Assembly (NCBI GenBank): GCA_934635225.1
Contig: CAKTYZ010000003.1
Span: 3,312-67,311 of the forward strand
Source: an uncultured Kiritimatiellota bacterium
Lineage (GTDB): Bacteria > Verrucomicrobiota > Kiritimatiellia > RFP12 > UBA1067
Reading direction: 5' to 3'
DNA: 64,000 bases
Position 1 is the stretch's first letter. Every line of letters starts with the position of its first letter. Both the position numbers and the translations under genes were made by a program. Below are positions 1 through 64,000 of this stretch, one piece after another. Under the pieces are notes generated by a model. The model had not been told where the DNA came from. It did no database searches and worked only from the letters and a program-made list of their open reading frames with translations.

Positions 1-131
1 CCCGAAAGGTCGCGCCCGTTGAAAATCGGGCGGTAGCCGTCGCCCGTGCCGCACGGGCACGTCGCACAGCCCGCAAGCCCCAGCCCAAGCGCCGCTGCCG
101 AGATTGTCTTCACCACCGTTGATTTCGTCAT
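1..131 (-). CDS. Partial lipoprotein gene (N-terminus only; the rest lies off the window start)
   Basis: Reverse-strand reading from ~131 gives MTKSTVVKTISAAALGLGLAGCATCPCG..., a signal peptide with an LAGC lipobox. An AAGGAG RBS sits 9 nt upstream and a TATACT -10-like box at ~215-220. Confidence 0.5.
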   Translation of the reverse strand, partial: MTKSTVVKTISAAALGLGLAGCATCPCGTGDGYRPIFNGRDLS

Positions 132-367
132 GTCGTATCTGCTCCTTGTTTGTCCTTTTCGAGTTGCTCGCCTTCGCGCCCACCTGACGGGTACGCGTTC
201 GAGTCAGTGAGTAGTATACCATACTTCACGGACAATAACGCCAATATAACGCAAAAAAATCGCGCTAACAAAACGAACGACACGCGCCTGAAGACGACAG
301 CGGACCCGAAGGCCCCGCTCAACCTTCGGCCATCTGTTCCTGTCTGTCGATCGGCGCAACAGGGGTT

Positions 368-2047
368 TCAGGGCTCGGCCTGAAACATCTTCATGTCGAG
401 GTGGATGCCACGGCTCTTCAGTTGGTCAATCCACGTTGGAATCGCGCCCGTCGGACGCATCTCGCCGAGGACTTTCCCGTGCGCGTCCACACCCGTCTGA
501 CGGAACGCGAAGATGTCTTGCATGACGATCTGGCTCCCTTCAAGCCCCGTCACCTCGGTGATCGCCGTCACCTTGCGCGAGCCGTCGCTCAGGCGCGATT
601 CGTGGATGATGACGTCAACCGCGCTTGCGATCTGCTCGCGAATCGCCCGGCTCGGCAGTTCCATGCCACTCATGAGGACCATTGTTTCCAAACGCGAAAT
701 GACGTCTCGCGGCGAGTTCGCGTGAACCGTCGTAAGAGAACCGTCGTGACCCGTATTCATTGCCTGAAGCATGTCCAAGGCCTCGCCGCCACGGCACTCT
801 CCGACGATGATGCGGTCCGGGCGCATGCGAAGACAGTTTTTCACGAGGTCGCGTATCGGCACGGCCCCCTTCCCCTCGATGTTCGGAGGCCGCGCCTCCA
901 AGCGGACGACATGCGGCTGCTGCAATCGCAGTTCCGCCGCGTCTTCGACCGTGACAATGCGCTCGCTATGCGGAATGTAGCCTGAAAGAAGGTTGAGAAG
1001 CGTCGTCTTTCCCGAACCCGTTCCGCCCGCGACGATGATGTTCTTGCGAAGGATCACGCACAGGCGCATGAATTCCGCCGCAGCGTGCGTCCAAGTCCCA
1101 AAGCGAATGAAGTCCTCGGGCGAAAGCGCTTTCTGCGAGAACTTGCGAATCGTGATCGTCGGCCCCGAAAGGGCCAGCGGCGCGATGATCGCGTTGACGC
1201 GGCTGCCGTCAGACAGGCGCGCGTCGACATACGGCTGGGATTCGTCGCACCGACGGCCCAATGGCGCGATGATGCGTTCAATGACGGCGAGAACGCTTGC
1301 GTCATCCGAGAACTGGCAATCCGAGAGCTGCAGCTTTCCGTCGCGCTCGACATAGACGCTCTCAGGTCCGTTCACCATGATTTCCGAGACCGAATCGTCC
1401 GCCAACAGGTCTTCCAACGGCCCGAGTCGCATCGCCTCATTGAAAACGTCGTCTTCAAGGCGGACGGGGTCAATGCCCTCGGGCAACCGCCCGTTCGCGA
1501 CGACCTCGTCAATGATTGCGCGAATCTTCGCGCGTGCATTCTCCTCCAGCCCCTCGCGGTCCACGCCCTGCACGGTGAGCTTCTTCATGTCCATTCGCTT
1601 CAAAAGCTCATGCTGGATCTGCTTCTGCACGTTGCGTCGAAGCGCCCGATGGGGATCGGCCGAAGGCATCGGCTCCTCGACGGACTCGACACGAGAGTCG
1701 GACGCGCCCGATTCAGGGTGTGCGTCCTGAGACTTGGATGCCGGCTCGACCTCTTCGGCGGACGGTTCCTCGCTCACGCGCAACATGGCGCTGCCGATCT
1801 GGACGACTTTCCCGCCGTCCAGCGTCTCGGCCTGGTCAATCGCGCAGCCGTTGACGAGCGTGCCGTTCGCGCTGTGCAGGTCTTCAAGGACGGCGCGACC
1901 GCCACGCACCGTCAGGATCGCATGGCGTTCACTCACGTCAGGCAAGGGAAATCGGATGCGACAGCTTCCGCCGCGTCCGATGATGTACGTCCCCTCCGCC
2001 AGTTCCCGCGTTTCGCGTGCGCCGTTGATGAGCGTCGTCAGGACCAT
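368..2047 (-). CDS. cpaF: Tad/Flp pilus assembly ATPase CpaF/TadA with an N-terminal FHA domain
   Basis: The N-terminal ~100 aa is FHA-like ([12 protein letters not shown]...HAILTV...NGTLVNG), followed by an acidic Ser-rich linker. The C-terminal half is a secretion ATPase with Walker [15 protein letters not shown] and CpaF-type motifs. Confidence 0.85.
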
Positions 2048-2058
2048 GTCGCCACCTC

Positions 2059-2862
2059 TTATCGGTTTGTCAGCTTCTGATTCTGGCGCTTGAGGTTCAG
2101 CTCCTCAATCTCACCCTGAATCTTCTCGAAATCAACCTTCGGCAACTCCCTCTCGTACGACGTGTCATTGCGATTGCGCAGCGACAGGACGAGCCGTCCC
2201 TTCATCTGCTCCGCAAACGCCAGCATCTCGGCTTCGCGCGGCGTGACTTCCAGCGTCACCGTCGAGTACCCGGACGACAGTCCCAAGTCCTTCGCGCGCA
2301 TCTTCGCCGTCTGCGAACCCGTCGCCAGCACCAGCACGTTCTGGAGAATCGTGCAGGTGACGAAATTCTTCTTCACGGCATTCCCGCCGAAATCAAACGT
2401 GCCGATTACGTCCACATGGTCATTCGGCCTCACCATCGCCGAAACGCTTGCCGCGCCTGAACAGTTGATGGACACCGCACGCATCGTCTTCTTGATGTCA
2501 GACGACAGCCCCGTCGCCATCGGATTGCCGCCTTCGATATCCGCCCAGAAGACGACATCGCCCTTCCGATGCCCAAGAAGCGTCTTCCGTCCCAGAATGT
2601 CGCCGATGTTCTCCAGTTCCAGCGCCTGTCCGCGCATGCCAATCGCCGGAACGGTCTTCAGTCCGAGATCGCTCTTCGCAAGGACGGTTCCAGACGGGAC
2701 CTCCTTCTTGAAGCAGAGGACGTCCATCGTGCCGTAACGGCTCTTGATCGAGTCCTTCAGGCTTTGGACTTCGGCGTCTTTCGCCGACAGGTAGACACGC
2801 GTCAGCACGGCGGCAAGGACACCGGCGAGAAGGCTCGCGACAAGGACAATCTTTCGTTTCAT
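2059..2862 (-). CDS. cpaB: Flp pilus assembly protein CpaB/RcpC (SAF domain)
   Basis: MKRKIVLVASLLAGVLAAV N-terminal transmembrane segment followed by a SAF/CpaB-like domain. It lies directly upstream of cpaF. The start was chosen at the internal Met (2862), which has a TATAAT box 6 nt upstream. Confidence 0.7.
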   Translation of the reverse strand: MKRKIVLVASLLAGVLAAVLTRVYLSAKDAEVQSLKDSIKSRYGTMDVLCFKKEVPSGTVLAKSDLGLKTVPAIGMRGQALELENIGDILGRKTLLGHRKGDVVFWADIEGGNPMATGLSSDIKKTMRAVSINCSGAASVSAMVRPNDHVDVIGTFDFGGNAVKKNFVTCTILQNVLVLATGSQTAKMRAKDLGLSSGYSTVTLEVTPREAEMLAFAEQMKGRLVLSLRNRNDTSYERELPKVDFEKIQGEIEELNLKRQNQKLTNR

Positions 2863-2868
2863 GTCCGT

Positions 2869-2877
2869 ATTATAGCA
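2869..2877 (-). promoter_or_regulatory. Extended -10 promoter (TGcTATAAT) 6 nt upstream of the cpaB ATG; implies a leaderless or near-leaderless cpaB mRNA. It lies inside the 3' end of purB.
   Basis: The minus strand reads ...TTGTGCTATAATACGGAC-ATG. Coordinates are approximate (+/-2). Confidence 0.4.
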
Positions 2878-2902
2878 CAACGCGCCCGCGCGATGCCACT
2901 CC

Positions 2903-6248
<3,346 letters not shown>

Positions 6249-6272
6249 CGCCTTGTGTCTCCTTGGTTCAAC

Positions 6273-6806
6273 TCAATGTTTGCTATTATACCATAAATGA
6301 CCGAGAATCCGCTTCACGTCACGGGCGAAATCCTTGTCGTTCGTGCGAACCGCGATGCGGTCCGAAAGACCAAGATAGGCCGCCATGCGAACAAATGCGG
6401 TTATGAGCCGGTCCGCCCGGTGTTCGCCAGTCCCGCCCGTGTAGGAGATCCGCAGTCTCCCATCCTGTTGCACGCGCTCGTCCGGGCCGTCAAACACGAT
6501 CCAGATGCGCCGGCTGCCCGTCTCCGCCAGCCGTGCCTTCGCCTGCCCAACCAGAGCCGCGCGGTTCTCGGCCTCTTTCTGAGCGCCAAGGATCAGGTTC
6601 CAGCCGTCCCAGATCTCGAGCCGACCTTCAGGCGGAAGATTCTGCAGGTCAGACGCCGCAAGAAGCGCAAAGTCGAAATGACTCCGCAACGCGGCGTTCT
6701 CCTCGCGCAGCGCCGCGTTTTCGGCCTTCACCGTCGCCAGCTCGGACTGAAGTTCGCGGACATGCGCGACACGCGAACCGAGAATAAGGTCTTGTGCGTT
6801 CATCAT
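6273..6806 (-). CDS. NYN/YacP-like domain protein (predicted RNA-binding nuclease fold) with an N-terminal coiled coil
   Basis: ...IWIVFDGPDERV...RADRLITAFV...IAVRTNDKDF matches the YacP/NYN pattern. The start was set at the internal MM because the longer ORF would overlap rpmB. Confidence 0.5.
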   Translation of the reverse strand: MMNAQDLILGSRVAHVRELQSELATVKAENAALREENAALRSHFDFALLAASDLQNLPPEGRLEIWDGWNLILGAQKEAENRAALVGQAKARLAETGSRRIWIVFDGPDERVQQDGRLRISYTGGTGEHRADRLITAFVRMAAYLGLSDRIAVRTNDKDFARDVKRILGHLWYNSKH

Positions 6807-6868
6807 GAGAAGCAACGGCCCCGGAGAGGATTCCGAGGCCGTTGTTCGTTCGCGGATGACGACAGGCC

Positions 6869-7099
6869 TCAGGCCTTCGTCACCTTGCCCGCCTTCAGGC
6901 AACGCGCACAAACGCACATGCGCTTCGTGTTGCCCTTGCCGTCGGTCGTGCGGACCATGCGGAGGTTCGGCAGGAAGCGGCGCTTCGTGATGCCGGTCGT
7001 GTGGAGACCGATGCCGCCCTTGTACTTCGGGGAGCCCTTGCGGACGACGACGTTGCCGACCGACGGACCCTTACCGCAAATATCACAAACTCTGGACAT
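6869..7099 (-). CDS. rpmB: 50S ribosomal protein L28
   Basis: 76 aa: MSRVCDICGKGPSVGNVVVRKGSPKYKGGIGLHTTGITKRRFLPNL... Confidence 0.93.
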   Translation of the reverse strand: MSRVCDICGKGPSVGNVVVRKGSPKYKGGIGLHTTGITKRRFLPNLRMVRTTDGKGNTKRMCVCARCLKAGKVTKA

Positions 7100-7126
7100 T
7101 TTCGTGTTCCTTTCGTTTGAAGTTGA

Positions 7127-8878
7127 TTAATTGCCGGGCTGCCATTCGACGTTCGCGAAGGCATTGTCGAACGCGGCGGAAAGACCGCCGAGGTTCTCGC
7201 TACCCGCGCTCGTCGTGGAGACGGGCGTCTTCTCCTCGCCTGTGGCCTCGGCCTCAAGCGCCTTGATCTCGTCGTCCGTCATGCTCATCGCGCGAATCGA
7301 CAGGCCGATGCGGCGCTCGCCGCGATCAACCTTGACGACGCGAGCCTCGACCTCCTGACCGACGTCGAGCGCGTCCTTGACCTTCTCGATGCGCTGGTCG
7401 GAGATCTGCGAGATGTGGACGAGACCGTCCACGCCGTCTTCCAGCTCGACGAACGCGCCGAACGAGGCGATCTTCGAGACCTTGCCCTTGACGGTCGAGC
7501 CGACAGGGAACTTCTGGGCGATTTCGTCCCACGGATCCTGCATCGCCGCCTTGAGGCTGAGCGAAATGCGCTGCTCCTTGGCGTTGACGTCGAGAACGAC
7601 CGCCTCGACCTCCTGCCCCTTCTGCAGACATTCCGACGGGTGGTTGATCTTGCGCGTCCAGCTCATGTCGCTGACGTGGATCATGCCGTCGATGCCCTCC
7701 TCGAGCTCGACAAACGCGCCGTACGCCGTGAAGTTGCGGACCTTGCCCTTGACCTTCGAGCCGACCGGATAGCGCTCCTGAACCGTGTCCCACGGATTGT
7801 CCTGGGTCTGACGGATGCCAAGGGCGATCTTCTGGTTCTCGACATCAACCGAAAGGACGACGACCTGAACCTCGTCACCGACGGAAAGCATGTCGGACGC
7901 ACGCGCGACGCGCTTCGTCCAGCTGAACTCGGAGATGTGGACGAGACCCTCGATGCCGGGGGCGATCTCGACGAACGCACCGTAGGCGGCGAGGTTGACG
8001 ACCTTGCCCGAAACGCGCGAACCGACCGGGAACTGCTCCTGGATCGTGTCCCACGGATTCGCCGTCGTCTGCTTGAGGCCAAGCGAGATGCGCTCGCGGT
8101 CGCGGTCCACGTCGAGGACCATGACGTCAAGCTCCTGACCGACCTTGAGAACTTCGCTCGGGTGCTTGACGCGACCCCAGCTCATGTCGGTGATGTGGAG
8201 GAGGCCGTCGATGCCGTCAAGGTCAATGAACGCGCCGAAATCGGTGATGTTCTTCACGCGGCCCTTGCGGACTTCGCCCTTCTGGAGGCTCGCGAGCAGC
8301 TCGGCCTTCTTCTCGGCCATCGTGCCCTCGATGAGTTCACGGCGCGAGACGATGAGGTTGCGGCGCTCGTTGGAAATCTTGATGACCTTGAACTCGTAGG
8401 TCTGGCCCACGTAAGGTTCGAGATCGCGAACCGGCGTGACCTCGACCTGGGAACCGGGAAGGAACGCCTCGACATCGTCGATCTGGACGAGGAGACCGCC
8501 ACGGACGGCGCTCTTGATCGTGCCGGTGACCACGCAGCCCTCGACGTAGCGCTCAAGGATCTTCTCCCAGCGAATCTTGTCATCCGCACGCTTCTTCGAG
8601 ATCTCGACCATGCCCGTCTTGTCATCTTCAAGCTTGACGAGCATGACGGTGACCTTGTCGCCGACCTTGACGTCGGCACCCTCGCCGAACTCGTCGAGAC
8701 CGACCACGCCGACCGACTTGTAGCCGATGTCGACGAAAACATCATCACCCTTGATTGCGCTGACGGTACCCTCAATGAGGCTGCCGCCCTTGTACTTGGA
8801 ATCCTGACCCGCCTGGGTAAGGACATCAGCCATCGCTGCAGACTTCGCCGCAGGAGGCGTAGGCTTTCTAATCGCCAT
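7127..8878 (-). CDS. rpsA: 30S ribosomal protein S1 (six S1 domains)
   Basis: Repeated S1 motifs (GxV..I...GAFV.L..GIDGLLHIS..SW). The true start may be the internal MADVLTQ at ~8833. Confidence 0.93.
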   Translation of the reverse strand: MAIRKPTPPAAKSAAMADVLTQAGQDSKYKGGSLIEGTVSAIKGDDVFVDIGYKSVGVVGLDEFGEGADVKVGDKVTVMLVKLEDDKTGMVEISKKRADDKIRWEKILERYVEGCVVTGTIKSAVRGGLLVQIDDVEAFLPGSQVEVTPVRDLEPYVGQTYEFKVIKISNERRNLIVSRRELIEGTMAEKKAELLASLQKGEVRKGRVKNITDFGAFIDLDGIDGLLHITDMSWGRVKHPSEVLKVGQELDVMVLDVDRDRERISLGLKQTTANPWDTIQEQFPVGSRVSGKVVNLAAYGAFVEIAPGIEGLVHISEFSWTKRVARASDMLSVGDEVQVVVLSVDVENQKIALGIRQTQDNPWDTVQERYPVGSKVKGKVRNFTAYGAFVELEEGIDGMIHVSDMSWTRKINHPSECLQKGQEVEAVVLDVNAKEQRISLSLKAAMQDPWDEIAQKFPVGSTVKGKVSKIASFGAFVELEDGVDGLVHISQISDQRIEKVKDALDVGQEVEARVVKVDRGERRIGLSIRAMSMTDDEIKALEAEATGEEKTPVSTTSAGSENLGGLSAAFDNAFANVEWQPGN

Positions 8879-8953
8879 TATTCGTTTGTTTGCGTTTGTT
8901 TATGATCACGGTTTTCTGCCGTGTCCGCCCCGTCTTTGGGCACGGATTTGCGT

Positions 8954-8983
8954 ATTATACCAAATTCGCGTCTCTCCCCGCAA
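8954..8983 (-). promoter_or_regulatory. Candidate sigma-70 promoter for rpsA: TTGCGG-18-TATAAT
   Basis: On the minus strand, TATAAT lies at ~8954-8959 and a TTGCGG -35 at ~8978-8983 with an 18-nt spacer. This gives a ~70-nt 5' UTR containing CGTTTGTTT repeats. Confidence 0.45.
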
Positions 8984-9043
8984 TGGGGGCGCCCTCCCAA
9001 AATGGTAATATCTAACGGGTCAGCAAAGAAGAGAGACTGGCCA

Positions 9044-9055
9044 GGGGGGGGGGGG
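9044..9055. repeat. Homopolymeric G12 tract (plus strand), intergenic between the esterase 3' end and the rpsA promoter
   Basis: ccaGGGGGGGGGGGGcaacg read directly from the sequence. Confidence 0.9.
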
Positions 9056-9103
9056 CAACGTCACCCCATAGATGCCGGGAACGGCCTGGAACGGATGCGT
9101 TAA

Positions 9104-9172
9104 CCGATGCGGATGGAAGAGGTGTCTCCATGCGGATGGAAGAACCGCCTCCATGCGGATGGGCCGTGGGGG
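9104..9172. repeat. Three tandem ~23-nt direct repeats with core CCATGCGGATGG(AAGA)
   Basis: ccgATGCGGATGGAAGAggtgtct / ccATGCGGATGGAAGAaccgcct / ccATGCGGATGGgccgtggg, with a period of 23 nt. They lie ~120-190 nt upstream of the rpsA promoter. Confidence 0.85.
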
Positions 9173-9245
9173 CCGGGTCACAAACGGCGTCAAGTCATGT
9201 CGGAAAACCGATTTCCAACTGTTTTTAGGTTTAGTGACAAAACTG

Positions 9246-10781
9246 TCACTTCGAGAGGTCAAGGCGAAAGGCACCGAGCGGCAAGGACGTCTCGGCGTGC
9301 AGCGCCCCGTACCACGGCGCGGAATGAAGATAGCGCACGCCTGTCGGTTGCGGCACGTCGGGGCTTGCGACGACGAGACGGCTTTCGCCGATGAATCCCG
9401 TCTGCACGACTTCGCCCGTCTTCGGGTTCTTCCAGAGCCCCATGTTCGTCAGCTCCGCCTTGTGCCAGCGTCCGTCCGCGTCCCGAAGTTCGAACCCCGT
9501 CGCCATCGAACGGTCATCGTTGTAGACGTACCAGCTCTTCACGTGGGAGAAGGACATCTCGACCCGGCCGCCGTCCAGCTGCCGCCAACCCGTCGGCTTC
9601 GGTGCGTCGGCGACGAGATCCTTGTATCCATAGTTCCGCTGCAGGGCGAGGGCGGCGAGTCGCCGTCCGACAGGCCCTTTCACATTCGGGTGGATGTCTT
9701 TCAGATTGCCGAGGTCGTTGACGACCGCCATCCCGGCGTTCGGCTCCTCGTCCGCGAACTTCGCCTGCGCCTCCTGAAGCGCGGCGATGCCGGGATCGCC
9801 CCACGGCGGAATCTGGACGAACAGGAAGGAGAGCGACGGATTCTCGAACGCCGCCTTCCAGCCGTCATAGAGCGCGTGCATACGGGAGGCGTAGCGGCCC
9901 GGCTCGGTTGAGTTCTGCTCGCCCTGGTACCAGATCGCGCCGCGCAGGGCCATCGGCACGAGCGGCGACAGCATGGAATTCCAGAGGACGGTCGGCTGGT
10001 TCGCGGACTCGCTGAAGGGCCAGCGCCGGAGCTTCGGATCGATTTCCTCCATGACCGGGAAGTCCAGAAGATCCTTCAGGTCGGGGCGCGTCGCGAGCCC
10101 CGCACGCGGCGTCCAGGCGTCAATGTTGCTGGCGCCCTTGACAGCAACGACGATCCCGACAGGAATGTCAAGCGTCGCATAGAGTTCAAGCGCAAAGTAG
10201 TAGGCGACGGCCGAAAGGCCCTTGCGCGAGCCCATGACGACATTGCCGCGATCAATCGGCTGCCAACGGGCCGGGCGTTCCCAACGCGTCCGAGGGCGAA
10301 CGGCATGGCGTTCAGTCGAGACCTCGCAGAAGCGCACGAACGGACGGCTCACATACTGCACGAGCAGACCGCCCTCACGATCACGAAAGCGCATGTTCGT
10401 GGCGTTCCAGATGGCGCACTCCATGTTGCTCTGGCCGGACGCAAGCCAGACCTCGCCGACAAGAACATCCCGCAGGACGCGCCGTTCGCCACCAGCAGAG
10501 ACGACAAGCTCGCGCCCTTCCTTCGAGGCGACAAGCGGCGGCAAGTCGGCGCGCCATTTCCCTTCGGCATCCGCTCGCGCCGCCACGCGTGACCCGGCAA
10601 AGACGACAGAGACCTTCTCGCCGGGTGCCGCACGTCCCCACACCGGGACGGGCCGTCCCCGTTGCAACACCATGCCGTCCGCAAACGGGGCGCCCAGTTC
10701 AAGAGCCCTCGCCGATTCCGCCGCCAAGGCGGATGCGTGAATGGACAACCCCACCACGCCCACCAGCAACCAGTTCTTCAT
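9246..10781 (-). CDS. Secreted sialate O-acetylesterase (SGNH hydrolase, DUF303 family)
   Basis: Signal peptide MKNWLLVGVVGLSIHASALA. The DUF303-type N-terminus ...VLQRGRPVPVWG... carries a GQSNM catalytic motif, followed by an inserted beta-sandwich and the C-terminal part of the SGNH hydrolase domain. The start was set at the internal Met (10781), not at the long ORF. Confidence 0.8.
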   Translation of the reverse strand: MKNWLLVGVVGLSIHASALAAESARALELGAPFADGMVLQRGRPVPVWGRAAPGEKVSVVFAGSRVAARADAEGKWRADLPPLVASKEGRELVVSAGGERRVLRDVLVGEVWLASGQSNMECAIWNATNMRFRDREGGLLVQYVSRPFVRFCEVSTERHAVRPRTRWERPARWQPIDRGNVVMGSRKGLSAVAYYFALELYATLDIPVGIVVAVKGASNIDAWTPRAGLATRPDLKDLLDFPVMEEIDPKLRRWPFSESANQPTVLWNSMLSPLVPMALRGAIWYQGEQNSTEPGRYASRMHALYDGWKAAFENPSLSFLFVQIPPWGDPGIAALQEAQAKFADEEPNAGMAVVNDLGNLKDIHPNVKGPVGRRLAALALQRNYGYKDLVADAPKPTGWRQLDGGRVEMSFSHVKSWYVYNDDRSMATGFELRDADGRWHKAELTNMGLWKNPKTGEVVQTGFIGESRLVVASPDVPQPTGVRYLHSAPWYGALHAETSLPLGAFRLDLSK

Positions 10782-10797
10782 TTTTTTCCTTTTTGTC

Positions 10798-12858
10798 CTA
10801 TCGGATGACGATCGCCAAGCCGGCCCTTGACGCGGCAAACGTGAGACGCTTGCGGTCGGCCGACAGGTGCAGCCTGCAGCGTTCGGGCAGGGCCTTGCGC
10901 CACTCGGCCAGCGTCGCGTCCGAGATCTCAATCTCCGTCTCGTCGTTCCGCACGAGTTCGCACCGATGGTTCTTCGACTCGGGCAGGAGACCGACGTTCT
11001 CAAAGCGAACCTTCGTGCCGTCCGCAAAGCGCCACTTCCCCATGCCGACGCCATGCAGCGGCGCCTTCTCGCAGACGCCATCCGCAAAGTCGAAGACGAC
11101 CTCGCCCGCCGACAGGACGTTGCCAGTTCCGTCGACCCTGATCTCAGGCGACGTCCCCTTGAGGACCAGCTTGTTCTGCGTCTGGCTGTGCGCCAGCGCG
11201 AAGTAGCCCACCTCAATCGTGCCGTTCGAGACGATGAGCGTGTTGCCGGACGAGCCGTTCACGCCAACCTGCAGATGGTTTACGCTCAACTCGCCGCCCA
11301 GCACCTCAAGTCGCCCGTCACGTCCGCCGACCGCTTCGGTGTTTGCGGCGTAGCCCAGATAGACATAGCCGTAGCGCGTTTCGGAATCCTCCAGACGCTG
11401 TCCGAGAAGCCTGCCGCCCGGCAGGATGCGCAGGACGTTCCCCGTACAGTTTGTGAAGCCGACGTAGACGGTCTGATTTCCATTGCCGACCGTCATCGTC
11501 GCGTTCGCGACCTCGCACAGGTTCGAGGACCCTTCGTAGCCGATCCAGAGCCCCGATCCGTTTTCGGCGACCACGCCACCGTCAACGACACGCAGGACAT
11601 TTCCGCAAGACGCGGCCTTCGCACCGAGGCGAATGGGGCCGACGCTGTCAAAGCGACCGCCCGACGTCACCTCAAGACAGTTCGAAGAGGACATGTTGCC
11701 GATCAGCGTCGAATACCAGGTCGTGTTCGAGACGATGCCGCCGTCTTCAATCAGCACACGCGAGCCGCCATTGGCCGCATTGCCCTGAACGGCATTCGCA
11801 TTGCTCTTATCCCAGAAATCGCCAATGGTCAGCGCCTCGTCCGAGTAGTTCATGCCGCCGCAGACGAGCACGCCGCCAGACGTGACGTGCAGAAGGTTCG
11901 AGACGCTGGCGACGGCATTGCCCTGGTCGTCCACGCTCGTTGACGTCCGCCCGCCGAGATTGACGCCGCGCAAGAATTCGGCCCGCCCGCCGTTCGAGAC
12001 CGTCAGCGACGCCTCGCCGAACCTCTTCGTGCCGACATAGGCCGTCACGGCCGACATCGTGCTGCCCGGCCCGTCCACGACGACCTTCGCGCGGATGCCG
12101 TTCATGAACAGCGGACCGTTCTCAATCGTGAACGTGCCGCCTTCATGGATGCCGAGCCAGGCGTCTTGCCCGCCCTCCGTCGTGACATTCCATCCATTCC
12201 GAACCGTGAACGTCGCGTTGCTGACGGTCGTTCGCGTCCGGTCATTGCCGAAGAACGAGCAAACTTCCGTGTTCGTGAGCGCCGAGCCATTCAGCACGTT
12301 GACCGTCATGTCTTTCGGATTTCCGTTTCCGAAGCTGAGCTGGCCAACGAACGTCGCGCCATCGTCCATCTCGAACGTGCCGAAGTTCGAGTTGTAGGAC
12401 AACATGAAGCGTCCGTTGGCTTTGAAATGCGTGTCCTTCCCCTTGAGGCGGAAGACGTTGCGCTGCTTTCGTACGCCCCAGTTTGACGAGGAAAGCGGGA
12501 CGAAATCCTTTCCGCTGGTGGACTCATACGTTCCCGACAGGAACTCGACCGTCGCGTTGTTCGCGTCGCAGAAGTAGTTCGAGCCGAATGTGAGCGCGCG
12601 GTCCCTGCCGATGTCGAACGTCAGGCGGATGCCGTCTTTGTTCACCGTGACGACATCCGCAAACGTTCCGTCCGCCGCGAGGGTCAGTCCCTCGGCGTCC
12701 GTCTTGAACCAATGGCCGTCTGCGGACGTTTCCGTCCAGTTCGCCGCATCCGCGAGGTCAAGGCCGGCGGCGCCTGACCATTCCCGCCCCGCCGTCGCGG
12801 ACGTGACGCACAGCGCCGCCGAGGCGGCACAGAGAAACGAAATCGAGTTCCTTTTCAT
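10798..12858 (-). CDS. Secreted Gly/Asn/Thr-rich beta-helix repeat protein (autotransporter-associated beta-strand-repeat-like)
   Basis: Signal peptide MKRNSISFLCAASAALCVTSATA. It contains many ~20-aa repeats (VSNG.., TVGNG.., GG.L...). It is a paralog of the 32503-34632 protein, sharing an N-terminal LDLADAANW/TDLSADANW motif and a C-terminal ...AIVIR/...LMILR ending. Confidence 0.55.
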   Translation of the reverse strand: MKRNSISFLCAASAALCVTSATAGREWSGAAGLDLADAANWTETSADGHWFKTDAEGLTLAADGTFADVVTVNKDGIRLTFDIGRDRALTFGSNYFCDANNATVEFLSGTYESTSGKDFVPLSSSNWGVRKQRNVFRLKGKDTHFKANGRFMLSYNSNFGTFEMDDGATFVGQLSFGNGNPKDMTVNVLNGSALTNTEVCSFFGNDRTRTTVSNATFTVRNGWNVTTEGGQDAWLGIHEGGTFTIENGPLFMNGIRAKVVVDGPGSTMSAVTAYVGTKRFGEASLTVSNGGRAEFLRGVNLGGRTSTSVDDQGNAVASVSNLLHVTSGGVLVCGGMNYSDEALTIGDFWDKSNANAVQGNAANGGSRVLIEDGGIVSNTTWYSTLIGNMSSSNCLEVTSGGRFDSVGPIRLGAKAASCGNVLRVVDGGVVAENGSGLWIGYEGSSNLCEVANATMTVGNGNQTVYVGFTNCTGNVLRILPGGRLLGQRLEDSETRYGYVYLGYAANTEAVGGRDGRLEVLGGELSVNHLQVGVNGSSGNTLIVSNGTIEVGYFALAHSQTQNKLVLKGTSPEIRVDGTGNVLSAGEVVFDFADGVCEKAPLHGVGMGKWRFADGTKVRFENVGLLPESKNHRCELVRNDETEIEISDATLAEWRKALPERCRLHLSADRKRLTFAASRAGLAIVIR

Positions 12859-12887
12859 TGTCTGATCCTTTCCTTGTCTGATGTGAT

Positions 12888-15800
12888 TTAGAGGTTGCAC
12901 CACTCATAGGGGTCGTCCGACGCCTCCGGCACGTCCTTGTACATCGGGAACTTGTGGTAGCCCGTGCCGTTCGTGAACGTCGTCCACCCCAGGTTGCACA
13001 TGAGCCGCGCGAGCATCCGCGCCGCCGCACGCCGCGAGATGCGCTGGTGCGGGCTGTCATCGACGTTGAACTTCCAAGGCGGCAGCTGCCAGAAGACGAT
13101 GGCGCCCTTGCCGTGGCGGACGATCTTCAGGGCCGCGTTTCCGGACGGGTCCGCATCCGCAAAGGCGGCGAACGACAGCCTTCCATGCCAGTTGAAGTCG
13201 GCGTTGGACAGTCCGTTCAGGATGACCGCGTCCGGACGTTCAATACGCGTGAAACAACAGTCGTTCGTGTCCACGACCGACAGCGGACGGGGCGACCACG
13301 CCGCGATCTCGTCCTTCGTCAGGCCCAGGGCCAGGACCTGCGCGCCGTCGGCGATGCGCCGGTGCAGGTCGTCCGGCATCGGCGCGCCGGACGAGACGAC
13401 GTAGTCCCGCCCGTTCGCCCAGCACTTCACGCCATAGGCGAAGCCGGCCCTGAACGCCTCGTTGCCGAGAAATTCGGGAACGCCGCGCAGCTCGTCCAGT
13501 CGCAGGTCGCTCCAGACCTTCGCGAGCAGCGTCTTCACGAGCGCGTCGGCATACGGGTCCGGCACGGTGCGCGCCGTCACGTCGAGCTGGCAGAGGAGGA
13601 GCGTGCCGCGCCCCGTGCGGAACTCAAGGAGCGGCGCGTATTCGAGCGCGAAGAGACCGTCCACCAGCGGCCGCCAGTCTCCGACCGCCGGCTTCTCCGG
13701 GATGACGGTGGCGATGCAGCCCCGGTTGTTGGCGCGCCAGACGCGCGTCTGCGCAAATCCCGCCCAGTTCTGCGTGTTGCGGTTCAGCCGGTCTTTCATC
13801 GGCCCGTTCAGGTTCGCCGACACGAGCGTCGACTCGCCCGCCCAGTTCGCAAGGGCCTCGTCGTCGAGAATCCCCAAGCGCGGCGCATCGCGGAAGCGCA
13901 CGAATCCCTGACGCATGCCCCGGTTCTGCACGCGGAAGCCAAGCGATTCGAGCGTCGACTGGGACTGCTCGAAGACGACGACGGCCCGCCCCTTCTCCAC
14001 GAGCGGCAGAAGCGTGCGCTCCCACAGCTCGCGCGTCAGCGTCTCACGCCCGACGGCCACGACGCCCGGCGTCGCCGCCAGAGCCTCCGCCGTCACCGAA
14101 CGGCAGACGACGCCCAGCCGGTCGAATGTCGCCCGCGTGAGGCCCTTCGGGTCATACAGGGCGATCTCGCCGCGCGGGCCCGGCACGGCGGCAACCGCCC
14201 GGACCTTCCGCCGGTCGCGCGTCTGCGAACCGTCCGAGAACGACGTCTCGGCGGCGATCTCGTAGGTGCCGGCGCCCTTCGTCCCGAACGTGAACGGCAC
14301 GTCCGTGCGACGGCCCGGCGCGACGGTCGCAGTGCCCTTGCCGTCGGCGACGCGGACGCCGCCCGACCGGACCGCCCACCGCCACGAGGCCGTGACCGGG
14401 TACGAATGGTCGTTCACGAGCACAAGACGCTGCGAGACGACGCTGTATTCGGCGTAGTTGCGGCGCGCGGCCGTGAAGACGTCGCCGTCGCCGAGGAACC
14501 CGACGGCGGGACGCGACCACTTGCGCTGCGCCTCGCCGTAGGGCGTCAGCGTGTAGGGCGGCTTCGCCGCATCGTCGCCCATCCCCGAAAAGCACCAGTA
14601 GTTGTACATCCCGCCGGAGAAGCTCTCGTTCTCGTAGTCCGGCCGCAGCCCCGGGCGCTTCAGGTCGACGAAGCGATCCTTGAGCGCGCGCTTGCCAGGC
14701 AGGGGGCGGACGTCGATCATCTCGCCCTGGCACCACGGCAGGACGCCGTGCAGCCCCCAGCCGCGAAAGCCCTTCTGCGTCTCGCCCCAGAAGAGGCCCA
14801 TCACGCGGGCCATCGTCGCGCGCTTTGCCAGCACCGCGCCCTTCGCCCCGCCGCGCTGGTAGACCTTCGGCGCGCCGCGAAAGTGCGCATCCTCGCGCGC
14901 ATGGCTGAAGGCCGTCGCCGTGTCGCCCAGCATCGCCGACTCGCCGAAGTATTCAGCGGCGTACTCGTCGGCCCATACCGAGCAGTACGTCGGGGTGTAG
15001 TAGATGAAGTAGGGACGTCGGAAGCTCTGGAACCGGCTCTCGTCCGGTGTGCCGAACTCGACCCAGTTGACGGGCTTCGTGCCGCGCTTGAACCACTCCT
15101 CCATCCAGTCCGCACGCTCCTGGGGCGGCGCCCAGCCGAGGTAGATGTTCGCCGTGTAGAAGTTGCCGAGAAGGCCGGAGTCGTGATTGTAGGCCGGACG
15201 CGTCGGATCGATCTCGTTGATGGCCACCGCGCTCCATTCCGCGCTCTTGCGCGTCTCGCGCTGGTTCTGGTCGTCGGGGATCTTGCAGTCCCCGACGGCG
15301 ATCGGGTCGAGGTCGCTGCCGTACCCCGTCATGTTCATGTTCAGCTTGTAGAGGATCACGCTCGGATGCCGCCGCACGTCACGGATGGCGCTTTCGGCGC
15401 GCTCGCGGAAGATGCGCTGCATCTCCGGGTCCTTGTAAAGCCGATCCCTGTCCATCGGCGCGTCGGAGACTCTCGGCACGCTCGCGCACATCATGAACAT
15501 GCCCTCGATGTCAGCCGCCTCCATCATCTCGTCGTAGTTCGGCGTCGAGGCGGGCGTGTAGCCGGAGTTGCAGTTGAAGCTGTTGTAGCCGAGACCCTTC
15601 GCGTGGCGCGCGAACGCGCGCGCGGCCTTGCGGCAGACGTGCGCCGCCGTGCCGGACGAGTTCCAGTAGAGCAGCGTCGTCAGGTGGAGGGGGCGTCCGT
15701 TCATCAGCACGTCACGTCCCGCGAGGCGCACCTCGCGAAAGCCCGTCTCGTAGGCCGGCACTTCGTCGATGCGCGATCCGTCGGCCGCAAAGACCTCCGT

Positions 15801-16775
15801 CTCGACGCGATAGCGGTTGTGCGCCGCGTCGAAGTCCCACAGCGCCACGTCCGGCCACGGGGAGACGAAGGACAGGCGGCCCTTCGCGTCCGGCGTCAGG
15901 TTCTTGCCCGTGAAGGCGCGCGCCGTCCCCTGGCAGCCTTCGAGCGGCGTCACGCGCACCTTCACGGTGTAGCGACGTTTGGCGTCCAGACCTTCCGTCT
16001 CCGTCACGAAGCGGACGTTCTTCAGGTCGGCGAGCTCGCCCCAAGCGAACGTCGCGCGCGGCCCCTTCGGCACGAGGGCGAGCGTGACGTCACCCGTGAG
16101 GCCACGCGCGTAGTCGAGCCGCTTGGCCTTGACCGCGCCCTTGAAGGTGAGACCGACGCCCATGAAGGCATCGCCCGTCTTCACCATGTAGTCCGGCAGA
16201 TAGCAGATGAGCCGCAGCGCTATCGTCTGCTCGCGGCCCGGCTTCGCGACGTCCGTCAGGTCGATCTCGCCGTTCGGCCACGTGACCACGCCAACCTCCG
16301 CGCCGTCCGCGAAGACCGTGCAGTGCGTGAAGACGTGCGCGAACTTCAGCAGCACGCGATGGCCTTTCGCCTCGACCGGCATCATGAAGGTGCGCCGGTA
16401 CCAGCGGCGCTCGTTCACCTGCGCGGCAAAGGCTTTCGACGACTTCACCTCGTCCGCAAAACGCGGCGCGAAGAACGTCTCCTGATCCTCCGCATGGTCG
16501 CCGGCGCCCGCGCGCGACAGGTAGCCGGGAATCTTCGCCCAGCCCCAGTCGTCTGACGGAATCTCGGTCTCTGGCTCGCCGTCAATGATCGGACGTGACC
16601 GCCAGAGGCCGTTCAGCGAAATCTCCGTCCGGGACGGCAAGACGACCCGTGCCGCGTCGGCGATCGTCTCAGGGTCGCCAGGATACGCCTCCGGCACCGG
16701 CAGGTTGTCGGCCAAGACGCAGAAGACCACTCCCATCGCGGCACCAACCGCAAGAACCCGTTTGCGTTTATGCAT
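12888..16775 (-). CDS. Large secreted glycoside hydrolase, GH2-like (beta-galactosidase/mannosidase superfamily)
   Basis: Signal peptide MHKRKRVLAVGAAMGVVFCVLA. It has a GH2-type N-terminal sugar-binding region (EISLNGLWRSR...DDW..IP) and a TIM-barrel-like region (FREVRLAGRDVLMNGRPLHL). ~1295 aa. Confidence 0.55.
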   Translation of the reverse strand: MHKRKRVLAVGAAMGVVFCVLADNLPVPEAYPGDPETIADAARVVLPSRTEISLNGLWRSRPIIDGEPETEIPSDDWGWAKIPGYLSRAGAGDHAEDQETFFAPRFADEVKSSKAFAAQVNERRWYRRTFMMPVEAKGHRVLLKFAHVFTHCTVFADGAEVGVVTWPNGEIDLTDVAKPGREQTIALRLICYLPDYMVKTGDAFMGVGLTFKGAVKAKRLDYARGLTGDVTLALVPKGPRATFAWGELADLKNVRFVTETEGLDAKRRYTVKVRVTPLEGCQGTARAFTGKNLTPDAKGRLSFVSPWPDVALWDFDAAHNRYRVETEVFAADGSRIDEVPAYETGFREVRLAGRDVLMNGRPLHLTTLLYWNSSGTAAHVCRKAARAFARHAKGLGYNSFNCNSGYTPASTPNYDEMMEAADIEGMFMMCASVPRVSDAPMDRDRLYKDPEMQRIFRERAESAIRDVRRHPSVILYKLNMNMTGYGSDLDPIAVGDCKIPDDQNQRETRKSAEWSAVAINEIDPTRPAYNHDSGLLGNFYTANIYLGWAPPQERADWMEEWFKRGTKPVNWVEFGTPDESRFQSFRRPYFIYYTPTYCSVWADEYAAEYFGESAMLGDTATAFSHAREDAHFRGAPKVYQRGGAKGAVLAKRATMARVMGLFWGETQKGFRGWGLHGVLPWCQGEMIDVRPLPGKRALKDRFVDLKRPGLRPDYENESFSGGMYNYWCFSGMGDDAAKPPYTLTPYGEAQRKWSRPAVGFLGDGDVFTAARRNYAEYSVVSQRLVLVNDHSYPVTASWRWAVRSGGVRVADGKGTATVAPGRRTDVPFTFGTKGAGTYEIAAETSFSDGSQTRDRRKVRAVAAVPGPRGEIALYDPKGLTRATFDRLGVVCRSVTAEALAATPGVVAVGRETLTRELWERTLLPLVEKGRAVVVFEQSQSTLESLGFRVQNRGMRQGFVRFRDAPRLGILDDEALANWAGESTLVSANLNGPMKDRLNRNTQNWAGFAQTRVWRANNRGCIATVIPEKPAVGDWRPLVDGLFALEYAPLLEFRTGRGTLLLCQLDVTARTVPDPYADALVKTLLAKVWSDLRLDELRGVPEFLGNEAFRAGFAYGVKCWANGRDYVVSSGAPMPDDLHRRIADGAQVLALGLTKDEIAAWSPRPLSVVDTNDCCFTRIERPDAVILNGLSNADFNWHGRLSFAAFADADPSGNAALKIVRHGKGAIVFWQLPPWKFNVDDSPHQRISRRAAARMLARLMCNLGWTTFTNGTGYHKFPMYKDVPEASDDPYEWCNL

Positions 16776-16996
16776 CTTTCTTGTTCTTTCCTTTCTGTTA
16801 TTTCCTTCCAAAACGCTCAAAGCCTCCGATTCTACATTCCCTCCGTGTTAAAGCCGTAGGCTTTGATGCCTCGCACCCTCTCGAATGCTCTCGCTCAACA
16901 CATGCGCCGAAGAACCGCAAAGCTTTCGGAGGGGACCTTCGCCGAAGGCGAACCCCAGAGGCCGTCAGGCGGCCCTCGGAGACGTTTTCAAAGAGC

Positions 16997-17010
16997 GGGG
17001 GGGGGGGGGG
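16997..17010. repeat. Homopolymeric G14 tract (poly-C on the coding strand) in the 425-nt intergenic region upstream of the GH2-like gene
   Basis: agagcGGGGGGGGGGGGGGtattgg read directly from the sequence. Confidence 0.9.
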
Positions 17011-17200
17011 TATTGGAACCGTGCGCGAACACGGCAGGAAGCGCCCCGGCCGCAGCCTCGACAACCGCCGCTCCGCCCGCGCTGTTCTCCGCGAAAAAAG
17101 CCCCTCGCCTATTCATATGCAATATTATGCCATAAATCCCGCGTGTTGTGTGAAAAAAATGCACTCGCTCCTTGCCTTTGCAAGTTGATGCCGATGATCG

Positions 17201-19465
17201 CTATTGTCTGGCGAAGTCACACGGACGGTCCGTCATCTCGAAGACGAGTTCACCGCCGTTGAGAAGGCTCTCGTGGGCGAGGGTACGGGACGTGACGCGC
17301 CGACCGTTCAGCGTGACGCGCTTCACGTAGCGCGCTTCGTCCGAAAGCCCTTCCGCGCGGATCTCCAGTGCGCGCCCGTCGGGCAGCGCGAGCCGCGTTC
17401 TTTCCGCCTGCGGCGCACCGATCACGTAGTCGCCGCCACACGGGTTGAACGGGTAGAACCCCATCATCGAGAACAGGTACCACGCGCTCATCTGTCCGCA
17501 GTCGTCATTGCCGCAAAGCCCGTCCGGGCGCGGACAGTAAGCGTCGCGGCAGATGTCCCGAACGAGTTCCGCCGTGCGGGCGGGGCGGCCCAGCACCGCC
17601 GGGAAGTAGGCGATGTGGTGGCTCGGCTCGTTGCCGTGCCAGTACTGGCCGATTTGCCCGTCCTTGACGCGACCGTCTTCGCTTGCGCCGCCTTCGTCGT
17701 TGTTCTCGCTCGGACGCGCCTGCAGGGGCGGCGTCACGAAGAACGCGTCCAGCTTGGCGAGCGCCTTTTCACGTCCGCCCATCGCATCCGCAAGGCCGAG
17801 GGGATCTTGGAAGACATGCCACGTGTAGATCCAGGCGTTCGCCTCGGTGTAGTCTCCCCAAAACTCGCCGGGGGCGCGGTTCTGCCGCGGATCGAACGGC
17901 TCGCGCCATCCGCCGCCCGCCGTCTTTGGCGCACGCGCCCGGGCAAAGCCGGTCTTTCCGTCAAAGACGTTTCGCCAGAAGCCCGCGTATCGGCGCGCCG
18001 CCGCCGCCGTCTTCGCGTTGCCGATCCGCTCGGCGAAGTCCGCAATGCACCACCAGTCGTAGGCGAACTCCAGCGTGCGCGAGACGGAGCCGCCCGGACG
18101 CAAGTCCGTGTCGAACTCGCCGGGGAAGTGCGGGAAGTAGCCGTTTTCCCAGTAGGCGTTCCAGCAGTTGACCGGGTTCTCCCCGTCGTTGCCGACCATC
18201 GACCTCACCATGAGATTGAGCGCCGCGTCCGCGTCAAAGTCACGGAACCCCTTCGCCCAGGCGTCGGCGATGACAGGAATCGAGTGGATGCCGATCATGT
18301 CGTGCCCGTCGTTCGCCCACATCGTCCACATTGGAAGATGCCCGTGGTGACGCCCGAAGGAGAGCATCGAATCGACGAACCCCGGCACGCGTTCGGGCGC
18401 GATCAGCGTGTAGAGCGGATGCGCCGCGCGGAACGTGTCCCAGAGCGAAAGCGTCGAGTAATGCCCGCGCCGCGCCGTCGCCACGCGGTCGTCCGCCGTG
18501 CGATACCGCCCGTCAACGTCCGTCTGCTCGTTCGGCTGAATGCAAAGATGGTAGAGGGCCGTGTACCAACTCGCCTTCTGCTCGTCAGTTCCTTTCACAA
18601 GCCGTAACCGACCGAGGACGTCGTTCCAGGCGGCACGGTTCGCCGTGCGCACGGTCTCGAAAGTCTGCCCCGCCGTCTCGGACTCGCGATTCCGACGTGC
18701 ACCGTCCGCCGACACGCCCGAGAGCGCAACTTGGACGACAAGCGGGCCATCGCCGTCGAACTCGACGGCAAACCGATCACCCGCCCCGTCGAACGCGTCG
18801 GACGGCAGTCGTCGAATGGACGTCCACGGACGGTCGAACTTCACCGAATAGAAAAGGCGGTAGAGCGTCCAGCCGCGCGCCCGCTTGCCGCCCGAAATCT
18901 CCGTCTTGTCCGACGCGAGCGCAAAGTCCGACTCCGGCACGCGCACGCCGAACTTCATGTTGAACGGCTGCATCAGCATCGCCGCGGCATCGACAAAGAG
19001 ACGCTTGGGAACGCCTTTGGGATAGGTGAAGCGCCACCATGCGACGCGCGGCGAGGTCGTCGCCTCCGCACGGATTCCGTCCTTGTCGAGCGTGACGGCG
19101 TAGCAGTCGGGCGAACAGGACTGCGTTTCCTTCCGGAAGGGAGATGAAAGCCGGGACTCGTCGAAGTCTCCTGCAAACGGCATCAACAGGATGTCACCCA
19201 TCGCCGGGCGCCCTGTGCCGTTCAGGTGAGTCTGCGAAAACCCTCTGATCGTCGTGTCCGTGTGCTTGTACCCCGGGCAGGTCACGCGGTCGCCCGTGTC
19301 GGGACTCGCCTGAACGAGTCCGAACGGACGGCACGAGCCAGGGAACGTGTTCCCCTCGCCAATCGTGCCGACCAGGGGATCGACCCAGCGGACGAAATCC
19401 TCCTCTGCGCCGAACGCGCACAAGGCCATTCCCGCCGCAAGAACAGATACGCTGGCGATTCTCAT
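17201..19465 (-). CDS. GH92 alpha-1,2-mannosidase (secreted)
   Basis: Signal peptide followed by the GH92 N-terminal signature VDPLVGTIGEGNTFPGSCRPFGLVQASPDT. 754 aa. Confidence 0.85.
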   Translation of the reverse strand: MRIASVSVLAAGMALCAFGAEEDFVRWVDPLVGTIGEGNTFPGSCRPFGLVQASPDTGDRVTCPGYKHTDTTIRGFSQTHLNGTGRPAMGDILLMPFAGDFDESRLSSPFRKETQSCSPDCYAVTLDKDGIRAEATTSPRVAWWRFTYPKGVPKRLFVDAAAMLMQPFNMKFGVRVPESDFALASDKTEISGGKRARGWTLYRLFYSVKFDRPWTSIRRLPSDAFDGAGDRFAVEFDGDGPLVVQVALSGVSADGARRNRESETAGQTFETVRTANRAAWNDVLGRLRLVKGTDEQKASWYTALYHLCIQPNEQTDVDGRYRTADDRVATARRGHYSTLSLWDTFRAAHPLYTLIAPERVPGFVDSMLSFGRHHGHLPMWTMWANDGHDMIGIHSIPVIADAWAKGFRDFDADAALNLMVRSMVGNDGENPVNCWNAYWENGYFPHFPGEFDTDLRPGGSVSRTLEFAYDWWCIADFAERIGNAKTAAAARRYAGFWRNVFDGKTGFARARAPKTAGGGWREPFDPRQNRAPGEFWGDYTEANAWIYTWHVFQDPLGLADAMGGREKALAKLDAFFVTPPLQARPSENNDEGGASEDGRVKDGQIGQYWHGNEPSHHIAYFPAVLGRPARTAELVRDICRDAYCPRPDGLCGNDDCGQMSAWYLFSMMGFYPFNPCGGDYVIGAPQAERTRLALPDGRALEIRAEGLSDEARYVKRVTLNGRRVTSRTLAHESLLNGGELVFEMTDRPCDFARQ

Positions 19466-19493
19466 CTCGTCTTTCTCCTTGTCATGTGTCCAC

Positions 19494-22400
19494 CTACCGT
19501 CCTTTCGCCGTGCGCGCCGTCAGGCGCACAAGCTCGACCAAACCCTTTTGCCTTGGATTGTCGTTGCCGACGAGGATGAGCTCGTTCTCATCTCCGAAGC
19601 GCACGAAGGGCGTGATGTCGAGATCCGTACGGTCGCCGAAGCGGTGGTGGTGCCGCCGGACGTAGCGTCCGTTGACGATTACCCCGACGAGGCGGTCGCC
19701 CCGGCTCGTGAAATCGATGCGCACGCGAAGGCTCTTCCAGTCCGCCGGCACGGCGACGCGGCGACGGAAGGCCAGGACGCCCGCGTAATCGCCCGGCAGC
19801 GAGACCGACCGCACGGTCGACCCCGTGAAGTCCGTCAACGCGTCCCATTCCCCGGAAAGGTCAAGCGTCCGCTCCGGGCGCGGACGGCGGTAGAGATAGA
19901 TCGGGCCGCCAAAGCCGCGCACGCGCGGATGCGCATCCCCCCGGACGGACAGCTCCAGCACATGCGTCTCGCCGGCCTTCACCGGCAGGGCGAGTCCGCA
20001 GACGCCTTCGCGCAGCGGGCGGCGGATCTCGCGTCCGTCCAGCCGCACGGACAGCTCCGCCCGCACGAACAGGAACGGGTACATGCCGACCGCCCACAGC
20101 TCGACGTCGCCGTCCGTCCAGTCCGCCGGCACGGTGAACGTGCGCGAAAGCGCATAAGCCTCCGGCGCATCGTCCAGCCCGACCACGCGCGGGGCGACCG
20201 CCGTCGCCGTGCCGTCGGCCGTGCGCCAGCCGTCCGTCAGCGGCAGCACGTCGGGATGGCGCGCGCCCGCCGGCTCGGACGGCGGCGCGGCGTCGGCGCG
20301 ACGCGCGCGCGGACCGCCCTGCCACCAGCCGAACTGGTTCTTCACCCAGTGCCAGGCCGCGCGTTCGTTCGCGCCGCGCAGCGACGTGCCCATCACGAAG
20401 TCGTTGTCTTCAAAATGGCCCTTCATCGCCATCGGCTTCCCGGTCAGCACGTCCGTGACGTCCCGCGCCTTCCCGTCGCGGAAGGAGACCGCGTAGTCGC
20501 GCGCCCTCTCCGTGTCGGCGTACCACACGTCGTACAGCCCGTCCGTCGTCACGTAGTGTCGCGCGAAGCCGCGTCCGCCCGTCATCGCGATCGGCTTCTC
20601 GCGCACGCCGAGTTCCTTCAGCAGCTGACGCAGCGCCCGCCACTCGACCCCTTCGTAGAGGCTGTGCGGGCGGATGCCGAACGACACGAAGCGGCCCTTG
20701 CCGACGCGGCGGACCGTGACGGCGGGCGCGCCGTCCTCCCAGCGCCAGACCGTCTCGACCGCCGGATCCGTCACCCGATAGCGGACGCCGTCCGCCCGGA
20801 AGCTGTCCGGCACGTCGTCCGCGCCCGTTCCCTTCTCGCAGCGCACCTGCGCGAACGGTCCCTTGCAGACGATGCTCGGGATGCCGTTCGCGTCCGCCTC
20901 CGTCGCGTAGACGGACATCCCGTCCGGCTCGACGCCGGCCAGGCCCTTGAGCGCCCAGCGGTCGGGGGCGCGCGGCGTGTGGCGGCCCGACTGGAACATC
21001 GCGACATACGTGCCGCCGCCGCGCACGTAGCGTTCGATGCCCGCAACCTGTGCGGCGTCCATCAGCGTGTTGTTCGCATCGACGAGGCACCTGTAGCGGG
21101 ACGCATTCCCGTCCGCGAAGTCGCACGGCGTCACCGCGTCCAGCTGGAAGCTGTCGCCAAGCGTCGCGGCGAACCGCCAGGTCATGTAGCCGGATGGATA
21201 CGCGCTCGCGACGTCCGTGCGCCACGGGAAGCCCATCGCGTGGTTGACGCCGGAATCGACGACCATCGCGAGCTCCGCCTCGGGCGGCGTCATCCGCCCC
21301 AGCATCTTCAGCGCGGGCAGGCGCCGGACGTACTCGGCGGCGATTTCGGGGTGCCACGACACGCATCCGACGTGGATGAAGTAGTGGATCGCGTTCACGC
21401 CCTCCGCCATGTAGAAGTTCGTCATGCGCCGGAATCCCTCGCGGTCGTGGGCGGGGCCGCCCGGCTCCAGCGAGAACGGCAGCCCCTTCGAGCGCATCAG
21501 CATCGGCAGCAGCTCCCACCAGAACGCCGCCATGCCGCCCGTGTCGTGGAAGCGCGCGCCGTACGCCGCCGCGATCTCGCGCAGCGGCGTCAGGTAGGTC
21601 ATCGGCGCCATCGAGACGATGCCCTTGTCCGGTTCGACTGCGCGCAGGCGGTCAAGCCCCCGGCGCACCGTCTGCACGCGCGACCACTCCTGCCAGCCGC
21701 AGAAGTCGATCCAGCGCGCGTTCCCCCCTTCGCCGAAGTACGGGTACGCTTTCGGCTCCTCGTGCGTGAGGTAGACCTTGTAGCAGCACTTTCCGTCCGG
21801 CAGCGTCAGCTCGACGCCGTTGCGCCCCGGCCGCAGCGCGTCCGTCACCTCGCGCACCATCCAGTGGACGCTGCCGTGCGGCACGAAGCTCTCGAACGAC
21901 GTGCCGTTGACCCGGACGCCGACGCGCGCGAACGCCGTCTTCGACAGGTCCCACACGTACAGCCACGTGCGCGCGCCGGCCTTCGCCCGCGCCGGAAGGT
22001 CGAACGCCCGGCGGTAGACGGCGGACTCCTTCGGCAGGAACGCCGCGAGCTGGTGACCCGGCATCTCGACCCGGCTCCACTCGCCTGTCGCGCCGACGGG
22101 ACGGCGCCGCCATGTGCCCTTCAGGTCGATCGCGTCCGGGCCGAACCCCGCGAATTCCGCGATCTCGGGCAGCCGCACGTCCGCCCAGGACTTCACCGAC
22201 GCGTCCTTCCACCGCGCGGAGACGGCCGCCGCCGTGCCGTATTTCCCCTTCAGGTACTTTCGGTAGGAGGCGTCGGCCAGCGGTCCGTACTCGATGAACG
22301 GCGTGAACGCGCCGTGGCTCAGCTCGCCGCATGGCTCGAGGAAGTCGACCACGTTGGACGAGTTGCATTCGCGCAGGCCGTTCGCCAGCGTCGCGAGCAA

Positions 22401-23207
22401 GTCCTCCCGCCCCCGTTCGCTCGCCCAGCTGAGGAAGGGCTCGCCAACCGAATGCTCCGACCCGACGCCGTGATAGCCGCCAAGGTAGTCCGGCGCGCCC
22501 GTTTCCTGATCCTCGCGGAAGTCGTCCAGTACGCCCGCCGGCGTCGAGCCGTTCGTGTTGAGCACGACGGGCAGCCCATGCGACTCGGCCAGCCGCTTCG
22601 CCCACAGCCAGCCGTTTCGGTCATCCAGCCCCTTCGCCGTGTCGCAGAAGTGGCCGTTCATCCAGAAGACCAGCCCGGCCGCGCCATTCGTCTCGGCGAA
22701 GCCGAACTCCGGCAGCGGATCGTACGTCTCCCACGGCAGCCCATAGCGCTTGGCCGGATTCGCGCTCGGCGGCGTCATCCGCTCGCGGTAGTAGAAGCGG
22801 AAGGCATGGTCGTCCCAGGCGTTCAGGTAGAACGGCACGCCGGGAAGCGTCCCCGCGAAGGAGCCCTTCGGCTCGCCGTCCGAATACGCGACGCGGAACT
22901 CGCGCCCCTCGACGCCAATCTTCGTCCACCCGCCGCCCGGCAGACGGTAGACGCCGGGGCGGGCGCGGTGCGCCGCGTAGACGTGGTCGTAGCGCGCCGC
23001 CCACAGGAGGGCCTTCTCGGGCGTCTCCGCCGTGACGACGGTCACGTTCCCGTGCCGCGACGCCCGTGTCAGGCCATAGCCGCGCAAGTCCCGCGCCGCC
23101 AGCGCCTCCTCGTCTGCCGCGCCGCACGGCGCCCACGCGCAGACGGCCAGCGCACAGGCCGCGCCCATCACGCGAACAGCTCTCATTCTTCTCATTTGCC
23201 AGTGCAT
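19494..23207 (-). CDS. Giant secreted GH42-like glycosidase paralog 1 (family unassigned)
   Basis: Signal peptide MHWQMRRMRAVRVMGAACALAVCAWAPCGA. It has a GGTYVAMF trimerisation-like segment, an L(K/R)GTW motif, and a C-terminal NGRYVRRHHHRFGDRTDLDITPFVRFGDEN domain shared with paralog 2. An alternative start MRRMRAV at 23195 overlaps the upstream stop as ATGA. Confidence 0.5.
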   Translation of the reverse strand: MHWQMRRMRAVRVMGAACALAVCAWAPCGAADEEALAARDLRGYGLTRASRHGNVTVVTAETPEKALLWAARYDHVYAAHRARPGVYRLPGGGWTKIGVEGREFRVAYSDGEPKGSFAGTLPGVPFYLNAWDDHAFRFYYRERMTPPSANPAKRYGLPWETYDPLPEFGFAETNGAAGLVFWMNGHFCDTAKGLDDRNGWLWAKRLAESHGLPVVLNTNGSTPAGVLDDFREDQETGAPDYLGGYHGVGSEHSVGEPFLSWASERGREDLLATLANGLRECNSSNVVDFLEPCGELSHGAFTPFIEYGPLADASYRKYLKGKYGTAAAVSARWKDASVKSWADVRLPEIAEFAGFGPDAIDLKGTWRRRPVGATGEWSRVEMPGHQLAAFLPKESAVYRRAFDLPARAKAGARTWLYVWDLSKTAFARVGVRVNGTSFESFVPHGSVHWMVREVTDALRPGRNGVELTLPDGKCCYKVYLTHEEPKAYPYFGEGGNARWIDFCGWQEWSRVQTVRRGLDRLRAVEPDKGIVSMAPMTYLTPLREIAAAYGARFHDTGGMAAFWWELLPMLMRSKGLPFSLEPGGPAHDREGFRRMTNFYMAEGVNAIHYFIHVGCVSWHPEIAAEYVRRLPALKMLGRMTPPEAELAMVVDSGVNHAMGFPWRTDVASAYPSGYMTWRFAATLGDSFQLDAVTPCDFADGNASRYRCLVDANNTLMDAAQVAGIERYVRGGGTYVAMFQSGRHTPRAPDRWALKGLAGVEPDGMSVYATEADANGIPSIVCKGPFAQVRCEKGTGADDVPDSFRADGVRYRVTDPAVETVWRWEDGAPAVTVRRVGKGRFVSFGIRPHSLYEGVEWRALRQLLKELGVREKPIAMTGGRGFARHYVTTDGLYDVWYADTERARDYAVSFRDGKARDVTDVLTGKPMAMKGHFEDNDFVMGTSLRGANERAAWHWVKNQFGWWQGGPRARRADAAPPSEPAGARHPDVLPLTDGWRTADGTATAVAPRVVGLDDAPEAYALSRTFTVPADWTDGDVELWAVGMYPFLFVRAELSVRLDGREIRRPLREGVCGLALPVKAGETHVLELSVRGDAHPRVRGFGGPIYLYRRPRPERTLDLSGEWDALTDFTGSTVRSVSLPGDYAGVLAFRRRVAVPADWKSLRVRIDFTSRGDRLVGVIVNGRYVRRHHHRFGDRTDLDITPFVRFGDENELILVGNDNPRQKGLVELVRLTARTAKGR

Positions 23208-25201
23208 CCTTTCTTCAAGTCCTCGTCTCTGCCCAGGCCCTCGACCCGGAACGGCCCGGCCGGAAGCCCGGTCGCGCCGAAGATCGCGGCGCCCGGTTCC
23301 GGGAAGTTCCGCCACAGGTAGCGCACGCCGGAAATCGCGAACGGCGCCGTCACGCGGACGCGCCCGCCGTCCGCGAACGCCGCCTCCGCCGCGTGCCACG
23401 CCCCCGAGGCGTCCTGCGCCTCGAACCCCGGCAGCGCGCCGCCCGGCTGCGAGGGCCGCGCGGGCGGCGGCGCGAACGCGACGATCGCCGTCCGGCCTTC
23501 CGCCTCCACGCGCACGGCCTGGGGGCCGTCCGCCACGACGTCCCGGCAGCCATACGTCTTCGCCAGCGCCTGCCGCGCGAGGCGGCGCCCCTGCTCGCGC
23601 TTGTCCGGCGGGTGGATGTCGCGCCGGCTACCGATGTCGATCGAGCACGCGAAGCCGACGCCGGGAATCTGCACGGACGCGAGCCGCTGCGCCTCGCGGA
23701 TCTCGCTCCACGTCTCGTCCGCGCGATGCGGCTCGTGGTTCGCCAGCTGCACGCCGTAGAACGGCAGGTCGGGACGCCCCCAGCCCGCGCGCAAGAGGCT
23801 GATGAGCCGCGAGAGGTCGGCGAGATAGGCGGCGCAGTCCCGCCGCGCCTGCGCGTCCGCCTCGCCCTGGTAGAAGAGGACGCCCTTCACGGGCAGGCGG
23901 AAGAACGGACGGATGCACGCGCCCCAGCTGCCGCCGTAGGTGCGCGGCGGCTTCGGGACCGCAAGACTTCTGCGGCAGCGCCAGCCCGCGCCCGCGAGGG
24001 AGAACGCCGCCTGCGGCGCGTCCGCCGGCGCGAGCGTCAGCGTCCCGCTGAACGCGCCCCACCACGTGAGCCGGTCTCGGCAGCCCACGACGGCGGTGAC
24101 CGCGTTCGACCCCGCCTTCACGGCCGCCGCCGGCACGCGGAAACGCCACGGGCGCGCGCCGGTCTCGCCCGGCACGGGCGCGTCCCACGCCTTTGAGGCG
24201 CCCACGCGCGCGCCATTGAAGAAGATGACGCACGGCAAGGCCGACTGCCCGAGGTCGAGGGCCAGGTCGCGCCCCGTCCAGGCGCCCGGGACCTCGACTT
24301 CTCGCGAAAAGGCGGCAATGCCCGCGAAATCCTTCAGGACCGTGTGCTCAAGCCCGCCCGCCGCCGGAAGGGAGACCGGCTCGCCGTCTTCCGCCTCGGA
24401 CGCCGTCGCAAGCGCCTTCAGCCGCGCCGCGTCGCCGAAAAGCGCGTGCGCTTCGGCTATGGCCGCATCGGCCCGCGCAAAGCCGTCCGCCGCCGCCCGC
24501 AGCGCGTCGCGCGAGCGCGCGAGCGCCTGGGGATCCCGCTGTCCGCTCGGCAGGAAGTGGCGGATCGGGGGCCCCGGCCAGGCCGCGCCGACCAGGCCGA
24601 TCGGCACGTCGCCCAGCCTCTCGCGCACGGCTCGCGCGAAATGGCAGGCCAGCGCGGAGAAGTCGCGCGCCGTCTGCGGCGTCAGGCGCGTCCAGCCGCG
24701 CACGTAGGGCGGCTCGTCCACCTCCGCCTCCGACCCGAGCAGCGGCACGTCCAGAAGGCGGATGTCCGGGCAGTCCGCCGCCGCCAGCTCGCGTTCGGGA
24801 TTCCCGGACCGGGCCAGCGGCCACCAGGCGTTCGACTGCCCCGTGCAGAACCAGACGTCGCCCACGAGGACGTCCGTCAGGCGGACTTCCGCCGCGCCGT
24901 CGGACGCGACGACCTCGTAAGGCCCGCCCGGCGCACCGACGGCGGGGAACTGGACGCGCCACGCGCCGTCCGCCCCCACGGCGACCGTCTCGAACGTCCC
25001 GCCGAACGCGACGCGCACCGTGCGCCCCGTTTCGCCAAAGCCCGCGAAGGGAACCGGCTCGCCGCGCTGGACGACCATGTGCGACGACCAGGCGCGGCCG
25101 AACCTCAGCGGACTCGGCTCCGCCGCCGCGGCGCACGCAAGGGCCAGACCCGCCGCCAAGAAGGCCCCCCGCCCCAGATGCAGATGTCCCGCACGTCCCA
25201 T
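23192..25201 (-). CDS. Secreted sialate O-acetylesterase (SGNH hydrolase, DUF303 family), second copy
   Basis: Signal peptide MGRAGHLHLGRGAFLAAGLALACAAA. The DUF303-type N-terminus ...VVQRGEPVPFAG... has a GQSNAWW motif. A C-terminal SGNH hydrolase block (VLFYQGEADA...DIHP) follows an inserted beta-sandwich. The start was set at the internal Met. Confidence 0.8.
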   Translation of the reverse strand: MGRAGHLHLGRGAFLAAGLALACAAAAEPSPLRFGRAWSSHMVVQRGEPVPFAGFGETGRTVRVAFGGTFETVAVGADGAWRVQFPAVGAPGGPYEVVASDGAAEVRLTDVLVGDVWFCTGQSNAWWPLARSGNPERELAAADCPDIRLLDVPLLGSEAEVDEPPYVRGWTRLTPQTARDFSALACHFARAVRERLGDVPIGLVGAAWPGPPIRHFLPSGQRDPQALARSRDALRAAADGFARADAAIAEAHALFGDAARLKALATASEAEDGEPVSLPAAGGLEHTVLKDFAGIAAFSREVEVPGAWTGRDLALDLGQSALPCVIFFNGARVGASKAWDAPVPGETGARPWRFRVPAAAVKAGSNAVTAVVGCRDRLTWWGAFSGTLTLAPADAPQAAFSLAGAGWRCRRSLAVPKPPRTYGGSWGACIRPFFRLPVKGVLFYQGEADAQARRDCAAYLADLSRLISLLRAGWGRPDLPFYGVQLANHEPHRADETWSEIREAQRLASVQIPGVGFACSIDIGSRRDIHPPDKREQGRRLARQALAKTYGCRDVVADGPQAVRVEAEGRTAIVAFAPPPARPSQPGGALPGFEAQDASGAWHAAEAAFADGGRVRVTAPFAISGVRYLWRNFPEPGAAIFGATGLPAGPFRVEGLGRDEDLKKGCTGK

Positions 25202-25218
25202 GTGGCCCCTTCCCGCGA

Positions 25219-28200
25219 TCACCGCACCGCGTCGCGCGGATAGAGCTCCAGCCGGACGTCGATCTTCGAGAAGTCCCAGCCGCCGCGCGGCGGATCGCCG
25301 CAAGGCTTCAGCACGTTCTCCTCGCCAAAGCGCAGGATCGACGTGACGTCGACGTCGGTCACGTTCCCGAAGCGGTGATGGTGCCGGCGCATGTAGCGCC
25401 CGTTCAGCGTCTCGACGCCGAGCGGGACGGCCACGCGCGCGCCGGGCTTCGGCTCCATGTGGATGAAGACACGGTACCTTCCTTCCCATTCCTTCGGAAC
25501 GAACTGCCGCGTCGGCAGCTTCGCGAGCGTGAAGGACTCTTCGGCAAACGCGCGGTGGAAGAGGTAGACCGCACCGTTCACGCCCGTGAAGCGGTGGCCT
25601 TTCGGCGGCGCGTCGAACGCGAACGTGAGGACGTTCCCCGTCGGCTTGAGCAGGTTGGTCACGTCTTCGGCGACGCGCTCGCCCGTCGTCGTCTTCTCGC
25701 GCAGGACGACGCCGTTCAGCGTGATCTTGGCGGACGACAGGAAGTTCGGCCCCACCCATGCGCCGCAGACGAAGCGCACGCGCCCTCCCTGCAGCCATTT
25801 CGGGTCGTCGAGGTCGAACGTCTTCGTGATCGTCGCGGCCGCGCCGTCGGCGAGGCCCCAGAACTGGAGCGCGTCGGCGACGCACGGATTCCCGGAGTCC
25901 GCGAACGTCCAGCCTGCCTTGAGGTCCTGCGTCGGGTCCTTCCACTTGCCCTGCGCGTAGTTCGAGAAGTCGCGCGTCGGCTTCTTGAGTTCGCGCCAGG
26001 CGGACTGGCTCTCCTTCCACCAGTGTCCGACGGCATCCGCCGGCTCGTAGACGCGGGCGTTCACGACCATCGCCTCCTGCGCCGCGAGGTCCGCCGCGAA
26101 CGTGCAGACGCCGTCGGCGAAGTCGAACGCGAGACTTTCCTCGCCGCGCGCGCTCCACGCCGTCAGCGCGGCGGGCCGGCGCGGCACGCGCAGGGCGACG
26201 CGCGCCTTCTGCATGCCGTTCGTGTTGAAGTTGCAGAGGACGGTCACGGCGTCCAGCCCGTCACCGGAGCGGTAGGGCTGGGCCCAGACGAGCGGGTCGT
26301 CCGTCGTGCAGACGGCCGCGTCCGCGCCGACGTCGGCGAGAAGCTCCTTCCAGAACGCCGTCTCCCCCGCGCCCGGCCACCAGATGCCCATGACGTCGCG
26401 GCTGTCGCGCGCGAACGCGCTGCCGAGCCAGACGACCCGGCCCTTGCCGAGCCGACGCACGGTGACCGCCGCCGCGCCGTTCTCGTACGTCGCGGCAATC
26501 TCGGTCGCGGCGTCCGTCGGCGCGAGCTCGACCGAATAGTCGTTCCGGTTGTTGCCGTTCGAGTCGACCGTCCGTCCCGTGTCGGGATACGCGCGCCCCT
26601 TCCACGTCACCGTGCCGCCGAGGGGCCGCAGCTTCGCCGCCTTCGCCCCCGCGAGCGCGGCGATCGGCCAGGCGTCGTTCGCCGTCGCGAGGGAACGCCC
26701 CGTGAACGGCCAGGCGATGAACGTGCCGCCCGCCTTCACCCAGTCGGCGATTTCCGCGAGGCGCGCCGGGTCGTGGATCTCGTTGCCGCTGTCGACCATG
26801 ACCCTGAAGCCGCGCATCTTGCCCGCCGCGACGCCGTCGTCGTCGATGTAGAGCATGGACTGCCCGAGCGACTGCAGCGCGCCGCGCCCGATGTCCCAGT
26901 CCCACGGCGTGTTGACGTCATGCCCCTTCACGCCGACAAGCGGCTCCGGCGCGGGGAAGCTGTCCATCGTCAGGAGCGAACGGCGGTAGATGAGGACCTG
27001 CGGCCCCGCGATGTCGATGTCATAGGTCCCCATCCGCTGCAGCAGGCCGCGATGCGCGAGCCACCACGCGCGCACGGGCGGATTGCGCGAATACGTCTGC
27101 GTCAGGAACACGGGCTCGTGCATGTCAAGGCCCGCGAGGAAGACGCGGAGCGTCGACCGCCGCGCGTCTTCGACGGTGGCATAGGGCCCGGCGAGCTCGC
27201 TCGTGCCCGGATAGCCCCAGAGCCGGCCGTACCGCTTGTACCAGGGGAAGTACCAGATGCCCTCGCCCGTGAAGTGGGCGAACCCGCCCCAGTCGCGCAT
27301 CAGCTCGTCCGTGATCGGCGTGCCGAGCGTGATCGGCGCCATCATCTTGATCGGGGCGTCGGGATCGGCCTGGCGCATGGCCTCGAAGACGATCTCGAGC
27401 TTGCGCCGCTTCGCGTCGCGACGCCAGTCGTTCCAGAGCGCGTACATCCTGTTCCGCGCCGCGCCGAGGTTCGGGTAGACGGCCGGTTCCTGCGTCGAGA
27501 GGAAGACGCGCCCGTTCCAGAAGTGCCCGCGCATGAGGAACTCGAGCTCGTTCGCGCCCGTGCGCAGACGGTCCGTCACGTCCAGCGCACACCACGTCCC
27601 GACGTCGGCGACCTTCTCGCCGTTGAGCGTGACCTCGTGGCGCACGTTGACCGGCGACATCGGGAAGAAGTAGAGGTAGACCTTCCTGCCGGCGGCGACG
27701 GCCGGATCCCAGCCGAAGAACCGGCGCATCCGGCGCGGCGTCTTCGACTGACGGTCGTTTCCGGCCGTGTCGTAATACTTAAGGTAATCGAGGTTGCCGG
27801 GCATCGCGAGCGCCGTCCAGTCCGTGCGGTTCGACGACGAGAACCACGTGCCCGCAAGATCCTTCACCAGCCCCGGGAGCCCCGCGAACGTCGCGAATTC
27901 CGGCGGCTCGACCTGGTCCCAGCTGACAAATCCGTTCTCCCCGCGCGAATACATCTCGCTCGCCTCGGACAGCGTGACGCCGTTTCGCTTCAGGAAGGCG
28001 GTCCAGTCGGCCTTCGCGGCGGGCGAATAGTCGCCGTGCATGTCGTACCAGGACTGATGGACGATTTCTCCGACCGGATGCATCCACCCGCGCACGGCGG
28101 GCGTCTTGAACTTCCGCATCACGTCAGCGGTCTGCCGACCGATGTAGCTCCAGATGTCCGCGTCGTACCAGCTGATGTGCGGCTGATGGGCGTGGTCGTA

Positions 28201-29016
28201 GCGCAGCCAGCCGTTCATCATCCACGGCGCGGGCTGTTCCATGTGGTCGGCGAACCGGCGGGCTATCCAGTCGAACCCGTTGCACGGCATGTAGAGGCGG
28301 TAGGCGTAGGGAATGCCCTGATCCTCGGCGTACTTCGCCTTCCAGCGGACGCCGTTCGCCGCGACGATTCCGTCCGAGTCGTCCTGGCCCTCGAGCTCAA
28401 GCCAGTTGTCGAAGTGCATCCCGCCCATCTCCTTCAGGAAGGCGAAGTCCTCGCGCGGATCGAGCTGCTCGCCGCGCTTCGCGCCGGCCCGGTTCATCCA
28501 GTTGTGGAAGTCCTCGAGCCCGCCCATGCCGTAGGTGCCCCAGGCGAACGGCGACATCCACTCGGGACACGCCGCCTGCGTGACCAGCCCGTCGCGCACG
28601 TCGGGGTGCACGCCCAGCCAGTCCACCAGCGTCGCCGCGTCCGGCGCGGCGAGAATGACGGCCTCCGTTCCGCGCCGCGCCACGGCGAACGCGGCGCCGG
28701 GCGCTTCCAGCACGCCGTCCCTTTCCGCGACGCCCGCGCCTTTCCGCACGTCGTGCAGGAACTTGCCCGCGACTGTCTCAGCGTTCGTCGCCGAAGCCGT
28801 CGCGAACCGGAATGCGTCCACGCGCCGTGCGCCGTCCGTCATCGTCTCGCACGTCACGGCGCAACGCCCGAAGCCGCGCAGGTCCGCCGTCTCGGCCGTC
28901 TCCAGCCGGCTGACGACGCGCCACGCCGCCCCTTGCACAGCGTCTGCCGACGCCTCCTGCGCGGCAAGCGCCGCGACGCCCATGAAAAGAATTCCGACCT
29001 TCGTTCTCATTTTCAT
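25219..29016 (-). CDS. Giant secreted GH42-like glycosidase paralog 2
   Basis: Signal peptide MKMRTKVGILFMGVAALAAQEASA. Motifs shared with paralogs 1 and 3 include MMAPITLG..., GGTFIAWPF, LAGTW, and a C-terminal NGRYMRRHHHRFGNVTDVDVT...RFGEEN domain. 1265 aa. Confidence 0.5.
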   Translation of the reverse strand: MKMRTKVGILFMGVAALAAQEASADAVQGAAWRVVSRLETAETADLRGFGRCAVTCETMTDGARRVDAFRFATASATNAETVAGKFLHDVRKGAGVAERDGVLEAPGAAFAVARRGTEAVILAAPDAATLVDWLGVHPDVRDGLVTQAACPEWMSPFAWGTYGMGGLEDFHNWMNRAGAKRGEQLDPREDFAFLKEMGGMHFDNWLELEGQDDSDGIVAANGVRWKAKYAEDQGIPYAYRLYMPCNGFDWIARRFADHMEQPAPWMMNGWLRYDHAHQPHISWYDADIWSYIGRQTADVMRKFKTPAVRGWMHPVGEIVHQSWYDMHGDYSPAAKADWTAFLKRNGVTLSEASEMYSRGENGFVSWDQVEPPEFATFAGLPGLVKDLAGTWFSSSNRTDWTALAMPGNLDYLKYYDTAGNDRQSKTPRRMRRFFGWDPAVAAGRKVYLYFFPMSPVNVRHEVTLNGEKVADVGTWCALDVTDRLRTGANELEFLMRGHFWNGRVFLSTQEPAVYPNLGAARNRMYALWNDWRRDAKRRKLEIVFEAMRQADPDAPIKMMAPITLGTPITDELMRDWGGFAHFTGEGIWYFPWYKRYGRLWGYPGTSELAGPYATVEDARRSTLRVFLAGLDMHEPVFLTQTYSRNPPVRAWWLAHRGLLQRMGTYDIDIAGPQVLIYRRSLLTMDSFPAPEPLVGVKGHDVNTPWDWDIGRGALQSLGQSMLYIDDDGVAAGKMRGFRVMVDSGNEIHDPARLAEIADWVKAGGTFIAWPFTGRSLATANDAWPIAALAGAKAAKLRPLGGTVTWKGRAYPDTGRTVDSNGNNRNDYSVELAPTDAATEIAATYENGAAAVTVRRLGKGRVVWLGSAFARDSRDVMGIWWPGAGETAFWKELLADVGADAAVCTTDDPLVWAQPYRSGDGLDAVTVLCNFNTNGMQKARVALRVPRRPAALTAWSARGEESLAFDFADGVCTFAADLAAQEAMVVNARVYEPADAVGHWWKESQSAWRELKKPTRDFSNYAQGKWKDPTQDLKAGWTFADSGNPCVADALQFWGLADGAAATITKTFDLDDPKWLQGGRVRFVCGAWVGPNFLSSAKITLNGVVLREKTTTGERVAEDVTNLLKPTGNVLTFAFDAPPKGHRFTGVNGAVYLFHRAFAEESFTLAKLPTRQFVPKEWEGRYRVFIHMEPKPGARVAVPLGVETLNGRYMRRHHHRFGNVTDVDVTSILRFGEENVLKPCGDPPRGGWDFSKIDVRLELYPRDAVR

Positions 29017-29059
29017 TTTCCAGATGTCCGTATTTTATCAAAATCTCCGAATGCGCGGC

Positions 29060-32000
29060 CTAAGGCAGCTCCAGCCACGCGCGCGGAACCGTCTTCGGCG
29101 GCTTCGTCCGCCAGTCCGGCTCGTCGCGACCGCATTGCGGCCACCAGCGCAGGACGTTCGGTCGTCCGTCCCGCCGCAGGAGGCCCGTCACGTCAACCGC
29201 CTCCATCGTCGGCGGCACCTGAAGCATCACGCCGTTGAGAAGAAGGTAGTTCATCTTCGCTTCCGAGGCCAGAAAGACGCGTCCGCCCGTCGCAGGCGTC
29301 GCGAAAGCCGTGCGGACGCAGCCGGCAAGGCCGGGCGCGAAGTCCTTCAGCGGCGCCGTCTCCGTCGGCTGCGGACGCGCCTCGGCGTAGAAGACGCCGT
29401 GGACGCCGCTCGGCAGATACCGCCGCGCGCCGGCCGGCAGCCGCCCGTCAATCGCGACTTCAAGCGTCACCTCGCCCGCGTCGGGAAGCGCCGCGCGAAA
29501 GGACAGGTTGTCCGTGCGCGGAACGGCCACGCCACCGACCTTCACCGTCGCACGCGGATTCAGCCCCGTCACGTAGCCCTGCGACGCGAACTTCAGCATG
29601 ACGCGACGGCCTTTCCAGGCGGAAGGAATCGCGACGCGCCTCACGAACGTCGCGGACGCGGCCGGATCGTCCAGCCCCATCGTCACATACGATCCGAGCG
29701 TCACGGCGCGACCGCTCTCGACGTGCGTCCACCCCCCCTGCAGCGGCAGGAAGCGTCCCTCGGCGGCGGTGGCTACCGCTGGCTTCGGCGCCGGCGACAC
29801 GGGGTCGAGCGCATACCAACGCCGCGCGAGGGACTTCAGCCAGTAGAGCGGCGCAAACCCGGCGTCCTCGCGAAGCGCCGCGTAGACGCGCGACTCGAAT
29901 GGCTCCAGCGGGACGTCCGTCAGCGTCAGGCGGTTTTCCGCGTCCTGCGCGAACGGACGCTCGGGATGGCCCTCGGCGGACAGTTCGACAAGACGGCCGA
30001 CCCGGCCCGAGACATGGAAGCGCGGCGAGGCCGAGACGCTGTTCGTGCCGCCCATCAGCGCCAGCAGACAGAGGTCGTAGAGGCCGTTCTTTGAGCGCCA
30101 GACCTCGGCAAAGCAGTCGCGCATTCCCTTGAGCTGGGCGCCGCCCGACGTGCGCGGCACGCCCAGGCGATCGAGCAGGTCTCCGAGCGCGGGGACCTGC
30201 GCGGGGTCCTCGAAGTTGAACTTGCGCCCGTCGTCGCGCGTGCGCCACCACGCGCCGCTCCACAGGCAGACAAGCCGCCCCTTCCCGATGGCAAACGTGC
30301 GGCAGTTGACGGGATCCGTCCCGCCGTGCAGGACGGCTTGCGCCGGGAGACCAAGCGCGGCGAACAGCGGCCAGACGTTCCGCTTCAGGTGCGTGTGTGT
30401 CCCCGTGTGCTCGTTGGCGATGAACGTTCCGCCCGCCCGGACGAAGCGCGCGACGGCCTCGGCCTCCTCAGGCGTCAGGATCGTCGTCGCGGCGTCCATG
30501 ATGAACTTCACGCGCGTCCACGGCCGGTCGGCCACCAGGTCTGAGGGGTCGATCAGCCCCGGCACGCGCCCTGTCGCCTGAAGGACGCCACGGGACGGAT
30601 CGAGCCGCCACGGGTTCGGGTCGCGCAGGCGCGAGGCGTTCCGGATCGAGCGCATCACGCAGATGTCGAATTCGTCGCGGTCGTGCTTGCCGAGGCAGTC
30701 GAGCCACGCCCGGTGGCTCTCGATCCACGCGCCCTTGCCGTTCGCGCGGAACATGTCGGGGTCGAACAGCAGGTTCACCGCGTCGTTGCCGAGCATCAGG
30801 TACTGCGTGAACATCTGGCGCAGACGCGTGACGTCCGGCGGCACGCCGCCGTTCTCGCAGGAGACGGGGTCGCCGCGCGTCTTCCAGTAGCGCGAACACC
30901 AGGGCGCCCAGCAGGCCTGCGTCTGCCCGGTGTCGTGCTGGTAGCCGCCGTAGCGGCGCAGGATGTCGAAGCTCAGGTCGCCGATCGCCGTCTGGCACAT
31001 CATGAACTGGGGCCGCCCGGCGGGATCGCCGGCCCGGTTGGCCCGCAGACGGCGTGCGTCATACGCGATGACTCTCTTCGCGGCCGTCTCGGAAAGCGCA
31101 AAGAACGCGCGATTCTTCCGCTCGTCGTCGCTCGGATAGGCGAAGCGCCCGTCCGCGCCGAGAAAGGCATAGTACGAGACCGGCGCCCGAAGGCCCTTGA
31201 GCGCAATCTCGTTCGTGCCGACGCGGAGAAGCCCCGCGAGATCATAGCAGATGTCAAGGTCGCCCGTCAGCGGCACGCGGCGCGTGAGGTCCTTCGCGGC
31301 GCGACCGTTCACGGTCACCTCGCCGACTTCCGAAATCCCTCCGTGCCAGTTGCCGCAGGAGAGGTGCAGGTAGCGCGCCTTGCCGAGGTCGCCCGCGAGA
31401 TCGAACGTGCGCGTCAGCGTGAAGCCGTCCTCCTTGGAGGCGTAGGCGAGCAGGACCGGATCTCCCGCATCGACCGGCTGAGGCGGATTCGTCCCGTCGT
31501 CCAGCGTCCACGTGCCGCGCAGGTCGACCGAGACGCCCGGCTTCCAGCCGACGATCTCGCGCATCGTGACGATGTCCTCGTCGCCGACAAAGCCCGGCAG
31601 GCTGGCCGCCTGGCCCGACCCCTTCTCGACCGAGCCGAAATGGGCGATGAAATGGTCGTCCCTCGCGTAGTGACGGGCGCACGCCTGGTTGTCGTAGTCG
31701 ATCAAGTCCGCGATCTTCGGCATCGGCCAGTCGCTGCCGTGCGCGGCATACTTGAAGTAGTAAAGGCTCGTTGGCCCGATCGCGCCGTCCTTCCCCGTCG
31801 CGTACGGAAGCGGGATCTCGTTCCAGAACCAGGCGGGATTCTCCGCGTGCGCCATGAGCGGATAGTCGAGATAGCCGACGCCAAGCCTCTTCGCGTACGC
31901 GGCGATCGCGTCGCCGAGCGCGTGGTTCCAGACGCCGGGCGCAACCCAGGCGGGGGCGCCATAATTGGCCCCGAAGAGGCCGAAGCCCTGCCGTGCGCTC

Positions 32001-32494
32001 CATTCGACGCCCTCGACGAAGTTCGTGGGGAGATGGCCCCAGCCGCCCTGCCCCATGACGACCGGACGGTTGTCGAAGCGGTCGAACCAGAGCGGATAGG
32101 CGTTCGTCACGGCGGGCGAGAAGCCGTCCGGCAGCGCCGGCGCGCCCTTCCGCGAGAAGACCGCCGCCGCGCGGCAGCCGCGATGCCCGACGGCGAAGAG
32201 ACCCGCGTCGTCACCGAAGCGCGAGATGTCCGTCAGGAACTTGGAAGCCGCCATCCGCGCCTGTTCGGGCGTCTCGCAGTCCAGAAGCGTCGTGACCGAG
32301 CCGTCCGGCGCGGCCAAGGCCTCGGCCGAGACCTTGCCGAGCAGCCGCAAGTCAGCCTCGACCGTCTGCCGGGCGGACGACACGGAGACCGCCAGCGCAA
32401 GACCGAATAGGACAGCGAACTTTTGCTGTTTTGCGAAGGTACGGGAGGGACGCGCTTGTCGCGTCCGAGGTCTTGCAAGTCCTTCCATCATCAT
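29060..32494 (-). CDS. Giant secreted GH42-like glycosidase paralog 3
   Basis: N-terminal signal-like segment. It shares GGTFIANEHTG, DLRGTW and FMMCQTAIGD... blocks with paralogs 1 and 2, and has a weaker copy of the C-terminal domain. 1144 aa. Confidence 0.5.
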   Translation of the reverse strand: MMMEGLARPRTRQARPSRTFAKQQKFAVLFGLALAVSVSSARQTVEADLRLLGKVSAEALAAPDGSVTTLLDCETPEQARMAASKFLTDISRFGDDAGLFAVGHRGCRAAAVFSRKGAPALPDGFSPAVTNAYPLWFDRFDNRPVVMGQGGWGHLPTNFVEGVEWSARQGFGLFGANYGAPAWVAPGVWNHALGDAIAAYAKRLGVGYLDYPLMAHAENPAWFWNEIPLPYATGKDGAIGPTSLYYFKYAAHGSDWPMPKIADLIDYDNQACARHYARDDHFIAHFGSVEKGSGQAASLPGFVGDEDIVTMREIVGWKPGVSVDLRGTWTLDDGTNPPQPVDAGDPVLLAYASKEDGFTLTRTFDLAGDLGKARYLHLSCGNWHGGISEVGEVTVNGRAAKDLTRRVPLTGDLDICYDLAGLLRVGTNEIALKGLRAPVSYYAFLGADGRFAYPSDDERKNRAFFALSETAAKRVIAYDARRLRANRAGDPAGRPQFMMCQTAIGDLSFDILRRYGGYQHDTGQTQACWAPWCSRYWKTRGDPVSCENGGVPPDVTRLRQMFTQYLMLGNDAVNLLFDPDMFRANGKGAWIESHRAWLDCLGKHDRDEFDICVMRSIRNASRLRDPNPWRLDPSRGVLQATGRVPGLIDPSDLVADRPWTRVKFIMDAATTILTPEEAEAVARFVRAGGTFIANEHTGTHTHLKRNVWPLFAALGLPAQAVLHGGTDPVNCRTFAIGKGRLVCLWSGAWWRTRDDGRKFNFEDPAQVPALGDLLDRLGVPRTSGGAQLKGMRDCFAEVWRSKNGLYDLCLLALMGGTNSVSASPRFHVSGRVGRLVELSAEGHPERPFAQDAENRLTLTDVPLEPFESRVYAALREDAGFAPLYWLKSLARRWYALDPVSPAPKPAVATAAEGRFLPLQGGWTHVESGRAVTLGSYVTMGLDDPAASATFVRRVAIPSAWKGRRVMLKFASQGYVTGLNPRATVKVGGVAVPRTDNLSFRAALPDAGEVTLEVAIDGRLPAGARRYLPSGVHGVFYAEARPQPTETAPLKDFAPGLAGCVRTAFATPATGGRVFLASEAKMNYLLLNGVMLQVPPTMEAVDVTGLLRRDGRPNVLRWWPQCGRDEPDWRTKPPKTVPRAWLELP

Positions 32495-32502
32495 CTCCGT
32501 AC

Positions 32503-34632
32503 TTATCTCAGGATCATCAGGAACGCTTCGCGCGGCACGCGGAGGCTGACCGTCCGCCGGTCGTCCGAGAGCGTGACCCGCGCGCGGGAGGCGTGTCGGC
32601 GCGCGGCGTCCTGGATCCTTTCCAGCGTCTTCTGCGAAATGCGGATGCGCCAGGTGTCGTTTCCGCCGGAATAGCGGAAAAGCGTCGTCTTCACGCCCGT
32701 CCGGCGCACGGCCGAGAAATCGAAGTCGAAGGCCGTGTCATCGCACAAGTGGAGCGCCTGGTTGGACGACTCGACAGGCGCGGTCGCGTAACCGCCCTCC
32801 GGGACCGCGAACGCGAACGTGCACCGGTTCGTGAAGTCGCCGCTGTTGCCGCCCGTGAGCATCAGCTTCGCTCTCGGCCCGAAGAACGAGAAGCGCGAGC
32901 CGCCATCCGTCTCCGAATCGTTCTGGTAATTGGGAAGAAGCGCGTTCGAGACGTGCAGCGTGCCGTTTGAGAGAACAAGTTCAGAATCCAGACCCGACAG
33001 CCGGACGATGGAGCAGGAGACCGATGAGTCCGTGCCGACCCACAGGCGGTTGCCGGCATTCCCCGATGAGCCGATCTCAATCCGGCTCGTCGCATTCGTG
33101 AAGGAACAGCCGTCCAGCCTGACCCAGTTGTTCGAGGCGCGCACGTCCTCGCGCCCAATCAGGATGTCTCCCGACACCTTGAGCGAGGCTCCGTCCGTCA
33201 CCTCGACATGGTTTCCTCGCGATCCCATGTGTCCGACGACAAGGGCGGCGCCCGACCCCGACCCAACCGTCACAACGGCATCGCGTCCGCGCACGACGAG
33301 GGCATTGTCAAAGCTCGGATAGAGCGCACCGCACCTAATGCGATTGTCACACTGAAGCGTGCCGCCCTCCAGGACCTCAAAGACATTTGAGGCCACGAGG
33401 CTCGTCAGGTAGAGCGGCATCTCCCTGTCGTCCGGATGACGCGCCGCCACGAACACGTTCGTCGCCGCAAGCGTCGCCCCGCCATCGACCGTGACGCGGT
33501 TCCAGAGCGACGTCACGCAGCTGTCGCCATATCCCTTGGCCTGGCCGCCCGCCGAGATCGTGTCCACGAAGGACACCGAATTGCTCGTGAAGTGAATCCG
33601 ATTGAAGAGGCCGTTCTGGCCGGCGGTCAGCGGTCGGTCAAAGCCCGAGTAGAAGTTGGAGAACGTCGTCCCCTCGCCGGCGACATACAGGAGATTCGAA
33701 TGCGAATAGCCGTCGCCCACGGCGAGAAGGATGTGGCCGCCCGCGGCATACGCGCCGTCCACGCCGCCCGCAAGGAACCGGGCGCCGCCGACCACGTCCA
33801 TGCGGTTGCCGTGGTTGGCGGATCCGTTCCCGCAACAGCCGATGTAGAACTGCTCCTGGGTGCCGTTCGGGCACATCGAAAGCGTCGCGTTCGAGACGCA
33901 CAGATACGCAGCGCCGCCATCGCGGTAGGCACTGAGGCCGCCGACGCCGAGGTAGCTCACGTTGGAGACGACCGCGCCGTCCGTGACGTACGCCTGCGAC
34001 CGAAAGCCCTGTCCGCCGACAAGAAGCTCGCTTTTGTTCGCGTCAAGCGACGACCCCTCGCCGCGGATGAAGACGCGGCAGTCGTTGCCGCGGCTGTGGA
34101 GACGACCGCGCATCGAGCCGCCGTCCGCAATCGTCAAATGACGCGTGCCGCCATCCTGGAAGTTCAGGTTGCCGACGAAGCGACCGCCGTTTTCAATGGA
34201 CATCGTGCAGCGCCGATAGGCGTTCCAGAACGTCACCTCCAGCGGATTGCCGTTCGTGTCCTCAAACGCGACCGTGCCGTTGCGGATGACGTTCGTGGCG
34301 TTGTTGTGGTCATGGTTGCTGTAGGGCTTCCGGAACGTCAGCGTGTGCCCGCCGAGGTCGAACGTTCGCCGACCGGCATTGCCCGCAAACCACCACGTGC
34401 CGGGGAAGTCGAGGTCGGCCGTCAGCGTCAGCGTGTAATCCGCCGACGGCTGCGCCTTGAAGCCCATCGCCTCGGACGCCTGCGTCGGACGCATCCCGCC
34501 CTCCCAGTTCGCGTCCGCCGACAGGTCTGTCGAGGCGACCCCCGTCCACCAGACGACCGTCGGATCACCCGCCAGCCCCGACACGGCGCCCAGCGCAACG
34601 CATCCGAAAAGAAGGAGAGCCGAAAGGTTCAT
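32503..34632 (-). CDS. Secreted beta-helix repeat protein (paralog of 10798-12858)
   Basis: Signal peptide MNLSALLLFGCVALGAVSGLAG, followed by repetitive GG/VSN/TL beta-strand repeats. The ATG at 34632 is the likely start, although the ORF track extends to a TTG at 34656 through a G11 tract. Confidence 0.55.
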   Translation of the reverse strand: MNLSALLLFGCVALGAVSGLAGDPTVVWWTGVASTDLSADANWEGGMRPTQASEAMGFKAQPSADYTLTLTADLDFPGTWWFAGNAGRRTFDLGGHTLTFRKPYSNHDHNNATNVIRNGTVAFEDTNGNPLEVTFWNAYRRCTMSIENGGRFVGNLNFQDGGTRHLTIADGGSMRGRLHSRGNDCRVFIRGEGSSLDANKSELLVGGQGFRSQAYVTDGAVVSNVSYLGVGGLSAYRDGGAAYLCVSNATLSMCPNGTQEQFYIGCCGNGSANHGNRMDVVGGARFLAGGVDGAYAAGGHILLAVGDGYSHSNLLYVAGEGTTFSNFYSGFDRPLTAGQNGLFNRIHFTSNSVSFVDTISAGGQAKGYGDSCVTSLWNRVTVDGGATLAATNVFVAARHPDDREMPLYLTSLVASNVFEVLEGGTLQCDNRIRCGALYPSFDNALVVRGRDAVVTVGSGSGAALVVGHMGSRGNHVEVTDGASLKVSGDILIGREDVRASNNWVRLDGCSFTNATSRIEIGSSGNAGNRLWVGTDSSVSCSIVRLSGLDSELVLSNGTLHVSNALLPNYQNDSETDGGSRFSFFGPRAKLMLTGGNSGDFTNRCTFAFAVPEGGYATAPVESSNQALHLCDDTAFDFDFSAVRRTGVKTTLFRYSGGNDTWRIRISQKTLERIQDAARRHASRARVTLSDDRRTVSLRVPREAFLMILR

Positions 34633-34633
34633 A

Positions 34634-34644
34634 CCCCCCCCCCC
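34634..34644. repeat. Homopolymeric C11 tract (G11 on the coding strand) ending 1 nt upstream of the beta-helix gene ATG, in the RBS position
   Basis: The minus strand reads aatataGGGGGGGGGGGtATGaacctt. Confidence 0.9.
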
Positions 34645-34751
34645 TATATTTAGCAAGAACAGCCTTGCGACAAACCGTTTTAATCATTTTTCTCATGTTC
34701 TTCTCTCCTTTTGCTTTCCTTTGTTTCTGCAAGCCGTTGTTGACGACACCG

Positions 34752-35909
34752 TCATTTGCACGTTATGGTCTTCTTGCGCTTATAGTCATAGCAAAGACAG
34801 TTCTTTTGTCGCAAGTACCGATCTGAATTGTTTCCGACCCGGACGATCTTTATCAGCTTGGAGTTCGTGTCAAACGTAACGAAGTTGAAGCTGTCCTGAC
34901 TTTTCGAGCCTCTGATTCGAACGGAGTCATTCCATTGCGAATTGAGACTGGCGTTCTCAAAGGCGATGCAATACTGGGCCGGATGCCCCTTGATGACGCC
35001 TTGATAGTCATAATGCGAATCTCCGTGCATCCAGCAGATGAAATCTCCTCCAGACGAAATAAAGGCATCCACCTCTTGAACGAACTTCATCATGCTGTGA
35101 CCGCCATTGTAAGGCTTTAAGTCAATGCTGTTGAAGGTGTTGTTCTCCGAATCCTGAATCACTTCAAACGGAAAATGCTTTGCGGCGACAACGGAGAGGC
35201 CTTTCTCCTTCGCGTCCGAAAGCGCCTGTGCAAACCAATGAAGCTGCTCGTCGCCCGTGTCTTTCGGAACGAACATGCAGTCCAGAACGATGAGCCTCAC
35301 CTTGGCCTCCGCATAGTCCTTGTAATACCAGCAAAAGCCCTTTTCCTCGGCATCAACGGGCTGGACGACGCCCCAGCTTCCTATATGGGGCTGAAAGTAC
35401 CTAACGTAAGACTCCTTCCCGGAATGATACGACCAGTCCGCCTCGCTCAGGCTGCTATTGAGGGTGTCGTGATTCCCGATGGTCTTCAGAATCTTTTCCG
35501 TGCCTTCAATGCCGTCCCAGAAGTCCATGGGGTCTGCAAACGAAGATGGAACCATATCGCCAAGGCAGAGCATGTCGTCGATGTAGCGCCCGTACTCACG
35601 CGAGAAGTCGACGTATCTCTTCAGGTTTTCCTTGCAGCCATGAATGTCCGTAAAGACAGACAGGGTGCAAAGCCGATGGGACAGGACCAGGTTGCTTGAA
35701 TAGGGCCTTGTCGACTGCAGGATGAGGTTCCCCACGGTCTGCCTGTCATTTAAGTGGAAGACGGAAGATTTCCCGTCGGCAAGATCGCCCGACAGGCCCG
35801 CCAGAGACGACGGCTTTCCGTCCGAAGCGCAGAGCGGCGCGGCGGCGAACGACGCCGTGCCGACGATAAACGACTTTCTCGTGACCTCGCTCATCTTTTC
35901 TATCGCCAT
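34752..35909 (-). CDS. Calcineurin-like metallophosphoesterase, probably secreted
   Basis: GDMV, GNHD and WMHGDSHYDY motifs. The N-terminus ...TRKSFIVGTASFAAAPLCAS resembles a Tat/Sec signal. GC is lower (~50%) than in the flanking genes. Confidence 0.7.
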   Translation of the reverse strand: MAIEKMSEVTRKSFIVGTASFAAAPLCASDGKPSSLAGLSGDLADGKSSVFHLNDRQTVGNLILQSTRPYSSNLVLSHRLCTLSVFTDIHGCKENLKRYVDFSREYGRYIDDMLCLGDMVPSSFADPMDFWDGIEGTEKILKTIGNHDTLNSSLSEADWSYHSGKESYVRYFQPHIGSWGVVQPVDAEEKGFCWYYKDYAEAKVRLIVLDCMFVPKDTGDEQLHWFAQALSDAKEKGLSVVAAKHFPFEVIQDSENNTFNSIDLKPYNGGHSMMKFVQEVDAFISSGGDFICWMHGDSHYDYQGVIKGHPAQYCIAFENASLNSQWNDSVRIRGSKSQDSFNFVTFDTNSKLIKIVRVGNNSDRYLRQKNCLCYDYKRKKTITCK

Positions 35910-35984
35910 GTTTCAGTTTCCTATATGCATTATACCATACATTCGATTTTTCCGTCAATCACGCCTCCGCACTGGGGCAGGGTC

Positions 35985-37712
35985 CTAAGAATTCTCAATC
36001 TTCAGCACGAACGGCAACGTCGCGTTCGCGAGGCGCGGCGGGAGGCGAACGACCATCTTCGTCCCGTCGCGGCGGGCAGACAAGGCCTCCGTCTCGCCGA
36101 GGGCTGTGACGCACGCGCCCGACGGGATTTCGCAGTCGAGCGCGATTTCCGCCGCCGGCTCCTTCACGATGGCGTAGATCGCCTTCCCGTCCTTCGCCCG
36201 CGTGTAATCGACGGCCGACGTCGAGAACGGCGCGACGATGCGCGTCGCGTAGATCGCCTCGCCGTTCTTCTCCAGCCAGCGTCCGATCGAGAGAAGCCGC
36301 GCCTCCTGCACCTCCGGAATCGCGCCTTGCGCGTCAAGATTGACGAGCAGGAGCAGGTTTCCGCCACGCGCGACGATGGACGTGAAATGGCAGATGAACT
36401 CCCCGTCCGTCATCACCATCGACGGATCAAGCTCCTCCATCCAGTGGTTGCCGTAGGCCTTCGAGATGCCGGAGCACGATTCCCACGGATGCCACGTCTT
36501 CGGGTCGATGTTCTCCGCCGTGTCGCCCCACTCGTCCGTGAAGAAGTCGCCGCGCACCGTCCGGCAGCCGATGAGCCGGATGCCCTTGCGCGCGAAGGCC
36601 GCCTCCTCGGACGGGTCGAGCCGCCCGTAGCGGTCGTTGCAGCAGACTTCCTTGCGTCCTTCCGCCTTGTTGTAGAAGTAGGCGGTTATGTCGTAGGATC
36701 CGTTCTCCGTCGCCCGCGTCGCCCAGTCCGCGTCGTACCAGAGGATGTCAGGGTCATACTTGTCGATGAACGCCGTCATCTGCGGCACGATGTACTCGCG
36801 GACGAAGTCCCGGACGGCGATTTTCCCGGACGACTTGCCCTCCATCTCCGGCGTGTAGTCTGCGACCTTGCCGCCCCAGACCTTCATCCGGATTGAGCCG
36901 TCGTCCTGAAGGATCGGATACTCCCATTCGTCCGCCTGCGAGTTGTAGACGCCGAACTTCAGCCCCTCGGCCCGCGCCGCGTCCGCCATCTCCCGCGCGA
37001 AGTCGCGCTTCGCTGGGCCGTCCGCCGAATTGCGGAACGTGAACGGATCGTCCCAGAGGCAGAAGCCCGAATGGTGCTTGAGGAACGGCACGACGTATTT
37101 CGCGCCGCACCGGCGGAAGACCTTCATCATCTTCGCCGCGTCGAACCGCTCGCCGCGAAAGAGGCCGATGAAATGGTCGGGCTTGAAGTCCGCGCCCCAG
37201 TTCTTGCGGTGATACGCCGCCGCGCTGTCGGCCGCCGCGTATTCGGGGCGGCACTTGTACTCGTACCAGTCCGGATAGAGCCGCGCCCCCTTCGCATACG
37301 GCGAGTAGGCGGCGACCGACCAAGGTCCCCAATCGACGAACATGCCGAGCTTCGCGTCGATGAACCATTCGGGGCAGGCGTGACGATCCATACCGGCGCC
37401 GGTCGCGGCGTATTTCCCGGCGCGATTGACGGCGTTCACCTTCTCCACCTGCGCCCGGGCGCGCGCGATCGTCTCCGCCGAATGGTCGCGGGCGATCTCC
37501 GGCAGCGTCTTCGGGAACGGCGGCGCCGGCTTCCAGCCCGGCGGACGGCGATACTTCGCAGGCGCAGTCGGCACGCCCCCCGCGACCGCCGACCGCCCCT
37601 TGAACTCGTCCGTGAACGCGGCGTTGTCCGCCGGGGCCAGCGTCGTGTCGGCCAGCGTCACCTGCGCCAGCACGCCAACGGACAAGGCGGCAAGAGGAAC
37701 GTCAATCATCAT
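35985..37712 (-). CDS. GH29 alpha-L-fucosidase (secreted)
   Basis: Signal peptide, then the GH29 motif AKLGMFVDWGPWSVAAY and ...YVVPFLKHHSGFCLWDD. The ATG overlaps the regulator's TGA as ATGA. Confidence 0.85.
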   Translation of the reverse strand: MMIDVPLAALSVGVLAQVTLADTTLAPADNAAFTDEFKGRSAVAGGVPTAPAKYRRPPGWKPAPPFPKTLPEIARDHSAETIARARAQVEKVNAVNRAGKYAATGAGMDRHACPEWFIDAKLGMFVDWGPWSVAAYSPYAKGARLYPDWYEYKCRPEYAAADSAAAYHRKNWGADFKPDHFIGLFRGERFDAAKMMKVFRRCGAKYVVPFLKHHSGFCLWDDPFTFRNSADGPAKRDFAREMADAARAEGLKFGVYNSQADEWEYPILQDDGSIRMKVWGGKVADYTPEMEGKSSGKIAVRDFVREYIVPQMTAFIDKYDPDILWYDADWATRATENGSYDITAYFYNKAEGRKEVCCNDRYGRLDPSEEAAFARKGIRLIGCRTVRGDFFTDEWGDTAENIDPKTWHPWESCSGISKAYGNHWMEELDPSMVMTDGEFICHFTSIVARGGNLLLLVNLDAQGAIPEVQEARLLSIGRWLEKNGEAIYATRIVAPFSTSAVDYTRAKDGKAIYAIVKEPAAEIALDCEIPSGACVTALGETEALSARRDGTKMVVRLPPRLANATLPFVLKIENS

Positions 37713-38869
37713 TTCTTCCCTTTCTTCTTCTGCTGTTTCGTTTTCGACTTCTTCAGCGACTGCGTCCGGGCCGCCGCGCCCTCGGGACGACGCGTCGAGG
37801 CGCGCACGACAAGGGGCGCCGGCAACAGGATCTCCGTCGGCGGCAGCGTCGGGTTCACGAGCCGCCGGAGGAGTCGGTCGAACGCGGTCTCGGCGATGAG
37901 GTCACACGGCTGGTGGATCGTCGTGAGCTGCGGCGTCATGACGCACGCCGTGCTCGTGTCGTCGAATCCCGCTAGAAGGATGTCGTCCGGCACGCGCAAC
38001 CCCAGCCCATCCAGCGTGTTCTTGAGGAGCGCCGCCGTGAGGTCCGTGCCGCAGACGATCGCGTCCGGCCTGTGCCGACGCAGGTACCGCCGAATCGCCG
38101 CCGCGTCTTCGGGCTGCGCATCGATCACGCCGCCCTCGGACGCGGCGCCCCTCATCCGCAGCGCGTTCATCACGCCGTTGACGCGCCGGTACATGTTCGC
38201 CGAGCGGTCGGCGTGCATCAGGAAGCGAATGTCCCGCGCGCCCGCCGCGAGCAGGTGTTCGGCGAGACGGCCACCGGCCGACTCGTTGTCGATGCCCACA
38301 AGGTCATAGTCGCTGCGGCGCGGCGGCTTCACGAAGTCGCAGTCGATCAGCACGACCGGCACCTGCGCGTCCGCGAAGACGGACAGGACCTCGCGATTGC
38401 ACGCCTCCGAGTCCGTCACGAACTCCAGCGGCTGATAGATGACGCCGGAAACGCCCTCGCGGACGATCGTCTCGGCGAACCGCTTCGCCTGCTCAACGCG
38501 GGCCGTCGCGCCCTTCGCGGAAACGTCGCCGAAGAGCAGCGTCCGCTCCGCCTTCTGCGCACAGCGCGAGACGCCGCTCACGAGGGCGGAGAAGAAGTCC
38601 GAGTAGGCGACGCCCGGCACGATAAGCCCGACGGGACCGGCGCCGCGCTGCGCACTCTTCGACAGGAACGTGCCCTTGCCGCGCCGCCGCACGAGGAAGC
38701 CCTTTGCGCTCAAGTCCTGCAGGGCCTGGGCGACGACCGAGCGCTTGACGCCAAAGCGCCGCGCGAGTCCACGTTCGCTCGGGAAGGGATTCGCCGCCGC
38801 GAGGTACTTTCCGCTAAGGATTTCCTTTCGCAGGGTCGTGATGATCAGGCTTGTCTCATTGGCTTTCAT
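37709..38869 (-). CDS. Transcriptional regulator with a GntR-type wHTH N-terminus fused to a LacI-like periplasmic-binding-fold sensor domain
   Basis: ...PFPSERGLARRFGVKRSVVAQALQDLSAKGFLVRRRGKGTFL is a GntR HTH. A LacI/PBP-like domain follows (GLIVPGVAYSDFF...), and the protein ends in a Lys-rich tail. It sits at the head of the glycan locus. Confidence 0.75.
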   Translation of the reverse strand: MKANETSLIITTLRKEILSGKYLAAANPFPSERGLARRFGVKRSVVAQALQDLSAKGFLVRRRGKGTFLSKSAQRGAGPVGLIVPGVAYSDFFSALVSGVSRCAQKAERTLLFGDVSAKGATARVEQAKRFAETIVREGVSGVIYQPLEFVTDSEACNREVLSVFADAQVPVVLIDCDFVKPPRRSDYDLVGIDNESAGGRLAEHLLAAGARDIRFLMHADRSANMYRRVNGVMNALRMRGAASEGGVIDAQPEDAAAIRRYLRRHRPDAIVCGTDLTAALLKNTLDGLGLRVPDDILLAGFDDTSTACVMTPQLTTIHQPCDLIAETAFDRLLRRLVNPTLPPTEILLPAPLVVRASTRRPEGAAARTQSLKKSKTKQQKKKGKK

Positions 38870-39068
38870 GGATTCCTTCTCCAGACTACAGTTCGTAGTA
38901 TAGCCGAAATCCTCTCCAGAATCCAGACTGGCCAGCCACTTTGTCAACGCGGCGAGAGGACAAGGAATTGTCTATTTGTGACGTATGCGGCGACGATCCC
39001 GCCAGAGTACGCGATGTGATAGTCCCGGTTGCCGCCGGGATTTGCGCTTGGCATTCTCGCCCCATGGC

Positions 39069-39290
39069 TCAGGGACCTACATTGCCGTCATCCGCCGCAG
39101 CTTGCTGCAGCTCCTTCCGGCAGAACCTCTTGGAAACGCCCATCGCGCAACGCCCCCGCGCCGGAACGGGCATGCAGCTGCGGTTCTCCACACGCTTCAG
39201 TCCCGACATGATCAGGACGGCGTATGCCCCGGTGCAGGTAAAGGCGCGGTCTTCCGCAATACGAACAAGGATATCGTTGTCATCGGCCAT
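39069..39290 (-). pseudogene. Truncated ASCH-domain gene copy (N-terminal 57 aa homologous to the 42711-43202 gene, then divergent)
   Basis: The stretch AFTCTGAYAVLIMSGLKRVENRSCMPVPARGRCAMGVSKRFCR is identical to the full ASCH gene. The GxKxxExR ASCH motif is present but the rest of the domain is missing. Confidence 0.6.
39118..39246. repeat. 129-bp direct repeat, copy A (128/129 identical to 43033-43161)
   Basis: Read directly from the sequence; there is a single mismatch (ctg/cta). Confidence 0.9.
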
Positions 39291-39293
39291 AAG

Positions 39294-39806
39294 CTACCTC
39301 CTAAAACCTATCAATTCACCTCCTTTGAGATAAATGGGGGCGCCCGGCTTGAAGTCGCCGCCTTTCTCGCGCTTGCGCTCCGCGATGAGCTGCGGCACGT
39401 CCAAGTCGCCAAGCGACACTTCCTCCTCCAGCACGTAGCAGTAGTAGTCGCACTGGGCGGAAGCGTAGCCCATCTTGATCATCTTGTCCTTCTCGCAGCG
39501 CATAATTGTTCGGCGCGTCTTCCCCAACTGTTGCGCGTAATGTTCGGCTCGCATGCCTGGATGTGCCTTTATGAGCGAAAGCAATCTGTTCCGATCATCA
39601 TTTACTGTGACATTTACTGTGCTAGTTACTGTGACACCACTTGATTTTGCCGTGACAGCCTTTGCCCTTGCTGTCTCATCCGATGTCATAGTATTTCTAT
39701 GGACATTCATCCTTACGGCGATGCCCGCATCTTCGACCACGACGGGGTTTATGCCATGCCATAATCGCGCAAGATGCCATTCACGCGGCGCAACCCACTG
39801 CCCCAC
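39294..39806 (-). CDS. Hypothetical protein with a C-terminal winged-HTH-like region; true start uncertain
   Basis: The C-terminus ...LLSLIKAHPGMRAEHYAQQLGKTRRTIMRCEKDKMIK is HTH-like. The N-terminal region contains VTVTSTVNVTV, encoded by TTACTGTGAC direct repeats. The gene is low GC. Confidence 0.35.
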   Translation of the reverse strand: MGQWVAPREWHLARLWHGINPVVVEDAGIAVRMNVHRNTMTSDETARAKAVTAKSSGVTVTSTVNVTVNDDRNRLLSLIKAHPGMRAEHYAQQLGKTRRTIMRCEKDKMIKMGYASAQCDYYCYVLEEEVSLGDLDVPQLIAERKREKGGDFKPGAPIYLKGGELIGFRR

Positions 39807-39839
39807 TCCTCATGTCTGTAGGTGGCACAAACGAAGTCT

Positions 39840-40460
39840 TTAGTCACTGTCCTTTGATTCATTTAGAAAACGTTTTCTATGATATGCCGCGATATCATTG
39901 ACAAGCGCATTTACTGTTCCCAATTCGGCATAATGCCATACCGACCATGAGTTCATAAATAATCCTGCCGGTGCTAACGGCAACCAACTAAGACATCTGA
40001 GTTCTTCTGCTTTTGCAGTAGAGTAGATGGGCTTCCTTTTTAATGACAAGACCGCAGACCCATCAAATGTACAGACTTCTCCTGTAGGCACAAGAAAGAA
40101 GGTATAGCCTGCCAATAAACCGACAGCCATTGAATCTTCTACCGTCATACCTGCTTGCCTAAACAAGAATGACACATGATATGAATCGTCGATAGTTCCT
40201 TTGCCATACAAAACCTCAGAGAAAAGACCTGTGGCTTTCAATCCCTCTTCAATCTTGTCCCTTAACTCTTGCATTTCAGGCGCGGCAATTATATCATTCC
40301 TGTCCAAATCCAGAATAACATCGTAGGAGATGGGAACTTTATCTTCGACCGAAATTCGCGTTTCAATGACGGGAGTATTATCCGTATACCCTGCATCCCA
40401 CATTATGCAACCCGAAAACAACACGGAGATTCCAATGCCGATGATAAGTTTACTTTTCAT
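39840..40460 (-). CDS. Lipoprotein (hypothetical)
   Basis: MKSKLIIGIGISVLFSGC lipobox; low GC. Confidence 0.5.
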   Translation of the reverse strand: MKSKLIIGIGISVLFSGCIMWDAGYTDNTPVIETRISVEDKVPISYDVILDLDRNDIIAAPEMQELRDKIEEGLKATGLFSEVLYGKGTIDDSYHVSFLFRQAGMTVEDSMAVGLLAGYTFFLVPTGEVCTFDGSAVLSLKRKPIYSTAKAEELRCLSWLPLAPAGLFMNSWSVWHYAELGTVNALVNDIAAYHRKRFLNESKDSD

Positions 40461-41256
40461 CTGTCACCTCCACTTCCTTGATGGCGCCCTCGTTCGCAAT
40501 AAACGGTGCGATATCTTTTCGCGTCATAATTGGCACTCCATTTATCGACTTTACCACTTGACCTCGCTTGACGCCGTGTTTTTCAGCCTGCGTTCCGTGC
40601 ACGACAGCAAGGACATGGACAACAGTTGGCGAATCGGCTTTCTCCGTTGGAAGTCGTTTTGGGATATGCCACACAATGCCGTATCGACCATTATAATCAA
40701 TCTTTTTGAAAAACATTGCATCATGTTGGTAAATACTCACTTCGCGCTGAACAGGGACGGCATTCAACGTTGTGGTAGTTGACGTTCCGGAATATGTCCC
40801 AGTCCCGTACACATAACCGCCTCTTCCGTATGCTGATGCATTTACAGAACCGCTATGATAAGTTTTAGCGTATGAAGGCAGAAACATCACTGATGTGTAT
40901 TGCTTGTTCTCCTTGAATCGAACATCCAAAAGGACGAGTGCGGCATTGTGTTTTTCAGCCGTATCGATTGCACAGGAAAAAGGACAATACGGACTGTTAA
41001 AGGAACTGTGACCGATAGCCACATATCCATCTTCCATCAGACGGAGTACATCTTCTTCGGTCGTGACCGTCTTAAGAATCACAGGTGCATCACCATGAAC
41101 AGACTGTAGTGCCCTGTCTCTTTCGGAATCAGTATAGAACTTCTCATAATTGTTGGCTATGCACCCAGAAAGAACAATCAAAAGGCATATCGATGCGGTT
41201 GTCCGACTGATGCATTCCCATAAAGACATATTAAAGAGCATTCTTTTAGTATTCAT
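40450..41256 (-). CDS. Lipoprotein with a C-terminal PDZ-like domain
   Basis: The lipobox LIVLSGC is followed at the C-terminus by ...VVHGTQAEKHGVKRGQVVKSINGVPIMTRKDIAPFI, which is PDZ-like. The gene overlaps the previous lipoprotein gene by 11 nt. Confidence 0.5.
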   Translation of the reverse strand: MNTKRMLFNMSLWECISRTTASICLLIVLSGCIANNYEKFYTDSERDRALQSVHGDAPVILKTVTTEEDVLRLMEDGYVAIGHSSFNSPYCPFSCAIDTAEKHNAALVLLDVRFKENKQYTSVMFLPSYAKTYHSGSVNASAYGRGGYVYGTGTYSGTSTTTTLNAVPVQREVSIYQHDAMFFKKIDYNGRYGIVWHIPKRLPTEKADSPTVVHVLAVVHGTQAEKHGVKRGQVVKSINGVPIMTRKDIAPFIANEGAIKEVEVTDEK

Positions 41257-41335
41257 TCGTGGTCTCTTTTTAGTTGCTCAAATCGCTCCACCGCCTCTTC
41301 GCTCACCTTGTACGGCGGGATGTACTTTTCGGAAC

Positions 41336-41680
41336 TCATTGCCCGACCCCTCTTGTTTCTGTCTTCCAATAATGTTTTGCTGAATGCACAACCGCGACCT
41401 CGATTCCGTCTATTATAGCAAGACGTTCTGCTAGACGCTCTGCGAAATACACGGATCGGTGCTGTCCCCCGGTGCAGCCGAAGGCGACTTGAAGATGATC
41501 GCGGCCATCTCGCTTGTATTGTTCTATCGATTGGCGAACAAGCGTCTCGGTCGCCTCAAGGAACGGCTCGACAGTCTTTGGGAAGCGGGCGAAGAAGTCA
41601 CAGACGGGATTGTCGCGCCCCGTGTAGCCGCGTAGTGTCTCGTCCCAGAATGGGTTAGGCATGGCCCGGCAATCGAACAC
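41336..41680 (-). pseudogene. rapZ: C-terminal fragment of rapZ (RNase adaptor RapZ/YhbJ). The N-terminal P-loop half is missing and only 125 nt remain before the next gene.
   Basis: ...CRAMPNPFWDETLRGYTGRDNPV...LQVAFGCTGGQHRSVYFAERLAERL matches RapZ residues ~155-284 (LPNPHW...GCTGGKHRSV). Confidence 0.6.
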
Positions 41681-41805
41681 GAAGCCCCCTCCATTACCGG
41701 TGGGGGTCTTCCGGCAAGCCGCGCTTAAAGGAGAATGATATGACGGTGATGGTCATATGGAATTCACTTCGGCAAGCTGCATATTTACGACGTCGGAAAT
41801 CTTGT

Positions 41806-42711
41806 TCACCTATGGCTCTCCGATTCAGGCGGCTTATCATCGTCAGTCTCGTAGTAGTATGAATAATCAATGCCTTTCATGAACATCTCCCGATCGGCGA
41901 TTTTACTGGTTAGGGCGGGTCGGAGGAGTTGCTTGAGTGGCTTGCTGTCCGAGACGCTTGTTCGCATTGCGGAAAGGTATGTCTTCTTGTCCACCTTGCT
42001 CCAGTCGATGCATCGCTTGAGAGAGCGTTTCAGCATAAGGTCGAGCCAGATGCGCGTGGCGCGTCCATTCCCCTCCATGAACGGGTGCGCTACGTTCATT
42101 TCAACATACTTGTCGATTATCTCTTCGAACGCGTTTTCGGGCATGGCCTCAATTGTCGCGAGCGTTGTCGGGAAGTGCATACAGTTGGCGAATGTGAAGC
42201 CGCCCTTGGAAATGTTCTTCGTCCTGACCTGTCCTGCGAAGTCGTATAGACCGCCGAAGATGTATCCATGAATCTGCCGCAGGCACTTCACGCTTCCCGG
42301 TTCAAGGCTGGACAAGAGATCGCTCTCGAAAAGCGCATACGCCTTATGGCGCGATTTACCGTCAATGGTGTTGTCGGAGTAGAGGAACCAGTCGAGAAAT
42401 GCCGTTGCCCGTTCATTTGGGATTTTCTTTGCAAGCGCGACAACGCCGTCTGCATCCACGACGTCGGAAAGATAGGACTTGCCGTCCGCCGCTTTCAGCT
42501 TCAGTTGGGTAGTGGCGCTAACCAGCTCGTCGTCCGTCCGTTTCAGCTTCGCCTTGAGGAATTTCCAGTAGTTTCGTGCTTTGGCATATTCAGGTTCATT
42601 GTTGATGGCGGCAATGACATCAAGAACAGAGAACCGCCACTTTGCGGCGGCATCATCCCAGATCGCCCGCACCTCGCGGTCATTGTAGAAACGGATGGAA
42701 GATTTATGCAT
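41806..42711 (-). CDS. Fic/Doc family protein with an N-terminal Bro-N/KilA-N-like domain
   Basis: Fic motif HPFMEGNGRATRIWLDLMLKR. The N-terminus IRFYNDREVRAIWDDAAAKWRFSVLDVIAAI is Bro-N-like. There is an AGGAG RBS, and the ATG shares one nt with the ASCH gene's TGA (TGATG). Confidence 0.8.
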   Translation of the reverse strand: MHKSSIRFYNDREVRAIWDDAAAKWRFSVLDVIAAINNEPEYAKARNYWKFLKAKLKRTDDELVSATTQLKLKAADGKSYLSDVVDADGVVALAKKIPNERATAFLDWFLYSDNTIDGKSRHKAYALFESDLLSSLEPGSVKCLRQIHGYIFGGLYDFAGQVRTKNISKGGFTFANCMHFPTTLATIEAMPENAFEEIIDKYVEMNVAHPFMEGNGRATRIWLDLMLKRSLKRCIDWSKVDKKTYLSAMRTSVSDSKPLKQLLRPALTSKIADREMFMKGIDYSYYYETDDDKPPESESHR

Positions 42712-43202
42712 CAGTCAGCTCCTAATTGCGCATTTACTGCACCAGAAACATCTTCCGGCAGCCGCCACATTCCGACATTGCCGCGACAGGGAATGGGAGC
42801 AGGCAACTTGCGAATGTTCGAGAGTAGCCACCAGTAGCGGTAGCCTTCATTCCAAAACTGCGCCTGAACCCGCCAAGGTTCTTCTTCGGGTTCTGCATCT
42901 ATCGCCTGGTAGTCCATCACCGCGACGATGTGGCCCGGCCAACAGCTCGCCTCTTCCCATGTCGGGACGATGGCATCCACCCTGTCGCCGTTTAATCGCC
43001 GCAACCACGCTTTGATGCCGTCATACTCGGCGCGGCAGAACCTCTTGGAAACGCCCATCGCGCAACGCCCCCGCGCCGGAACGGGCATGCAGCTACGGTT
43101 CTCCACACGCTTCAGTCCCGACATGATCAGGACGGCGTATGCCCCGGTGCAGGTAAAGGCGTTGACGATTGGCATAAGTTCAATTAAGAAGATACCCTGC
43201 AA
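42711..43202 (-). CDS. ASCH-domain protein (full length, 163 aa), translationally coupled to the downstream Fic gene
   Basis: The GLKRVENR segment fits the ASCH GxKxxExR motif, and the protein has the expected ~110-aa beta-barrel length plus an extension. Confidence 0.6.
   Translation of the reverse strand: MQGIFLIELMPIVNAFTCTGAYAVLIMSGLKRVENRSCMPVPARGRCAMGVSKRFCRAEYDGIKAWLRRLNGDRVDAIVPTWEEASCWPGHIVAVMDYQAIDAEPEEEPWRVQAQFWNEGYRYWWLLSNIRKLPAPIPCRGNVGMWRLPEDVSGAVNAQLGAD
43033..43161. repeat. 129-bp direct repeat, copy B (inside the 5' part of the ASCH gene)
   Basis: Read directly from the sequence; matches 39118-39246. Confidence 0.9.
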
Positions 43203-43235
43203 TGATTGGAAGAGCCGATAGGCACTCGCGGATGA

Positions 43236-43664
43236 TCAAATGAGAGACAATTCTACCATGGACACAAAGCCTGTGTTTCCAGCACAATCAGATGTGCCAA
43301 GGATTAAATGATCGATAAGCGGTACGCCCATAAGGTCTGCCGCCTCGCGCAGTTTCGTTGTCGCCGCGATGTCCGCCTTGCTGGGCGTGAGGTCGCCCGA
43401 GGGATGGTTGTGCGCGACGATGATTTCCTCCGCGCCGGCTTTCAGCGCCTCGCGGAAGATTGCGCCCGCGTCAATTGTTGCCGTGCCGTCCTTGTGCCCG
43501 ACGGAAACAAGAATCGGCTTGGCAAGTGCCTTGCCGTTGCCGTCCAGCGGCAGGACGAACACACGCTCCTCCTTCTGCTCCTTCGGCAACGCGGCGCGGA
43601 ACATCGCGTCAGCGTCAGCGGGGGTTTCGACGCAGCACTTTTCTAACAAACCTTTATGCCTCAT
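43236..43664 (-). CDS. RadC-like JAB/MPN domain protein
   Basis: ...EIIVAHNHPSGDLTPSKADIAATTKLREAADLMGVPLIDHLILG is the JAMM motif. The start was set at the internal Met (MRHKGLL) because the long ORF overlaps the upstream gene. Confidence 0.75.
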   Translation of the reverse strand: MRHKGLLEKCCVETPADADAMFRAALPKEQKEERVFVLPLDGNGKALAKPILVSVGHKDGTATIDAGAIFREALKAGAEEIIVAHNHPSGDLTPSKADIAATTKLREAADLMGVPLIDHLILGTSDCAGNTGFVSMVELSLI

Positions 43665-43977
43665 AGTGAAACACCTGGTAATTCTCGACATTGCGTTTGT
43701 TGATTGTGAAGCAATCATGTTTTTGTAAAAACTTGGCGATGTCTGCTTCGCATGGAAAAGCATGATGTTCAAGATAGAACGACCTGAAGTCTTGCTTCAG
43801 CAACTTAGCAAGAGTCATTTCAAACTCACCTTTCCAGGACAAACCCATTTTTGCCAAATCAACAACAAACTCGATTTCTCGACTAGTTCCTGAGGCTTCA
43901 AGACATGCAAATACACGAATAGTGTCCTTGCTACCGCGTACTTTTTGCACATCCCCTATGACTGCATCGGTTATCAT
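43654..43977 (-). CDS. Hypothetical 107-aa protein, overlapping and co-oriented with the RadC-like gene
   Basis: The ORF overlaps the radC-like start by 11 nt; low GC; no recognisable motif. Confidence 0.4.
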   Translation of the reverse strand: MITDAVIGDVQKVRGSKDTIRVFACLEASGTSREIEFVVDLAKMGLSWKGEFEMTLAKLLKQDFRSFYLEHHAFPCEADIAKFLQKHDCFTINKRNVENYQVFHYEA

Positions 43978-43986
43978 TGTTTTTCT

Positions 43987-45027
43987 CTAGGGTCTTGAAA
44001 AATCCATGACATAGTTCTCGTCGTCTAGTTTATAGAACTTTACTTCCGTTCGGCCATATCTTTTCAAGTCGGAAACAGAAATATATGCGCCATTCGGCAA
44101 CCCCAACCTTTGGCGAAAATAGCGGCCAATCTCAGAATTGTCCTGTGGTGTTTCTATACCTTTACCATTAGCCTGAGCACGAACACAGGTAAAGATTCTG
44201 TCATCGTCAGTAAGGACAGTGAAGCGATGCTTGACATCTGGAAAAAAACCTGAGCGTTGAAGCGACGCCGGAAGTCCAATGTACGACTGGTTAGGGTCGC
44301 GTTTGCTTACCGACCCATTTCCATTCGTCGATGTCCTCGGCTTCCCATCAGGGCGGACTCCCCAATTTAAGCGCGACCCGTTGCCAGCGTCTCCCTTGGT
44401 TGTGAGCAACGACAAAACAACCATTTCGTGATTGTAGAACGGCGAAGTTTTATCCGTTTCTATCTTAACAGCTTCAGAGGATTTGGCTATTAGCGATGTA
44501 GCATGAGATTTTGTTGAGAAATCCTTATCTCTATTTGCCTTGTCGCATAAGATGGTCTTTTTCTTTACCTCCTCAAAGAAATCAAATGCCGTTGAAGGAT
44601 CGCATTCAGCAAGCGTCTCTCTCCGACTTGGAAGATGGAAGCCTGATTCTGAGTAGTTGGCAGAACCGATGAATGCCTGTACGGGCTTGTCGCCTTTGCA
44701 CCAAACATACACCTTAGAATGCACTGACGACGGCTTTCTCACATACGAACAAGTGAAGTCGCCATTGTATGCGAACTCCTTATGTTGTTCAAGAGAGATA
44801 AAGCCAAGATGGTTTATTTTGCTAACACCATCAGAACCCGCCATGCCATATATCAAATCAACAGATAGACTCTTCTTCCGAGATGTGCTTTCTATCAAAT
44901 GCCGCGCCGCCATCGCATGAGTAGCGTAACCTGAAACAATCTTGATTGAATTGGGTGCATCGCTTCTGAAGAGCGGCTTGATAAGCGCATACTCAAAAAG
45001 TTCATCGTCAACTACAGTTCCAAACAT
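43987..45027 (-). CDS. PLD-family (HxK...GSxN) nuclease, a likely Type II restriction endonuclease of the NgoFVII/BfiI type
   Basis: The HSKVYVW...IGSANYSESGF motif is present. The gene lies 29 nt downstream of a C5-MTase gene and is very low GC. Confidence 0.6.
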   Translation of the reverse strand: MFGTVVDDELFEYALIKPLFRSDAPNSIKIVSGYATHAMAARHLIESTSRKKSLSVDLIYGMAGSDGVSKINHLGFISLEQHKEFAYNGDFTCSYVRKPSSVHSKVYVWCKGDKPVQAFIGSANYSESGFHLPSRRETLAECDPSTAFDFFEEVKKKTILCDKANRDKDFSTKSHATSLIAKSSEAVKIETDKTSPFYNHEMVVLSLLTTKGDAGNGSRLNWGVRPDGKPRTSTNGNGSVSKRDPNQSYIGLPASLQRSGFFPDVKHRFTVLTDDDRIFTCVRAQANGKGIETPQDNSEIGRYFRQRLGLPNGAYISVSDLKRYGRTEVKFYKLDDENYVMDFSRP

Positions 45028-45056
45028 AGGCCTCCTTCGCGGATTGTCATCTGCTT

Positions 45057-46793
45057 CTATTTTAAGACTCCTTCGTCAGAAATGTTACACTCAACATGTT
45101 CATAGGCAATGCCCGCAAGAGTACGAAGCAATGCCTCAAAGATGATTTGCGCACCTCTAGGAGGCACTGCCATACCTATTTGTTTCCGCACACTTTCTTT
45201 ACTGCCTGTAAAGAGATAGTCATCAGGGAATGTCTGCAACCGTGCTCGTTCGCGATTTGTTAGCGCACGCGGCTCTGCGTAATGGTAGATATGAGTACCG
45301 CCACCGCCTGATCCAGTAACTGTATAAGCAGGCTTATCTGGATCGAGGCGCTTATAAATTTGGCTGATTTTAGCGCCTTTTACATTAAGTTGAAGGTGAG
45401 GCGGCAGATTTGCCGTGAATGCGTTTTCTCCAGGCCGTATATACTGCAAGCGTTCTACGACAACGGAACTTTGCGCCGTTCGCGTATTGTTAGGAGCATT
45501 TGGAGGTATGGGAGGATTCTCCAATGCGGCTCTCGCAGAATTGTCCCTCGGCATGATTGAGACTGGGCTGGGCGGAAAGAACGCAAAAGGCAAGTCTTCC
45601 CTTATGCCGATTATGATTATCCTGTGGCGCGTTTGCGGCACGCCGTAATCCTCAAACTTGTAAAGATGAGGATAGATGCGATACCCCGCCTCCTTCATGC
45701 TCGAAAGAATCTTTTTGAGTGCCGCGCCTTCGTTTGCGCTGGCAAGACCACCTACATTCTCGGCAAAGAACCAAAGCGGATTGAACTTGCGAAGCACGGC
45801 AACGCCATATTGATATAATGGGCCGTAGTTTCCGTCAATACCTTTATGTTCGCCTACGACCGAAAAATCATTACACGGGAAACCAAAGGCGAAACCGTCT
45901 ATGCTCGTCAGACGCTTGTCATCCAAGTCTATCTTGCGCACATCATCGCATATAACAGAAGCAGGAGAATCTGGACAGATGTTCTCCGCATAAGTCTTGC
46001 AGGTCTGTTGGTCGTAGTCATTCGACCATGCATGAACAATCTTAAAGTTCTGATTCTCGATCGTCGCATTAAGCGCACCACACGCAAGGCCGCCTGGTCC
46101 GCAAAAGAACTCCCCCATACGATATGGTTGACCATTGGGCGTGCCGGGCATTAAGGCATGGTTGTATTCTGCACGACACTCGTTATCAACATAGTCTATT
46201 GGTTCCGTTCTTGGCACATGGTGTTGTTCTGGGTACATCATTGACAGAAAAGTAAACTGATACGCCGCCTCGCACACGCGCAGCTGTTCGGGGCGCAGTT
46301 TCGTGACGACTTCCGGCAGACGTTTCGCGAGGTCGGGGTCGGCGCGGTCAGGCGACTCGAGGTACGCCTTGAGCTGCTTGCGCACTTTGGGCGCGGTCGC
46401 GAAGTCCGCCGTGCGGACGATGACGCGCGCCGCGTCTTCCGGCGGCGTCAACTTGTGCTGATACTTGAGCTTCGTCTTGAAGAGCAGGTACTTCTCGCCG
46501 TGCGCCCTGCCCTTCGCAGGGTAGCCGTAGTCGCGCACCAGCTCTTCGCGGGTCTTGACGCCGACGAACTCCGCCTTGTACGTCCTCTGCTCCTTCGAGC
46601 CCTTGAAGAGCCACAGCTCCGCGATCGACGCGGCGTCGGCCTCGGCGATCTTGTCGTCGTCCGAAATGGGGTAGTTGTACCAGCCGCGCCACTTCGCCAG
46701 CTGGTCGCCCTTGTAGGTGCCGACGAGGACAACCCTGCCGCGCTGTCCGTCATCCGTCGTCCCTTGCGTTTTCTTCTGCTTTCTCGTTGCCAC
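45057..46793 (-). CDS. DNA (cytosine-5)-methyltransferase with a ~184-aa N-terminal extension of different base composition
   Basis: Motif I FFCGPGGLACG, motif IV GFPCNDFS and an ENV motif. The ORF begins with GTG. GC switches abruptly from ~65% to ~45% at ~46240, where an in-frame MMYPEQ could be the true MTase start. Confidence 0.8.
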   Translation of the reverse strand: MATRKQKKTQGTTDDGQRGRVVLVGTYKGDQLAKWRGWYNYPISDDDKIAEADAASIAELWLFKGSKEQRTYKAEFVGVKTREELVRDYGYPAKGRAHGEKYLLFKTKLKYQHKLTPPEDAARVIVRTADFATAPKVRKQLKAYLESPDRADPDLAKRLPEVVTKLRPEQLRVCEAAYQFTFLSMMYPEQHHVPRTEPIDYVDNECRAEYNHALMPGTPNGQPYRMGEFFCGPGGLACGALNATIENQNFKIVHAWSNDYDQQTCKTYAENICPDSPASVICDDVRKIDLDDKRLTSIDGFAFGFPCNDFSVVGEHKGIDGNYGPLYQYGVAVLRKFNPLWFFAENVGGLASANEGAALKKILSSMKEAGYRIYPHLYKFEDYGVPQTRHRIIIIGIREDLPFAFFPPSPVSIMPRDNSARAALENPPIPPNAPNNTRTAQSSVVVERLQYIRPGENAFTANLPPHLQLNVKGAKISQIYKRLDPDKPAYTVTGSGGGGTHIYHYAEPRALTNRERARLQTFPDDYLFTGSKESVRKQIGMAVPPRGAQIIFEALLRTLAGIAYEHVECNISDEGVLK

Positions 46794-46815
46794 TTTCTCC
46801 GTCTCCCTGAATCGC

Positions 46816-47415
46816 TCAACTTGCGCGGCCCTGCCGCTTCGACTTGCGCCTTCGCGCCCCGCCCTTCGTCCGCGTCCCGTCAGGCCGACGCGCGAACTCC
46901 GCGCATTCCGCGTCGGTCAGAAGCCCCTTCCCGTTGGCCACATGGGCGGCGTCGCGCAGGCGGGCGGGCCCAATCGCGCCATCGGCTCTCGCCGTCCGCA
47001 TCGCCTCGACGAGCCGCTGGCACTTTATGCCCTCGAAGCCCTCGTATTCGACGACTTCACATGGCCGGTTGCAAGCGAGCCGACAGTACTTGGGAAGCCT
47101 GCGCCTCACCCGCCTCGGCGTCCCCAAGTAGACGAACGGCGGACTCGCCGGCGTCAGGCCGAGCATCTGCACGACCGAAGCGCCGCGCAGATACGCGCCC
47201 TCCCCCGCAACGGCGACAGACGCGGCGTAGCGGTCGTTCCGGCCAACCACATGGTGCTTGACCTGGTAAACGCCGTGCCCGAGACGCATCAGGCGACCGC
47301 TGCGCTCCATGGCGACAAGACATTGGCGTGAAACGCCAAGACCCTTCGCTTTCGCGGAGGTGATGATGCCGTAGTTGCCTTCGGCAACGCCCCAAAGTAC
47401 GTCGTATGCGCTCAT
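46816..47415 (-). CDS. AbiEi-like antitoxin N-terminal domain protein (winged-HTH transcription-regulator fold)
   Basis: ...GIITSAKAKGLGVSRQCLVAMERSGRLMRLGHGVYQV fits the AbiEi_4 N-terminal pattern. The start was set at MSAYD, which has a TATAAT box ~13 nt upstream. There is no adjacent AbiEii-type nucleotidyltransferase. Confidence 0.5.
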   Translation of the reverse strand: MSAYDVLWGVAEGNYGIITSAKAKGLGVSRQCLVAMERSGRLMRLGHGVYQVKHHVVGRNDRYAASVAVAGEGAYLRGASVVQMLGLTPASPPFVYLGTPRRVRRRLPKYCRLACNRPCEVVEYEGFEGIKCQRLVEAMRTARADGAIGPARLRDAAHVANGKGLLTDAECAEFARRPDGTRTKGGARRRKSKRQGRAS

Positions 47416-47426
47416 GACAGTGCCGT

Positions 47427-47432
47427 GCATTA
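47427..47432 (-). promoter_or_regulatory. Perfect TATAAT -10 box immediately upstream of the AbiEi-like start
   Basis: The minus strand reads catggTATAATgcacggcactgtcATGagc. Coordinates are +/-2. Confidence 0.35.
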
Positions 47433-47683
47433 TACCATGAGCAGGGCCTGAAAGGCAATGGCGGACGGGCATGGGATTCCGCCGCCGCGCCCGAACGGAC
47501 GCGGAGGCGGAATCGATCAGAGCGTGATCCCGACGCCGGAACCCAAGATGGAGCAGCCTCCCGACAGCGACACGACGCTGCCGCCGAGAACCGCGAGCAG
47601 GACGGGCCTGAGCGCGTCCCACAGCATCTTCGCGAGCCGATCCCAATTTATCATCTTCCGTTTCATTTTCCTCGCACCTTCCC

Positions 47684-48415
47684 TTACGCCTCGACGAGCT
47701 TGGCGGTCTTCGTGAGGAGGCGTTCCGCGCCGCCCTCGCCGCCGTGCAGTCTGAACGAGAACGTCAGCGTCGTGCCGACGGGCACTTCTGCGAGGCCTTC
47801 GGGCCAGTCGAAGCGCAAGTAGGTCGCGCTCTGCTCGACCGGGATGATCTCCAGCGTCTTCGCTTGTGCGCTTTCGTCCTGCCCCTCGAACCACTTGACC
47901 GTCACCGCGTCGCCCCAATCCACGCTGAACGCGAGATTCGCGCCATTCGCGACGATGGTCGCCGCCTTCAAGACCTCGCCGGCGTTCCCGTTGGGCGAGG
48001 CAAGGCTCGTCACGCGCGGGATTGCCGCGTCCGCGCCGTCCGCGTTGACGAACATGCCGTCGATGGTCTTCTCCGCGTCGCTCAGAAGCTGTGCGCGGAC
48101 GTAGGCCTTGCACGTTTTGTTCCATGGGCCCGTGGGCGAGTCAAGGTTGCCCTTGGCGAAGCGGTTCCACTTGATGAGGCGGGTGATGGCGCGCGGCCGC
48201 CCGTCCTGGGCGACTTTCTTCGCGGCGACCTCGCCAAGCATCTCCACGCCGTGGAGGAGCTCCTCGGCGCTCATCGCGAGCCGCTTTTCGACGACGACTT
48301 CCTTGCAGAAGTCGAGGTCCGCGACCATCGGCTGGTTCTCCAGCAGCGGGCGGTGTCCCGTATAGTCGCCGACCTTGTAGGGCACGGCGGTGAACTTGAT
48401 TGTGGGCTTTGCCAT
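47684..48415 (-). CDS. Putative HU-HIG-like DNA-binding protein with a C-terminal beta-sandwich domain (hypothetical)
   Basis: The N-terminus MAKPTIKFTAVPYKVGDYTGH...DLDFCKEVVVEKRLAMSAEELLHGVEML resembles mobile-element HU-like proteins. High GC; the start was set at the internal Met. Confidence 0.3.
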   Translation of the reverse strand: MAKPTIKFTAVPYKVGDYTGHRPLLENQPMVADLDFCKEVVVEKRLAMSAEELLHGVEMLGEVAAKKVAQDGRPRAITRLIKWNRFAKGNLDSPTGPWNKTCKAYVRAQLLSDAEKTIDGMFVNADGADAAIPRVTSLASPNGNAGEVLKAATIVANGANLAFSVDWGDAVTVKWFEGQDESAQAKTLEIIPVEQSATYLRFDWPEGLAEVPVGTTLTFSFRLHGGEGGAERLLTKTAKLVEA

Positions 48416-48491
48416 GTTGCGTTTTCCTTTCCTGTCTGTCGTCTTTTTTTCCTTTGGTTTCCTGTCCGCCGCGAATCGGCGTGAAGCCGTG

Positions 48492-48553
48492 TTGTCCATG
48501 CGCATCCGAGGGGGCGTTCCATGCGCATGGACAACCCCTGCCGATGCGCATGG
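48492..48553. promoter_or_regulatory. Three CCATGCGCATGG palindromic boxes, including a perfect 14-bp inverted repeat TTGTCCATGCGCAT-N15-ATGCGCATGGACAA, lying 80-140 nt upstream of the HU-like gene
   Basis: Read directly from the sequence; CATGCGCATG is itself palindromic. Confidence 0.6.
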
Positions 48554-48772
48554 CGCGTTGCCGCGCCTCTTGAGCGTCGCCTGAACCGTTTCTTCTTGAT
48601 CGCCGTCGGGCTTGACGAGGTGCCGCGACGCCCCTTGGCAATCGGCGCTCGGCTGTCTTGCGTTGGTTTTCGCCCTGCCGCAGGACGTCGCAACCCCTCT
48701 ATGTCTCCATGTGCAGCGGAGGAGCGCACGTTCGTCCGTCCGTCGGGCCTGACGCGCGCGATCCGCCTTGTT

Positions 48773-49593
48773 TTACTGGCCCGTCAGCAACCGGATGATT
48801 TTCCGGCGATGTACGAAATAGCGGGCCTTCGCCACATGGAGCGGCAGGTTCCGCCTGCGGGCGATCTCCGCGATGGACTCGTTCCGATGCGGCCCGTTGC
48901 GGCAGATGAGGAGGAACGTCGGCATCAGGTACCCCATGCCCGCCCGGCGGAAGCGCTGGCGGACGGCGCCGCAGATCCGCTCGTGGCGCGTCCGGGCGGC
49001 CGCCTCCTCGCCCTCGGCCTCGGACGGGTCGTAATCGATTGCCGTCACCAGCCGCGCCACGCCGGCGCCGCCGTCCGAGAGCGACCGGGACTTGTCGGAC
49101 ATCCGGTCGTCGAAGAGCAGGTCCAGCGAGAGGCAGCCGTTTGCGAACCGGTCGTTGCGGTAGCTCATCGCGCACCTCCCGTCGGATGGACCTGCCCGAA
49201 GAGCTGTGTCGTCAGCTTCCGCAGACGCGCATGGAAGGCGCGGGCGGGTTCGCGGATCTCGCCCTGCCGTGCGCACGCCAGCACCGAGTCGAGCTGGTCG
49301 AGGAACGTGTTGACCCCGAGCCGCAGGCAGTAGAAGCACCACGCGCGGCGGAATCGTCCGTCGCCTCGCGCCGTCTCCAGCGCGTAATTGACGGCCGCGT
49401 CCGTATCGCGCACGATGGTCGGGCCGTAGAAGTCCTCGCGTACACGCGCACGCTCATGCGATCCGGAAGTGCCTGTACAGGCATCCAGCATCCCATCCCC
49501 CATCAGATCGCGCCCGCGCACACGCGCGGGCGAGCCTGTCTTACTGTTCATGTGTTTTTCTCCGCGCCAGGGAAGGCGGAGGCATCGGAACAA
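48773..49593 (-). pseudogene. Sigma-70 (ECF-like) family sigma factor split across two overlapping ORFs: region 2 in 49165-49593 and region 4 in 48773-49168
   Basis: ORF1 ...AVNYALETARGDGRFRRAWCFYCLRLGVNTFLDQ is region-2-like. ORF2 ...NESIAEIARRRNLPLHVAKARYFVHRRKIIRLL is a region-4 HTH. The frames overlap as ATGA at 49165-49168. A TATAAT box lies at ~49650 upstream. Confidence 0.4.
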
Positions 49594-49749
49594 CCGCGTC
49601 CCGAACGTCAGTCCCCCGCTTCCGAGGCGTGGGGAGAATTATACGAGGACGCCGCCCCTTGACGAAACTTCATTCGGCGCACGTCAGAGTGCCGAACATC
49701 GGGTTCGAGGGGTTCGGAGCGGGATTCCGGCTCAAATCGCCAGGTCGTC

Positions 49750-50829
49750 TCAAAACGACGCGGGGTTCTTCGAGAGCGCACGAGCCGCGTTGACGTCGAT
49801 CAGTCCGTTCTCAAGCAGCGCGTAAAGGGACTGGTCAAGCGTGCACATGCCGTAAGGCCCGCCGACCTCCATCGCCGAATAGATCTGCTGGCTGCGGCCC
49901 GTGACGATGAAGTTCGAGACGGCCGGGTTGTTCACCAGCAGCTCAAAGGCCGGCACGCGCCCCTCGCCGTCCAATCGTCGCAAGAGATGCTGCGTGAAGA
50001 TGCCGCGCAGGACGAGCGCCAACTGCTGGCGCACGCTCGCCTGCTCGTCGGCGGGGAAGACGCCGACCAGCCGCTCGACGGCGCCGGCACAGTCGCCCGC
50101 GTGCAGGGTCGTCAGGACGAGATGGCCCGTCTCCGCCGCCTGAAGCGCCGTGCGAATCGTGTTCAGGTCACGAATCTCGCCCACGAGAATGACGTCCGGG
50201 TCCTGCCGAAGCGCGGCAACCAGCGCATTGTTGAAGTTCGGCGCGTCACGGCCGATCTGCCGCTGGTTGATGATGCATCGGTCGGAACGATGGACGAATT
50301 CGACGGGATCCTCGATCGTGACGATATGCGCATTTCGGCTGTGGTTGATGCGGTCAATCATCGTCGCAAGCGTCGTGGACTTCCCCGAGCCGGTCGGCCC
50401 CGTCACGATGAACAGCCCGTCCGGCAAGGCGCAGAACTCCTGCAGCCGCGACGGAAGCCCCAGTTCGTCAAACGCGCGGAATCTCGAATCAAGACGCCGC
50501 AGGGCGACAGCGTGCCGCCCGCTCTCGCGGAAGACGTTGAACCGATAGCGCACGCCGCTCGGCGAGGTCAACGCACCGTCCAGCGAGCCTTCGGCCAGCA
50601 GCGTCCGGCGAATCCGCTCCGTCCCGTCCGGGCATCCCGGCGGCAGCGTCAGGAGACCGAGTTCCATCGCCAGACGATCGACGGTCTCCTGGTCGAACGG
50701 ACGATAGCCGCCCTTCTCAACCAACGTCCCGCGCATTCGGAAGCGGGGCGCCATGTCCGCCAAGAGATGCACGTCACTCGCGCCATAGTCCTCGCATTGC
50801 GAGAAGAGATTCGCCAGCAAAGGGTCCAT
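49750..50829 (-). CDS. pilT: Type IV pilus retraction ATPase PilT
   Basis: Walker A GPTGSGKSTTLATMIDRIN, plus TIEDPVEF and DVILVGEIRD motifs. Confidence 0.85.
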   Translation of the reverse strand: MDPLLANLFSQCEDYGASDVHLLADMAPRFRMRGTLVEKGGYRPFDQETVDRLAMELGLLTLPPGCPDGTERIRRTLLAEGSLDGALTSPSGVRYRFNVFRESGRHAVALRRLDSRFRAFDELGLPSRLQEFCALPDGLFIVTGPTGSGKSTTLATMIDRINHSRNAHIVTIEDPVEFVHRSDRCIINQRQIGRDAPNFNNALVAALRQDPDVILVGEIRDLNTIRTALQAAETGHLVLTTLHAGDCAGAVERLVGVFPADEQASVRQQLALVLRGIFTQHLLRRLDGEGRVPAFELLVNNPAVSNFIVTGRSQQIYSAMEVGGPYGMCTLDQSLYALLENGLIDVNAARALSKNPASF

Positions 50830-50841
50830 ATCCGTTCCTCC

Positions 50842-51363
50842 TCAGTCAGGTTTTCCGAAGCCGTCTGCAAAACGCTGCGCCTCCGACATCTTCTGTCGGC
50901 GAGCGTCCCCGAAGTCCGTCACGCGCTTGACCGCCCGGCCGACGGCATTCGTCGCGGTCGCGGGGCCGCCGCCCCACGACAGGCGGCGGAGAAGATTTGT
51001 CCCGACGAGCCCCGAAAGGCGCGAGCGCGCCTGACGCCCCCAGTCGGACAAGGCGTTGACCTGGCGTGCGCAGACGGCGAGTTCGGGAATCTCGTCCGTC
51101 ACAGGCCGCTTGTAGAAGCAGCCATAGACAAACGAGCCGACGACCGTCACGCCCACGCCCGCCAGCAACAGGACCGCCAGCAACACGAGCAGACGCAGGA
51201 CATCGCTCCCCCGTCCCGTCCGACGCGGCGGCTTCCACCTTTTCGCCCGGACGGCCGGCTCAAGGTCCGACACGTCCTCGTCCACCACTGGATGCGCGAC
51301 TTTCACGGGCGTGTAGCCAGCAAAGGGGTCCATCGGGTCCAAGCTGTCAGAAGGCCCTTTCAT
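50842..51363 (-). CDS. Hypothetical membrane protein (one transmembrane segment, Pro/Arg-rich)
   Basis: LRLLVLLAVLLLAGVGVTVVGSFVYG is a transmembrane segment. The start overlaps the upstream stop as ATGA. Confidence 0.4.
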   Translation of the reverse strand: MKGPSDSLDPMDPFAGYTPVKVAHPVVDEDVSDLEPAVRAKRWKPPRRTGRGSDVLRLLVLLAVLLLAGVGVTVVGSFVYGCFYKRPVTDEIPELAVCARQVNALSDWGRQARSRLSGLVGTNLLRRLSWGGGPATATNAVGRAVKRVTDFGDARRQKMSEAQRFADGFGKPD

Positions 51364-52121
51364 CGTCCGTCCGGCAAGCGCATCGCCGCGAGGTCGCAGA
51401 CGCGGTCAACCGACGGATCGGCCGAGAGCTGATGGAGGAAGTCGCGGCGAAACGCCAGATGCCCGCGTTCGGCGCACAGCCGCCGCGCCGTCGCGAAGTG
51501 AAGCCCCGAAATCATCCAGCCGACCTGAATGAGCACAAAGTCGGAGAGCGACTGGACGTTCTGATAGTCAACGGCCTCGCCGCGCGCGATGCAGTTGACG
51601 ACGACGGGATTCGGCGGCGCGGCGACCGCAAGGTTCCAGAACGCGCGCGCGTCCGTCCGCCAGTCCGCATGTTCAAGCTGGTCTTCCAAAACGCGGAAGA
51701 TGTCGAGCTTGTCCGCATCCCGCACCGTCTGCGCGGCAACCGCCGTCAGCGGTTCCATCCGTGCGGGGAGGTCGCGGCGATTGTGCCACAGCACCGCGTC
51801 CAGCACGGCCGGGTCGTCCGTCCAGCCCTTCTCCCTGACGATGTCGTGCGAAAAGACGGCGTGATCGACGGAATCCGAATCGCGAAACGTATTGTATCGG
51901 CGAAGCTGCTCGTATCGCCCCGTGTCATGCAGAAGCGCGGCGGCCAACGAGACTTCGCGTTCGCGCGGCGAGAAGCCCTCGCCCTCGGCGATCAGCTCCG
52001 CATTCTTCACGACGAACGCCGTATGCGCGCGCTTGAGCTGCATCATCGTCGGCAGCCGACCGTCCGCCGCGCGGAACGTGTCAACGTACGCATCGTAAAG
52101 GCGCGTCAGCTCAGGCAGCAT
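51360..52121 (-). CDS. HD-domain phosphohydrolase
   Basis: ...[13 protein letters not shown]...[12 protein letters not shown] contains HD motifs. The start is uncertain; the long N-terminal Arg-rich extension in the ORF track was rejected. Confidence 0.5.
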
Positions 52122-52608
52122 GAATCTTCTCGTTCGCCGCCGCGACCTTGGCCTTGAGCTCTTCCTTGTGCGCGTGGAACTTCGCGCGCAGCGCCGCGTC
52201 AGCCGTGCCGAGGATCTGGACCGCCAGCAGCGCCGCGTTCGTCGGGCCCGCACTCCCGCACGCGACCGTCGCGACAGGGACGCCCGACGGCATCTGCACC
52301 GTCGCGTAAAGCGCGTCCAGCCCATTCAGCGCGCCGCCCGCCACGGGAATGCCGATGACCGGCAGCACCGTCGCAGCCGCCAGGACGCCGCCCAGATGCG
52401 CCGCGCCGCCCGCCGCCGCGATGATGACCTTCAGCCCGCGAGCCTCCGCCGTCTTCGAGTACTCGATCGCGACTTCCGGCGTACGATGCGCACTGATGAC
52501 GCGCGTCTCATAGGCGACGCCGAACTTCTCCAGCGTCACGCACGCCTTCTGGACGAGGGGCCAGTCCGAATCGGAGCCCATGACAATGCCAACGACAGGA
52601 TTTTCCAT
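52111..52608 (-). CDS. purE: N5-carboxyaminoimidazole ribonucleotide mutase
   Basis: [22 protein letters not shown]...[27 protein letters not shown], with an AAGGAG RBS. Confidence 0.92.
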
Positions 52609-52628
52609 CCTCCACTCCTTTCTCATGC

Positions 52629-52668
52629 AAAAACCATCCCGACGGGCAGGAAATCGCCATCGGGATGG
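52629..52668 (-). terminator. Rho-independent terminator downstream of pgk: 9-bp stem CCATCCCGA/TCGGGATGG followed by a T5 run
   Basis: The hairpin and the TTTTT run on the minus strand were read directly. It abuts the purE RBS. Confidence 0.5.
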
Positions 52669-52682
52669 TCTTGCGGGCCTTG

Positions 52683-53996
52683 TTACTTCGAGGTGAGCGC
52701 CGCGACGCCCGGAAGGACCTTGCCTTCAAGGAACTCAAGCGACGCGCCGCCGCCCGTCGAGACGTGGCTCATCTCGGCCGCCTTGCCGCTCTTCTTGACC
52801 GCGGAGACCGAGTCGCCGCCGCCGATGATCGAGACGCCGCCGTTGGCCATGACCGTCGCAACCGCCTCGCAGACGCCATACGTGCCCTTGGAGAGCGGCG
52901 CGAACTCGAAGCAGCCCATCGGGCCGTTCCAGACGACCGTCTTCGCGCCCTTGACCGCCTCGGAGAACAGCGCGACCGACTTCGGACCGATGTCAAGGCC
53001 CATCCAGCCGTCCGGGATGTCGCCTTCGACCGTCTTCATCTCGATGTCGGAAGCGTCCTTCGTCTCCGGGAACTTGTTCGCGATGACGCTGTCAATCGGA
53101 AGGAGAATCTTGATGCCCTTCGTCGTCGCCGCTTCCAGCATCTCCTTGCAGTAGGAGACCTGCTCGTCTTCGCAAAGCGAATTGCCGATCTTGAGGCCCT
53201 GGGCCTTCTTGAAGGTGTAGGCCATGCCGCCGCCGATGATGAGCGTGTCAACCTTGTTGAGAAGCGCCTTCACGACCGCAAGCTTGTCCGAGACCTTCGC
53301 GCCGCCGAGGATGGCGACGAACGGACGGACCGGGTTCTCGACCGCATCGCCGAGGAACTGGATCTCCTTCTCAAGGAGAAAGCCCGAGACCGCCGGCTGG
53401 ATGTAGTCCGCAATGACCGCCGTCGAGGCGTGGGCGCGGTGCGCCGTGCCGAACGCGTCGTTGCAGTAGAGGTCGCCGTAGGACGCGAGCTTCTTCGCCA
53501 TTTCGGCGCGCTCCGCCTTCAGCTCGGCCTTCTTCGCCGCAAACTCCTCATCCGTCAGGTGGATGCCCTTCTTCTCGTCGTCCTTCTTCACCTTGCCGTC
53601 TTCGGCCTTGTAGAAGCGGGTGTTTTCGAGGAGGGCGACTTCGCCCGGCTTGAGGGCCTTGACGACGTCATCCGCCGCCATGCAGTCGGGGACGAACTTG
53701 ACCGCGAGACCAAGCTTCTCGGAAAGGGCCTCGGCGACGGGCTTCAGCGTGAACGCCGCGTTGTCGGGGTTCGCCGGCTTGCCGAGCTTGACGCCTTTCG
53801 GGCGCCCGAGGTGCGACATGAGAACGAGGCTGCCGCCCTGTTCGAGGACATACTTGATGGACGGAAGCGCCGCAACGATGCGGGTATCGTCCGTAATCTT
53901 GCCGCTGCCGTCCTTGGCCATCGGCACGTTGAAATCGACGCGCATGACGACGCGCTTACCCTTAAGCTCGACGTCGCGGAGAGTCATCTTGTCCAT
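52683..53996 (-). CDS. pgk: Phosphoglycerate kinase
   Basis: [25 protein letters not shown]...; 437 aa; AGGAA RBS. Confidence 0.93.
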
Positions 53997-54048
53997 TCTG
54001 TTGTTCCTTTCTGGTTCTTGTTTCCTATTGGTTCTTTTTGAAGCGAAA

Positions 54049-54081
54049 CGGGCACCCGAATGCCTTACATTCTGATGCCCG
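54049..54081 (-). terminator. Candidate terminator hairpin downstream of rpsT (nested stems CGGGCA/TGCCCG and GAATG/CATTC) with a weak T-rich tail
   Basis: Read directly from the sequence; it lies 37 nt after the rpsT stop. Confidence 0.35.
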
Positions 54082-54117
54082 AGACTATCACATTCCCGTA
54101 TTTCCCGAAGAGTAGTC

Positions 54118-54393
54118 TTACTTGGCGATCTTGTTGACCTTGAGCTGGGCGCGCGATTTCTTGCGGTCAGCCGTGTTTCTCGTGATGACACCCCGCTTCA
54201 CGGCCTTGTCGAGACCGGAGACGAACTCCTGGAACTTCTTTTCAGCCTCTTCTTTCGAGCCGGCGTCAGCCAGCTTGAAGAGCTTCTTGTGCGCATCATG
54301 AAGCTTCGCCTTGCACACCGAATTGCGCTTGCGAGCCTTCTCGTTCTGACGATCACGTTTCCTGGCGGCGCGGCCGCCCTTGAGGTTTGCCAT
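54118..54393 (-). CDS. rpsT: 30S ribosomal protein S20
   Basis: MANLKGGRAARKRDRQNEKARKRNSVCKAKL...; start at the internal Met. Confidence 0.9.
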   Translation of the reverse strand: MANLKGGRAARKRDRQNEKARKRNSVCKAKLHDAHKKLFKLADAGSKEEAEKKFQEFVSGLDKAVKRGVITRNTADRKKSRAQLKVNKIAK

Positions 54394-54427
54394 TTTCTTT
54401 GTCCTTTTAGAGGGAATGTTCGCGCGT

Positions 54428-54457
54428 ATTATACACTTTTCGCCCATCCGAAATCAA
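54428..54457 (-). promoter_or_regulatory. Sigma-70 promoter for rpsT: TTGATT-18-TATAAT
   Basis: On the minus strand, TATAAT is at ~54428-54433 and TTGATT at ~54452-54457. Confidence 0.5.
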
Positions 54458-54502
54458 GGGGGCTTCGCGCAACGGCGGCCAAGGGCCGTCGAAGCCGTCA
54501 CG

Positions 54503-55924
54503 TCAGGACGGTTTGGAACACGCCGCGCTCAGGCCGCAGACCAGACAGGCCAACAAGATGACCGCCAGAAACCACTTCAGCGCACTGCGGAAGACCTCGC
54601 CCGCCCGCCCCGGAATCAGCGCCGCCGCCGTGCCGATGGCAATCGACTGCGGGCAGATCATCTTTCCGATGCCCGCGCCCATCACGTTGGCCGCCGCGAG
54701 CAGGTTCGCCGACACGCCGAGCTGCGTCGCCGCGCGGACCTGCAACGCGCCGAAGAGGACGTTCGCGTTCGTGCCCGAGCCCGTGACGAACCCGCCCAGC
54801 GCGCCGACGACCGGCGCGAAAAACGGATAGGCCGCGCCCGTCATCGACACCAGCGCGTCCGCCAGCGTCGCGATCATTCCCGAGGCCGTCATGACCCGCG
54901 CAAGGACGAGGACGCAGCAAATCGTCGCGAAAGCCGTCCAATAGGAGACGAACGTCTTGCCGAGCACCCGAAGCGAACGGCGGAAAGACAGCCTTTGCAC
55001 GGCACCGCCAAGAAAGCCCGCCAGCAGGACCAGCACGCCCGGCGAAGCGACGCGCTGCCAGCCCGACGGCAAGAGGACCGACGCGCTCAGCAACAGCACG
55101 ACAAAGCCAAATGGCGCCCACGCAAGGGCCTGCGCACGGAAGTCGCCGCCCGCGAGACGCCCCTTGGTCACGGCCAGCGACACGCCCGCGAGGACGGAAA
55201 GCCCGCCCAGGATGTCCGGCAGCCCGGGGCCGAGGCAACGCGCCGCCAACAGCCACGGCACGAGGAACGCCGCGTCGGCGACGAGCGCAAGGCCCATCAT
55301 TCCCCGAAGCGCCGCGCGTCCGCCGCAGACCAGCAGGACGAGGAACGGGCCAAGCGCCGTGATCGCGAGCTGGAGAGCCGCCGTCGCCCACGTCAGCACC
55401 GCCGCGTCACAGCCGCAGACTTTCGCAAGAATCGCGACGGGAACGCCGACCGAGCCGAATGCCGTGGGCGTCGTGTTGACGACCAGGCAGACGAGGACCG
55501 CCTTCAGCGGATCGAACCCGACGCCCACGAGAATCGCCGCCGGAATCGCCACCGCCGTGCCAAATCCCGCCATGCCTTCCATGAAGTTCCCGAAGCCCCA
55601 GACGATCAGGAGCGCGAGGACGCGCGCATCCGACGAGACACGGGAGAGTCCCGACCGGATCGTCACCATCGCGCCCGACTCGACCGTGAGCGAATAGACG
55701 AAGAGCGCCGCAAGGACGACCAGGCAAATCGGATAAAGCGCGAAGCCGACGCCGTCCAGCACGACCGCGCCCGTCGCCGCCCACGTCAAGTTCGCGCCGA
55801 AGAAGCCGCGCGCGACCGCCACGGCCAGCAAGGCCGCGCCGAAAGCCGCCTTGTGCGCCTTCACCTTGAAGACCGCCAGGGCAACCGCGAGAAAGACAAT
55901 CGGGAGTACGGACAGGACCAGCAT
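54503..55924 (-). CDS. lctP: L-lactate permease (LctP family)
   Basis: ...ALFVYSLTVESGAMVTIRSG...MEGMAGFGTAVAIPAAILVGVGFDPLKA...NTTPTAFGSVGVP aligns with E. coli LldP. Confidence 0.8.
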   Translation of the reverse strand: MLVLSVLPIVFLAVALAVFKVKAHKAAFGAALLAVAVARGFFGANLTWAATGAVVLDGVGFALYPICLVVLAALFVYSLTVESGAMVTIRSGLSRVSSDARVLALLIVWGFGNFMEGMAGFGTAVAIPAAILVGVGFDPLKAVLVCLVVNTTPTAFGSVGVPVAILAKVCGCDAAVLTWATAALQLAITALGPFLVLLVCGGRAALRGMMGLALVADAAFLVPWLLAARCLGPGLPDILGGLSVLAGVSLAVTKGRLAGGDFRAQALAWAPFGFVVLLLSASVLLPSGWQRVASPGVLVLLAGFLGGAVQRLSFRRSLRVLGKTFVSYWTAFATICCVLVLARVMTASGMIATLADALVSMTGAAYPFFAPVVGALGGFVTGSGTNANVLFGALQVRAATQLGVSANLLAAANVMGAGIGKMICPQSIAIGTAAALIPGRAGEVFRSALKWFLAVILLACLVCGLSAACSKPS

Positions 55925-55947
55925 CTGCGGCTTGACGGCGAGACCGC

Positions 55948-57705
55948 TTACAGGGCGTTCTCGATCTTCCGGATCAGCGTCGCCCTGAGCGTCTCGAACT
56001 CCGGCGCGTCCATCGTCTTGTCGTTCCAGTCGATGAAAGTCTGCTGAAGGTCCATGAAGAACTTGCGCGCCGCCGTCTTCTCCGTGAAGGAATACGTCGC
56101 GGAAAGCGCCCGCTCGACGATGTCGAACATGACTTTCTGGCGCGCGACCGGCGTCGTCGCGTCCGCTTCGCTGAAGGCGTTCTGCTGCAGGTAGACGGCA
56201 TCGAGGAACTCGGCCTTCAGGTAGGTCGTGAAATCGTCAAGGGACGTCCCCTCTTCGCCGACGACCTTCATCATCTGCCCGACTTCGTTGCCCTTGCGCA
56301 GAATCGCACGCGCCCGCTCGACGCGGTCCTGCTCAATGACCGAGTTGTAGTGGCTCCACGAGTCAAGCGGATCGATCGCCGGATAGCGCCGCGCGTCCGA
56401 CCGTGCCCGCGACAGGCCGTGGAAGCCGCCGACGACCTTCAGCGTCGCCTGCGTCACGGGCTCGTCGAAGTTGCCGCCCGCCGGCGAGACCGTGCCGCCG
56501 ATCGTGACCGACCCCGTCTCGCCGTTGCGAAGCCTCACGCGGCCCGCGCGCTCGTAGAAGGCCGCGATGCGCGACTCCAGATACGCGGGGAACGCCTCTT
56601 CGCCCGGGATTTCCTCCAAACGGCCCGAGAGTTCGCGCATCGCCTGCGCCCAGCGCGAAGTCGAGTCCGCGAGGACCAGCACGTTGAGCCCCATCTGGCG
56701 GAAGTATTCCGCAATCGTGACCGCCGTGTAGACAGACGCTTCGCGCGACGCCACCGGCATCGACGAGGTATTGCAGATGATGACCGTGCGCTTCATGAGC
56801 GACTGCCCCGTCTTCGGGTCCACGATCTCGGGGAACTCCTTCAGCGTCTCGACGACCTCGCCCGCGCGCTCGCCGCATGCGGCGGAGATGACGACGTCAA
56901 CCTTCGCGTAGCGCGCCGTCGTCTGCTGGAGAACCGTCTTGCCCGCGCCAAACGGGCCCGGAATGCAGTAGGTTCCGCCAATGGCGACGGGGAAGAACGT
57001 GTCAATCGTGCGCACGGTCGTCTCCAGCGTCTCCTCCGGAGCAAGACGCTCGGCAAAGCACCTGATCGGAACCTTCACCGGCCAGCGCTGGAGCATCTGG
57101 ACGGGAATCTCCTTGCCAGACTCGTCCGCCAGCGTCGCAATCGTCTCCGTCACCGTGTAGTCGCCCTCGGCCGCAACGGACTTGACGACGTAGGCTCCCC
57201 GGAAGGCGAACGGAACCATGATCTTGTGGCCCGGCATCGTCTTGTTGTCGAAGATGCCTTCCGTCACCCAGCCCAGAAAATCGCCCGCGCGCACGCGGTC
57301 GCCGACTTTCGCCAGCGGATGGAAGTCCCACTTCCTGTCACGCGGCAGACCCGGCAGGTAAAGCCCGCGCTGCAGGAAGAACGCCGCACTTTCGGAGATC
57401 TTCCCGGCCTCCTTCGCGAGTTCCGCCAACGGGTTCTGAAGCCCGTCATACACCTGCGCGAGCAGACCCGGGCCAAGTTCCGCCGCCAGAAGCTCTCCCG
57501 TGAACTCGACGTCCGTCCCCACGGCAAGGTCCGTCGTGGACTCGAACACCTGAAGGTCGCACTTCTCGCCGCGCACGCGCACGATCTCAGCCATCAGGCG
57601 CTTGTCGCCCAGCTTCGCGTAGCCGACCTCGTTCTGCGCCACCGCGCCGTCGAAACGGACGGTGATCATGTTGCCGTTGACACCTGTGATTTTGCCTGTC
57701 GTCAT
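55948..57705 (-). CDS. atpA: V-type (A-type) ATP synthase catalytic subunit A
   Basis: MTTGKITGVNGNMITVRF...; Walker A GPFGAGKTVLQQ; 585 aa. Confidence 0.9.
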   Translation of the reverse strand: MTTGKITGVNGNMITVRFDGAVAQNEVGYAKLGDKRLMAEIVRVRGEKCDLQVFESTTDLAVGTDVEFTGELLAAELGPGLLAQVYDGLQNPLAELAKEAGKISESAAFFLQRGLYLPGLPRDRKWDFHPLAKVGDRVRAGDFLGWVTEGIFDNKTMPGHKIMVPFAFRGAYVVKSVAAEGDYTVTETIATLADESGKEIPVQMLQRWPVKVPIRCFAERLAPEETLETTVRTIDTFFPVAIGGTYCIPGPFGAGKTVLQQTTARYAKVDVVISAACGERAGEVVETLKEFPEIVDPKTGQSLMKRTVIICNTSSMPVASREASVYTAVTIAEYFRQMGLNVLVLADSTSRWAQAMRELSGRLEEIPGEEAFPAYLESRIAAFYERAGRVRLRNGETGSVTIGGTVSPAGGNFDEPVTQATLKVVGGFHGLSRARSDARRYPAIDPLDSWSHYNSVIEQDRVERARAILRKGNEVGQMMKVVGEEGTSLDDFTTYLKAEFLDAVYLQQNAFSEADATTPVARQKVMFDIVERALSATYSFTEKTAARKFFMDLQQTFIDWNDKTMDAPEFETLRATLIRKIENAL

Positions 57706-57734
57706 GGAAAGTTGAAGATTTGGAGGTTTTAGAT

Positions 57735-58181
57735 TTAAAGTTGAATGCGCGTCTCGGCGGTGAGCCTGTCAAAGACGGCGTTTCCGACCTCAGCCGAAAT
57801 CCGCGCCCGTTTGAGCGCGATCTTGAGGCGAATCGCGTAAGTCGCAAGGGCCCCCGCGCCAAGCGGGTTCGCCGGCGGCGTCAACTCTCCCGCCGCGTCC
57901 CACCAGACGCGGTCCAGCATCTCGTCTCGCCTGAGAACGTCCGCCTCCTGAAAGCACGCGCGCACGCGGTTCCGCCAGTAGAGCGAACAGCCCTCCGCCG
58001 CGCGGCAGAACCGTTCGCCGCCACGGGCTTCCGCCATCGCGTTGCGGAGCTGGACCTCCAGATCCGTCCACGCCGGGGGAATCTTGACCTCGGCCTGCGC
58101 GGCAAACTCCTCCCACGTGATCGCGGGTGGCTCGCCGAAACGCAAAGCCGGAAGGCTGGCGACGATATAGTCGGTGCTCAT
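57735..58181 (-). CDS. DUF2764 V-ATPase-associated protein (the Chlamydia-type protein found between subunits E and A)
   Basis: The N-terminus YIVASLPALRFGEPPAITWEEF matches the DUF2764 pattern (YYL.SLP.L.F...PPIT.EEF). It overlaps the atpE stop as ATGA. Confidence 0.6.
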   Translation of the reverse strand: MSTDYIVASLPALRFGEPPAITWEEFAAQAEVKIPPAWTDLEVQLRNAMAEARGGERFCRAAEGCSLYWRNRVRACFQEADVLRRDEMLDRVWWDAAGELTPPANPLGAGALATYAIRLKIALKRARISAEVGNAVFDRLTAETRIQL

Positions 58182-58744
58182 TTGAGGAGAGCCGCCAGAT
58201 CGGGACGAAGCCGCTTGGCGAGTTCCGCCGCAATGACCTCTCCCGTGTAAGCGTGTTCGACGCGCCCGGCGTCAAGCCGAACGGAGAACCCCGTGCCCAG
58301 CGTCTCGTCCGTCACAAGGGTGAAGTCGCCCAGCGCAGAAGCCTGGGCCTTCAGGGCGGACGCCAGTTTCGCGCCCGCGACAATCTCGCCGGGGCCGGTC
58401 AGGTCCTGAATGGCGGTCGAGACGAGCGCCATGACCGTCTTTTCGTCGGACAGCGCCGCATCGACGTCCTTTGCCAGCAGGTTCTCCAGCAAAGCCGTGA
58501 CGGACTCGCGCACGCCCAGGACGACGTCACGCGCGGCCTGCTTCACCGTCTCGGCCGCACGCGCCTGGTAGTCGGTCGCCGCCTTCTCGGCCGCCGCCTT
58601 CGCCCGTGCGGCGGCGGTCTCGGCCTCCTTCACGATTTCCGACGCTTTCGCGCGGGCCTCGGCGACGATGCGCGCGGACTCGGCGTTCGCCTTCTCAACG
58701 CCTTCGCGGTTGATTTTCTCCAACAGTCCCTGTAGATCTTCCAT
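58178..58744 (-). CDS. atpE: V-type ATP synthase subunit E
   Basis: Coiled-coil N-terminus MEDLQGLLEKINREGVEKANAESARIVAEARAKASEIVKEAE...; AGGAG RBS. Confidence 0.8.
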   Translation of the reverse strand: MEDLQGLLEKINREGVEKANAESARIVAEARAKASEIVKEAETAAARAKAAAEKAATDYQARAAETVKQAARDVVLGVRESVTALLENLLAKDVDAALSDEKTVMALVSTAIQDLTGPGEIVAGAKLASALKAQASALGDFTLVTDETLGTGFSVRLDAGRVEHAYTGEVIAAELAKRLRPDLAALLK

Positions 58745-58774
58745 GTCTCAACACTCCTGTGCTTATAGGGAATA

Positions 58775-58804
58775 ATTATAACCTTTCTGACGTCTCACAG
58801 TCAA
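58775..58804 (-). promoter_or_regulatory. Sigma-70 promoter for the atpE operon: TTGACT-18-TATAAT
   Basis: On the minus strand: cTTGACTgtgagacgtcagaaaggtTATAATtattccc...AGGAGtgttgagacATG. Confidence 0.55.
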
Positions 58805-58826
58805 GCCGCCACGGGCGGCCTGCCTG

Positions 58827-60293
58827 TCAGGACTTTTCTCCGGCGGCGGCAGAAGCGGCGCGGCGGACTTCGGCGGCCACCGCCTCATTCACGCCCGCCA
58901 CGGACGCGATCTCGCCGATCTCTGCCCGCGCGACGCCGTAAATCGACCGAAACGTCCGCAGAAGCTTCATCTTCTTCACTTCGCCAATGCCAGGGACCTC
59001 GTCCAGCACCGATTCGCGGATATGCCGCTCGCGCAGATTGCGGTGATAGGCAATGGCAAAGCGATGCGCCTCGTCCCGCAGACGCGTCAACACGAACAGG
59101 CCCTGCGAATCGCGCGGCAGAAGAAGATTCTCGCGTCCATCGTCGAAGACGACTTCCTCCTGCCGCTCCGCAAGGCCCACGGTCGGCGGGACCCGAAAGG
59201 AAGGATCGTCCGCCGCCAGTTCCGCAAGCGCCGCGCGCGCCGCGCGCAGCTGCGTGATGCCGCCATCGCACACAAACAAGTCGGGCTGCGGCAGGTTCGT
59301 CCCGTCCGTGAACCGTCGACGCACGACTTCTGCCATCGAACGCGGGTCGTCCGCACCGACAACCGTCTTGATGCGGAAGTGCCGATAATAGCGACCGTCG
59401 GGCAGGCCGTCGCGCGCGACGACGAGCGACGCGACCGAATCCGTGCCGAAGAGATTGGAGATGTCCACGCATTCAATGGTGCGCGGAGGCGCGTCAAGCC
59501 CCAGCGCGTCGGCCAGTTCCGAAAGCCCCCGTTCGGCCTCCTCCTCGCGCAGGTGCGGCGAACGACGGATGAAATGCGCCTTCGTCATCTCTTTCAGCGC
59601 GAAGACCGTATCTCGCCAGCGGGCCGCCGTCTCGTAGTCCCCCTTCGCCGCCGCGTCGCGCATGCGCGCCTCGACCTCTGTCAGGACGTCCGGACGTCGG
59701 CCTTCCAGGAACGCGCACGCCTCGTCGAAACGCGCCCGATACGCCTCGCGCGTGATCTTGCCGAGACAGGGGGCCGCACAGCGGCGAATGACATTCGCGA
59801 GACAGTGACGATGCGCGGCCTCGTCAGGAACCAGGCACTCGCATTCGCGAATGCCGTAATGCTTCTCGACAAAGTCCTTCGCCGCACGCACGACAGGCGC
59901 CGACGGAAACGGTCCGAAGTAACGCGCCCCGTCATCCCGCACGATCCGACAGCAGGTGAAGCGCGGCCAATCGGCCGACGGGTCCGCGCGCAAGGCCAGA
60001 TAGCGCTTGTCATCCCGCATGAGGATGTTGAAATGCGGCTTGTACCTCTTGATGAGCGACGCTTCGGTCAGAAGCGACTCGGCCTCGTTCTTCACCGTCA
60101 TGAACTCGAAGTCGTAGACCGTCTCGACCATCGAGCGGACCTTCGGCGGATGCTTCGCCCCCGCGCGGAAGTAGGACGTGACGCGCCGTCGCAGGTTCTT
60201 GGCCTTGCCGACGTAGATGATGACGCCCCGGCGATCTCGCATGAGATAACAGCCGGGGCGGTTGGGGACGGACTTCAGCCGTTCTCGAATCAA
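58827..60293 (-). CDS. uvrC: Excinuclease ABC subunit C
   Basis: GIY-YIG motif CYLMRDRRGVIIYVGKAKNLRRRVTSYF, plus a C-terminal HhH region. The start is probably a non-ATG codon (TTG at ~60293 or CTG at ~60302) just after the tatA stop. The long Arg-rich N-terminus in the ORF track was rejected. Confidence 0.85.
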   Translation of the reverse strand: MIRERLKSVPNRPGCYLMRDRRGVIIYVGKAKNLRRRVTSYFRAGAKHPPKVRSMVETVYDFEFMTVKNEAESLLTEASLIKRYKPHFNILMRDDKRYLALRADPSADWPRFTCCRIVRDDGARYFGPFPSAPVVRAAKDFVEKHYGIRECECLVPDEAAHRHCLANVIRRCAAPCLGKITREAYRARFDEACAFLEGRRPDVLTEVEARMRDAAAKGDYETAARWRDTVFALKEMTKAHFIRRSPHLREEEAERGLSELADALGLDAPPRTIECVDISNLFGTDSVASLVVARDGLPDGRYYRHFRIKTVVGADDPRSMAEVVRRRFTDGTNLPQPDLFVCDGGITQLRAARAALAELAADDPSFRVPPTVGLAERQEEVVFDDGRENLLLPRDSQGLFVLTRLRDEAHRFAIAYHRNLRERHIRESVLDEVPGIGEVKKMKLLRTFRSIYGVARAEIGEIASVAGVNEAVAAEVRRAASAAAGEKS

Positions 60294-60298
60294 GTCCG

Positions 60299-60502
60299 TC
60301 AGGCAAGCTCCTTCGCGGGCGTCTTCTCGGCCTCTTCGGCCGCCTCCGCGTCCGCCAGCTCCTTCTCGCCTTCCTGAAGGCCCTTCTTGAATTCGCCCTT
60401 CGCCTTGCCGATCGAACGCGCGAGCTCGGGAATCTTCTTCGCGCCGAACAGCACGGCGACAATCAGCAGGACAATAAGGATTTGCATCAAACCTGGTCTC
60501 AT
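60299..60502 (-). CDS. tatA: Twin-arginine translocase TatA/E family protein
   Basis: MRPGLMQILIVLLIVAVLFGAKKIPELARSIGKAKGEFKKG...; AAGGAG RBS 6 nt upstream. Confidence 0.88.
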   Translation of the reverse strand: MRPGLMQILIVLLIVAVLFGAKKIPELARSIGKAKGEFKKGLQEGEKELADAEAAEEAEKTPAKELA

Positions 60503-60616
60503 GTTTTTCTCCTTCTGGATCGAAATGTTGGGTGATAGGATACCGAATTTTTCGGCAAAAAGCAAGTGCGCCCGCCTTCCGGCCGATCCAAATGCGGTGC
60601 CGTGACGCGCCCCCGT

Positions 60617-60646
60617 TGACAGTCCGGTCTGCCTTTTGGTATACTT
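60617..60646 (+). promoter_or_regulatory. Consensus sigma-70 promoter TTGACA-18-TATACT driving tRNA-Val
   Basis: cccgTTGACAgtccggtctgccttttggTATACTttcacccaattcg, ending ~13 nt before the tRNA 5' end. Confidence 0.65.
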
Positions 60647-60658
60647 TCACCCAATTCG

Positions 60659-60732
60659 GGCGATTAGCTCAGTTGGTTAGAGCATTACCTTCACACGGTA
60701 GGGGTCACTGGTCCGAGTCCAGTATCGCCCAC
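60659..60732 (+). tRNA. tRNA-Val (anticodon CAC)
   Basis: A cloverleaf can be folded by hand. The acceptor GGGCGAT pairs with ATCGCCC, the D-arm is GCTC/GAGC, the anticodon loop is TTCACAC (CAC at ~60693-60695), the T-arm is ACTGG/CCAGT with loop TCCGAGT, and the discriminator is A. Confidence 0.85.
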
Positions 60733-60761
60733 CCTTCTTTTGAAAGGGTCCTGTTCCGAAT

Positions 60762-63700
60762 TGACGCAGACGATCACCTATCCTGAAGAACTGCCGGTCT
60801 CCGCGCACCGTGCGGAGATACTTGAGGCCGTGCGCGCGCATCCCGTCGTCATCGTCTGCGGCGACACCGGCTCCGGCAAGACGACGCAGCTTCCCAAGAT
60901 GATGCTCGAACTCGGGCGTGGCGCAAAAGGCCGCCGAATCGCCGTCACCCAGCCGCGTCGCCTCGCCGCCGTGACGATGGCCGAGCGCGTGGCGGACGAG
61001 CTGAAGGACTCCGTCGGCCAGCTCGTCGGCTATCGCCACCGATACGCGCACGAGACTTCCGCCGAGACGCGCATCGAGTTCCTGACGGACGGGGTTCTCC
61101 TCGCCGAGACGAAGTCTGACTTCCTGCTTCGCGCCTACGACACGATTATCGTGGACGAGGCGCACGAACGCTCGCTGAACGTCGATTTCCTGCTCGGCAT
61201 CCTGAAGCGCATCCTTGCGCGACGCCGTGACCTGAAGGTCGTCATCGCGTCTGCGACGATGGACACGGAGAAGTTCGCCGCGTTCTTCAGCGCCCCTGTG
61301 ATCAACGTCCCCGGACGGCTCTTTCCGATTGACATCCGCTACTGCGCGTCCGAAGACGAAGATGCGGCCGATCTTCCCGTCGCCGTGTCCGAGGCCGTGC
61401 GCGAGCTCCCCGACCAAGGCGACATCCTCGTCTTCCTCCCCGGCGAACGCGACATCCGCGAGACGGGCGCACACCTCGAAACGTGCTTCGGCGCCCGTTT
61501 CGACGTCATCCCCCTCCTGGCGTCGCTCCCGGCCGCCGAACAGCGGCGCGCCTTCCGTCTCTCGTCCCGCCGCCGCATCGTCCTCGCCACGAACGTGGCC
61601 GAGACCTCCGTCACGATTCCCGGCGTCCGCGCCGTCATCGACTCGGGGCTCGCGCGCATCTCGCGCTACATCCACCGCACGCAGGTCCAGCGTCTCCAGG
61701 TCGAGCCGATCTCGCAGGCGTCGGCGCGGCAACGCGCAGGACGCTGCGGACGACTGGGTCCGGGGACCTGCATCCGCCTTTATTCCGAAGAGGACTTTCT
61801 CGCGCGCGAGGCCTACACCGCGCCGGAAGTCCTGCGCGCCTCACTTGCGGGCGTCATTCTCACGATGCTCGACCTGCGCCTCGGCGAGATCGACACGTTC
61901 CCGTTCGTCGATCCGCCGAAGCCCACGATGGTGCGCGAAGGCCTGAAAGAGCTCCTTGAACTCGGCGCCATCAAGAGCGGCTACCGGCTCACCGACGTCG
62001 GGCGCCAGCTCGCGCGCATTCCGCTGGAGCCGCGCCTCGCGCGCATGCTCATTGCGGCAAGCGAGAACGCCGTGCTGCCGTTCGCCCTCCCGATTGTCGC
62101 GGCCATGGCCTGTGACGACCCGCGCCGCCGCCCGATTGACGCAAGGGAGAAAGCCGCGCAGGCCCACGCGAAATGGCGCGTGCCGAAATCGGACTTTCTC
62201 TCGACACGCGCACTTTGGGACTGGTGGTCGCGCGAGACGGACGCGCTCTCCCAGTCGAAGGCGCGCAAGCTCGCGCAGACAAACTACCTTGCATGGCCGA
62301 AGCTCCGCGAATGGCGTGACCTCACGCGCCAGCTCGACGCCCTCTGCAAGCGACTCGGCCTCTCCTTCGCCGAGATCCCCAGAGGCCGAACGGCGAAGGA
62401 ACAGGACGTCTTCTACGCGGCGGTTCACATGGCCTTGCTGACGGGCCTTCTCGGACGCCTCGGACACTACCATACGGAGGACCGCACGTATCGCGGCGCA
62501 CACGCCCTGCGCTTCGCCGTGCATCCCGGCTCGACGCTGAAGAAGGAGAAGCGGCCAGCTGACTGGATCGTCGCGGGCGAGCTCGTCGATACGGCGCGCC
62601 TCTTCGCGCGCACCGCCGCCGAGATTGACCCCGCGTGGATCGAGCCTGTCGCAAAGGACCTCTGCAAGCATCATGTCCACTCGCCCCAATGGGACGCGAC
62701 GAGCGGCTTCGTACGCGCGACCGAGCAAGTCACGCTCTACGGTCTCGTCATCATCGAAGCGCGACGGTGCGACTACGCCCGCTTCGACCCGGACGGCGCA
62801 CGCGAGATCTTCTTCCGTCACGGGATTCTCGGCGGCGAGTTCCCGCACCCGCCGCCCGTCCTGCGTGAGACCCTGGGCTTTCTCCGCGAACTCCGCGAAC
62901 GCGCCGAGAAGACGCGCACGCCTGAGGTCTTCGACGAAGACAGGCTCCTTGCGCACTTTGCCGCGTCCGTCCCCGCCGAGGTCACGAACGCCCCGGCGCT
63001 CGAGAAATGGCTCGCGCACGCGACGCCCGACGAGCAGAGCCGCTTCCGACTGAGACGCGCGGACTGGTGGCCCGACGAAGCGGTGTCCGCGCACGATTTC
63101 CCCGACGCGCTCGTGATCAAGGGCGCGAAACTGCGCTTGACCTACCGCAACACGCCAGAAGACCCCGAGCAGGACGGTCTCACTTGCACCGTCAGGAAAC
63201 GCGATGCCGCCGCGCTCGAGCTTTGGCCCGCCGACTGGCTCGTTCCCGGGCTTCTCCGCCGCAAGGTCTCGTATCTCCTCCTGTCGCTCCCGAACTCGCT
63301 TCAACGGCTCCTGAAGCCGCTGGACGAAAGCCTCGCGATTCTCATGGATCTCCTCGGCGAACCCAAGGACACGCTGGAACGGACAATCCGCCGCGCCGTC
63401 AAGGAACGCTGGGGCTTCCGCATTCCCGACGACGCCTGGGCCAAGGTCCGGCTGCCGCCCTATCTCGTCGCGCGGTTCGTCGTGCGCGATGACTGCGACG
63501 GCCATGCCCTCCTCACGACGCGCGACAAATCCGCCGCGTGCGCGCTCGGACGGCACGAGGCGACGCGCTTCACGCCGCCGCCGCCCGAGAAGACGCTCGC
63601 CGAACGGCTGGCGGACAAAGTGCCCTTCTCCTATCGCGGCAAACTGCCGCTCGACTGCTCAATCTTCCTGCGCGAACGCGACTGGAGCGAAGAGGCGTTC

Positions 63701-64000
63701 AAGACGGACGTGCGCGAAGGCGCGATCAAGGCGACGCTGAACGACGCGCAGACGGACGTGCGCTCGACCGAGGAGCTTCTGCGGGCCGAAGCCGAGATCA
63801 TGCGACTCGTCCGCGAGACCATCGAAGCCGTCCGCGCGCTCGACGCGAAACTGGCGACAGGCGCCTATCCCGACGCGACGACAGACGCCGTCCTCGAAGA
63901 GATCGCGTGGCTCACGTTCAAGGGCTTCCCCAAGTCCGTGCCGCTGGCGACTCTCCGCCGCTACGCGCGCTACCTCAAGGGCATCGACGTGCGCCTCGCG
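60762..64000 (+). CDS. hrpA: ATP-dependent RNA helicase HrpA (DEAH-box), 3'-partial
   Basis: The plus-frame translation TQTITYPEELPVSAHRAEILEAVRAHPVVIVCGDTGSGKTTQLPKMMLELG... continues with DEAH (IIVDEAHERS), then SAT and further motifs to the window end with no stop. The start is likely TTG (~60762 or 60741). This ORF is absent from the supplied track because it has no ATG start. Confidence 0.85.

Follow-up and report, generated by a model that had tools for sequence, protein, structure and literature searches.

A cluster of exported carbohydrate-active enzymes in a gut Kiritimatiellota bacterium that may degrade an O-acetylated, α-mannose-bearing glycan

Within the 64-kb stretch of DNA analysed here (the window), positions 9246–38869 hold 12 successive genes, all on the minus strand, which we number g1 to g12 by increasing coordinate. 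Pfam families and exported-type N-termini support an initial description of this region as a set of clustered genes for secreted glycan-active enzymes with a sugar-type regulator at its head, and glycan enzymes are far denser here than chance would give. On balance, we lean towards the view that the region is a genuine CAZyme cluster that breaks down an O-acetylated, α-mannose-bearing glycan outside the cytoplasm, a dietary or microbial glycan being likelier than a host one. The genes may form two analogous modules, each consisting of a secreted β-solenoid protein, very large clan-GH-A-type enzymes and a CE20 acetylesterase: the first would comprise g9, giants C, B and A (g8, g7 and g5) and g6, and the second g2, the GH2-like g3 and g1. 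Three accessory genes would add a GH92 α-mannosidase, a ClAgl29-type GH29 enzyme and a putative metallophosphoesterase. Half of the cluster's large proteins belong to uncharacterised families.

Organization and predicted transcription of the cluster

The ORF layout and the gene callers of independent public assemblies both give 12 genes. A thirteenth, counted in the sequence-only reading, was not found; the 425-nt gap at 16776–17200 contains only one 42-residue ORF on the minus strand. The overlapping junctions described there are present: the g6 stop and the g5 start share an ATGA at 23192–23195, and the regulator stop overlaps the GH29 start in the same manner at 37709–37712 (g12/g11). The junction near 32494–32503 is tight, the gap measuring 8 nt (32495–32502) rather than 9. 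Spacings from g9 through g4 range from −4 to 43 nt, and 119 nt separate g10 from g9. In eleven of the 12 proteins the N-terminus is basic and a hydrophobic stretch comes next, in agreement with the claim that nearly all carry signal peptides, a call made here by a hydropathy heuristic, not SignalP. All 12 genes do share one orientation, but this trait is uninformative because all Pfam-supported genes of the window sit on the minus strand.

A sigma-70-like promoter site (TTGACG-18-TATAAT with TG; 35929–35958, minus strand) lies in the 75-nt gap before g10, with 11 of 12 consensus matches and the top score of the scanned region. The gap between g4 and g3 (16776–17200, minus strand) contains a similar extended −10 element (TGGCATAAT); both sites are consensus matches only. 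Because the strong promoter-like site precedes g10 and the 425-nt gap precedes g3, a single operon is unlikely. The g4–g3 gap is likely a transcription-unit boundary and several units are likely, probably at least three: g12–g11, g10 to g4, and g3 to g1. Base composition is uneven, with 70% GC in the core, 62–66% in the flanks and an anomalously low 52.5% in g10.

Like the polysaccharide utilization loci (PULs) of Bacteroidota and CAZyme clusters of other phyla, the region groups same-strand genes whose products are exported glycoside hydrolases and esterases, and a sugar-sensing regulator is linked to them; it likely includes accessory non-catalytic surface proteins. Unlike PULs, and as initially proposed, the cluster contains no SusC/SusD pair; it also contains no TonB-dependent or ABC transporter, and no transporter or cytoplasmic sugar-catabolic gene linked to it was found in the window. 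The candidate binding or scaffold proteins are β-solenoids. The regulator, g12 (37709–38869, minus strand), joins an N-terminal GntR winged HTH (Pfam GntR, 5.2e-13) to a C-terminal LacI/PBP type-I sugar-binding domain (Peripla_BP_3, 6.3e-28; Peripla_BP_1, 2.1e-14; RbsR/PurR-type in NCBIfam), bearing out the suggested GntR/LacI hybrid. Its domain make-up, a GntR-HTH with a LacI-type sensor, identifies it as AraR-type, as opposed to the hybrid two-component system, SusR or ECF-sigma regulators of PULs.

Giant proteins with a GH42-type fold

Giant A (g5; 1233 residues, 19494–23195), giant B (g7; 1265 residues, 25219–29016) and giant C (g8; 1144 residues, 29060–32494), all on the minus strand, are indeed three paralogs. 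A and B share 25% identity over 1149 columns (BLASTP E 2e-53), and C, the most divergent, matches B with E 1e-19. The sole Pfam signal of the giants is GH42M, above the cut-off only in g7; GH42M and GH2_N are both sub-threshold in g5, and g8 has no Pfam match. When the AF2 model of giant B (pLDDT 93, pTM 0.93) was compared with the PDB using Foldseek, GH42 β-galactosidases were matched at E about 1e-19 (target TM 0.65–0.69, 12% identity), followed by IaSGT (7x87/7vk*) and GH164, confirming the GH42-like fold that had been proposed. By profile comparison with the PDB, giant B consists of a TIM barrel of GH42/GH164 type that is interrupted by a jelly-roll, together with a GH42M-type domain, a β-sandwich and, at the C-terminus, two GH2_N-like jelly-rolls.

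The overall fold of TIM barrel, trimerisation domain and β-sandwich is shared with GH42 β-galactosidases/α-L-arabinopyranosidases and GH164 β-mannosidases of clan GH-A (Foldseek E 1e-19 to 1e-16, target TM 0.6–0.69 for g7), as is a GH42M-type domain, and the giants have Glu where the acid/base and the nucleophile are expected, at strand ends. They differ from these enzymes in sequence, with about 12% identity and neither a match to the Pfam GH42 catalytic model nor a PDB sequence match. They are also twice as long and occur as two or three tandem paralogs. Their additional parts are an N-terminal α/β domain, the jelly-roll within the barrel and a further pair of jelly-rolls at the C-terminus. 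The giants are predicted to be secreted, whereas GH42 enzymes usually stay in the cytoplasm. The candidate catalytic residues of giant B, Glu317 (HPxGE) and Glu607 (TSELAGP), are conserved, and both are kept in giant A. Giant C retains the Glu at the nucleophile position (SCENGG) and may lack the acid/base residue, as this position aligns to Asp. The family is small and uncharacterised (276 clusters among 1.84 billion).

The secreted 1295-residue protein g3 (12888–16775, minus strand) has a 700-residue C-terminal extension. Its description as GH2-like holds as a distant relation: β-glucuronidase and LacZ are matched at 7e-9 to 3e-8 (phmmer against the PDB), and Glyco_hydro_2_C is marginal at 22.1 bits (cut-off 21). 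Galactose removal by the locus, as first proposed, is not supported. The canonical GH2 acid/base Glu is absent from g3 and its entire family, the canonical NE being N481–M482 in g3 and N-[MAKR] in 13 family members; the nucleophile E573 is invariant. Both g3 and giant C could be non-hydrolytic or binding proteins.

Two β-solenoid proteins

The 709-residue secreted protein g9 (32503–34632, minus strand) is modelled by AF2 as a right-handed β-solenoid, almost entirely β (pLDDT 86.6). It belongs to a small uncharacterised family with 16 homologs and has no Pfam or NCBIfam match. Foldseek returns only weak matches, to autotransporter passengers (Ag43, EspC, TibA) and phage tailspikes (E ≥ 2.6e-3, TM ≤ 0.3). 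The long right-handed solenoid is common to all of these, but neither Pfam nor the secondary structure of the model shows a β-barrel translocator domain in g9, no catalytic similarity was detected, and the C-terminus of the solenoid family is family-specific, ending in Arg. A second member, g2 (686 residues, secreted; 10798–12858, minus strand), has no Pfam match and is related to g9 by BLASTP (E 4e-4), with a common C-terminus and 26% identity in the family alignment. These two proteins of about 700 residues were not mentioned in the sequence-only reading.

Two acetylesterases of family CE20

The cluster contains two Pfam SASA domains, in g1 (9246–10781, minus strand; 2.5e-13) and g6 (23192–25201, minus strand; 2e-17). 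The best PDB matches of both are Fl8CE20_II, XacXaeA and PpCE20_II (1e-48 to 1e-62); the mammalian sialate esterase is matched at about 1e-24. g6 aligns end to end (9h4u, 2.3e-62; 7kmm, 8.2e-58; 9ega, 3.7e-56), including the β-sandwich ancillary domain inserted in the SGNH domain, which is the CE20 architecture (PMC12313940). g1 aligns with the same core minus the insertion, matching 9ega at 1.3e-60 in two segments that leave out the ancillary domain, and mammalian SIAE (8f9r) at just 1.4e-24. Both proteins have the catalytic GQSN Ser and DxHP His (Ser119 and DIHP His364 in g1, Ser124 and DIHP His530 in g6). Those bacterial CE20 enzymes whose substrates are proven deacetylate xylan or xyloglucan, both plant hemicelluloses (PMC12313940, PMC8245568); characterised members neighbour xylan/xyloglucan enzymes, whereas g1 and g6 do not (PMC12313940). 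Of the two sialate O-acetylesterases originally named, the esterases stand. The sialate role is not supported, given the CE20 relatives and the lack of a GH33 sialidase from both locus and window.

Accessory enzymes

The assignment of g4 (17201–19465, minus strand) as a secreted GH92 α-mannosidase is solid (Pfam GH92, 7.6e-150; GH92N, 1e-50). Its closest solved homolog, over the full length, is the B. massiliensis α1,3-mannosidase 7ZGM (8.8e-175), which acts on the plant N-glycan core (PMC9522356). In contrast to the B. massiliensis pathway, no PNGase or other plant N-glycan enzymes lie near g4.

The secreted protein g11 (35985–37712, minus strand) belongs to GH29 (Pfam Alpha_L_fucos, 1.3e-70), as had been recognised, but the further reading as a fucosidase is not supported. 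Its best PDB matches are 7xsf/7xsg, ClAgl29A and ClAgl29B of Cecembia lonarensis (3e-93 and 2e-89, versus 8e-47 for the T. maritima fucosidase). In the alignment, Asp (FVD127WG) occupies the position of the invariant fucosidase His34, one of the substitutions that distinguish ClAgl29 from α-L-fucosidases (PMC9774334). Also shared with ClAgl29A/B are the Asp of YPDWYE (YPD148WYE), the Phe of VPF (VPF209), the Cys of WE(S/V)C (WESC413) and a hydrophobic residue, Leu455, where TmaFuc has Asn324; LWYD still carries the nucleophile Asp, and Phe425 is replaced by Tyr in g11. These residues assign g11 to the ClAgl29 α-L-glucosidase clade rather than to the canonical α-L-fucosidases. A GntR-family regulator is near both g11 and the ClAgl29 genes (PMC9774334), although the latter sit beside L-glucose catabolic genes and g11 within a polysaccharide-type cluster.

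The 385-residue secreted protein g10 (34752–35909, minus strand) shows the metallophosphoesterase motif series DIHG88, GD117, GNHD145 and HGDSH295, consistent with its reading as a phosphoesterase; searches of Pfam, NCBIfam and the PDB gave no significant match to second this, a PhoD-like Pfam model appearing only at E 0.16.

Conservation of the cluster

From the regulator as far as rpsA, a 42.6-kb contig (ERZ27286941 k141_851571) and several Hadza and other contigs encode identical proteins in unchanged order. Since these come from independent human-gut metagenomes, the array is not an assembly chimera. The cluster is common to many assemblies of one human-gut Kiritimatiellota strain, and relatives at 97–99% identity are found in Kiritimatiellaeota MAGs from Hadza and Nepal guts.

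Relatives of giant B (34–98% identity) were compared in nine distinct contexts. More than one giant paralog is present in eight, a solenoid neighbour in six (with one more beside giant C in L016), an acetyl or other carbohydrate esterase (CE20, GDSL, AXE1 or BD-FAE) in five, and a GH92 in four. The conserved core across loci is a solenoid with two or three giants, and g9 is a conserved partner of the giants, its family adjoining them in L001, L003, L004, L005, L006 and L016. The flanks vary between strains 98% identical: a GDSL/GH31-like gene replaces the GH92, g3, g2 and g1 in L002 and L005, and L003 has a GH92 instead of g11–g12 before g10, itself kept at 97%. The 12 genes therefore need not share one substrate.

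It is conceivable, though unlikely, that the region comprises several independent CAZyme cassettes for different substrates (g12–g11; g10; solenoid, giants and CE20; GH92; g3–g2–g1) that are chance neighbours on the leading strand. Swapped flanks between 97–98% identical strains, heterogeneous GC, internal promoter-like sites with the 425-nt gap, and the co-orientation of the entire window, which renders a common direction meaningless, all fit this explanation. Against it, four distinct contexts have a GH92 close to giants, those of the three contexts beyond the window (L003, L006 and L018) being 57–86% identical to g4, and the junctions from g10 to g4 are close. Moreover, the two solenoid–enzyme–CE20 modules also lie side by side in the divergent L016 (g3 52% and giant C 60% identical), where the g2 ortholog adjoins the g3 ortholog.

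Proposed function

Under the favoured reading of one CAZyme cluster, eleven exported proteins would attack an O-acetylated, α-mannose-containing complex glycan outside the cytoplasm. The CE20 esterases g1 and g6 would remove acetyl groups. The giants, as retaining GH42/GH164-fold glycosidases using the candidate Glu317/Glu607 pair, would take off backbone or side-chain sugars together with the GH92. The GH29 enzyme g11 would remove an L-configured sugar with an equatorial O4, of L-gluco type, not L-fucose; g10 would remove a phosphate substituent; and the solenoids g9 and g2 might help the enzymes with which they are paired by binding glycan or by forming a scaffold at the surface. The sugars named are guesses, since no close relative of the giants, g3, the solenoids or g10 has been characterised. 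Weighing against this reading are the lack of linked transporter and cytoplasmic sugar-catabolic genes and the fact that the solved enzyme nearest to g4 is active on plant N-glycans, which carry no acetyl groups.

Host sialo-/fuco-glycans are a less likely substrate than a polymer of dietary (plant or fungal) or microbial origin. A cluster devoted specifically to dietary plant N-glycans or hemicellulose, in which the GH92 removes core α1,3-mannose and the others remove antennae or hemicellulose decorations, is nevertheless improbable. In its favour, the hosts are Hadza and Nepali populations, whose diets are probably rich in fibre, and Kiritimatiellae seem to be frequent in the guts of herbivores. 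In L020 the giants are accompanied by GH127, GH2, GH42 and a BD-FAE esterase, and the closest solved homolog of g4 and the CE20 relatives act on plant N-glycans (PMC9522356) and on xylan and xyloglucan (PMC12313940), respectively. However, PNGase, endo-GlcNAcase, GH3 or GH5 xylosidase, GH20 and GH130 are absent, as are xylanase, xyloglucanase and mannanase families, and the esterases, which are the giants' most constant partners, would find no O-acetyl groups on N-glycans.

Equally doubtful is the host-glycan locus first suggested, with stepwise trimming of N-glycans or mucin O-glycans by sialate de-O-acetylation and then removal of fucose, galactose and mannose: the organism inhabits the human gut, the SASA/CE20 family includes true mammalian sialate esterases (PMC12313940), GH92 and GH29 occur in N-glycan PULs (PMC9522356) and the giants' fold is of β-galactosidase type, but the CE20 proteins are much closer to xylan and xyloglucan esterases than to SIAE, g11 resembles α-L-glucosidases, g3 has no canonical acid/base Glu, the giant family is also present in a Capsulimonadaceae MAG from soil and in MAGs of Lentisphaeraceae and Victivallales whose habitat is not stated, and GH33, GH20, GH18/85, PNGase, GH95 and sulfatase were not found by Pfam in the locus or the window.

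Variable homopolymer tracts

The C14 tract in the g4–g3 gap (16997–17010) is variable, measuring 12, 12, 13 and 14 across four independent assemblies. A second tract, G11 on the coding strand (34634–34644), lies directly 5′ of the g9 start codon. The 60-nt segment bearing it is missing from L003. It has 11 G in L014 as in the window, where g9 is 709 residues long, and 10 G in L012, L013 and L015, where g9 is called as 730 residues from an upstream ATG.

Gene content of the locus

Twelve consecutive minus-strand genes lie between rpsA (7127–8878) and an island of 50% GC. From high to low coordinate, they encode a regulator (g12, 37709–38869), a GH29 protein (g11, 35985–37712), a putative metallophosphoesterase (g10, 34752–35909), an uncharacterised 709-aa protein (g9, 32503–34632), three very large proteins termed giant C (g8, 29060–32494), giant B (g7, 25219–29016) and giant A (g5, 19494–23195), with an esterase between B and A (g6, 23192–25201), a GH92 protein (g4, 17201–19465), a GH2-like protein (g3, 12888–16775), an uncharacterised 686-aa protein (g2, 10798–12858) and a second esterase (g1, 9246–10781). 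Gene calls in the public assemblies likewise give 12, and the thirteenth gene counted in the sequence-only reading is absent from both these calls and our ORF survey of the locus. Reading the junctions confirmed its coordinates and both ATGA overlaps; the junction it put at 9 nt is tight, but the gap is 8 nt. Signal peptides had been reported nearly throughout, and 11 proteins start with a basic and then a hydrophobic segment, a heuristic indication only.

The gene arrangement is real. Identical proteins, in unchanged order from the regulator to rpsA, are found in contigs of several independent human-gut metagenome assemblies. The closest genomes on record, at 97–99% identity, are MAGs of uncultured Kiritimatiellaeota recovered from the guts of Hadza and Nepali people. 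Every Pfam-supported gene of the 64-kb window is on the minus strand, the cumulative GC skew drops monotonically, and the plus strand carries only a tRNA-Val (60658–60733). Therefore, the co-orientation of the glycan genes is no evidence for an operon. No Pfam family of SusC-like TonB-dependent transporters or SusD-like lipoproteins was detected in the 12 genes or the flanking genes of the window, in contrast to a polysaccharide utilization locus of the Bacteroidota type, in which SusC and SusD are adjacent. In kind, the locus is a CAZyme gene cluster from outside the Bacteroidota, distinguished by modules that combine solenoid and giant proteins and by several uncharacterised or atypical enzyme families.

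The giant proteins

By sequence comparison, g5, g7 and g8 are true paralogs. A model of g7 residues 66–1265, built from a 57-sequence alignment, has a pLDDT of 93 and a pTM of 0.93. A Foldseek search puts this model among the GH42 beta-galactosidases: the 15 best matches all belong to GH42 (E 7e-20 to 3e-18, target TM 0.63–0.69, approximately 12% identity), followed by the beta-1,2-glucosyltransferase IaSGT and a GH164 beta-mannosidase. The GH42M domain of g7 scores 35 bits (Pfam cut-off 25.8). Judged on the g7 model, the giants share a fold consisting of a TIM barrel, a trimerisation (GH42M) domain and a beta-sandwich. Profile comparison with the PDB gives the domain order as an N-terminal half-barrel, an inserted GH2_N-like jelly-roll, the rest of the barrel, a GH42M-type domain and two C-terminal jelly-rolls.

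The paralogy and, at the level of fold, the GH42-like character proposed in the sequence-only reading are thus borne out, but membership of the GH42 sequence family is not. None of the giants matches the GH42 catalytic domain (PF02449) at E <= 0.01, a PDB sequence search with g7 returned no match, and the giant profile reaches the N-terminal part of GH42 at only E 2.4e-4. Among 1.84 billion representatives, an exhaustive phmmer search for the giant family found just 276 proteins at E <= 1e-3. Full-length relatives among the matches listed are nearly all approximately 1,250–1,350 aa. Matches with a name are annotated 'hypothetical protein', and where a source organism is given it is one of Kiritimatiellia, Victivallales, Lentisphaeraceae or, once, Capsulimonadaceae. 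A literature search for new GH families near GH42 or GH164 found nothing specific to the giants. At the sequence level, the giants form a family separate from GH42.

Two glutamates are candidate catalytic residues. Glu317 (HPxGE) is at least 90% conserved and follows the model strand 243–252, and Glu607 (TSELAGP) is invariant and follows the model strand 539–541. In GH42 enzymes, the two catalytic Glu stand at the ends of beta4 and beta7. By their position in the g7 model, the candidates appear to lie just past the strands that carry the acid/base and the nucleophile in clan GH-A. Lineages A and B conserve the pair. In giant C the second Glu is present, and an Asp aligns at the first.

The solenoid proteins and the putative phosphoesterase

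Searches of g2, g9 and g10 against Pfam and NCBIfam, and of g8 against Pfam, gave nothing significant even at E <= 10. The two uncharacterised proteins g9 and g2 are members of a single small family with 16 homologs and no Pfam match. In its model, which is confident (pLDDT 86.6), g9 is a beta-solenoid with a small helix-strand element at the C-terminus. Its Foldseek matches are limited to weak, insignificant ones to autotransporter passengers and tailspikes, which neither support nor exclude an enzymatic beta-helix of the PL, GH28 or GH110 type. In autotransporters the beta-helical passenger is followed by a beta-barrel translocator, whereas g2 and g9 have no autotransporter Pfam domain and the g9 model has no such C-terminal barrel. 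Of 17 aligned members, 15 end in the motif LS.D...L.LRV...GL.I.VR-COOH, always with a terminal Arg, and the other two appear truncated. This motif, encoded on the minus strand at 32503–32560 in g9 and 10798–10860 in g2, could be a lineage-specific sorting or anchoring tag.

The phosphoesterase assignment of g10 is putative. The protein has the motif series of calcineurin-like metallophosphoesterases (DxH, GD, GNH[DE], H, GHxH) in order and with typical spacing, but no model in Pfam, NCBIfam or the PDB reaches significance, the best match being PhoD at E 0.16.

Enzymes of the modules and flanks

The esterases g1 and g6 had been read as sialate O-acetylesterases, a label whose source is the Pfam SASA match, which is above cut-off in both. 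At full length, they are more precisely classified as CE20 esterases. The CE20 fold consists of an SGNH/SASA domain between N- and C-terminal beta-sandwiches, and one subgroup carries an ancillary insert (PMC12313940). Residues 18–654 of g6 align with residues 9–638 of 9h4u (2.3e-62), and the protein aligns end-to-end with Fl8CE20_II, XacXaeA and PpCE20_II, including the ancillary beta-sandwich that interrupts the SGNH domain. The alignment of g1 with 9ega falls into two stretches that skip chain residues 217–380, indicating the same core without the insert. Both proteins keep the catalytic Ser of block I (GQSN at residue 116 in g1 and 121 in g6) and the His of block V (DIHP at 362 and 528). 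Their match to the mammalian sialate esterase SIAE is approximately 35 orders of magnitude poorer than that to the CE20 enzymes, and the bacterial CE20 enzymes whose substrates are established remove acetyl groups from xylan and from xyloglucan oligosaccharides (PMC12313940, PMC8245568). A Pfam search of the window detected no GH33 or nan genes. Sialate O-acetylesterases act on 9-O- or 4-O-acetylated sialic acids and are usually linked with a sialidase or with sialic-acid catabolism. The closer similarity to xylan and xyloglucan esterases and the lack of GH33 and nan genes in the window leave the sialate label unsupported.

The GH92 assignment of g4, already made in the sequence-only reading, is unambiguous: Pfam GH92N (1e-50) and GH92 (7.6e-150), in keeping with the N-terminal beta-sandwich and (alpha/alpha)6 catalytic domain of the family, cover its full length, and 14 GH92 structures match at E <= 1e-37. 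The closest solved relative is the alpha1,3-mannosidase of B. massiliensis (8.8e-175), which acts on the xylosylated core of plant N-glycans (PMC9522356). This neighbour is the sole hint of a plant N-glycan role for the cluster, a role that is no more than suggested and that leaves the esterases unexplained.

The GH29 protein g11 had been taken for a fucosidase. It belongs to GH29 by Pfam (Alpha_L_fucos TIM-barrel domain, 1.3e-70), and the Asp of its LWYD motif aligns with the nucleophile Asp224 of the T. maritima enzyme TmaFuc, in LWND. Among solved structures, it is closest to ClAgl29A and ClAgl29B (3e-93), to our knowledge the only alpha-L-glucosidases described. His34 (TmaFuc numbering) binds the axial O4 and is invariant in alpha-L-fucosidases (PMC9774334). 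In the HMMER alignment, TmaFuc reads FIHWG here, ClAgl29A and ClAgl29B read FLDWG, and g11 reads FVDWG, with Asp127 in place of the His. All five ClAgl29-type markers are found in g11 (ClAgl29B/TmaFuc numbering): Asp for His34, Asp139 (in YPDWYE), Phe195 (in VPF), Cys418 (in WESC) and the absence of Asn324, replaced by a hydrophobic residue. The ClAgl29 enzymes differ in having Phe425, where g11 has Tyr. With Asp at the invariant His34 position and the clade markers in place, the label 'fucosidase' is unsafe, and the predicted specificity of g11 fits the ClAgl29-type alpha-L-glucosidase clade.

GH2 enzymes combine a sugar-binding jelly-roll, an Ig-like domain and a TIM barrel. The first 600 residues of g3 are classified as a remote GH2 relative: Glyco_hydro_2_C scores 22.1 bits (cut-off 21), GH2_N 19.7 bits (cut-off 28), and a PDB phmmer search gives 7e-9 over residues 121–582. 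No similarity between g3 and the giants was found. The earlier GH2-like label stands as remote similarity, but the canonical acid/base Glu is missing. The N-E motif, which true GH2 enzymes aligned alongside carry, is N481-M482 in g3 (residues 478–482, LNMNM, minus strand, 15329–15343) and N-[MAKR] in its 13 homologs. The nucleophile Glu573 is invariant in the g3 family. Loss of the acid/base Glu with the nucleophile retained points to an unusual mechanism or to a function other than hydrolysis.

Capping the cluster, the hybrid GntR/LacI regulator named in the sequence-only reading is confirmed in g12, with a GntR winged HTH at residues 11–69 and Peripla_BP_1/3/4 at residues 81–360; NCBIfam agrees. 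These matches give it the AraR architecture, a GntR winged helix joined to a LacI-type sugar-binding fold.

Related loci in other genomes

Two loci, L002 and L005, are 98% identical to the window over g9–g5. Where the window continues from giant A with GH92-g3-g2-g1, L002 carries a GDSL esterase gene called as 487 aa (13106–14569) and L005 a 1024-aa GDSL/GH31-like ORF (16017–19091). In L003, a GH92 gene (86% to g4) stands directly before g10, where the window has g11–g12. Genes are swapped around a near-identical core; therefore the flanks are mobile and the core stable. L005 also has an extra 252-aa ORF (9494–10252), without a Pfam match, between giant B and the CE20 gene.

More distant loci are ordered here by identity to giant B. 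L004 (63%) has a solenoid, giant B and giant A; L006 (55%) has the same three, one further gene and a GH92 (70% to g4). At 50%, L018 has a GH92 (57%) and an AXE1 esterase beside giant B, and L001 has a giant, a solenoid, a GDSL fragment, giant B and a CE20 (44% to g6). L019 (43%) consists of a GntR/PBP regulator, giant B and a CBM4_9 protein, L020 (41%) of giant A, GH127, a giant, a BD-FAE esterase, giant B, GH2 and GH42, and L007 (34%) of three giants. In L016 both modules lie side by side: a solenoid, a g3 ortholog (52%) and a CE20, then a solenoid and giant C (60%). Across these neighbourhoods, the giants are repeatedly accompanied by further giants, a solenoid, an acetyl-type esterase and GH92.

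The L004 contig (CAVCJC010000009.1; giant B 63%, giant A 61%, 53% GC) is in a bin labelled Lachnospira hominis and is probably mis-binned. The other organism-labelled relatives found are all Kiritimatiellota, Lentisphaerota or Capsulimonadaceae. Different regulators stand before the giant-B ortholog in other genomes: L018 has a 509-aa sigma-70 region-2/4 protein (8444–9973) and L019 a GntR/Peripla_BP_3 hybrid (7975–9024), which echoes the AraR-type g12.

Candidate substrates

Most plausibly, the cluster would act outside the cytoplasm and break down a complex glycan that is O-acetylated and carries alpha-mannose. The work would be shared by two solenoid-enzyme-esterase modules (g9 with giants C, B and A and g6; g2 with g3 and g1) and three accessory enzymes. 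We consider plant or fungal polymers from the diet, or exopolysaccharides made by microbes, to be better substrate candidates than host glycans. The sequence-only reading was of a host sialo/fuco-type degradation locus, of which the glycan cluster survives but the host specificity does not, because of the identity of the esterases, the specificity residues of the GH29 protein, the non-host distribution of the giant family and the lack of a sialidase, hexosaminidase, endo-GlcNAcase or sulfatase at the locus.

A wider proposal is tentative, and we regard it as rather doubtful. A solenoid with two to three tandem GH42-fold paralogs of approximately 1,300 aa (jelly-roll in the barrel), often with an acetylesterase and a GH92, might constitute an extracellular system for glycan breakdown that has not been described before and has its centre in Kiritimatiellota and Lentisphaerota. 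In it, the giants would form a new clan GH-A family of uncatalogued specificity, the solenoids would be dedicated surface scaffolds or binding partners, and the ClAgl29-type GH29 would be a sign of a natural glycan with an L-gluco-configured sugar, so far only hypothesised to exist in nature.

Kiritimatiellota are uncultured members of non-industrialised human guts; a literature search for the phylum with mucin, human gut or Hadza found nothing specific to these proteins. Knowing the substrate would reveal the diet of these bacteria in high-fibre guts. Names assigned by automatic annotation ('sialate esterase', 'fucosidase', 'beta-galactosidase-like') can imply a life on host mucin, for which checks of individual residues and of related loci give no support. 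As targets for enzyme discovery, the locus offers a GH42-fold family that is compact, uncharacterised and structurally confident, a GH2-like family lacking the usual acid/base residue, the family of solenoid partners and a gut representative of the GH29 alpha-L-glucosidase clade.

Transcription units and nucleotide composition

The ATGA overlap suggests that g12 and g11 are translationally coupled, and we infer at least three transcription units: g12–g11, g10 through g4, and g3-g2-g1. Gaps from g10 to g4 are 119, 8, 43, 17, −4 and 28 nt. The best sigma-70-like consensus match of the region, TTGACG-18-TATAAT, lies directly upstream of g10, and the 425-nt gap before g3 contains an extended −10-like element. 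Apart from the similar extended −10s before g10 and g3, a search of the intergenic regions for a common operator or palindrome returned trivial matches only. The terminator scan gave fewer matches than shuffled sequences and is thus uninformative.

The 64-kb window has only three G/C homopolymers of at least 9 nt, all intergenic in the glycan locus: 9044–9055 (12 nt), 16997–17010 (14 nt) and 34634–34644 (11 nt). Across independent assemblies, the second is 12, 12, 13 and 14 nt long and the third 10, 10, 10 and 11 nt. With 10 G before g9, an upstream ATG is in frame and g9 is called as 730 rather than 709 aa. The variation reflects either phase-variation-like behaviour or homopolymer sequencing noise. 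An assembly chimera at these possible sequencing artefacts was rejected, since several independent assemblies cross the tracts with identical flanks.

The core of giants and g6 (19494–32494) has 70% GC, with g6 at 75%, the flanking cluster genes 62–68% and the window 64%. The value for g10 is 52.5% (GC3 70%), compared with 65–75% (GC3 80–92%) for its neighbours, and the g10 region (34752–35984) looks like a separately acquired cassette. Directly upstream of g12, the low-GC (50%) island at about 39800–47650 encodes a PDZ-domain protein, Fic, RadC, an NgoFVII-type restriction endonuclease, a C5 cytosine methyltransferase and an AbiEi-type antitoxin, and is also kept in three other assemblies of the same strain (L012–L014).

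Follow-up and report, generated by a model that had tools for sequence, protein, structure and literature searches.

Three long genes located on the minus strand of the window (the whole stretch of 64,000 nucleotides analyzed) most probably encode secreted proteins of one small family of clan GH-A that diverged from each other long ago and would act as retaining glycosidases on one glycan (probability about 0.7). We regard the family as a candidate for a new family of glycoside hydrolases, because its core folds like GH42 beta-galactosidases while its sequences fit no curated family. The three open reading frames, here named P1, P2, and P3, were found where an earlier note on this DNA had located them, and the N-termini of the three translations read as signal peptides.

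19494-23207, minus strand: P1, family paralog of 1237 amino acids counted from MHWQM; signal peptide; C-terminal RRHHH motif
25219-29016, minus strand: P2, family paralog of 1265 amino acids; signal peptide; copy used for modelling
29060-32494, minus strand: P3, the most divergent paralog, 1144 amino acids; signal peptide; RRHHH motif absent

The open reading frame of P1 spans positions 19494-23399, and its likeliest real start is at 23207 or at 23195; in the latter case (MRRMR) the protein would consist of 1233 amino acids. The amino acid sequences were compared by BLASTP. P1 and P2 share 25% identity across about 1150 amino acids (E 1e-53), P2 and P3 share 24% (E 8e-21), and P1 and P3 share 23% (E 2e-13), the range of pairwise identity among the three being 23-26%. 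These comparisons indicate that P1, P2, and P3 are true paralogs, homologous well beyond chance. The collinear blocks that had been described before are also present in all three: IKMMAP...WGGFAHFTG, IVSMAP...YGARFHDTG, or QFMMCQ...YGGYQHDTG in the first, DLKGTW, DLAGTW, or DLRGTW in the second, and GGTYVA or, in two copies, GGTFIA in the third.

The AlphaFold2 models cover P2 only, as residues 26-1000 plus the C-terminal module. The model of residues 26-1000 (pLDDT 92.3, pTM 0.92) was compared to solved structures with Foldseek, and the best matches were whole GH42 chains (BiBga42A 8ibr, Rahnella 5e9a, Bacillus circulans 3tts, and BlGal42A 4uoq; E 1e-21 to 1e-19, TM 0.64-0.69 on the target, 10-12% identity), followed by a GH35 glucosyltransferase, a GH164 beta-mannosidase, and the GH35 enzyme GlmA. 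The three domains of the GH42 fold, i.e., the barrel, the alpha/beta trimerisation domain, and the C-terminal beta-sandwich, were all found in the P2 model. Together with the weak alignment of the strand-4 region to GH42 sequences, this match bears out the description of the proteins as GH42-like. The domains of the core were located as follows.

27901-28569, minus strand: P2 TIM barrel strands 1-4, about residues 150-372, including 'HPVGE' (DSSP of the AlphaFold2 model)
27496-27870, minus strand: P2 inserted jelly roll of the GH2_N type, about residues 383-507, starting with the DLAGTW block
27013-27483, minus strand: P2 TIM barrel strands 5-8, about residues 512-668, with 'IKMMAP', 'HFTGEG', and 'GTSELAGP' (DSSP)
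26332-27009, minus strand: P2 alpha/beta (trimerisation) domain of the GH42M type, about residues 670-895, with the GGTFIA block
26047-26319, minus strand: P2 counterpart of GH42 domain C, a beta-sandwich, about residues 900-990 (DSSP and Foldseek)

The inserted jelly roll sits after barrel strand 4 and is all-beta across model residues 358-482 according to DSSP. When the family profile was run against the PDB sequences this insert matched GH2 N-terminal domains (6s6z, E 3.5e-8), and Pfam places PF22666 on it. The GH42M domain is recognized by PF08532 in P2 (E 1.4e-8, above the cutoff), and its profile matches include the GH42 chains 9ta3 and 3tts. P1 shows weak Pfam matches to Glyco_hydro_42M and Glyco_hydro_2_N. 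The rest of the core is far less visible at the sequence level. The Pfam model of the GH42 catalytic domain, PF02449, did not match P1, P2, or P3 even at E 0.1, P3 had no Pfam match, and a search of NCBIfam with the three proteins returned chance-level matches only. A phmmer search of all PDB sequences found nothing for P2 and four chance-level matches for P1 (E 0.1-0.54). The opinion of the earlier note that the proteins cannot be placed in a family by sequence thus held, and a clear, full-length match to an established family, the result that the note had named as a refutation, was not obtained with Pfam, NCBIfam, or phmmer against the PDB. Two distant relatives (P0059 and P0057) are matched by PF02449 over only 77-80 residues near strand 4, with 25.6 and 19.2 bits, and the family profile aligns with GH42 sequences of the PDB at E 7e-4 to 7e-3 in the strand-4 segment only. 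For the second half of the barrel the profile finds no glycoside hydrolase match among PDB sequences.

The two glutamates that are the candidate catalytic residues could be located in each of the copies.

22323-22325, minus strand: P1 candidate acid/base, E295
21465-21467, minus strand: P1 candidate nucleophile, E581
28066-28068, minus strand: P2 candidate acid/base, E317, at the end of strand 4
27196-27198, minus strand: P2 candidate nucleophile, E607, at the end of strand 7
31625-31627, minus strand: P3 candidate acid/base, E290
30854-30856, minus strand: P3 candidate nucleophile, E547

In the P2 model, DSSP assigns strand 4 to model residues 283-292, which terminate at E317, and strand 7 to model residues 579-582, which terminate at E607. 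A barrel with conserved carboxylates where strands 4 and 7 end is the arrangement of clan GH-A, so that the model places E317 and E607 as candidates for the positions that they would occupy in retaining glycosidases of this clan. The E317 column holds glutamate in 55 of the 56 aligned sequences and the E607 column in all 56; both residues are conserved in P1 and P3 and across the P3 clade. The most conserved 30-amino-acid windows of the family alignment fall on barrel strands 6-7 and the adjoining barrel segments. In the profile alignment the family sequence 'phGE' lies opposite 'GNEY' or 'DNEF' of GH42 enzymes, with the family glutamate on the glutamate of the GH42 'NE'. The glutamate of the Asn-Glu acid/base motif is therefore in register while the asparagine is absent: the preceding residue is glycine in 55 of 56 aligned sequences, including P1 and P2, and in the P3 clade it is V, P, A, T, or D, never asparagine. 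As a consequence of this loss the family may handle C2 of its substrate by a different chemistry. Since the second half of the barrel lacks a match to solved structures, the putative nucleophile was assigned by its position and invariance.

The C-terminal region of the proteins had been described as an unusual domain that could be a carbohydrate-binding or metal-binding beta-sandwich. It is a beta-sandwich, but not an unusual domain, since it corresponds to the 'sugar-binding' jelly roll found at the N-terminus of GH2 enzymes.

19578-19673, minus strand: P1 C-terminal motif NGRYVRRHHHRFGDRTDLDITPFVRFGDENEL, inside the Glyco_hydro_2_N match
25546-25938, minus strand: first of the two jelly rolls at the P2 C-terminus, about residues 1027-1157
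25222-25542, minus strand: P2 last jelly roll, about residues 1159-1265, carrying NGRYMRRHHHRFGNVTDVDVTSILRFGEENVL at 25309-25404

The AlphaFold2 model of this module, a check that the earlier note had recommended, has a pLDDT of 94 and consists of two jelly rolls of the GH2 N-terminal type; its best 50 Foldseek matches are all GH2 enzymes (E about 3e-6). A novel fold was rejected on the basis of these matches. The sequence searches agree with the model. PF02837 (Glyco_hydro_2_N) matches P1 residues 1125-1208 at E 6e-5 with 23.4 bits, below the 28-bit cutoff, the first of the two jelly rolls has a weak profile match to the GH2 chains 5ldr/5euv (E 0.09), and positions 1219-1287 of the family profile match the GH2 sugar-binding domain of PDB sequences. 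The motif NG...H..F...D(I/V)T...G.EN is an ordinary signature of that domain, whose usual form reads NG..v..H..(F/Y)....D(I/V)T....G.(E)N, and the columns D1223, T1225, G1231, and N1234 of the family show full or almost full conservation. The RRHHH string is the sole family-specific part of the C-terminal motif. The motif occurs in P1 and P2 (NGRYVRRHHHRFGDRTDLDITPFVRFGDENEL and NGRYMRRHHHRFGNVTDVDVTSILRFGEENVL, respectively) and is absent from P3. That two paralogs carry it agrees with the earlier description of a nearly identical module of about 55 amino acids, but near-identity is a fair term for about 32 of them, because the stretch shows 67% identity over 30 amino acids compared with 22% overall. 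Between the P1 and P2 clades, no segment is conserved more highly than the RRHHH-bearing stretch. The possibility that RRHHH represents the active-site Asp loop of GH2 enzymes (GUS D163 and LacZ D201), which comes after the jelly roll, was also rejected, as RRHHH would align with the earlier 'H.GGY' loop of GH2 sequences.

The family shares with GH42 the order of domains, TIM barrel followed by alpha/beta trimerisation domain and beta-sandwich, the GH42M domain recognized by Pfam, and a strand-4 segment that aligns, along with the helices that follow it, with the acid/base glutamate in register. It differs from GH42 in that identity is 10-12% and the Pfam catalytic model does not match P1-P3, in having glycine or another residue where GH42 has the asparagine that precedes the acid/base, and in its additional domains, which are a jelly roll in the barrel, one domain at the N-terminus, and two jelly rolls at the C-terminus. 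The family proteins are about twice as long and, by their predicted signal peptides, secreted; GH42 enzymes, in contrast, typically reside in the cytoplasm. The same layout is seen in the GH164 beta-mannosidase Bs164 (6t5o/6t7g), with a GH-A barrel, a GH42M-like domain, and a beta-sandwich, and in two GH35 enzymes, the Ignavibacterium beta-1,2-glucosyltransferase 7vkx and the archaeal exo-beta-glucosaminidase GlmA (8oug). Their structural matches to the P2 model score below those of GH42 (E 1e-19 to 1e-16, Foldseek). Although 7vkx also turns up in the weak strand-4 sequence alignment, the GH164 and GH35 enzymes show no sequence relationship to the family past strand 4 and lack the inserted and C-terminal jelly rolls. 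These enzymes show that a GH42-type scaffold hosts specificities beyond beta-galactosidase. The family insert and both C-terminal domains are jelly rolls of the GH2 N-terminal domain (PF02837/PF22666; domain 1 of LacZ, GUS, BtMan2A). In GH2 enzymes this domain is single and N-terminal, whereas the family has three, one in the barrel and two at the C-terminus, and an R-(R/K)-H-H-H run stands in place of the GH2 'eH.GGY' loop.

The genes are spaced in the manner of an operon; two of the gaps measure 17 and 43 nt, and there is one ATGA stop/start overlap, in which the TGA stop of the esterase gene overlaps an in-frame ATG of P1 (23192-23195). The neighboring genes are listed below; the operon also includes a GH2-like enzyme.

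17201-19465, minus strand: GH92 alpha-mannosidase, directly downstream of P1 (Pfam, E 7.6e-150)
23192-25201, minus strand: carbohydrate esterase with a SASA domain (SGNH type) and a signal peptide, between P1 and P2
32503-34656, minus strand: U717, a secreted protein of 717 amino acids, at the head of the paralog block
35985-37712, minus strand: GH29 alpha-L-fucosidase, at the upstream end of the cluster (Pfam)
37709-38947, minus strand: GntR/Peripla_BP_3 regulator, at the upstream end of the cluster (Pfam)

The gene between P1 and P2 had been called a sialate O-acetylesterase. A SASA gene is indeed located there (Pfam, E 2e-17, C-terminal half only), but the sialate label derives from the Pfam SASA name alone. 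The scanned parts of the window contain no sialidase, and at other loci the slot beside P2 is taken by GDSL, CE4, AXE1, or carboxylesterase genes. U717 has no Pfam or NCBIfam match even at E 1.

The family comprises about 210 clusters among 1.84 billion, and its members are annotated as 'hypothetical' or 'trimerisation domain-containing', with a few relatives named 'beta-galactosidase' by NCBI. Parts of the gene neighborhood recur at other loci (designated L plus a number). Esterase genes are neighbors in the window and in L005, L006, L007, L012, and L013, GH92 genes in the window and in L004, L011, and L013, and GntR/PBP regulator genes in the window and in L007, L008, L011, and L014. A GH29 gene lies beside a family member in L011 as well, an orthologue of the esterase (44% identical) directly follows the P2 orthologue in L006, and homologues of U717 are found directly upstream of P2 orthologues in L002 (34%), L004, and L006 (28%). 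No paper on this family was found in the literature on GH42, new glycoside hydrolase families, and glycan degradation by Kiritimatiellota. The publications found that speak of 'GH42-like' proteins concern carrageenan loci of the marine bacteria Paraglaciecola, Pseudoalteromonas, and Colwellia.

The distribution of the copies bears on two other explanations. The earlier note had spoken of a triplication, and three homologous genes on the same strand inside 13 kb could suggest a recent local amplification. However, the copies are only 23-26% identical, closer orthologues (45-63%) of P1 as well as of P2 exist in Lentisphaeraceae and further bins, where the pair has the same arrangement, other PVC bacteria also carry the P2-P1 pair, and P3 has its own clade of relatives. 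The term is misleading because of the low identity and of the separate orthologues of P1 and P2 in other phyla; a recent triplication is hardly credible and was rejected by the comparison with orthologues. The sequence comparisons instead identify P1-P3 as a tandem array of ancient paralogs. It is also conceivable, albeit unlikely, that the paralogs are subunits of a hetero-oligomer, such as a P1/P2 or P1/P2/P3 heterotrimer held together by the GH42M domain. GH42 enzymes form trimers by way of this domain, as the Pfam name of PF08532 reflects. At least one further family paralog lies within 10 kb at six of the nine independent loci with a P2 orthologue, P2 and P1 are directly adjacent in L002 and L004 (the P1 orthologue of L004 is 45% identical), and translational coupling in the operon points in the same direction. 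Against such an assembly, the P2 orthologue has no other paralog nearby in L007, L013, and L014, many P1-type genes, some of them distant, stand alone (L008-L011), P3 is absent from most loci, and the conservation of both candidate catalytic glutamates in all copies is equally consistent with independent enzymes.

Two further explanations concern the activity itself. The proteins might be divergent but genuine GH42 beta-galactosidases or alpha-L-arabinopyranosidases that CAZy would file under GH42. The fold match across all three GH42 domains, the weak PF02449 matches of some distant relatives, and the few 'beta-galactosidase' names given by NCBI speak for this assignment, which we nevertheless regard as improbable. 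PF02449 misses P1, P2, and P3, and in the relatives its match near strand 4 is limited to about 77 of the 376 positions of the model. GH42 structures are only 10-12% identical, the second half of the barrel is unlike any solved protein by sequence, the NE motif is lost, and the architecture includes four additional domains, of which one interrupts the barrel. Alternatively, the three jelly rolls per protein and the missing canonical NE motif could be features of non-catalytic glycan-binding or structural pseudo-enzymes that have retained a glycosidase fold. This explanation is very improbable and was rejected, as the two putative catalytic glutamates show no or hardly any variation despite a paralog identity of about 23%, and the windows of highest conservation lie in the barrel.

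We favor, then, a family of secreted GH-A glycosidases whose core combines a (beta/alpha)8 barrel with a GH42M alpha/beta domain and the beta-sandwich of GH42, and to which an N-terminal alpha/beta domain, a GH2_N-type insert after strand 4, and two C-terminal GH2_N-type jelly rolls are added. The analysis itself establishes the fold, the order of domains, the conserved residues, and the synteny, from which the mechanism, the exo-action, and the substrate are inferred. Each copy is most likely a retaining glycosidase acting by double displacement, with E317 at the end of strand 4 as the acid/base and E607 at the end of strand 7 as the nucleophile (P2 numbering). Since the copies share an operon with the esterase, the GH92, GH2-like, and GH29 enzymes, and a GntR/sugar-binding regulator that would control it, they probably act on one acetylated glycan. 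The three copies would probably cleave, by exo-action, different beta-linked sugars off a mannose- and fucose-containing molecule, for example an N-glycan-like structure of host or dietary origin, after or alongside its deacetylation. It is the gene neighborhood that suggests this substrate, and some distant P1-type members stand alone. A more far-reaching combination, which we consider doubtful, would join three properties in a new glycoside hydrolase family. Its specificity would be one that GH42, GH35, and GH164 do not show, and could be directed, e.g., to a beta-linked sugar that bears an acetyl or anionic group on C2 or close to it; the lost asparagine would agree with such a substrate. 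The extremely conserved RRHHH loop of the last jelly roll would fold back to the active center, in cis or from a neighboring subunit, and form a positively charged subsite or a metal site. The co-inherited P2 and P1, and here P3, would be joined in a hetero-oligomer whose active sites differ from one another.

Kiritimatiellia, Lentisphaeria, and Opitutia specialize in the degradation of glycans, and a large part of their enzymes is unannotated. The operons in which the family described here occurs are conserved and also encode mannosidases, fucosidases, and esterases; among them are those of a human-gut lineage from Hadza and Nepali metagenomes. If an activity were assigned, a new CAZy family would probably result, and one step in the breakdown of an acetylated fucose- and mannose-containing glycan would be filled in. 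It would also become apparent how the GH42 scaffold accommodates an entire domain within its barrel. The advance would be incremental for enzymology, neither a conceptual surprise nor a new kind of biology.

The best description of the large GH42-like proteins P1, P2 and P3 and their relatives is a candidate new family of clan GH-A. Its architecture is distinctive and its acid/base motif altered. By sequence it falls outside every curated family tested, in agreement with the earlier note, which had found no confident placement from the sequence alone. The three genes and an esterase gene are packed in an operon-like arrangement:

29060-32494, minus strand, P3, 1144 aa
25219-29016, minus strand, P2, 1265 aa
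23192-25201, minus strand, SASA-domain esterase (Pfam SASA)
19494-23207, minus strand, P1, 1237 aa

The four minus-strand genes are co-directional, and the esterase gene lies between those of P1 and P2, as had been noted. P3 and P2 are 43 nt apart, and 17 nt separate P2 from the esterase. The P1 open reading frame reaches 23399, but alignment with orthologues points to 23207 or 23195 as the start. An ATGA overlap at 23192-23195 (minus strand) combines the TGA of the esterase with an in-frame ATG of P1 (MRRMR...), which suggests that the two genes are translationally coupled. The N-termini of the four proteins, read by eye, resemble signal peptides. The whole cluster consists, in order of transcription, of (1) a GntR/Peripla_BP_3 regulator, (2) a GH29 fucosidase, (3) a 385-aa protein, (4) U717, a secreted 717-aa protein, (5) P3, (6) P2, (7) the SASA esterase, (8) P1, (9) a GH92 protein, (10) a divergent GH2-like protein of 1310 aa, (11) a 701-aa protein and (12) a second SASA esterase.

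The amino acid sequences of P1 and P2 share 25% identity over about 1150 aa (BLASTP, E 1e-53), those of P2 and P3 24% (E 8e-21), and those of P1 and P3 23% (E 2e-13). All the shared collinear blocks quoted in the earlier note were found, and the three proteins are true paralogs. The C-terminal motif is present in P1 and P2 only, that is, in two of the three as had been claimed. No other stretch is as well conserved between these two: identity reaches 67% over 30 aa, vs. 22% overall. In L004, a locus from a Lentisphaeraceae MAG, an orthologue of P2 (55% identical) is directly followed by one of P1 (45%), and the same pair occurs in L002, a contig from another bin (63% and 61%). The relatives of P3 form their own clade, with 30-41% identity. 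The pairs and the separate clade rule out a recent event. The tandem triplication proposed earlier stands as three paralogous genes on one strand, and its origin is ancient.

The core of P2 (residues 26-1000) was modelled with AF2 on a 56-sequence alignment (pLDDT 92.3, pTM 0.92). The top Foldseek matches in the PDB were whole GH42 chains (8ibr, 5e9a, 3tts, 4ucf, 5dfa, 4uoq and 5xb7; E 1e-21 to 1e-19, target-normalised TM 0.64-0.69, identity 10-12%), followed by an Ignavibacterium GH35 beta-1,2-glucosyltransferase, a GH164 beta-mannosidase and the GH35 enzyme GlmA. These results indicated that the GH42-like reading was right at the level of the fold. For the core, Pfam recognised only the GH42M domain, at P2 residues 753-872 (E 1.4e-8, above cutoff); P1, P2 and P3 all lacked a match to the GH42 catalytic domain. 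NCBIfam returned nothing useful for the paralogs, nor did single-sequence searches of PDB sequences give anything meaningful. The family profile did reach GH42 chains of the PDB, but with two segments only, the GH42M domain and the region of strand 4 (E 7e-4 to 7e-3 for the latter). The second half of the barrel had no sequence match among solved proteins. The sequence evidence for kinship with GH42 agrees with the fold, but it is thin. The model has an alpha/beta domain of roughly 115 aa on the N-terminal side of the barrel. Profile and model also place a jelly roll of the GH2 N-terminal type inside the barrel, beyond strand 4 and the helices that follow it; this domain occupies approximately P2 residues 383-507, starts at the 'DLxGTW' block and matches 6s6z (E 3.5e-8).

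According to DSSP, P2 E317, in 'WMHPVGE', stands at the end of barrel strand 4 (model residues 283-292), and E607, in 'GTSELAGP', at that of strand 7 (model residues 579-582). Glu is found at these positions in 55 and 56 of the 56 aligned sequences, respectively, and both are kept in a separate alignment of P3 and 25 relatives. Given the clan GH-A arrangement of the two residues, the enzymes would most likely act by double displacement with retention, E317 and E607 being the candidate carboxylates. In the profile alignment E317 shares a column with the glutamate of 'NE', the acid/base motif of GH42. Asn never comes before it in the family: the P1 and P2 clades have Gly there, and in the P3 clade the residue varies. 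In GH-A enzymes an Asn in this place usually contacts the 2-OH of the substrate; speculatively, its absence might point to another substituent at C2.

The C-terminal domain had been called unusual. However, the module proved to be of a known type, a GH2-type jelly roll. The model of P2 residues 990-1265 (pLDDT 94.2) contains two beta-sandwich domains, the fold that had been suggested, and its top 50 Foldseek matches are all GH2 enzymes (LacZ, BgaA, beta-glucuronidases and BtMan2A; E about 3e-6). In P1, residues 1125-1208 give a sub-cutoff match to Pfam Glyco_hydro_2_N (E 6e-5), and the family profile hits GH2 sugar-binding domains in that region too. The motif, 'NG..V.RHHH.FG..TD(I/V)D(I/V)T...RFGEEN', aligns with the usual GH2_N signature, 'NG..vg.H.GGy.pF.fDiT....G.eN', in agreement with the Pfam match coordinates. 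The family-specific element is the R-(R/K)-H-H-H run, each column of which is kept in 46-51 of the 56 sequences of the P2-centred alignment. Distant P1-type proteins show a weaker form of the run, (R/M)(R/K)xHH, and the P3 clade lacks it.

An exhaustive HMMER search with P3 against 1.84 billion representatives yielded no more than 210 proteins at E <= 1e-3, and word-based searches found 59 relatives of P2, 5 of P3 and at least 167 of P1. The 263 full-length relatives retrieved are nearest to P1 (147), P2 (83) or P3 (33). Their named sources are Kiritimatiellia, Victivallales/Lentisphaeraceae, Opitutaceae (strain TAV5), Coraliomargarita parva, Chthoniobacter, Planctomycetota and Armatimonadota/Capsulimonadaceae. 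Annotations are limited to 'hypothetical protein', 'beta-galactosidase trimerization domain-containing protein' and 'beta-galactosidase', and a literature search found no publications on this family. Near-identical contigs (97-99%) belong to uncultured Kiritimatiellaeota MAGs with 'Hadza' and 'Nepal' in their isolate names, which are taken to denote human-gut metagenome cohorts.

Other genes of the window were also inspected. U717 (32503-34656, minus strand) had no Pfam or NCBIfam match even at E 1; homologues with 28-34% identity lie directly upstream of P2 orthologues in L002 (234-2336), L004 (about 7707-9845) and L006 (7414-9585). The 701-aa open reading frame (10798-12903) looks like a distant U717 paralog. 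The 1310-aa protein (12888-16820, minus strand) has only weak GH2 matches, to Glyco_hydro_2_C (E 1e-4) and, far below cutoff, to NCBIfam GalA (E 1e-16), and appears to be a further, strongly divergent glycosidase. The 385-aa frame (34752-35909, minus strand), between U717 and GH29, falls in no family; its sole hit was a chance-level PhoD-like match (E 0.16). L002 (CAVCJC010000009.1) is labelled as a bin of 'Lachnospira hominis', yet it carries a U717-P2-P1 cassette with 34-63% identity to the window, and is probably a mis-binned PVC contig. A low-GC island (40000-46800; 47-53% vs. about 65% elsewhere) encodes what is probably a restriction-modification system gained by horizontal transfer:

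43987-45027, NgoFVII-type restriction endonuclease
45057-46793, C5 cytosine methyltransferase

The cluster includes two SASA-domain esterases (23192-25201 and 9246-11216, both minus strand). In the first, the Pfam match is confined to the C-terminal half of the SASA model, and a jelly roll, NCBIfam rhamnoside_JR, matches weakly in the middle (residues 278-358), suggesting that a domain is inserted into the esterase fold. The gene had been named a sialate O-acetylesterase; it does encode a SASA esterase, but the 'sialate' label is not secure since no sialidase was seen in the scanned parts of the window.

Nine independent loci with a P2 orthologue, the window included, were compared. In six of them (window, L002, L004, L005, L006 and L012) another member of the family is encoded no more than 10 kb away, and six (window, L005, L006, L007, L012 and L013) carry an esterase, mostly directly adjacent, of the SASA, GDSL, CE4, carboxylesterase or AXE1 class. 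GH92 is found in the window, L004 and L013, and next to a P1-type gene in L011. A GntR/PBP regulator accompanies family members in the window and in L007, L008, L011 and L014. The three-paralog array is real, and two distant loci independently mirror its layout of three paralogs and an esterase: L005 (21-13906, Capsulimonadaceae MAG) has three in a row with a CE4 deacetylase among them, and L012 (1-13978) three in a row with a carboxylesterase, GH127, GH2 and a true GH42. In the simplest reading, the conserved gene set would be a toolkit against an acetylated glycan containing alpha-mannose and fucose, with the large paralogs acting as beta-glycosidases that differ in specificity.

Follow-up and report, generated by a model that had tools for sequence, protein, structure and literature searches.

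Slipped-strand phase variation is a textbook process for Neisseria, Campylobacter, Helicobacter, and Bordetella. Campylobacter jejuni and Helicobacter pylori, whose genomes are AT-rich, have poly-G/C contingency genes with tracts that are mostly located within genes of the glycosyltransferase type. Promoter poly-G/C tracts are found at porA and opc of Neisseria meningitidis, at fim of Bordetella, and at tpr of Treponema pallidum. Translational control by upstream open reading frames (uORFs), with coupling through ATGA overlaps, is another known type of regulation in bacteria. The pilC tract of Neisseria is reportedly contained within the part of the gene that encodes the signal peptide. The Kiritimatiellota are a poorly known phylum of glycan-degrading gut bacteria that is prominent in non-industrialized populations. 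The Neisseria pilC tract is listed as genic, with a length of G9-20 "within the reading frame" (PMC5953494, citing Jonsson et al. 1991). A full-text literature search returned no paper that links the Kiritimatiellota with phase variation.

In this report, we describe a G11 tract at the start of a gene for a 709-residue protein in an uncultured Kiritimatiellota bacterium. The whole stretch of 64,000 nucleotides that was analyzed is called the window. The closest precedent is pilC of N. gonorrhoeae and N. meningitidis, where, as in this locus, a run of about 10 Gs is located near the 5′ end of an open reading frame for an exported protein and a single G alters the frame. The two systems differ in that a second ATG is found directly behind the tract in the window, so that an "off" frame may instead be a "low" state. 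They also differ in that two lengths are found here rather than the broad range in Neisseria, and in that the tract appears to have come with a recent insertion. The host belongs to an unrelated phylum, has a genome of 64% GC, and lives as a commensal glycan degrader. We consider the chances slightly better than even that the tract functions as a two-state translational phase or volume switch that operates by slipped-strand mispairing. The positions of the features and the alleles of the start region are collected in Table 1.

Table 1. Features of the window (position 1 is its first nucleotide), alleles of the start region, and carriers of the two tract lengths
Feature	Position	Strand	Description
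Ribosomal protein S1 gene (rpsA)	7127-8878	-	
G12 tract (C12 when read along the flanking genes)	9044-9055	+	intergenic, about 166-178 nt upstream of rpsA
G14 tract (C14 when read along the flanking genes)	16997-17010	+	intergenic, between the GH92 stop and a 1310-aa GH2-like gene
1142-aa gene	29060-32488	-	14 nt after the stop of the 709-aa ORF; then GH2/GH42-like and GH92 genes on the same strand
709-aa ORF	32503-34632	-	ATG 1 nt 3′ of the tract; N-terminus MNLSALLLFGCVALGAVSGLAG, followed by DP...; predicted signal peptide and β-solenoid body
uORF, out of frame, 43 codons (G11 state)	34565-34696	-	upstream ATG to TGA (34567-34565); overlaps the first 66 nt of the 709-aa ORF
67-nt segment	34603-34669	-	missing from allele A; linker, G-tract, second ATG, and 27 nt encoding NLSALLLFG
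40-nt segment with the tract	34622-34661	-	cleanly absent in L010, which is otherwise 100% identical over 5.2 kb; absence puts the gene back in frame with the upstream ATG
G11 homopolymer (C11 on the + strand)	34634-34644	-	slippage-prone; G10 in 3 related assemblies, G11 in 11
Upstream (ancestral) ATG	34694-34696	-	start of alleles A and B and of all close homologues
AAGGAG Shine-Dalgarno sequence	34705-34710	-	8 nt 5′ of the upstream ATG; the same in every allele examined
Allele A, 708 aa			upstream ATG, MRKMIETVCCVVLG..., no tract; most cluster members, L013, L014, L017, L032, and outgroup clusters at 85-90% identity
Allele B, 717 aa			upstream ATG, without the 40 nt that include the tract; L010
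Allele C, 709 or 730 aa			contains 67 nt (34603-34669) that allele A does not have; window and relatives
Allele D, called as 744 aa			group II intron directly after the upstream ATG; L015, L016, L033-L041
G11 carriers			window and 11 assemblies (L001-L004, L006, L008, L009, L011, L012, L042/L044, L043)
G10 carriers			3 assemblies: L007 = L018 = L047 (ERZ4561606), L050 (ERZ28614899), L053 (Logan ERR7746748)

Read directly, the + strand from 34630 to 34650 is CAT-A-CCCCCCCCCCC-TATATT, with C11 as the middle block. The coding strand is aatata-G11-t-ATG, with the G-run at 34644 to 34634 and the ATG at 34632 to 34630. The initial annotation, which was made from the letters of the window, had placed the run against the start codon and in the Shine-Dalgarno position. 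Both placements were confirmed: a single nucleotide separates the run from the ATG at 34632, and the run is the only Shine-Dalgarno-like element for that ATG. A homopolymer census of the 64-kb window returned three G/C runs longer than 7 nt (the G12, G14, and C11 runs of Table 1), and apart from these outliers the longest C run is 7 nt and the longest G run is 5 nt. From a first-order Markov model, about 0.045 G/C runs of at least 11 nt are expected in 64 kb. The tract is real and nonrandom and belongs to a small group of similar tracts in this segment of the genome. It is uninterrupted and long enough to slip, for which about 8 nt or more of G or C is required.

The 709-aa reading frame is preceded by a second translational start, 61 nt 5′ of the tract, with its first nucleotide at 34696. 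The arrangement AAGGAG-N8-ATG is 100% conserved across all of the alleles examined, and the Shine-Dalgarno sequences of other genes in the window are of the AGGAG type with spacings of 7-10 nt. Alleles without the tract begin at this upstream ATG with MRKMIETVCC..., and all of the more distant homologues have Sec-type signal peptides of ~21-23 residues with K/R n-regions. Because the conserved Shine-Dalgarno-ATG pair is used by the tract-less alleles and by the homologues, the tract is located inside a translated region. The ATG at 34696 was overlooked in the initial annotation, which had proposed a TTG as the upstream start. An in-frame TTG is indeed present at 34656 and encodes LLNIGGGGM, but the relevant upstream start is the ATG at 34696. 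The TTG has no Shine-Dalgarno sequence, none of the homologues starts there, and the 717-aa product that would begin at TTG 34656 is absent from the called-gene records.

The reading frames were computed after rebuilding the region with 8-15 Gs. With G10 or G13, the upstream ATG and the gene share a frame; the product begins with MRKMIKTVCRKAVLAKYRGGGMNLSALLLFGC... and has 730 residues at G10. With G8, G11, or G14, a uORF of 42-44 codons runs from the upstream ATG, and with G9, G12, or G15, the TGA of the uORF overlaps the second ATG as ATGA. Being located 3′ of the tract, the second ATG keeps the frame of the gene body at all tract lengths. A change in tract length shifts the gene body relative to the frame read from the strong upstream start, and the loss of one G converts a 43-codon uORF (G11) into a 730-aa fusion (G10). 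Slippage had previously been proposed to act either through the reading frame or through the spacing of the ribosome binding site. The former is borne out at the level of the sequence, where the tract sets the frame between the ATG at 34696 and the gene body. The latter is unlikely as the mechanism of a switch. The sequence GGGGG can pair with the anti-Shine-Dalgarno core CCUCC using one G-U pair, and since a run of 11 Gs already supplies every register from 1 to 7 nt from the ATG, the gain or loss of one G hardly shifts this geometry. The arrangement is similar to that of coupled bacterial uORFs in that a strongly initiated short frame overlaps the start of the main reading frame, and in that the G12 register would end with ATGA. 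It differs in that the relationship between the two frames is set by a mutable repeat rather than being fixed.

In the switch model, slippage would move the gene back and forth between two states, one that has a strong start and one that has a weak start or is nearly off. With G10 (or G13), ribosomes that initiate at the strong site would read through the tract, and the resulting 730-aa precursor would have a leader that is long and positively charged. With G11, the same ribosomes would make a 43-residue out-of-frame peptide that stops 66 nt into the gene. The protein would then be made only from the second ATG, with the G-run as a surrogate Shine-Dalgarno sequence, as a 709-aa precursor with an uncharged n-region. 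With G12, which was not observed, the uORF would end in the ATGA overlap. The second ATG at 34632 arrived with the 67-nt segment that distinguishes this lineage. We infer that the two states differ in output, which of them is the "high" state, that the difference matters, and that cells of one population switch often and in both directions; G11 is taken to be the state that is favored in vivo.

The lengths of the tract in related strains, a comparison that the initial annotation had called for, were found to vary, with both G10 and G11 present in otherwise identical DNA. An exact look-up with the 709-aa protein favors the nonfused states and returns G11 only, and look-ups with the upstream and downstream neighbor genes were therefore added. 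The exact-protein look-ups placed the locus in human-gut metagenomes (records named Hadza, Nepal, and others). With unique sequence on both sides, the tract was found in 14 other assemblies, 11 with G11 and 3 with G10, and no other length was seen among these 14 and the window. The G10 contigs align to the window with 0 mismatches and 1 gap over 5.1-6.25 kb, and their 730-aa product is recorded as P0004. The length thus differs among otherwise identical or near-identical strains, with the independence of the three G10 records being uncertain: they may not represent independent events, given their identical backgrounds and a possible overlap of samples between Logan and ENA. A lineage that has diverged by ~3% (L042-L044), with 5 SNPs within ~100 nt of the tract, still has G11. 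Between the window and L042, both with G11, the reading frame is intact with a dS of 0.068 and a dN/dS of 0.30, and the gene is therefore under purifying selection in the G11 lineages and is not a decaying pseudogene. A scan of JGI metagenomes for relatives returned only one irrelevant fragment of 43% identity, and a look-up with window positions 58827-60650 returned no match.

Three contigs (L005, L011, and L012) stop at the tract or within 7 nt of it, and these ends fit either length heterogeneity or read errors in the homopolymer. In L009 (ERZ4560009, 3.5x coverage), G11 is accompanied by a 5-nt deletion (CTTTC) after ATGAAC that puts both starts out of frame, and this sequence is either a null allele or an error of a low-coverage assembly.

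A poly-G artefact of two-color sequencing chemistry had been named with the initial annotation as one result that would overturn it, and an artefact of assembly was considered together with it. These data sets do carry poly-G artefacts elsewhere, as judged from scaffold-gap runs of G19-22, N10, and C21 in some assemblies of the organism, and contigs break at the tracts. Two assemblies have such runs within the 10 kb to the left of the window. In L045 (15334-15389) the sequence is G22-TAA-N10-C21 and in L046 (11681-11699) it is G19-N10, both at the same point inside a gene of 863/845 aa, ~3.3 kb past the left edge of the window; these runs are either two-color extensions at contig ends or an unassemblable G/C hairpin. 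Artefacts of this type would predict G-then-C runs of arbitrary length at contig ends. The G11 run, in contrast, is internal, and at least four pipelines yielded it at the same length and between unique flanks, in 11 other assemblies. The record names of the tract-bearing assemblies (NODE_, k141/k119/k127, Logan, and MERR22 scaffolds) look like those of SPAdes, MEGAHIT, Logan, and scaffolded assemblies. G11 is carried by the public sequencing runs ERR7738263, ERR7746113, ERR7745783, and SRR1612018, the last of which presumably dates from about 2014, judging by its accession number. An artefact is effectively refuted by the agreement of these 11 assemblies, and we assign it almost no probability.

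The two other long tracts of the window provide internal controls. In contigs that encode an identical S1 protein, the tract near rpsA has lengths of 12, 16, 15, and 14, and one contig has T plus C10; in L045, the probable source scaffold, the length is 12. One contig begins right at this tract, which is hypervariable and upstream of a housekeeping gene. The G14 tract has a length of 14 in the window and of 12, 12, 13, 14, and 14 in contigs with base-identical flanks. Two Logan contigs end inside the latter tract, and MERR22 scaffolds have N10 gaps beside it. Thus, the intergenic tracts drift freely (10-16 and 12-14), which indicates that G/C tracts as long as these are mutable in the organism itself, or at any rate in the assemblies made from it. 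The number of distinct lengths is 5 of 5 and 3 of 6 for the two intergenic tracts, compared to two adjacent lengths in 15 assemblies for the G11 tract (Fisher p about 0.03-0.04). The lower variability of the G11 tract may be due in part to its shorter length (11 versus 12-16). The restriction to two lengths that specify different frames is as expected from selection on the frame.

A similar situation is found in C. jejuni and H. pylori, where several G/C tracts of at least 9 nt occur per region, surface- and glycan-related genes are involved, and the lengths differ between near-identical isolates. However, two of the three tracts described here are intergenic, and one of these is upstream of the housekeeping gene rpsA. 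Both intergenic tracts begin exactly 191 nt after the preceding stop codon, and a repeat shared by the 190 nt before each of them was considered; the sequences are unrelated by eye and the distance varies between strains, and we regard the spacing as a coincidence. Scans for σ70 promoters and for terminators around all three tracts found none on the relevant strand.

The same data are less easily accommodated by a fixed, nonswitching ribosome binding site or leader that was left by the insertion, with G11 under selection and G10 a rare neutral or slightly deleterious mutant, or a miscall. This explanation fits the retention of G11 at 3% divergence despite 5 SNPs within ~100 nt, with one alternative length seen, and homopolymer miscalls are plausible at 3-9x coverage. 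However, G10 is found in three assemblies that were made by different pipelines (NODE_, MERR22 scaffold, and Logan). If the run served as a Shine-Dalgarno sequence alone, G10 and G12 would be about equivalent and the length would be expected to drift, as is found for the other two tracts. The restriction to two frame-distinct lengths argues that the frame matters, and we consider a fixed element improbable. The switch model must nonetheless allow for the dominance of G11 (12 of 15 sequences, including the window, with G10 in the other 3) and for its persistence at 3% divergence, which would also be found for a fixed leader or Shine-Dalgarno element with G10 as a tolerated mutant. Both states may also give adequate protein, with no phenotypic switch. 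Structures predicted for the RNA around the tract do not exceed those of shuffled sequences in stability. The G-run can pair with a CU-rich stretch 3′ of the second ATG at -18 kcal/mol, which is no better than shuffles (z of -1.5, and 0.35 in a longer context).

The start region occurs in four forms (alleles A-D, Table 1). From sequence comparison, the 67-nt segment of allele C is a lineage-specific insertion in the region that encodes the signal peptide. Two independent restorations of the frame were found on identical or near-identical backgrounds, namely, the loss of 40 nt in L010 and the loss of 67 nt in L013. The start region is a compact natural experiment in which deletion, G10, G11, and intron-bearing forms are all available in public metagenomes. 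The called length of the same gene varies with the allele (708, 709, 717, 730, or 744 aa), and a real switch would bear on the reading of gene calls in metagenome-assembled genomes.

These alleles bear on a stricter version of the frameshift, in which the upstream ATG is the sole real start, G11 is OFF (a truncated peptide of 43 aa, possibly with Rho-dependent polarity on the hydrolase genes downstream), G10 is ON, and the ATG after the tract is irrelevant. It is favored by the perfect conservation of the upstream Shine-Dalgarno sequence and ATG and by the charged n-regions of all of the homologues. Three different events (G10, the 40-nt loss, and the 67-nt loss) restore the frame, and G12, which would allow ATGA coupling, was never seen among the 15 sequences. 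The supposed OFF state, however, is the consensus (12 of 15 sequences) and is maintained across a dS of 0.068, and yet the frame of 709 codons is intact with a dN/dS of 0.30. In addition, the N-terminus MNLSALLLFGC... is usable, as judged from the spliced intron allele described below, and the G-run is a credible Shine-Dalgarno sequence at a suitable spacing. We regard a strict ON/OFF frameshift as unlikely.

A promoter-spacer switch of the porA/fim type was also considered. The tract resembles those of porA/opc, fim, and tpr in being located just upstream of a coding sequence, and G11 happens to give a 17-nt spacing between -35- and -10-like hexamers: TTGCTA (TTGCCA in L042), 17 nt (AATATA plus G11), and TATGAA. 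The hexamers match the consensus at 4-5 of 6 and 4 of 6 positions. Unlike the known promoter tracts, the putative -10 element overlaps the start codon, so that the mRNA would be without a start codon or signal peptide. The second hexamer has no final T, and a consensus scan calls no promoter on the coding strand. The preceding gene ends 55 nt before this one, apparently within a common operon. The tract was not found to lie between functional -35 and -10 elements, and a promoter switch is highly improbable.

Allele D, for which ERZ27286952 is an example of a Hadza sample, contains a group II intron. Nine contigs (L033-L041) that encode a 380-aa variant of the upstream gene end with ...AAAGGAGAGAAGAACATG/GTGCGCCAAGCG..., where the slash denotes the exon-intron junction. 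At the 5′ junction, ...GAACATG/GTGCGCC, the start codon is followed directly by GUGCG, the canonical 5′ end of group II introns; the junction corresponds to the boundary between 34694 and 34693 of the window. The ~120 nt that follow match the Rfam family group-II-D1D4-4 (RF02003; 32.9 bits, E of 5e-6), with a score below the gathering score. The 3′ end of the intron is found at positions 1-138 of L015 and 1-74 of L016, with a match to RF00029 of 52.5 bits against a gathering score of 40 (E of 1e-9). This match ends exactly at ...CTCTACTCTAC/AACCTTTCGGCTCTCC (CTCTAC/AACCTTTCGG). The 5′ GUGYG end, the domain V/VI consensus, the sense orientation, and intact flanking exons are thus all found for allele D; the window has no intron match. 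A search of the window with Rfam returned only a tRNA at the gathering threshold and noise around the tract, with no intron remnant or known leader RNA. From synteny, the two junctions are inferred to belong to one copy of the intron, and L015 and L035 are from the same sample. The contigs break inside the intron, which appears to be multicopy. A scan of viral contigs for the 5′ end of the intron returned nothing. Gene callers read through the 3′ end of the intron and produce a spurious 744-aa protein that begins with MTNAILRGKPDAGNPHVRFDEGEVAS....

When spliced, allele D reads AAGGAG-N8-ATG-AACCTTTCG (ATG-AAC-CTT-TCG...) and encodes MNLSALLLFGC..., which is the N-terminus of the 709-aa protein of the window. 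From this identity we conclude that a precursor that starts with MNLS... is a functional form. The junction of the window after the G-run, ATG/AACCTTTC, is identical to the ligated-exon junction of allele D. A CU-rich stretch, CUCUCCUUCUUUUC, is located within the 27 nt after the second ATG (34603-34629 on the - strand; 139-165 of L015) and is complementary to the Shine-Dalgarno sequence AAGGAGAG and to the G-run. The hairpin between the Shine-Dalgarno sequence and the CU-rich stretch is significantly stable when allele D is spliced (z of -3.9), and no other fold is significant.

It could be imagined that the tract is mechanistically linked to the mobility of the group II intron, with the 67-nt insert being a retro-copied or degenerate homing-site cassette and the activity of the intron having created both the tract and the alternative start. 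We consider this a long shot. As speculation, GAGAAGAACAUG and G10-UAUG might be the pairing partners of EBS1 and EBS2, and, equally speculatively, the purine run G10-UAUG could use G-U wobble to bind the exon-binding sequences that pair with the 5′ exon GAGAGAAGAACAUG. On the G-strand, the sequence 3′ of the G14 tract, TATTGGAACC, resembles the sequence TATGAACC that follows the G11 tract, and the other poly-G tracts in the genome could mark similar events. The coincidence of intron and tract is the only element that could raise the interest of the locus.

The initial annotation had described the gene as that of a surface β-helix protein. The signal peptide and the β-solenoid are predicted; the surface location is not, and secretion itself is a prediction. 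The 709-aa protein has no match in Pfam, and its family is small (15 clusters). An AF2 model built on the family homologues has a pLDDT of 87 and a pTM of 0.87 and is an all-β solenoid of short regular strands, with a low-confidence N-terminal helix at residues 1-21. The best matches in the PDB from Foldseek are nearly all β-helix proteins (EspC, Ag43, TibA, pertactin, a PL6 lyase, and tailspikes) and are weak, with a best E of 6.6e-3 and TM values of ≤0.28. A secreted β-helix protein is, on the basis of the model, a reasonable assignment for the 709-aa product. The C-terminus of the family (window 32503-32540, - strand) has a conserved ...LSLRVPxxGxLxIxR in all members; it is unlike PEP-CTERM by eye and might be a sorting signal.

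The gene is part of a glycan-degradation cluster on the - strand that contains a GntR/LacI-type regulator, a GH29 fucosidase, a 385-aa protein, the 709-aa gene, the 1142-aa protein, GH2/GH42-like giants, a GH92 enzyme, and a sialate-O-acetylesterase-like protein, with rpsA further along. The 709-aa gene and the downstream hydrolase genes form a probable operon, and a polar effect of the tract on the latter, which had been suggested previously, would be a possible consequence. If the switch model is correct, gut commensals would diversify the output of a secreted β-helix protein, and perhaps of the hydrolases behind it, within the host, with a bearing on the persistence of strains and on the evasion of IgA or phage.

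The GC content of the window is 62-72% over most of its length. It falls to 47-53% in an island at ~39.2-46.8 kb that encodes a Fic-domain protein, a PDZ protein, an NgoFVII-type restriction endonuclease, and a C5 cytosine methylase. A direct repeat of 129 nt, with copies at 39118-39246 and 43033-43161 that are 99% identical, was found within this island, which looks like an integrated mobile or defense island.

Follow-up and report, generated by a model that had tools for sequence, protein, structure and literature searches.

A low-GC segment in the chromosome of an uncultured gut Kiritimatiellota bacterium is probably a defence array with several slots, organized around lineage-specific frame genes, and not one mobile element. 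The segment lies in a window of 64,000 nucleotides, the whole stretch of DNA that was analysed, and all positions are counted from the first nucleotide of that window. Two genes would form the basic frame: the N-terminal domain of a DNA methyltransferase, here called N-dom, and, about 2 kb further downstream, a RadC-like JAB gene. ASCH-like and stand-alone PapZ_C genes would extend this frame in the closest relatives. The frame genes would be resident, maintained by purifying selection, and nearer to the host in composition. The intervening DNA would belong to a lower-GC cassette pool that is swapped by recombination, with the junctions where each frame gene reaches its 3' end. The data presented here show the anatomy of the array, its recurrence, the selection acting on it, and the remnants that it contains.

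The GC content from 39247 to 46253 is 0.494, compared with 0.658 in the background. In 500-nt windows, it drops from 0.63-0.71 outside to 0.42-0.58 across approximately 39250 to 46250, and the tetranucleotide distance from the background is 0.52-0.70 at 40-46 kb versus 0.16-0.31 elsewhere. The first-pass annotation had described this composition as low in GC and mosaic, and the calculations bear out both points. The genes fall into three GC3 classes. The fucosidase, the regulator, a 243-aa gene, and codons 1-180 of the methyltransferase open reading frame are host-like (0.88-0.89); the RadC-like, ASCH-like, Fic, and PapZ_C genes and two gene remnants are intermediate (0.57-0.77); and the methyltransferase catalytic part, the restriction endonuclease, orf107, and two lipoprotein genes are low (0.41-0.47). 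Most of the gene calls made in that annotation stand, and matches in Pfam, NCBIfam, and PADLOC identify the cargo as being of the defence type. Every gene of the segment is on the minus strand, in agreement with the co-orientation noted before, and, as also noted, the genes in the flanking stretches of about 10 kb each have no integrase or transposase family on record. The right compositional boundary, at about 46255, falls inside a single 578-aa methyltransferase open reading frame, a feature that the annotation had overlooked.

All same-species contigs carry the segment at 99.8-100% identity; exact-protein look-ups of both flanks returned the same strain population alone. A search with the flanking regulator showed that three related species share only 35996-38942 (the regulator and fucosidase) with the window, with no further synteny. 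Among the same-species contigs and these three species, no empty or alternative slot was found at this exact chromosomal site.

N-dom (46254..46793, minus strand) comprises the first 180 codons of the methyltransferase open reading frame and ends in ...LRVCEAAYQ. GC3 steps from 0.883 in N-dom to 0.466 in the methyltransferase part of the same reading frame. This is a previously undescribed domain: it has no sequence match in Pfam, NCBIfam, or the PDB, no relative in IMG/VR, among the INPHARED phages, or among the PLSDB plasmids, and it is rare, with 234 representatives in 1.84 billion proteins. An AF2 model calculated from 85 sequences, which replaced a poor first model from 25 sequences (pLDDT 58.6), contains a small beta-barrel in which strand 1 is followed by a helix. 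The best structural neighbours of the model are ASCH, EVE, and YTH domains, together with sensor domains from VcaM4I, McrB, and PD-T4-3, and the fold is predicted to be a remotely PUA-like beta-barrel followed by a helical tail. Three classes of DNA methyltransferase have N-dom as their N-terminus; the 41 long N-dom proteins contain a C5 methyltransferase in 29 cases, an N6_N4 methyltransferase in 7, and a D12 methyltransferase in 2, and a DUF3791 partner was also seen. The domain may bind nucleic acid or a modified base and serve any methyltransferase to which it is attached.

The remainder of the reading frame (45057..46253, minus strand; GC3 0.466) is cassette DNA and encodes a linker and the C5 cytosine methyltransferase catalytic part (Pfam DNA_methylase, PF00145, aa 225-556, 4.7e-69; PADLOC MTase_II, 1e-112; TIGR00675), with the motifs FxGxG, PC, ENV, and QxRxR in the translation. 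DNA homology to other frames ends at 46257-46270. After a gap of 29 nt follows the gene for an NgoFVII-family restriction endonuclease (43987..45027, minus strand), which has an N-terminal PLD nuclease domain (RE_NgoFVII, PF09565, 1.5e-35) and a C-terminal B3-like DNA-binding domain (RE_NgoFVII_C, PF20731, 4.4e-31), is also recognized as PADLOC REase_II, and retains HxK and GSxN motifs; the earlier call of a PLD-family nuclease with a C5 methyltransferase was correct. The pair would be expected to restrict unmethylated DNA. It recurs in two other frames (L052 and L085) and, broken, in a third (L051). The named relatives of the endonuclease are likewise Kiritimatiellia, so the donor may not be foreign, and the low GC may reflect the cassette pool itself. 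Between the endonuclease and the RadC-like gene lies orf107 (43654..43977, minus strand; GC3 0.417), a small cassette gene without a family match in profile scans, whose last 16 codons are within the conserved RadC block. A relative with 44% identity precedes RadC in locus L100; elsewhere, the small open reading frames that precede RadC match no Pfam family and show no conservation from cassette to cassette.

The RadC-like JAB gene (43236..43664, minus strand; 142 aa) is the second frame gene. It matches Pfam RadC (PF04002) at 1.3e-27, which substantiates the initial call, and NF000642; the JAB metal-binding motif HxH...S..D is intact in the translation (AHNHPSGDLTPSKAD). The HhH N-terminal part of chromosomal RadC is missing, and the profile match begins at position 87 of 212. 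The homology of the RadC block at the DNA level begins at 43705. Of the 30 related loci in which the sequence continues for at least 4.5 kb downstream, 28 have a co-oriented RadC copy with 63-89% identity at a distance of 1.75-3.7 kb downstream from N-dom; the mean GC3 of RadC across loci is 0.65. With dN/dS values of 0.11 and 0.13, respectively, N-dom and RadC evolve under purifying selection. The role of RadC has been disputed for decades; the authors of PMC5512222 cite a paper entitled "RadC, a misleading name?". RadC-clade JAB domains are predicted to be without the groove for the ubiquitin tail (PMC5512222), and the possibility that RadC is a peptidase that cleaves N-dom off the methyltransferase was set aside on these grounds. 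RadC probably acts on DNA.

About 90 related loci from gut and rumen were compared; these are metagenome contigs, in which the frames may be orthologous or paralogous and may occur once or several times per genome. The gene order in these loci is N-dom fused to a methyltransferase, one variable open reading frame, and RadC. The variable genes include members of the EcoRII, Sau3AI/MutH-like, DUF4928, and NgoFVII families, and the endonuclease family switches along with the methyltransferase between loci. The first-pass annotation had regarded the genes as a typical mobile-element cargo set; they are not an unrelated collection, and the methyltransferase, the endonuclease, the small open reading frame, and RadC are one recurrent module. 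An unrelated restriction-modification centre between conserved flanks is seen across the related loci. In most of 3346 locus pairs, DNA homology breaks off no more than 18 nt from the Q179 codon. N-dom has a higher GC3 than the 900 nt that follow it in all 81 of 81 loci, with means of 0.69 and 0.47, respectively. In 94 locus pairs, N-dom is at least 85% identical while the methyltransferases are less than 40% identical; in 52 pairs, the methyltransferases are at least 80% identical while N-dom is less than 75% identical. The correlation between N-dom and methyltransferase is low (r = 0.34). In the extreme pairs, N-dom is 100% identical and the methyltransferases 30% identical, and the reverse also occurs. 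As far as can be judged from these sequence comparisons, they show that the frame and the cassette have independent histories. The alternative of serial recombination events, raised in the annotation, fits the data. The exchange probably takes place through homologous recombination in the frame genes.

Scars of replacement are present: methyltransferase stubs are followed by ORF6N and HNH_2 genes, and in L051 the methyltransferase and NgoFVII genes are split around an HNH_2 gene. Mrr, GmrSD, LlaJI, and HNH genes are also found in the arrays of the relatives. Two loci, L046 and L053, have N-dom (90-94% nucleotide identity), RadC (92-93%), ASCH, and PapZ_C in common with the window, with different cargo. 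In the close relatives, the slot between RadC and ASCH contains an AAA_13 gene, a small gene, and LlaJI; this slot is empty in the window.

In the closest relatives, the ASCH-like gene (42711..43175, minus strand; 154 aa) belongs to the frame. From 43161 to 42745 it is 97% identical to L053 at the nucleotide level, and its first codons are replaced relative to L053. The assignment to ASCH in the first-pass annotation retains weak support: phmmer against the PDB matched four ASC-1 ASCH sequences (E 1e-3 to 2e-3, aa 13-143), but there was no Pfam match at E<=10. The gene also matches phrog_3193. A 73-aa remnant of a second ASCH-like gene, with the ancestral 5' end kept, is located at 39069..39290 (minus strand), contiguous with the 3' end of a LlaJI gene, as is the case in L053. 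This 3' end is orf86 (39294..39554, minus strand), the C-terminal remnant of a LlaJI-type restriction endonuclease gene; it is 96% identical to aa 687-755 of a 755-aa LlaJI-like protein in L046 and 97% identical to L053 at the nucleotide level. The identity of orf86 had gone unnoticed before.

Each of the two ASCH-like genes carries one copy of a 129-bp repeat, at 39118-39246 in the remnant and at 43033-43161 in the longer gene. The copies are 99% identical, and the duplication reported at the left edge is therefore real; the second copy is internal, so that the repeat does not bracket the island. In L053, the 129-bp sequence is present once, within a contiguous LlaJI-ASCH stretch, and the window segments 39504-39118 and 43161-42745 map onto one contiguous stretch of L053. 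From this alignment, the repeat is the part in which two incomplete copies of a single LlaJI-ASCH stretch overlap. [quoted passage not shown] Contig L009 suggests an ancestral LlaJI-ASCH-Fic arrangement; it was not used, as it may be a strain chimera.

Between the ASCH-like and PapZ_C genes, a Bro-N/Fic gene of 301 aa (41806..42711, minus strand; class III, NmFic-like) forms a single-gene cassette. The Fic call is well founded (Pfam 2.5e-12; NCBIfam NmFic 1e-76, 256 bits against a cut-off of 230), and the motif HPFMEGNGR is intact in the translation. The PADLOC family PDC-S04 (PDLC04841) matches in full length (3.6e-160, aa 2-290 of 301); this family is itself only a candidate in PADLOC-DB. 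In L046, the Fic gene is precisely absent and the 3' end of ASCH directly adjoins PapZ_C; in the window, a degenerate repeat of the ASCH 3' end flanks Fic. The coupling of ASCH to Fic that had been proposed is thus a secondary juxtaposition, and the Fic gene, a candidate defence gene, is a precise single-gene insertion. The adjacent PapZ_C gene (41336..41760, minus strand; Pfam PapZ_C 2.7e-29) encodes the RapZ C-terminal domain alone (profile positions 180-275 of 278), and the RapZ N-terminal P-loop domain is absent. It had been described as a rapZ fragment; the domain assignment was right, but the source is a stand-alone 139-aa PapZ_C gene of such arrays, as found intact in relatives, which in the window is reduced by a +1 frameshift (an additional C) to a 114-aa open reading frame with a GTG start (41336-41680). 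Compared to the intact gene of L046, it has 89% nucleotide and 82% amino acid identity and a 1-nt indel. Two overlapping genes follow (39840..41256, minus strand), for proteins of 268 aa (PDZ-containing) and 206 aa; the lipoboxes VLSGC and FSGC support the annotation of both as lipoproteins. The PDZ_6 match in one of them (7.7e-6) is slightly below the Pfam cut-off. These genes have the lowest GC of the island (GC3 0.41-0.43); their family, with 78 homologues of which one is named (from a Kiritimatiellae MAG), is confined to Kiritimatiellae.

On the other side of the array, a gene for an AbiEi_4-type HTH protein of 199 aa (46816..47415, minus strand) is located 22 nt upstream of the methyltransferase open reading frame; its GC is host-like (GC3 0.785). 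The description of this gene as an orphan AbiEi-like gene holds: the Pfam AbiEi_4 match is 1e-8, and Pfam scans found no AbiEii partner, the next gene being the N-dom methyltransferase. The gene is not part of the frame elsewhere, as tblastn gave no match in the approximately 90 related loci. A promoter-like site (TTGCCT-18-TATAAT, with the extended -10 TGGTATAAT; 47429..47458, minus strand) is located 13 nt before its ATG, and is likely the start of transcription of the array. The same TTTGGTATAAT is found upstream of N-dom genes in 14 of 56 distinct loci. This extended -10 motif is the sole common element upstream of N-dom genes; no conserved operator was found there.

For the window, we propose that slot 1 holds an NgoFVII-type type II restriction-modification pair and orf107, with the methyltransferase joined in frame to the resident N-dom. 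The Bro-N/Fic gene (a PDC-S04 candidate) would have been inserted after ASCH, followed by the frameshifted PapZ_C gene and the two lipoprotein genes, and the LlaJI-ASCH remnant would be the trace of an earlier state of the array.

The neighbours flanking the module vary widely from locus to locus. The presence of the module in many unrelated neighbourhoods could mean that the module moves, i.e., that N-dom with its methyltransferase, the endonuclease, and RadC are a self-contained mobile restriction-modification unit that hops between chromosomal sites, the rest of the segment being separate cargo. In that case, the element would bring N-dom and RadC along, for example to aid establishment or to process DNA. 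The module is compact (3-4.5 kb), conjugative elements typically carry RadC (PMC5512222), and mobile restriction-modification forms without classical mobility genes are documented (PMC2853133). However, we consider this explanation unlikely: a recombinase is absent, and homology extends from the N-dom core to near the 3' end of RadC with no shared terminal sequence or repeat, nor is any terminal sequence downstream of RadC conserved between loci. Furthermore, the frame and cassette histories are independent, the frame is richer in GC than the cassette in every locus, and N-dom searches found no viral, phage, or plasmid relatives. The same searches (IMG/VR, INPHARED, PLSDB) also speak against the degraded integrative element suggested in the first-pass annotation, in which the whole low-GC block would be what is left of an ICE, IME, or prophage after loss of the integrase, and the 129-bp repeat would be att-like. 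Atypical GC across 7 kb, defence-type cargo, a long direct repeat, and gene remnants with a frameshift are what such an element might leave behind, but we regard it as very improbable. The repeat is internal and a gene overlap, with no flanking att; the sequences adjoining it on the inner side are contiguous in L053 and the outer ones are not. The right boundary is within an open reading frame whose 5' part is host-like, and the block divides into pieces with separate histories. There is no integrase within 10 kb, and none was detected in Pfam, PHROG, and NCBIfam scans of the island genes; the sole tRNA gene found in tRNA and Rfam scans of the window, tRNA-Val at 60658, is unrelated to the island.

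The least credible explanation, to which we give almost no weight, is that cassettes are not exchanged, the N-dom fusions being ancient, the catalytic parts having diverged faster, and the GC difference reflecting differing constraints. In its favour, the junction is at the same residue everywhere, the first 4-5 linker residues behind N-dom are semi-conserved between loci, and the GC3 offset is universal. However, the partners of N-dom are three mechanistically different methyltransferase classes plus DUF3791, and the pairs with identical N-dom and 30% identical methyltransferases, or the reverse, the truncated methyltransferase stubs, the split cassettes, and the change of endonuclease families with the methyltransferase do not agree with faster divergence. 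An integron- or CALIN-like array was rejected because genes overlap or abut (at 42711, 40450-40460, and 43654-43664); no recurrent inverted repeat was found between the island genes.

Beyond the multi-slot array itself, we tentatively suggest, as a reading with somewhat less than even prospects, that N-dom and RadC do not serve as recombination anchors alone but are two conserved functional components that define a separate, "framed" class of restriction-modification systems: a PUA-like reader serving any fused methyltransferase, with the nuclease-like RadC protein acting on the same DNA. The reader might sense the modification state or single-stranded DNA, for example, or control expression. 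Since both parts would be generic, the methyltransferase and endonuclease pair between them could be replaced as a plug-in. If true, gut and rumen Kiritimatiellota would have a dedicated means of changing restriction specificity, and RadC would gain its first defined functional context. The literature searched contained no paper on a conserved domain fused in frame to interchangeable methyltransferases with RadC downstream; RadC is not mentioned by Bell et al. 2020 (PMC7641849), whose paper is on PUA-like domains. A functional frame would define a new accessory domain of methyltransferases, provide a testable setting for RadC, and show how it is possible for an uncultured gut lineage to diversify its restriction specificity without mobile-element machinery. 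The pair of N-dom and RadC is a simple marker for restriction-modification cassettes, including endonucleases without a family, in Kiritimatiellota metagenomes.

M.SsoII, M.EcoRII, and M.MspI are type II methyltransferases with a short HTH-type N-terminal autoregulatory extension, each in one enzyme family. They resemble the window in having an extra N-terminal region on the C5 methyltransferase of a restriction-modification pair, and by analogy autoregulation is a plausible model for the role of N-dom; in contrast to these extensions, N-dom is a 180-aa beta-barrel on unrelated methyltransferases and has no conserved upstream operator in the loci compared. Sensor domains of the PUA superfamily (EVE, ASCH, SRA, YTH) are known from restriction systems (PMC7641849, PMC6765204, PMC7897488); the predicted N-dom barrel, with its helix behind strand 1, would be similar, and an ASCH-like gene is found in the same array. 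The ATP-dependent CglI/NgoAVII systems require a DEAD-family helicase/ATPase (N or H) subunit (PMC4267653; the system is also treated in PMC4267654). Their R protein likewise combines an N-terminal PLD nuclease with a C-terminal B3-like DNA binder beside a C5 methyltransferase, and R.NgoAVII has marginal similarity to the endonuclease of the window (E 4e-4). However, neither the window nor L052, L085, or L051 contains a DEAD-helicase/ATPase gene, and in the window orf107 and RadC follow the endonuclease; its restriction-modification system is predicted to be a two-gene relative of the NgoFVII Pfam family.

Defence islands and allelic replacement of restriction-modification systems are already well known. 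Defence hotspots with conserved flanks were described in the E. coli pan-genome (PMC10121019) and in P2/P4 (PMC9122126). As in these, defence genes in the window form a co-oriented cluster, and the content between the conserved anchors varies; however, the anchors here are small array-specific genes (N-dom, RadC, ASCH-like, PapZ_C) rather than housekeeping or phage genes, the junctions are within the 3' ends of the anchors, and there is no integrase or prophage. The pneumococcal DpnI/DpnII cassettes are an example of allelic substitution. Such substitution at a conserved locus was reported by Furuta, Abe and Kobayashi 2010 (PMC2853133), who also reported a gene fusion that created a new methyltransferase gene upon insertion. 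Common to both situations are unrelated restriction-modification sets between conserved flanks, atypical composition, and the lack of classical mobility genes. In contrast, the left flank here is a domain joined in frame to the arriving methyltransferase, be it of the C5, N4/N6, or Dam class, the right flank is RadC (28/30 loci), and about 90 loci, in many chromosomal contexts, have this arrangement, compared with one locus in one species.

The first-pass annotation described a mosaic island of low GC content, and the composition of the window agrees with this. GC in the 500-nt windows from about 39250 to 46250 is 0.42-0.58, down from 0.63-0.71; the segment from 39247 to 46253 has a GC content of 0.494 versus 0.658 for the 64-kb background, and the tetranucleotide distance from this background reaches 0.52-0.70 at 40-46 kb, compared with 0.16-0.31 elsewhere. 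The per-gene GC3 values fall into three classes: 0.88-0.89 for the host genes; 0.57-0.77 for the RadC, ASCH-like, Fic, and PapZ_C genes and the gene remnants; and 0.41-0.47 for the catalytic part of the methyltransferase, the restriction endonuclease (REase), orf107, and two lipoprotein genes, which have the lowest GC of the island. The methyltransferase ORF (578 aa, 45057-46793) has a GC3 of 0.883 in its first 180 codons, here called the N-dom, and of 0.466 in the remainder; the right edge of the low-GC segment falls within this ORF. A further low-GC patch (34500-36000; GC 0.48-0.55, tetranucleotide distance 0.40) lies within the glycan-utilisation locus. It spans a 385-aa gene without a Pfam family, and the gene next to it occurs as 709-aa and 730-aa alleles among otherwise near-identical strains.

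The genes are co-oriented, as had been proposed from the sequence, all of those in the segment being on the minus strand, and no integrase or transposase family was recorded within about 10 kb; the only tRNA gene in the window is at 60658. Family scans recovered the RapZ C-terminal domain (2.7e-29), RadC (1.3e-27), the C5 methyltransferase (4.7e-69), the PLD-family restriction nuclease (NgoFVII PLD domain 1.5e-35, B3-like domain 4.4e-31), the AbiEi-like gene (AbiEi_4, 1e-8), and the Fic gene with its Bro-N-like N-terminus (Pfam 2.5e-12; NCBIfam NmFic 256 bits, cut-off 230), all as annotated. The ASCH call held less firmly: Pfam gave no match at E<=10, and phmmer against the PDB gave a weak match to the ASC-1 ASCH domain (E about 1e-3). 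The Fic protein matches the PADLOC model PDC-S04 over its full length (3.6e-160) and is a candidate AMPylating defence effector. The lipoprotein pair belongs to a small family whose sole named member is from a Kiritimatiellae MAG. The named relatives of the REase are likewise from Kiritimatiellia and therefore show no cross-phylum donor. A tandem 12-nt motif (ATCATTTACTGT / GACATTTACTGT / GCTAGTTACTGT) occupies 39597-39632, in the intergenic stretch that separates the 206-aa lipoprotein gene from the LlaJI remnant discussed below; an imperfect palindrome with 32-nt arms is located at 48496-48553, to the right of AbiEi_4 and upstream of a 243-aa gene of unknown function.

The N-dom had no match in Pfam (E<=10), NCBIfam, or the PDB sequences, and the PADLOC methyltransferase models all begin at about residue 220 of the ORF. 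A word-indexed search returned 226 homologues with 53-85% identity, and an exhaustive HMMER search found just 234 proteins at E<=1e-3 among 1.84 billion representatives, the N-dom being nearly always at the N-terminus. The C-termini of the homologues vary: some carry unrelated C5 methyltransferases, a Dam-like enzyme, or DUF3791, and others have a truncated methyltransferase stub or nothing further; the 41 long members contain PF00145 (29/41), PF01555 (7/41), or PF02086 (2/41). As a domain of DNA methyltransferases, the N-dom is rare and conserved. Its fold is tentatively assigned as remotely PUA-like, and its probable role is to bind nucleic acid or a modified base, or to regulate the enzyme. 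In some homologues (related metagenome loci L052, L058, L064, L067, and L108; proteins P0086, P0097, P0116, and P0117), the GC-rich palindrome GGTAGGGCGGTCGCCCCGCGACCGCC is inserted in frame within loops of the N-dom gene, about 60-100 nt 5' of the VLVGTYKG codons, and encodes runs like GRARSPSAPQ or GRAVAPRPS. The palindrome resembles a REP/MITE-like element that the coding sequence tolerates.

The genomic contexts of the N-dom homologues, together with another 80 loci from a scan of JGI metagenomes, revealed a recurrent order: the N-dom, usually fused to a methyltransferase, one variable ORF, and RadC. These loci are metagenome contigs, and the counts are per locus, not per genome. Of the 30 loci whose downstream sequence extends for at least 4.5 kb, 28 have RadC on the same strand, 1.75-3.7 kb downstream of the N-dom (median 2.2 kb). 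The variable ORFs include EcoRII, a Sau3AI-like protein with two MutH domains, DUF4928, and NgoFVII; the remaining ones have no family. Type II nucleases usually lack a family assignment. In the window, the methyltransferase and the PLD/B3 nuclease would form a type II restriction-modification (R-M) pair, and nucleic acid is the probable target of RadC, in line with the prediction made for its clade (PMC5512222).

The N-dom and RadC form a frame whose history is separate from that of the cassette between them. In 94 locus pairs the N-doms are at least 85% identical, yet the methyltransferases are less than 40% identical (100% versus 30% for L063/L056); in 52 pairs the methyltransferases are at least 80% identical, yet the N-doms are below 75% (98% versus 64% for L092/L118). 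Overall, the two identities correlate with r = 0.34. In most of 3346 pairs, DNA homology between loci ends within 18 nt of the Q179 codon (...LRVCEAAYQ); on the other side, the conserved block starts some 40 nt 5' of the RadC start codon and stops just short of the RadC stop codon. GC3 is higher in the N-dom than in the next 900 nt in 81/81 loci (0.69 versus 0.47), with a mean of 0.65 for RadC. The median dN/dS is 0.11 for the N-dom and 0.13 for RadC; both are under purifying selection.

Replacement scars are common at these frames. In several loci, only a 55-aa stub of a methyltransferase remains behind the N-dom, and ORF6N and HNH_2 genes come next; in L051, the first 236 residues of the type of methyltransferase present in the window and the final 134 of the window's REase flank an HNH_2 gene. 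In L050 (2808-3968), RadC is fused to an N6_N4 methyltransferase, the N-dom is fused to a Dam-like enzyme, and an NmeDI-like nuclease lies between them, so the frame accepts adenine-methylating systems too. Directly 3' of RadC, a GmrSD-type type IV nuclease is encoded in several loci (L077:4203-5918 and relatives, cluster c9), and others carry AAA_13 and LlaJI, or an AAA ATPase and an S8 peptidase; this position is therefore a second variable defence slot.

Two loci, L053 and L046, have N-dom and RadC genes 90-94% identical in DNA to those of the window, and different cargo. Downstream of RadC, both have an AAA_13 gene, then a small gene, a LlaJI-like REase, and an ASCH-like gene, which is complete in L053 and represented by its 3' end alone in L046, where an intact PapZ_C gene (139 aa) comes next. 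Window positions 39504-39118 (97%) and 43161-42745 (97%) match a single contiguous stretch of L053 and overlap there by exactly 129 bp. On this alignment, orf86 (39294-39554) is the C-terminal remnant of a LlaJI-type gene, with 96% identity to the L046 protein over residues 687-755 of the latter, and the 73-aa ORF at 39069-39290 is the 5' part of a second ASCH copy. The 129-bp duplication reported at the left edge does exist as a direct repeat (39118-39246 and 43033-43161, 99% identical); however, it is the overlap of two partial LlaJI-ASCH copies. Both an att site and a target duplication were rejected: the sequences adjoining the repeats on their inner sides are those contiguous in L053. In the metagenome contig L009 (1-357), a window-like ASCH-Fic-PapZ_C-lipoprotein unit is joined to the 3' end of LlaJI, the 5' end of ASCH, and the repeat, these being in a third allelic form that differs from the window copy by 12 mismatches and from L053 by 7. 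L009 would be a strain chimera or else an ancestral arrangement that has survived; as it may be chimeric, it was left out of the reconstruction.

The Fic gene is a precise single-gene insertion: window positions 42745 and 41799 are adjacent in L046, which lacks Fic, and in the window Fic is bracketed on both sides by degenerate sequence of the 3' end of ASCH. Relative to the intact L046 gene, PapZ_C has one additional C in a short C run near 41700 on the minus strand, 5' of the GTG (41680), which reduces the 139-aa form to a 114-aa GTG ORF. What had been called a rapZ C-terminal fragment is indeed a disrupted gene, but a stand-alone PapZ_C gene disrupted at its 5' end and not a piece of rapZ.

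Identical proteins, always in the same arrangement, occur on over 20 contigs from human-gut metagenomes (Hadza, Nepal, and others), and these contigs are 99.8-100% identical to the window over the island and flanks. In three related species (uncultured Kiritimatiellaeota MAGs), what is shared with the window is confined to the regulator and fucosidase (35996-38942), and the neighbouring genes differ; the presence/absence comparison at this site drew on these species and same-strain contigs only. Resident frame genes and exchangeable cargo make up the array, a mosaic assembled through several separate recombination events. Of the two origins initially suggested, serial recombination is thus retained, and a degraded integrative element is disfavoured by the absence of element-type machinery. 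The description that fits best is that of a scaffolded defence array in which the R-M cassette is framed and swappable. Exchange would proceed by homologous recombination in the frame genes, with incoming DNA from relatives holding another cassette. The data leave room for the whole N-dom-to-RadC module moving as a unit, and the flanking genes do vary widely among loci.

A promoter-like site (TGGTATAAT; TTGCCT-18-TATAAT with TG, extended -10) lies on the minus strand at 47429-47458, 13 nt before the AbiEi_4 start codon. Since TTTGGTATAAT also precedes the N-dom gene in 14/56 distinct other loci, AbiEi_4 may be inserted behind the array promoter. Transcription of the array would then begin at this putative promoter (47458-47429), replacing the one usual for N-dom genes.

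The interest of the finding rests mainly on the N-dom and RadC frame, for which a literature search found no describing paper. New are the N-dom itself, its in-frame fusion to three methyltransferase classes at a single fixed junction, its near-constant pairing with RadC, and the compositional step within an ORF. PUA-like domains are known to adjoin or fuse with restriction nucleases and HsdS (PMC7641849, PMC6765204, PMC7897488). CglI and NgoAVII need a helicase subunit (PMC4267653), whereas the R-M pair described here has none, and its REase is only marginally similar to R.NgoAVII. The exchange of cassettes is akin to the allelic substitution of R-M systems and to defence hotspots (PMC2853133, PMC10121019, PMC9122126).
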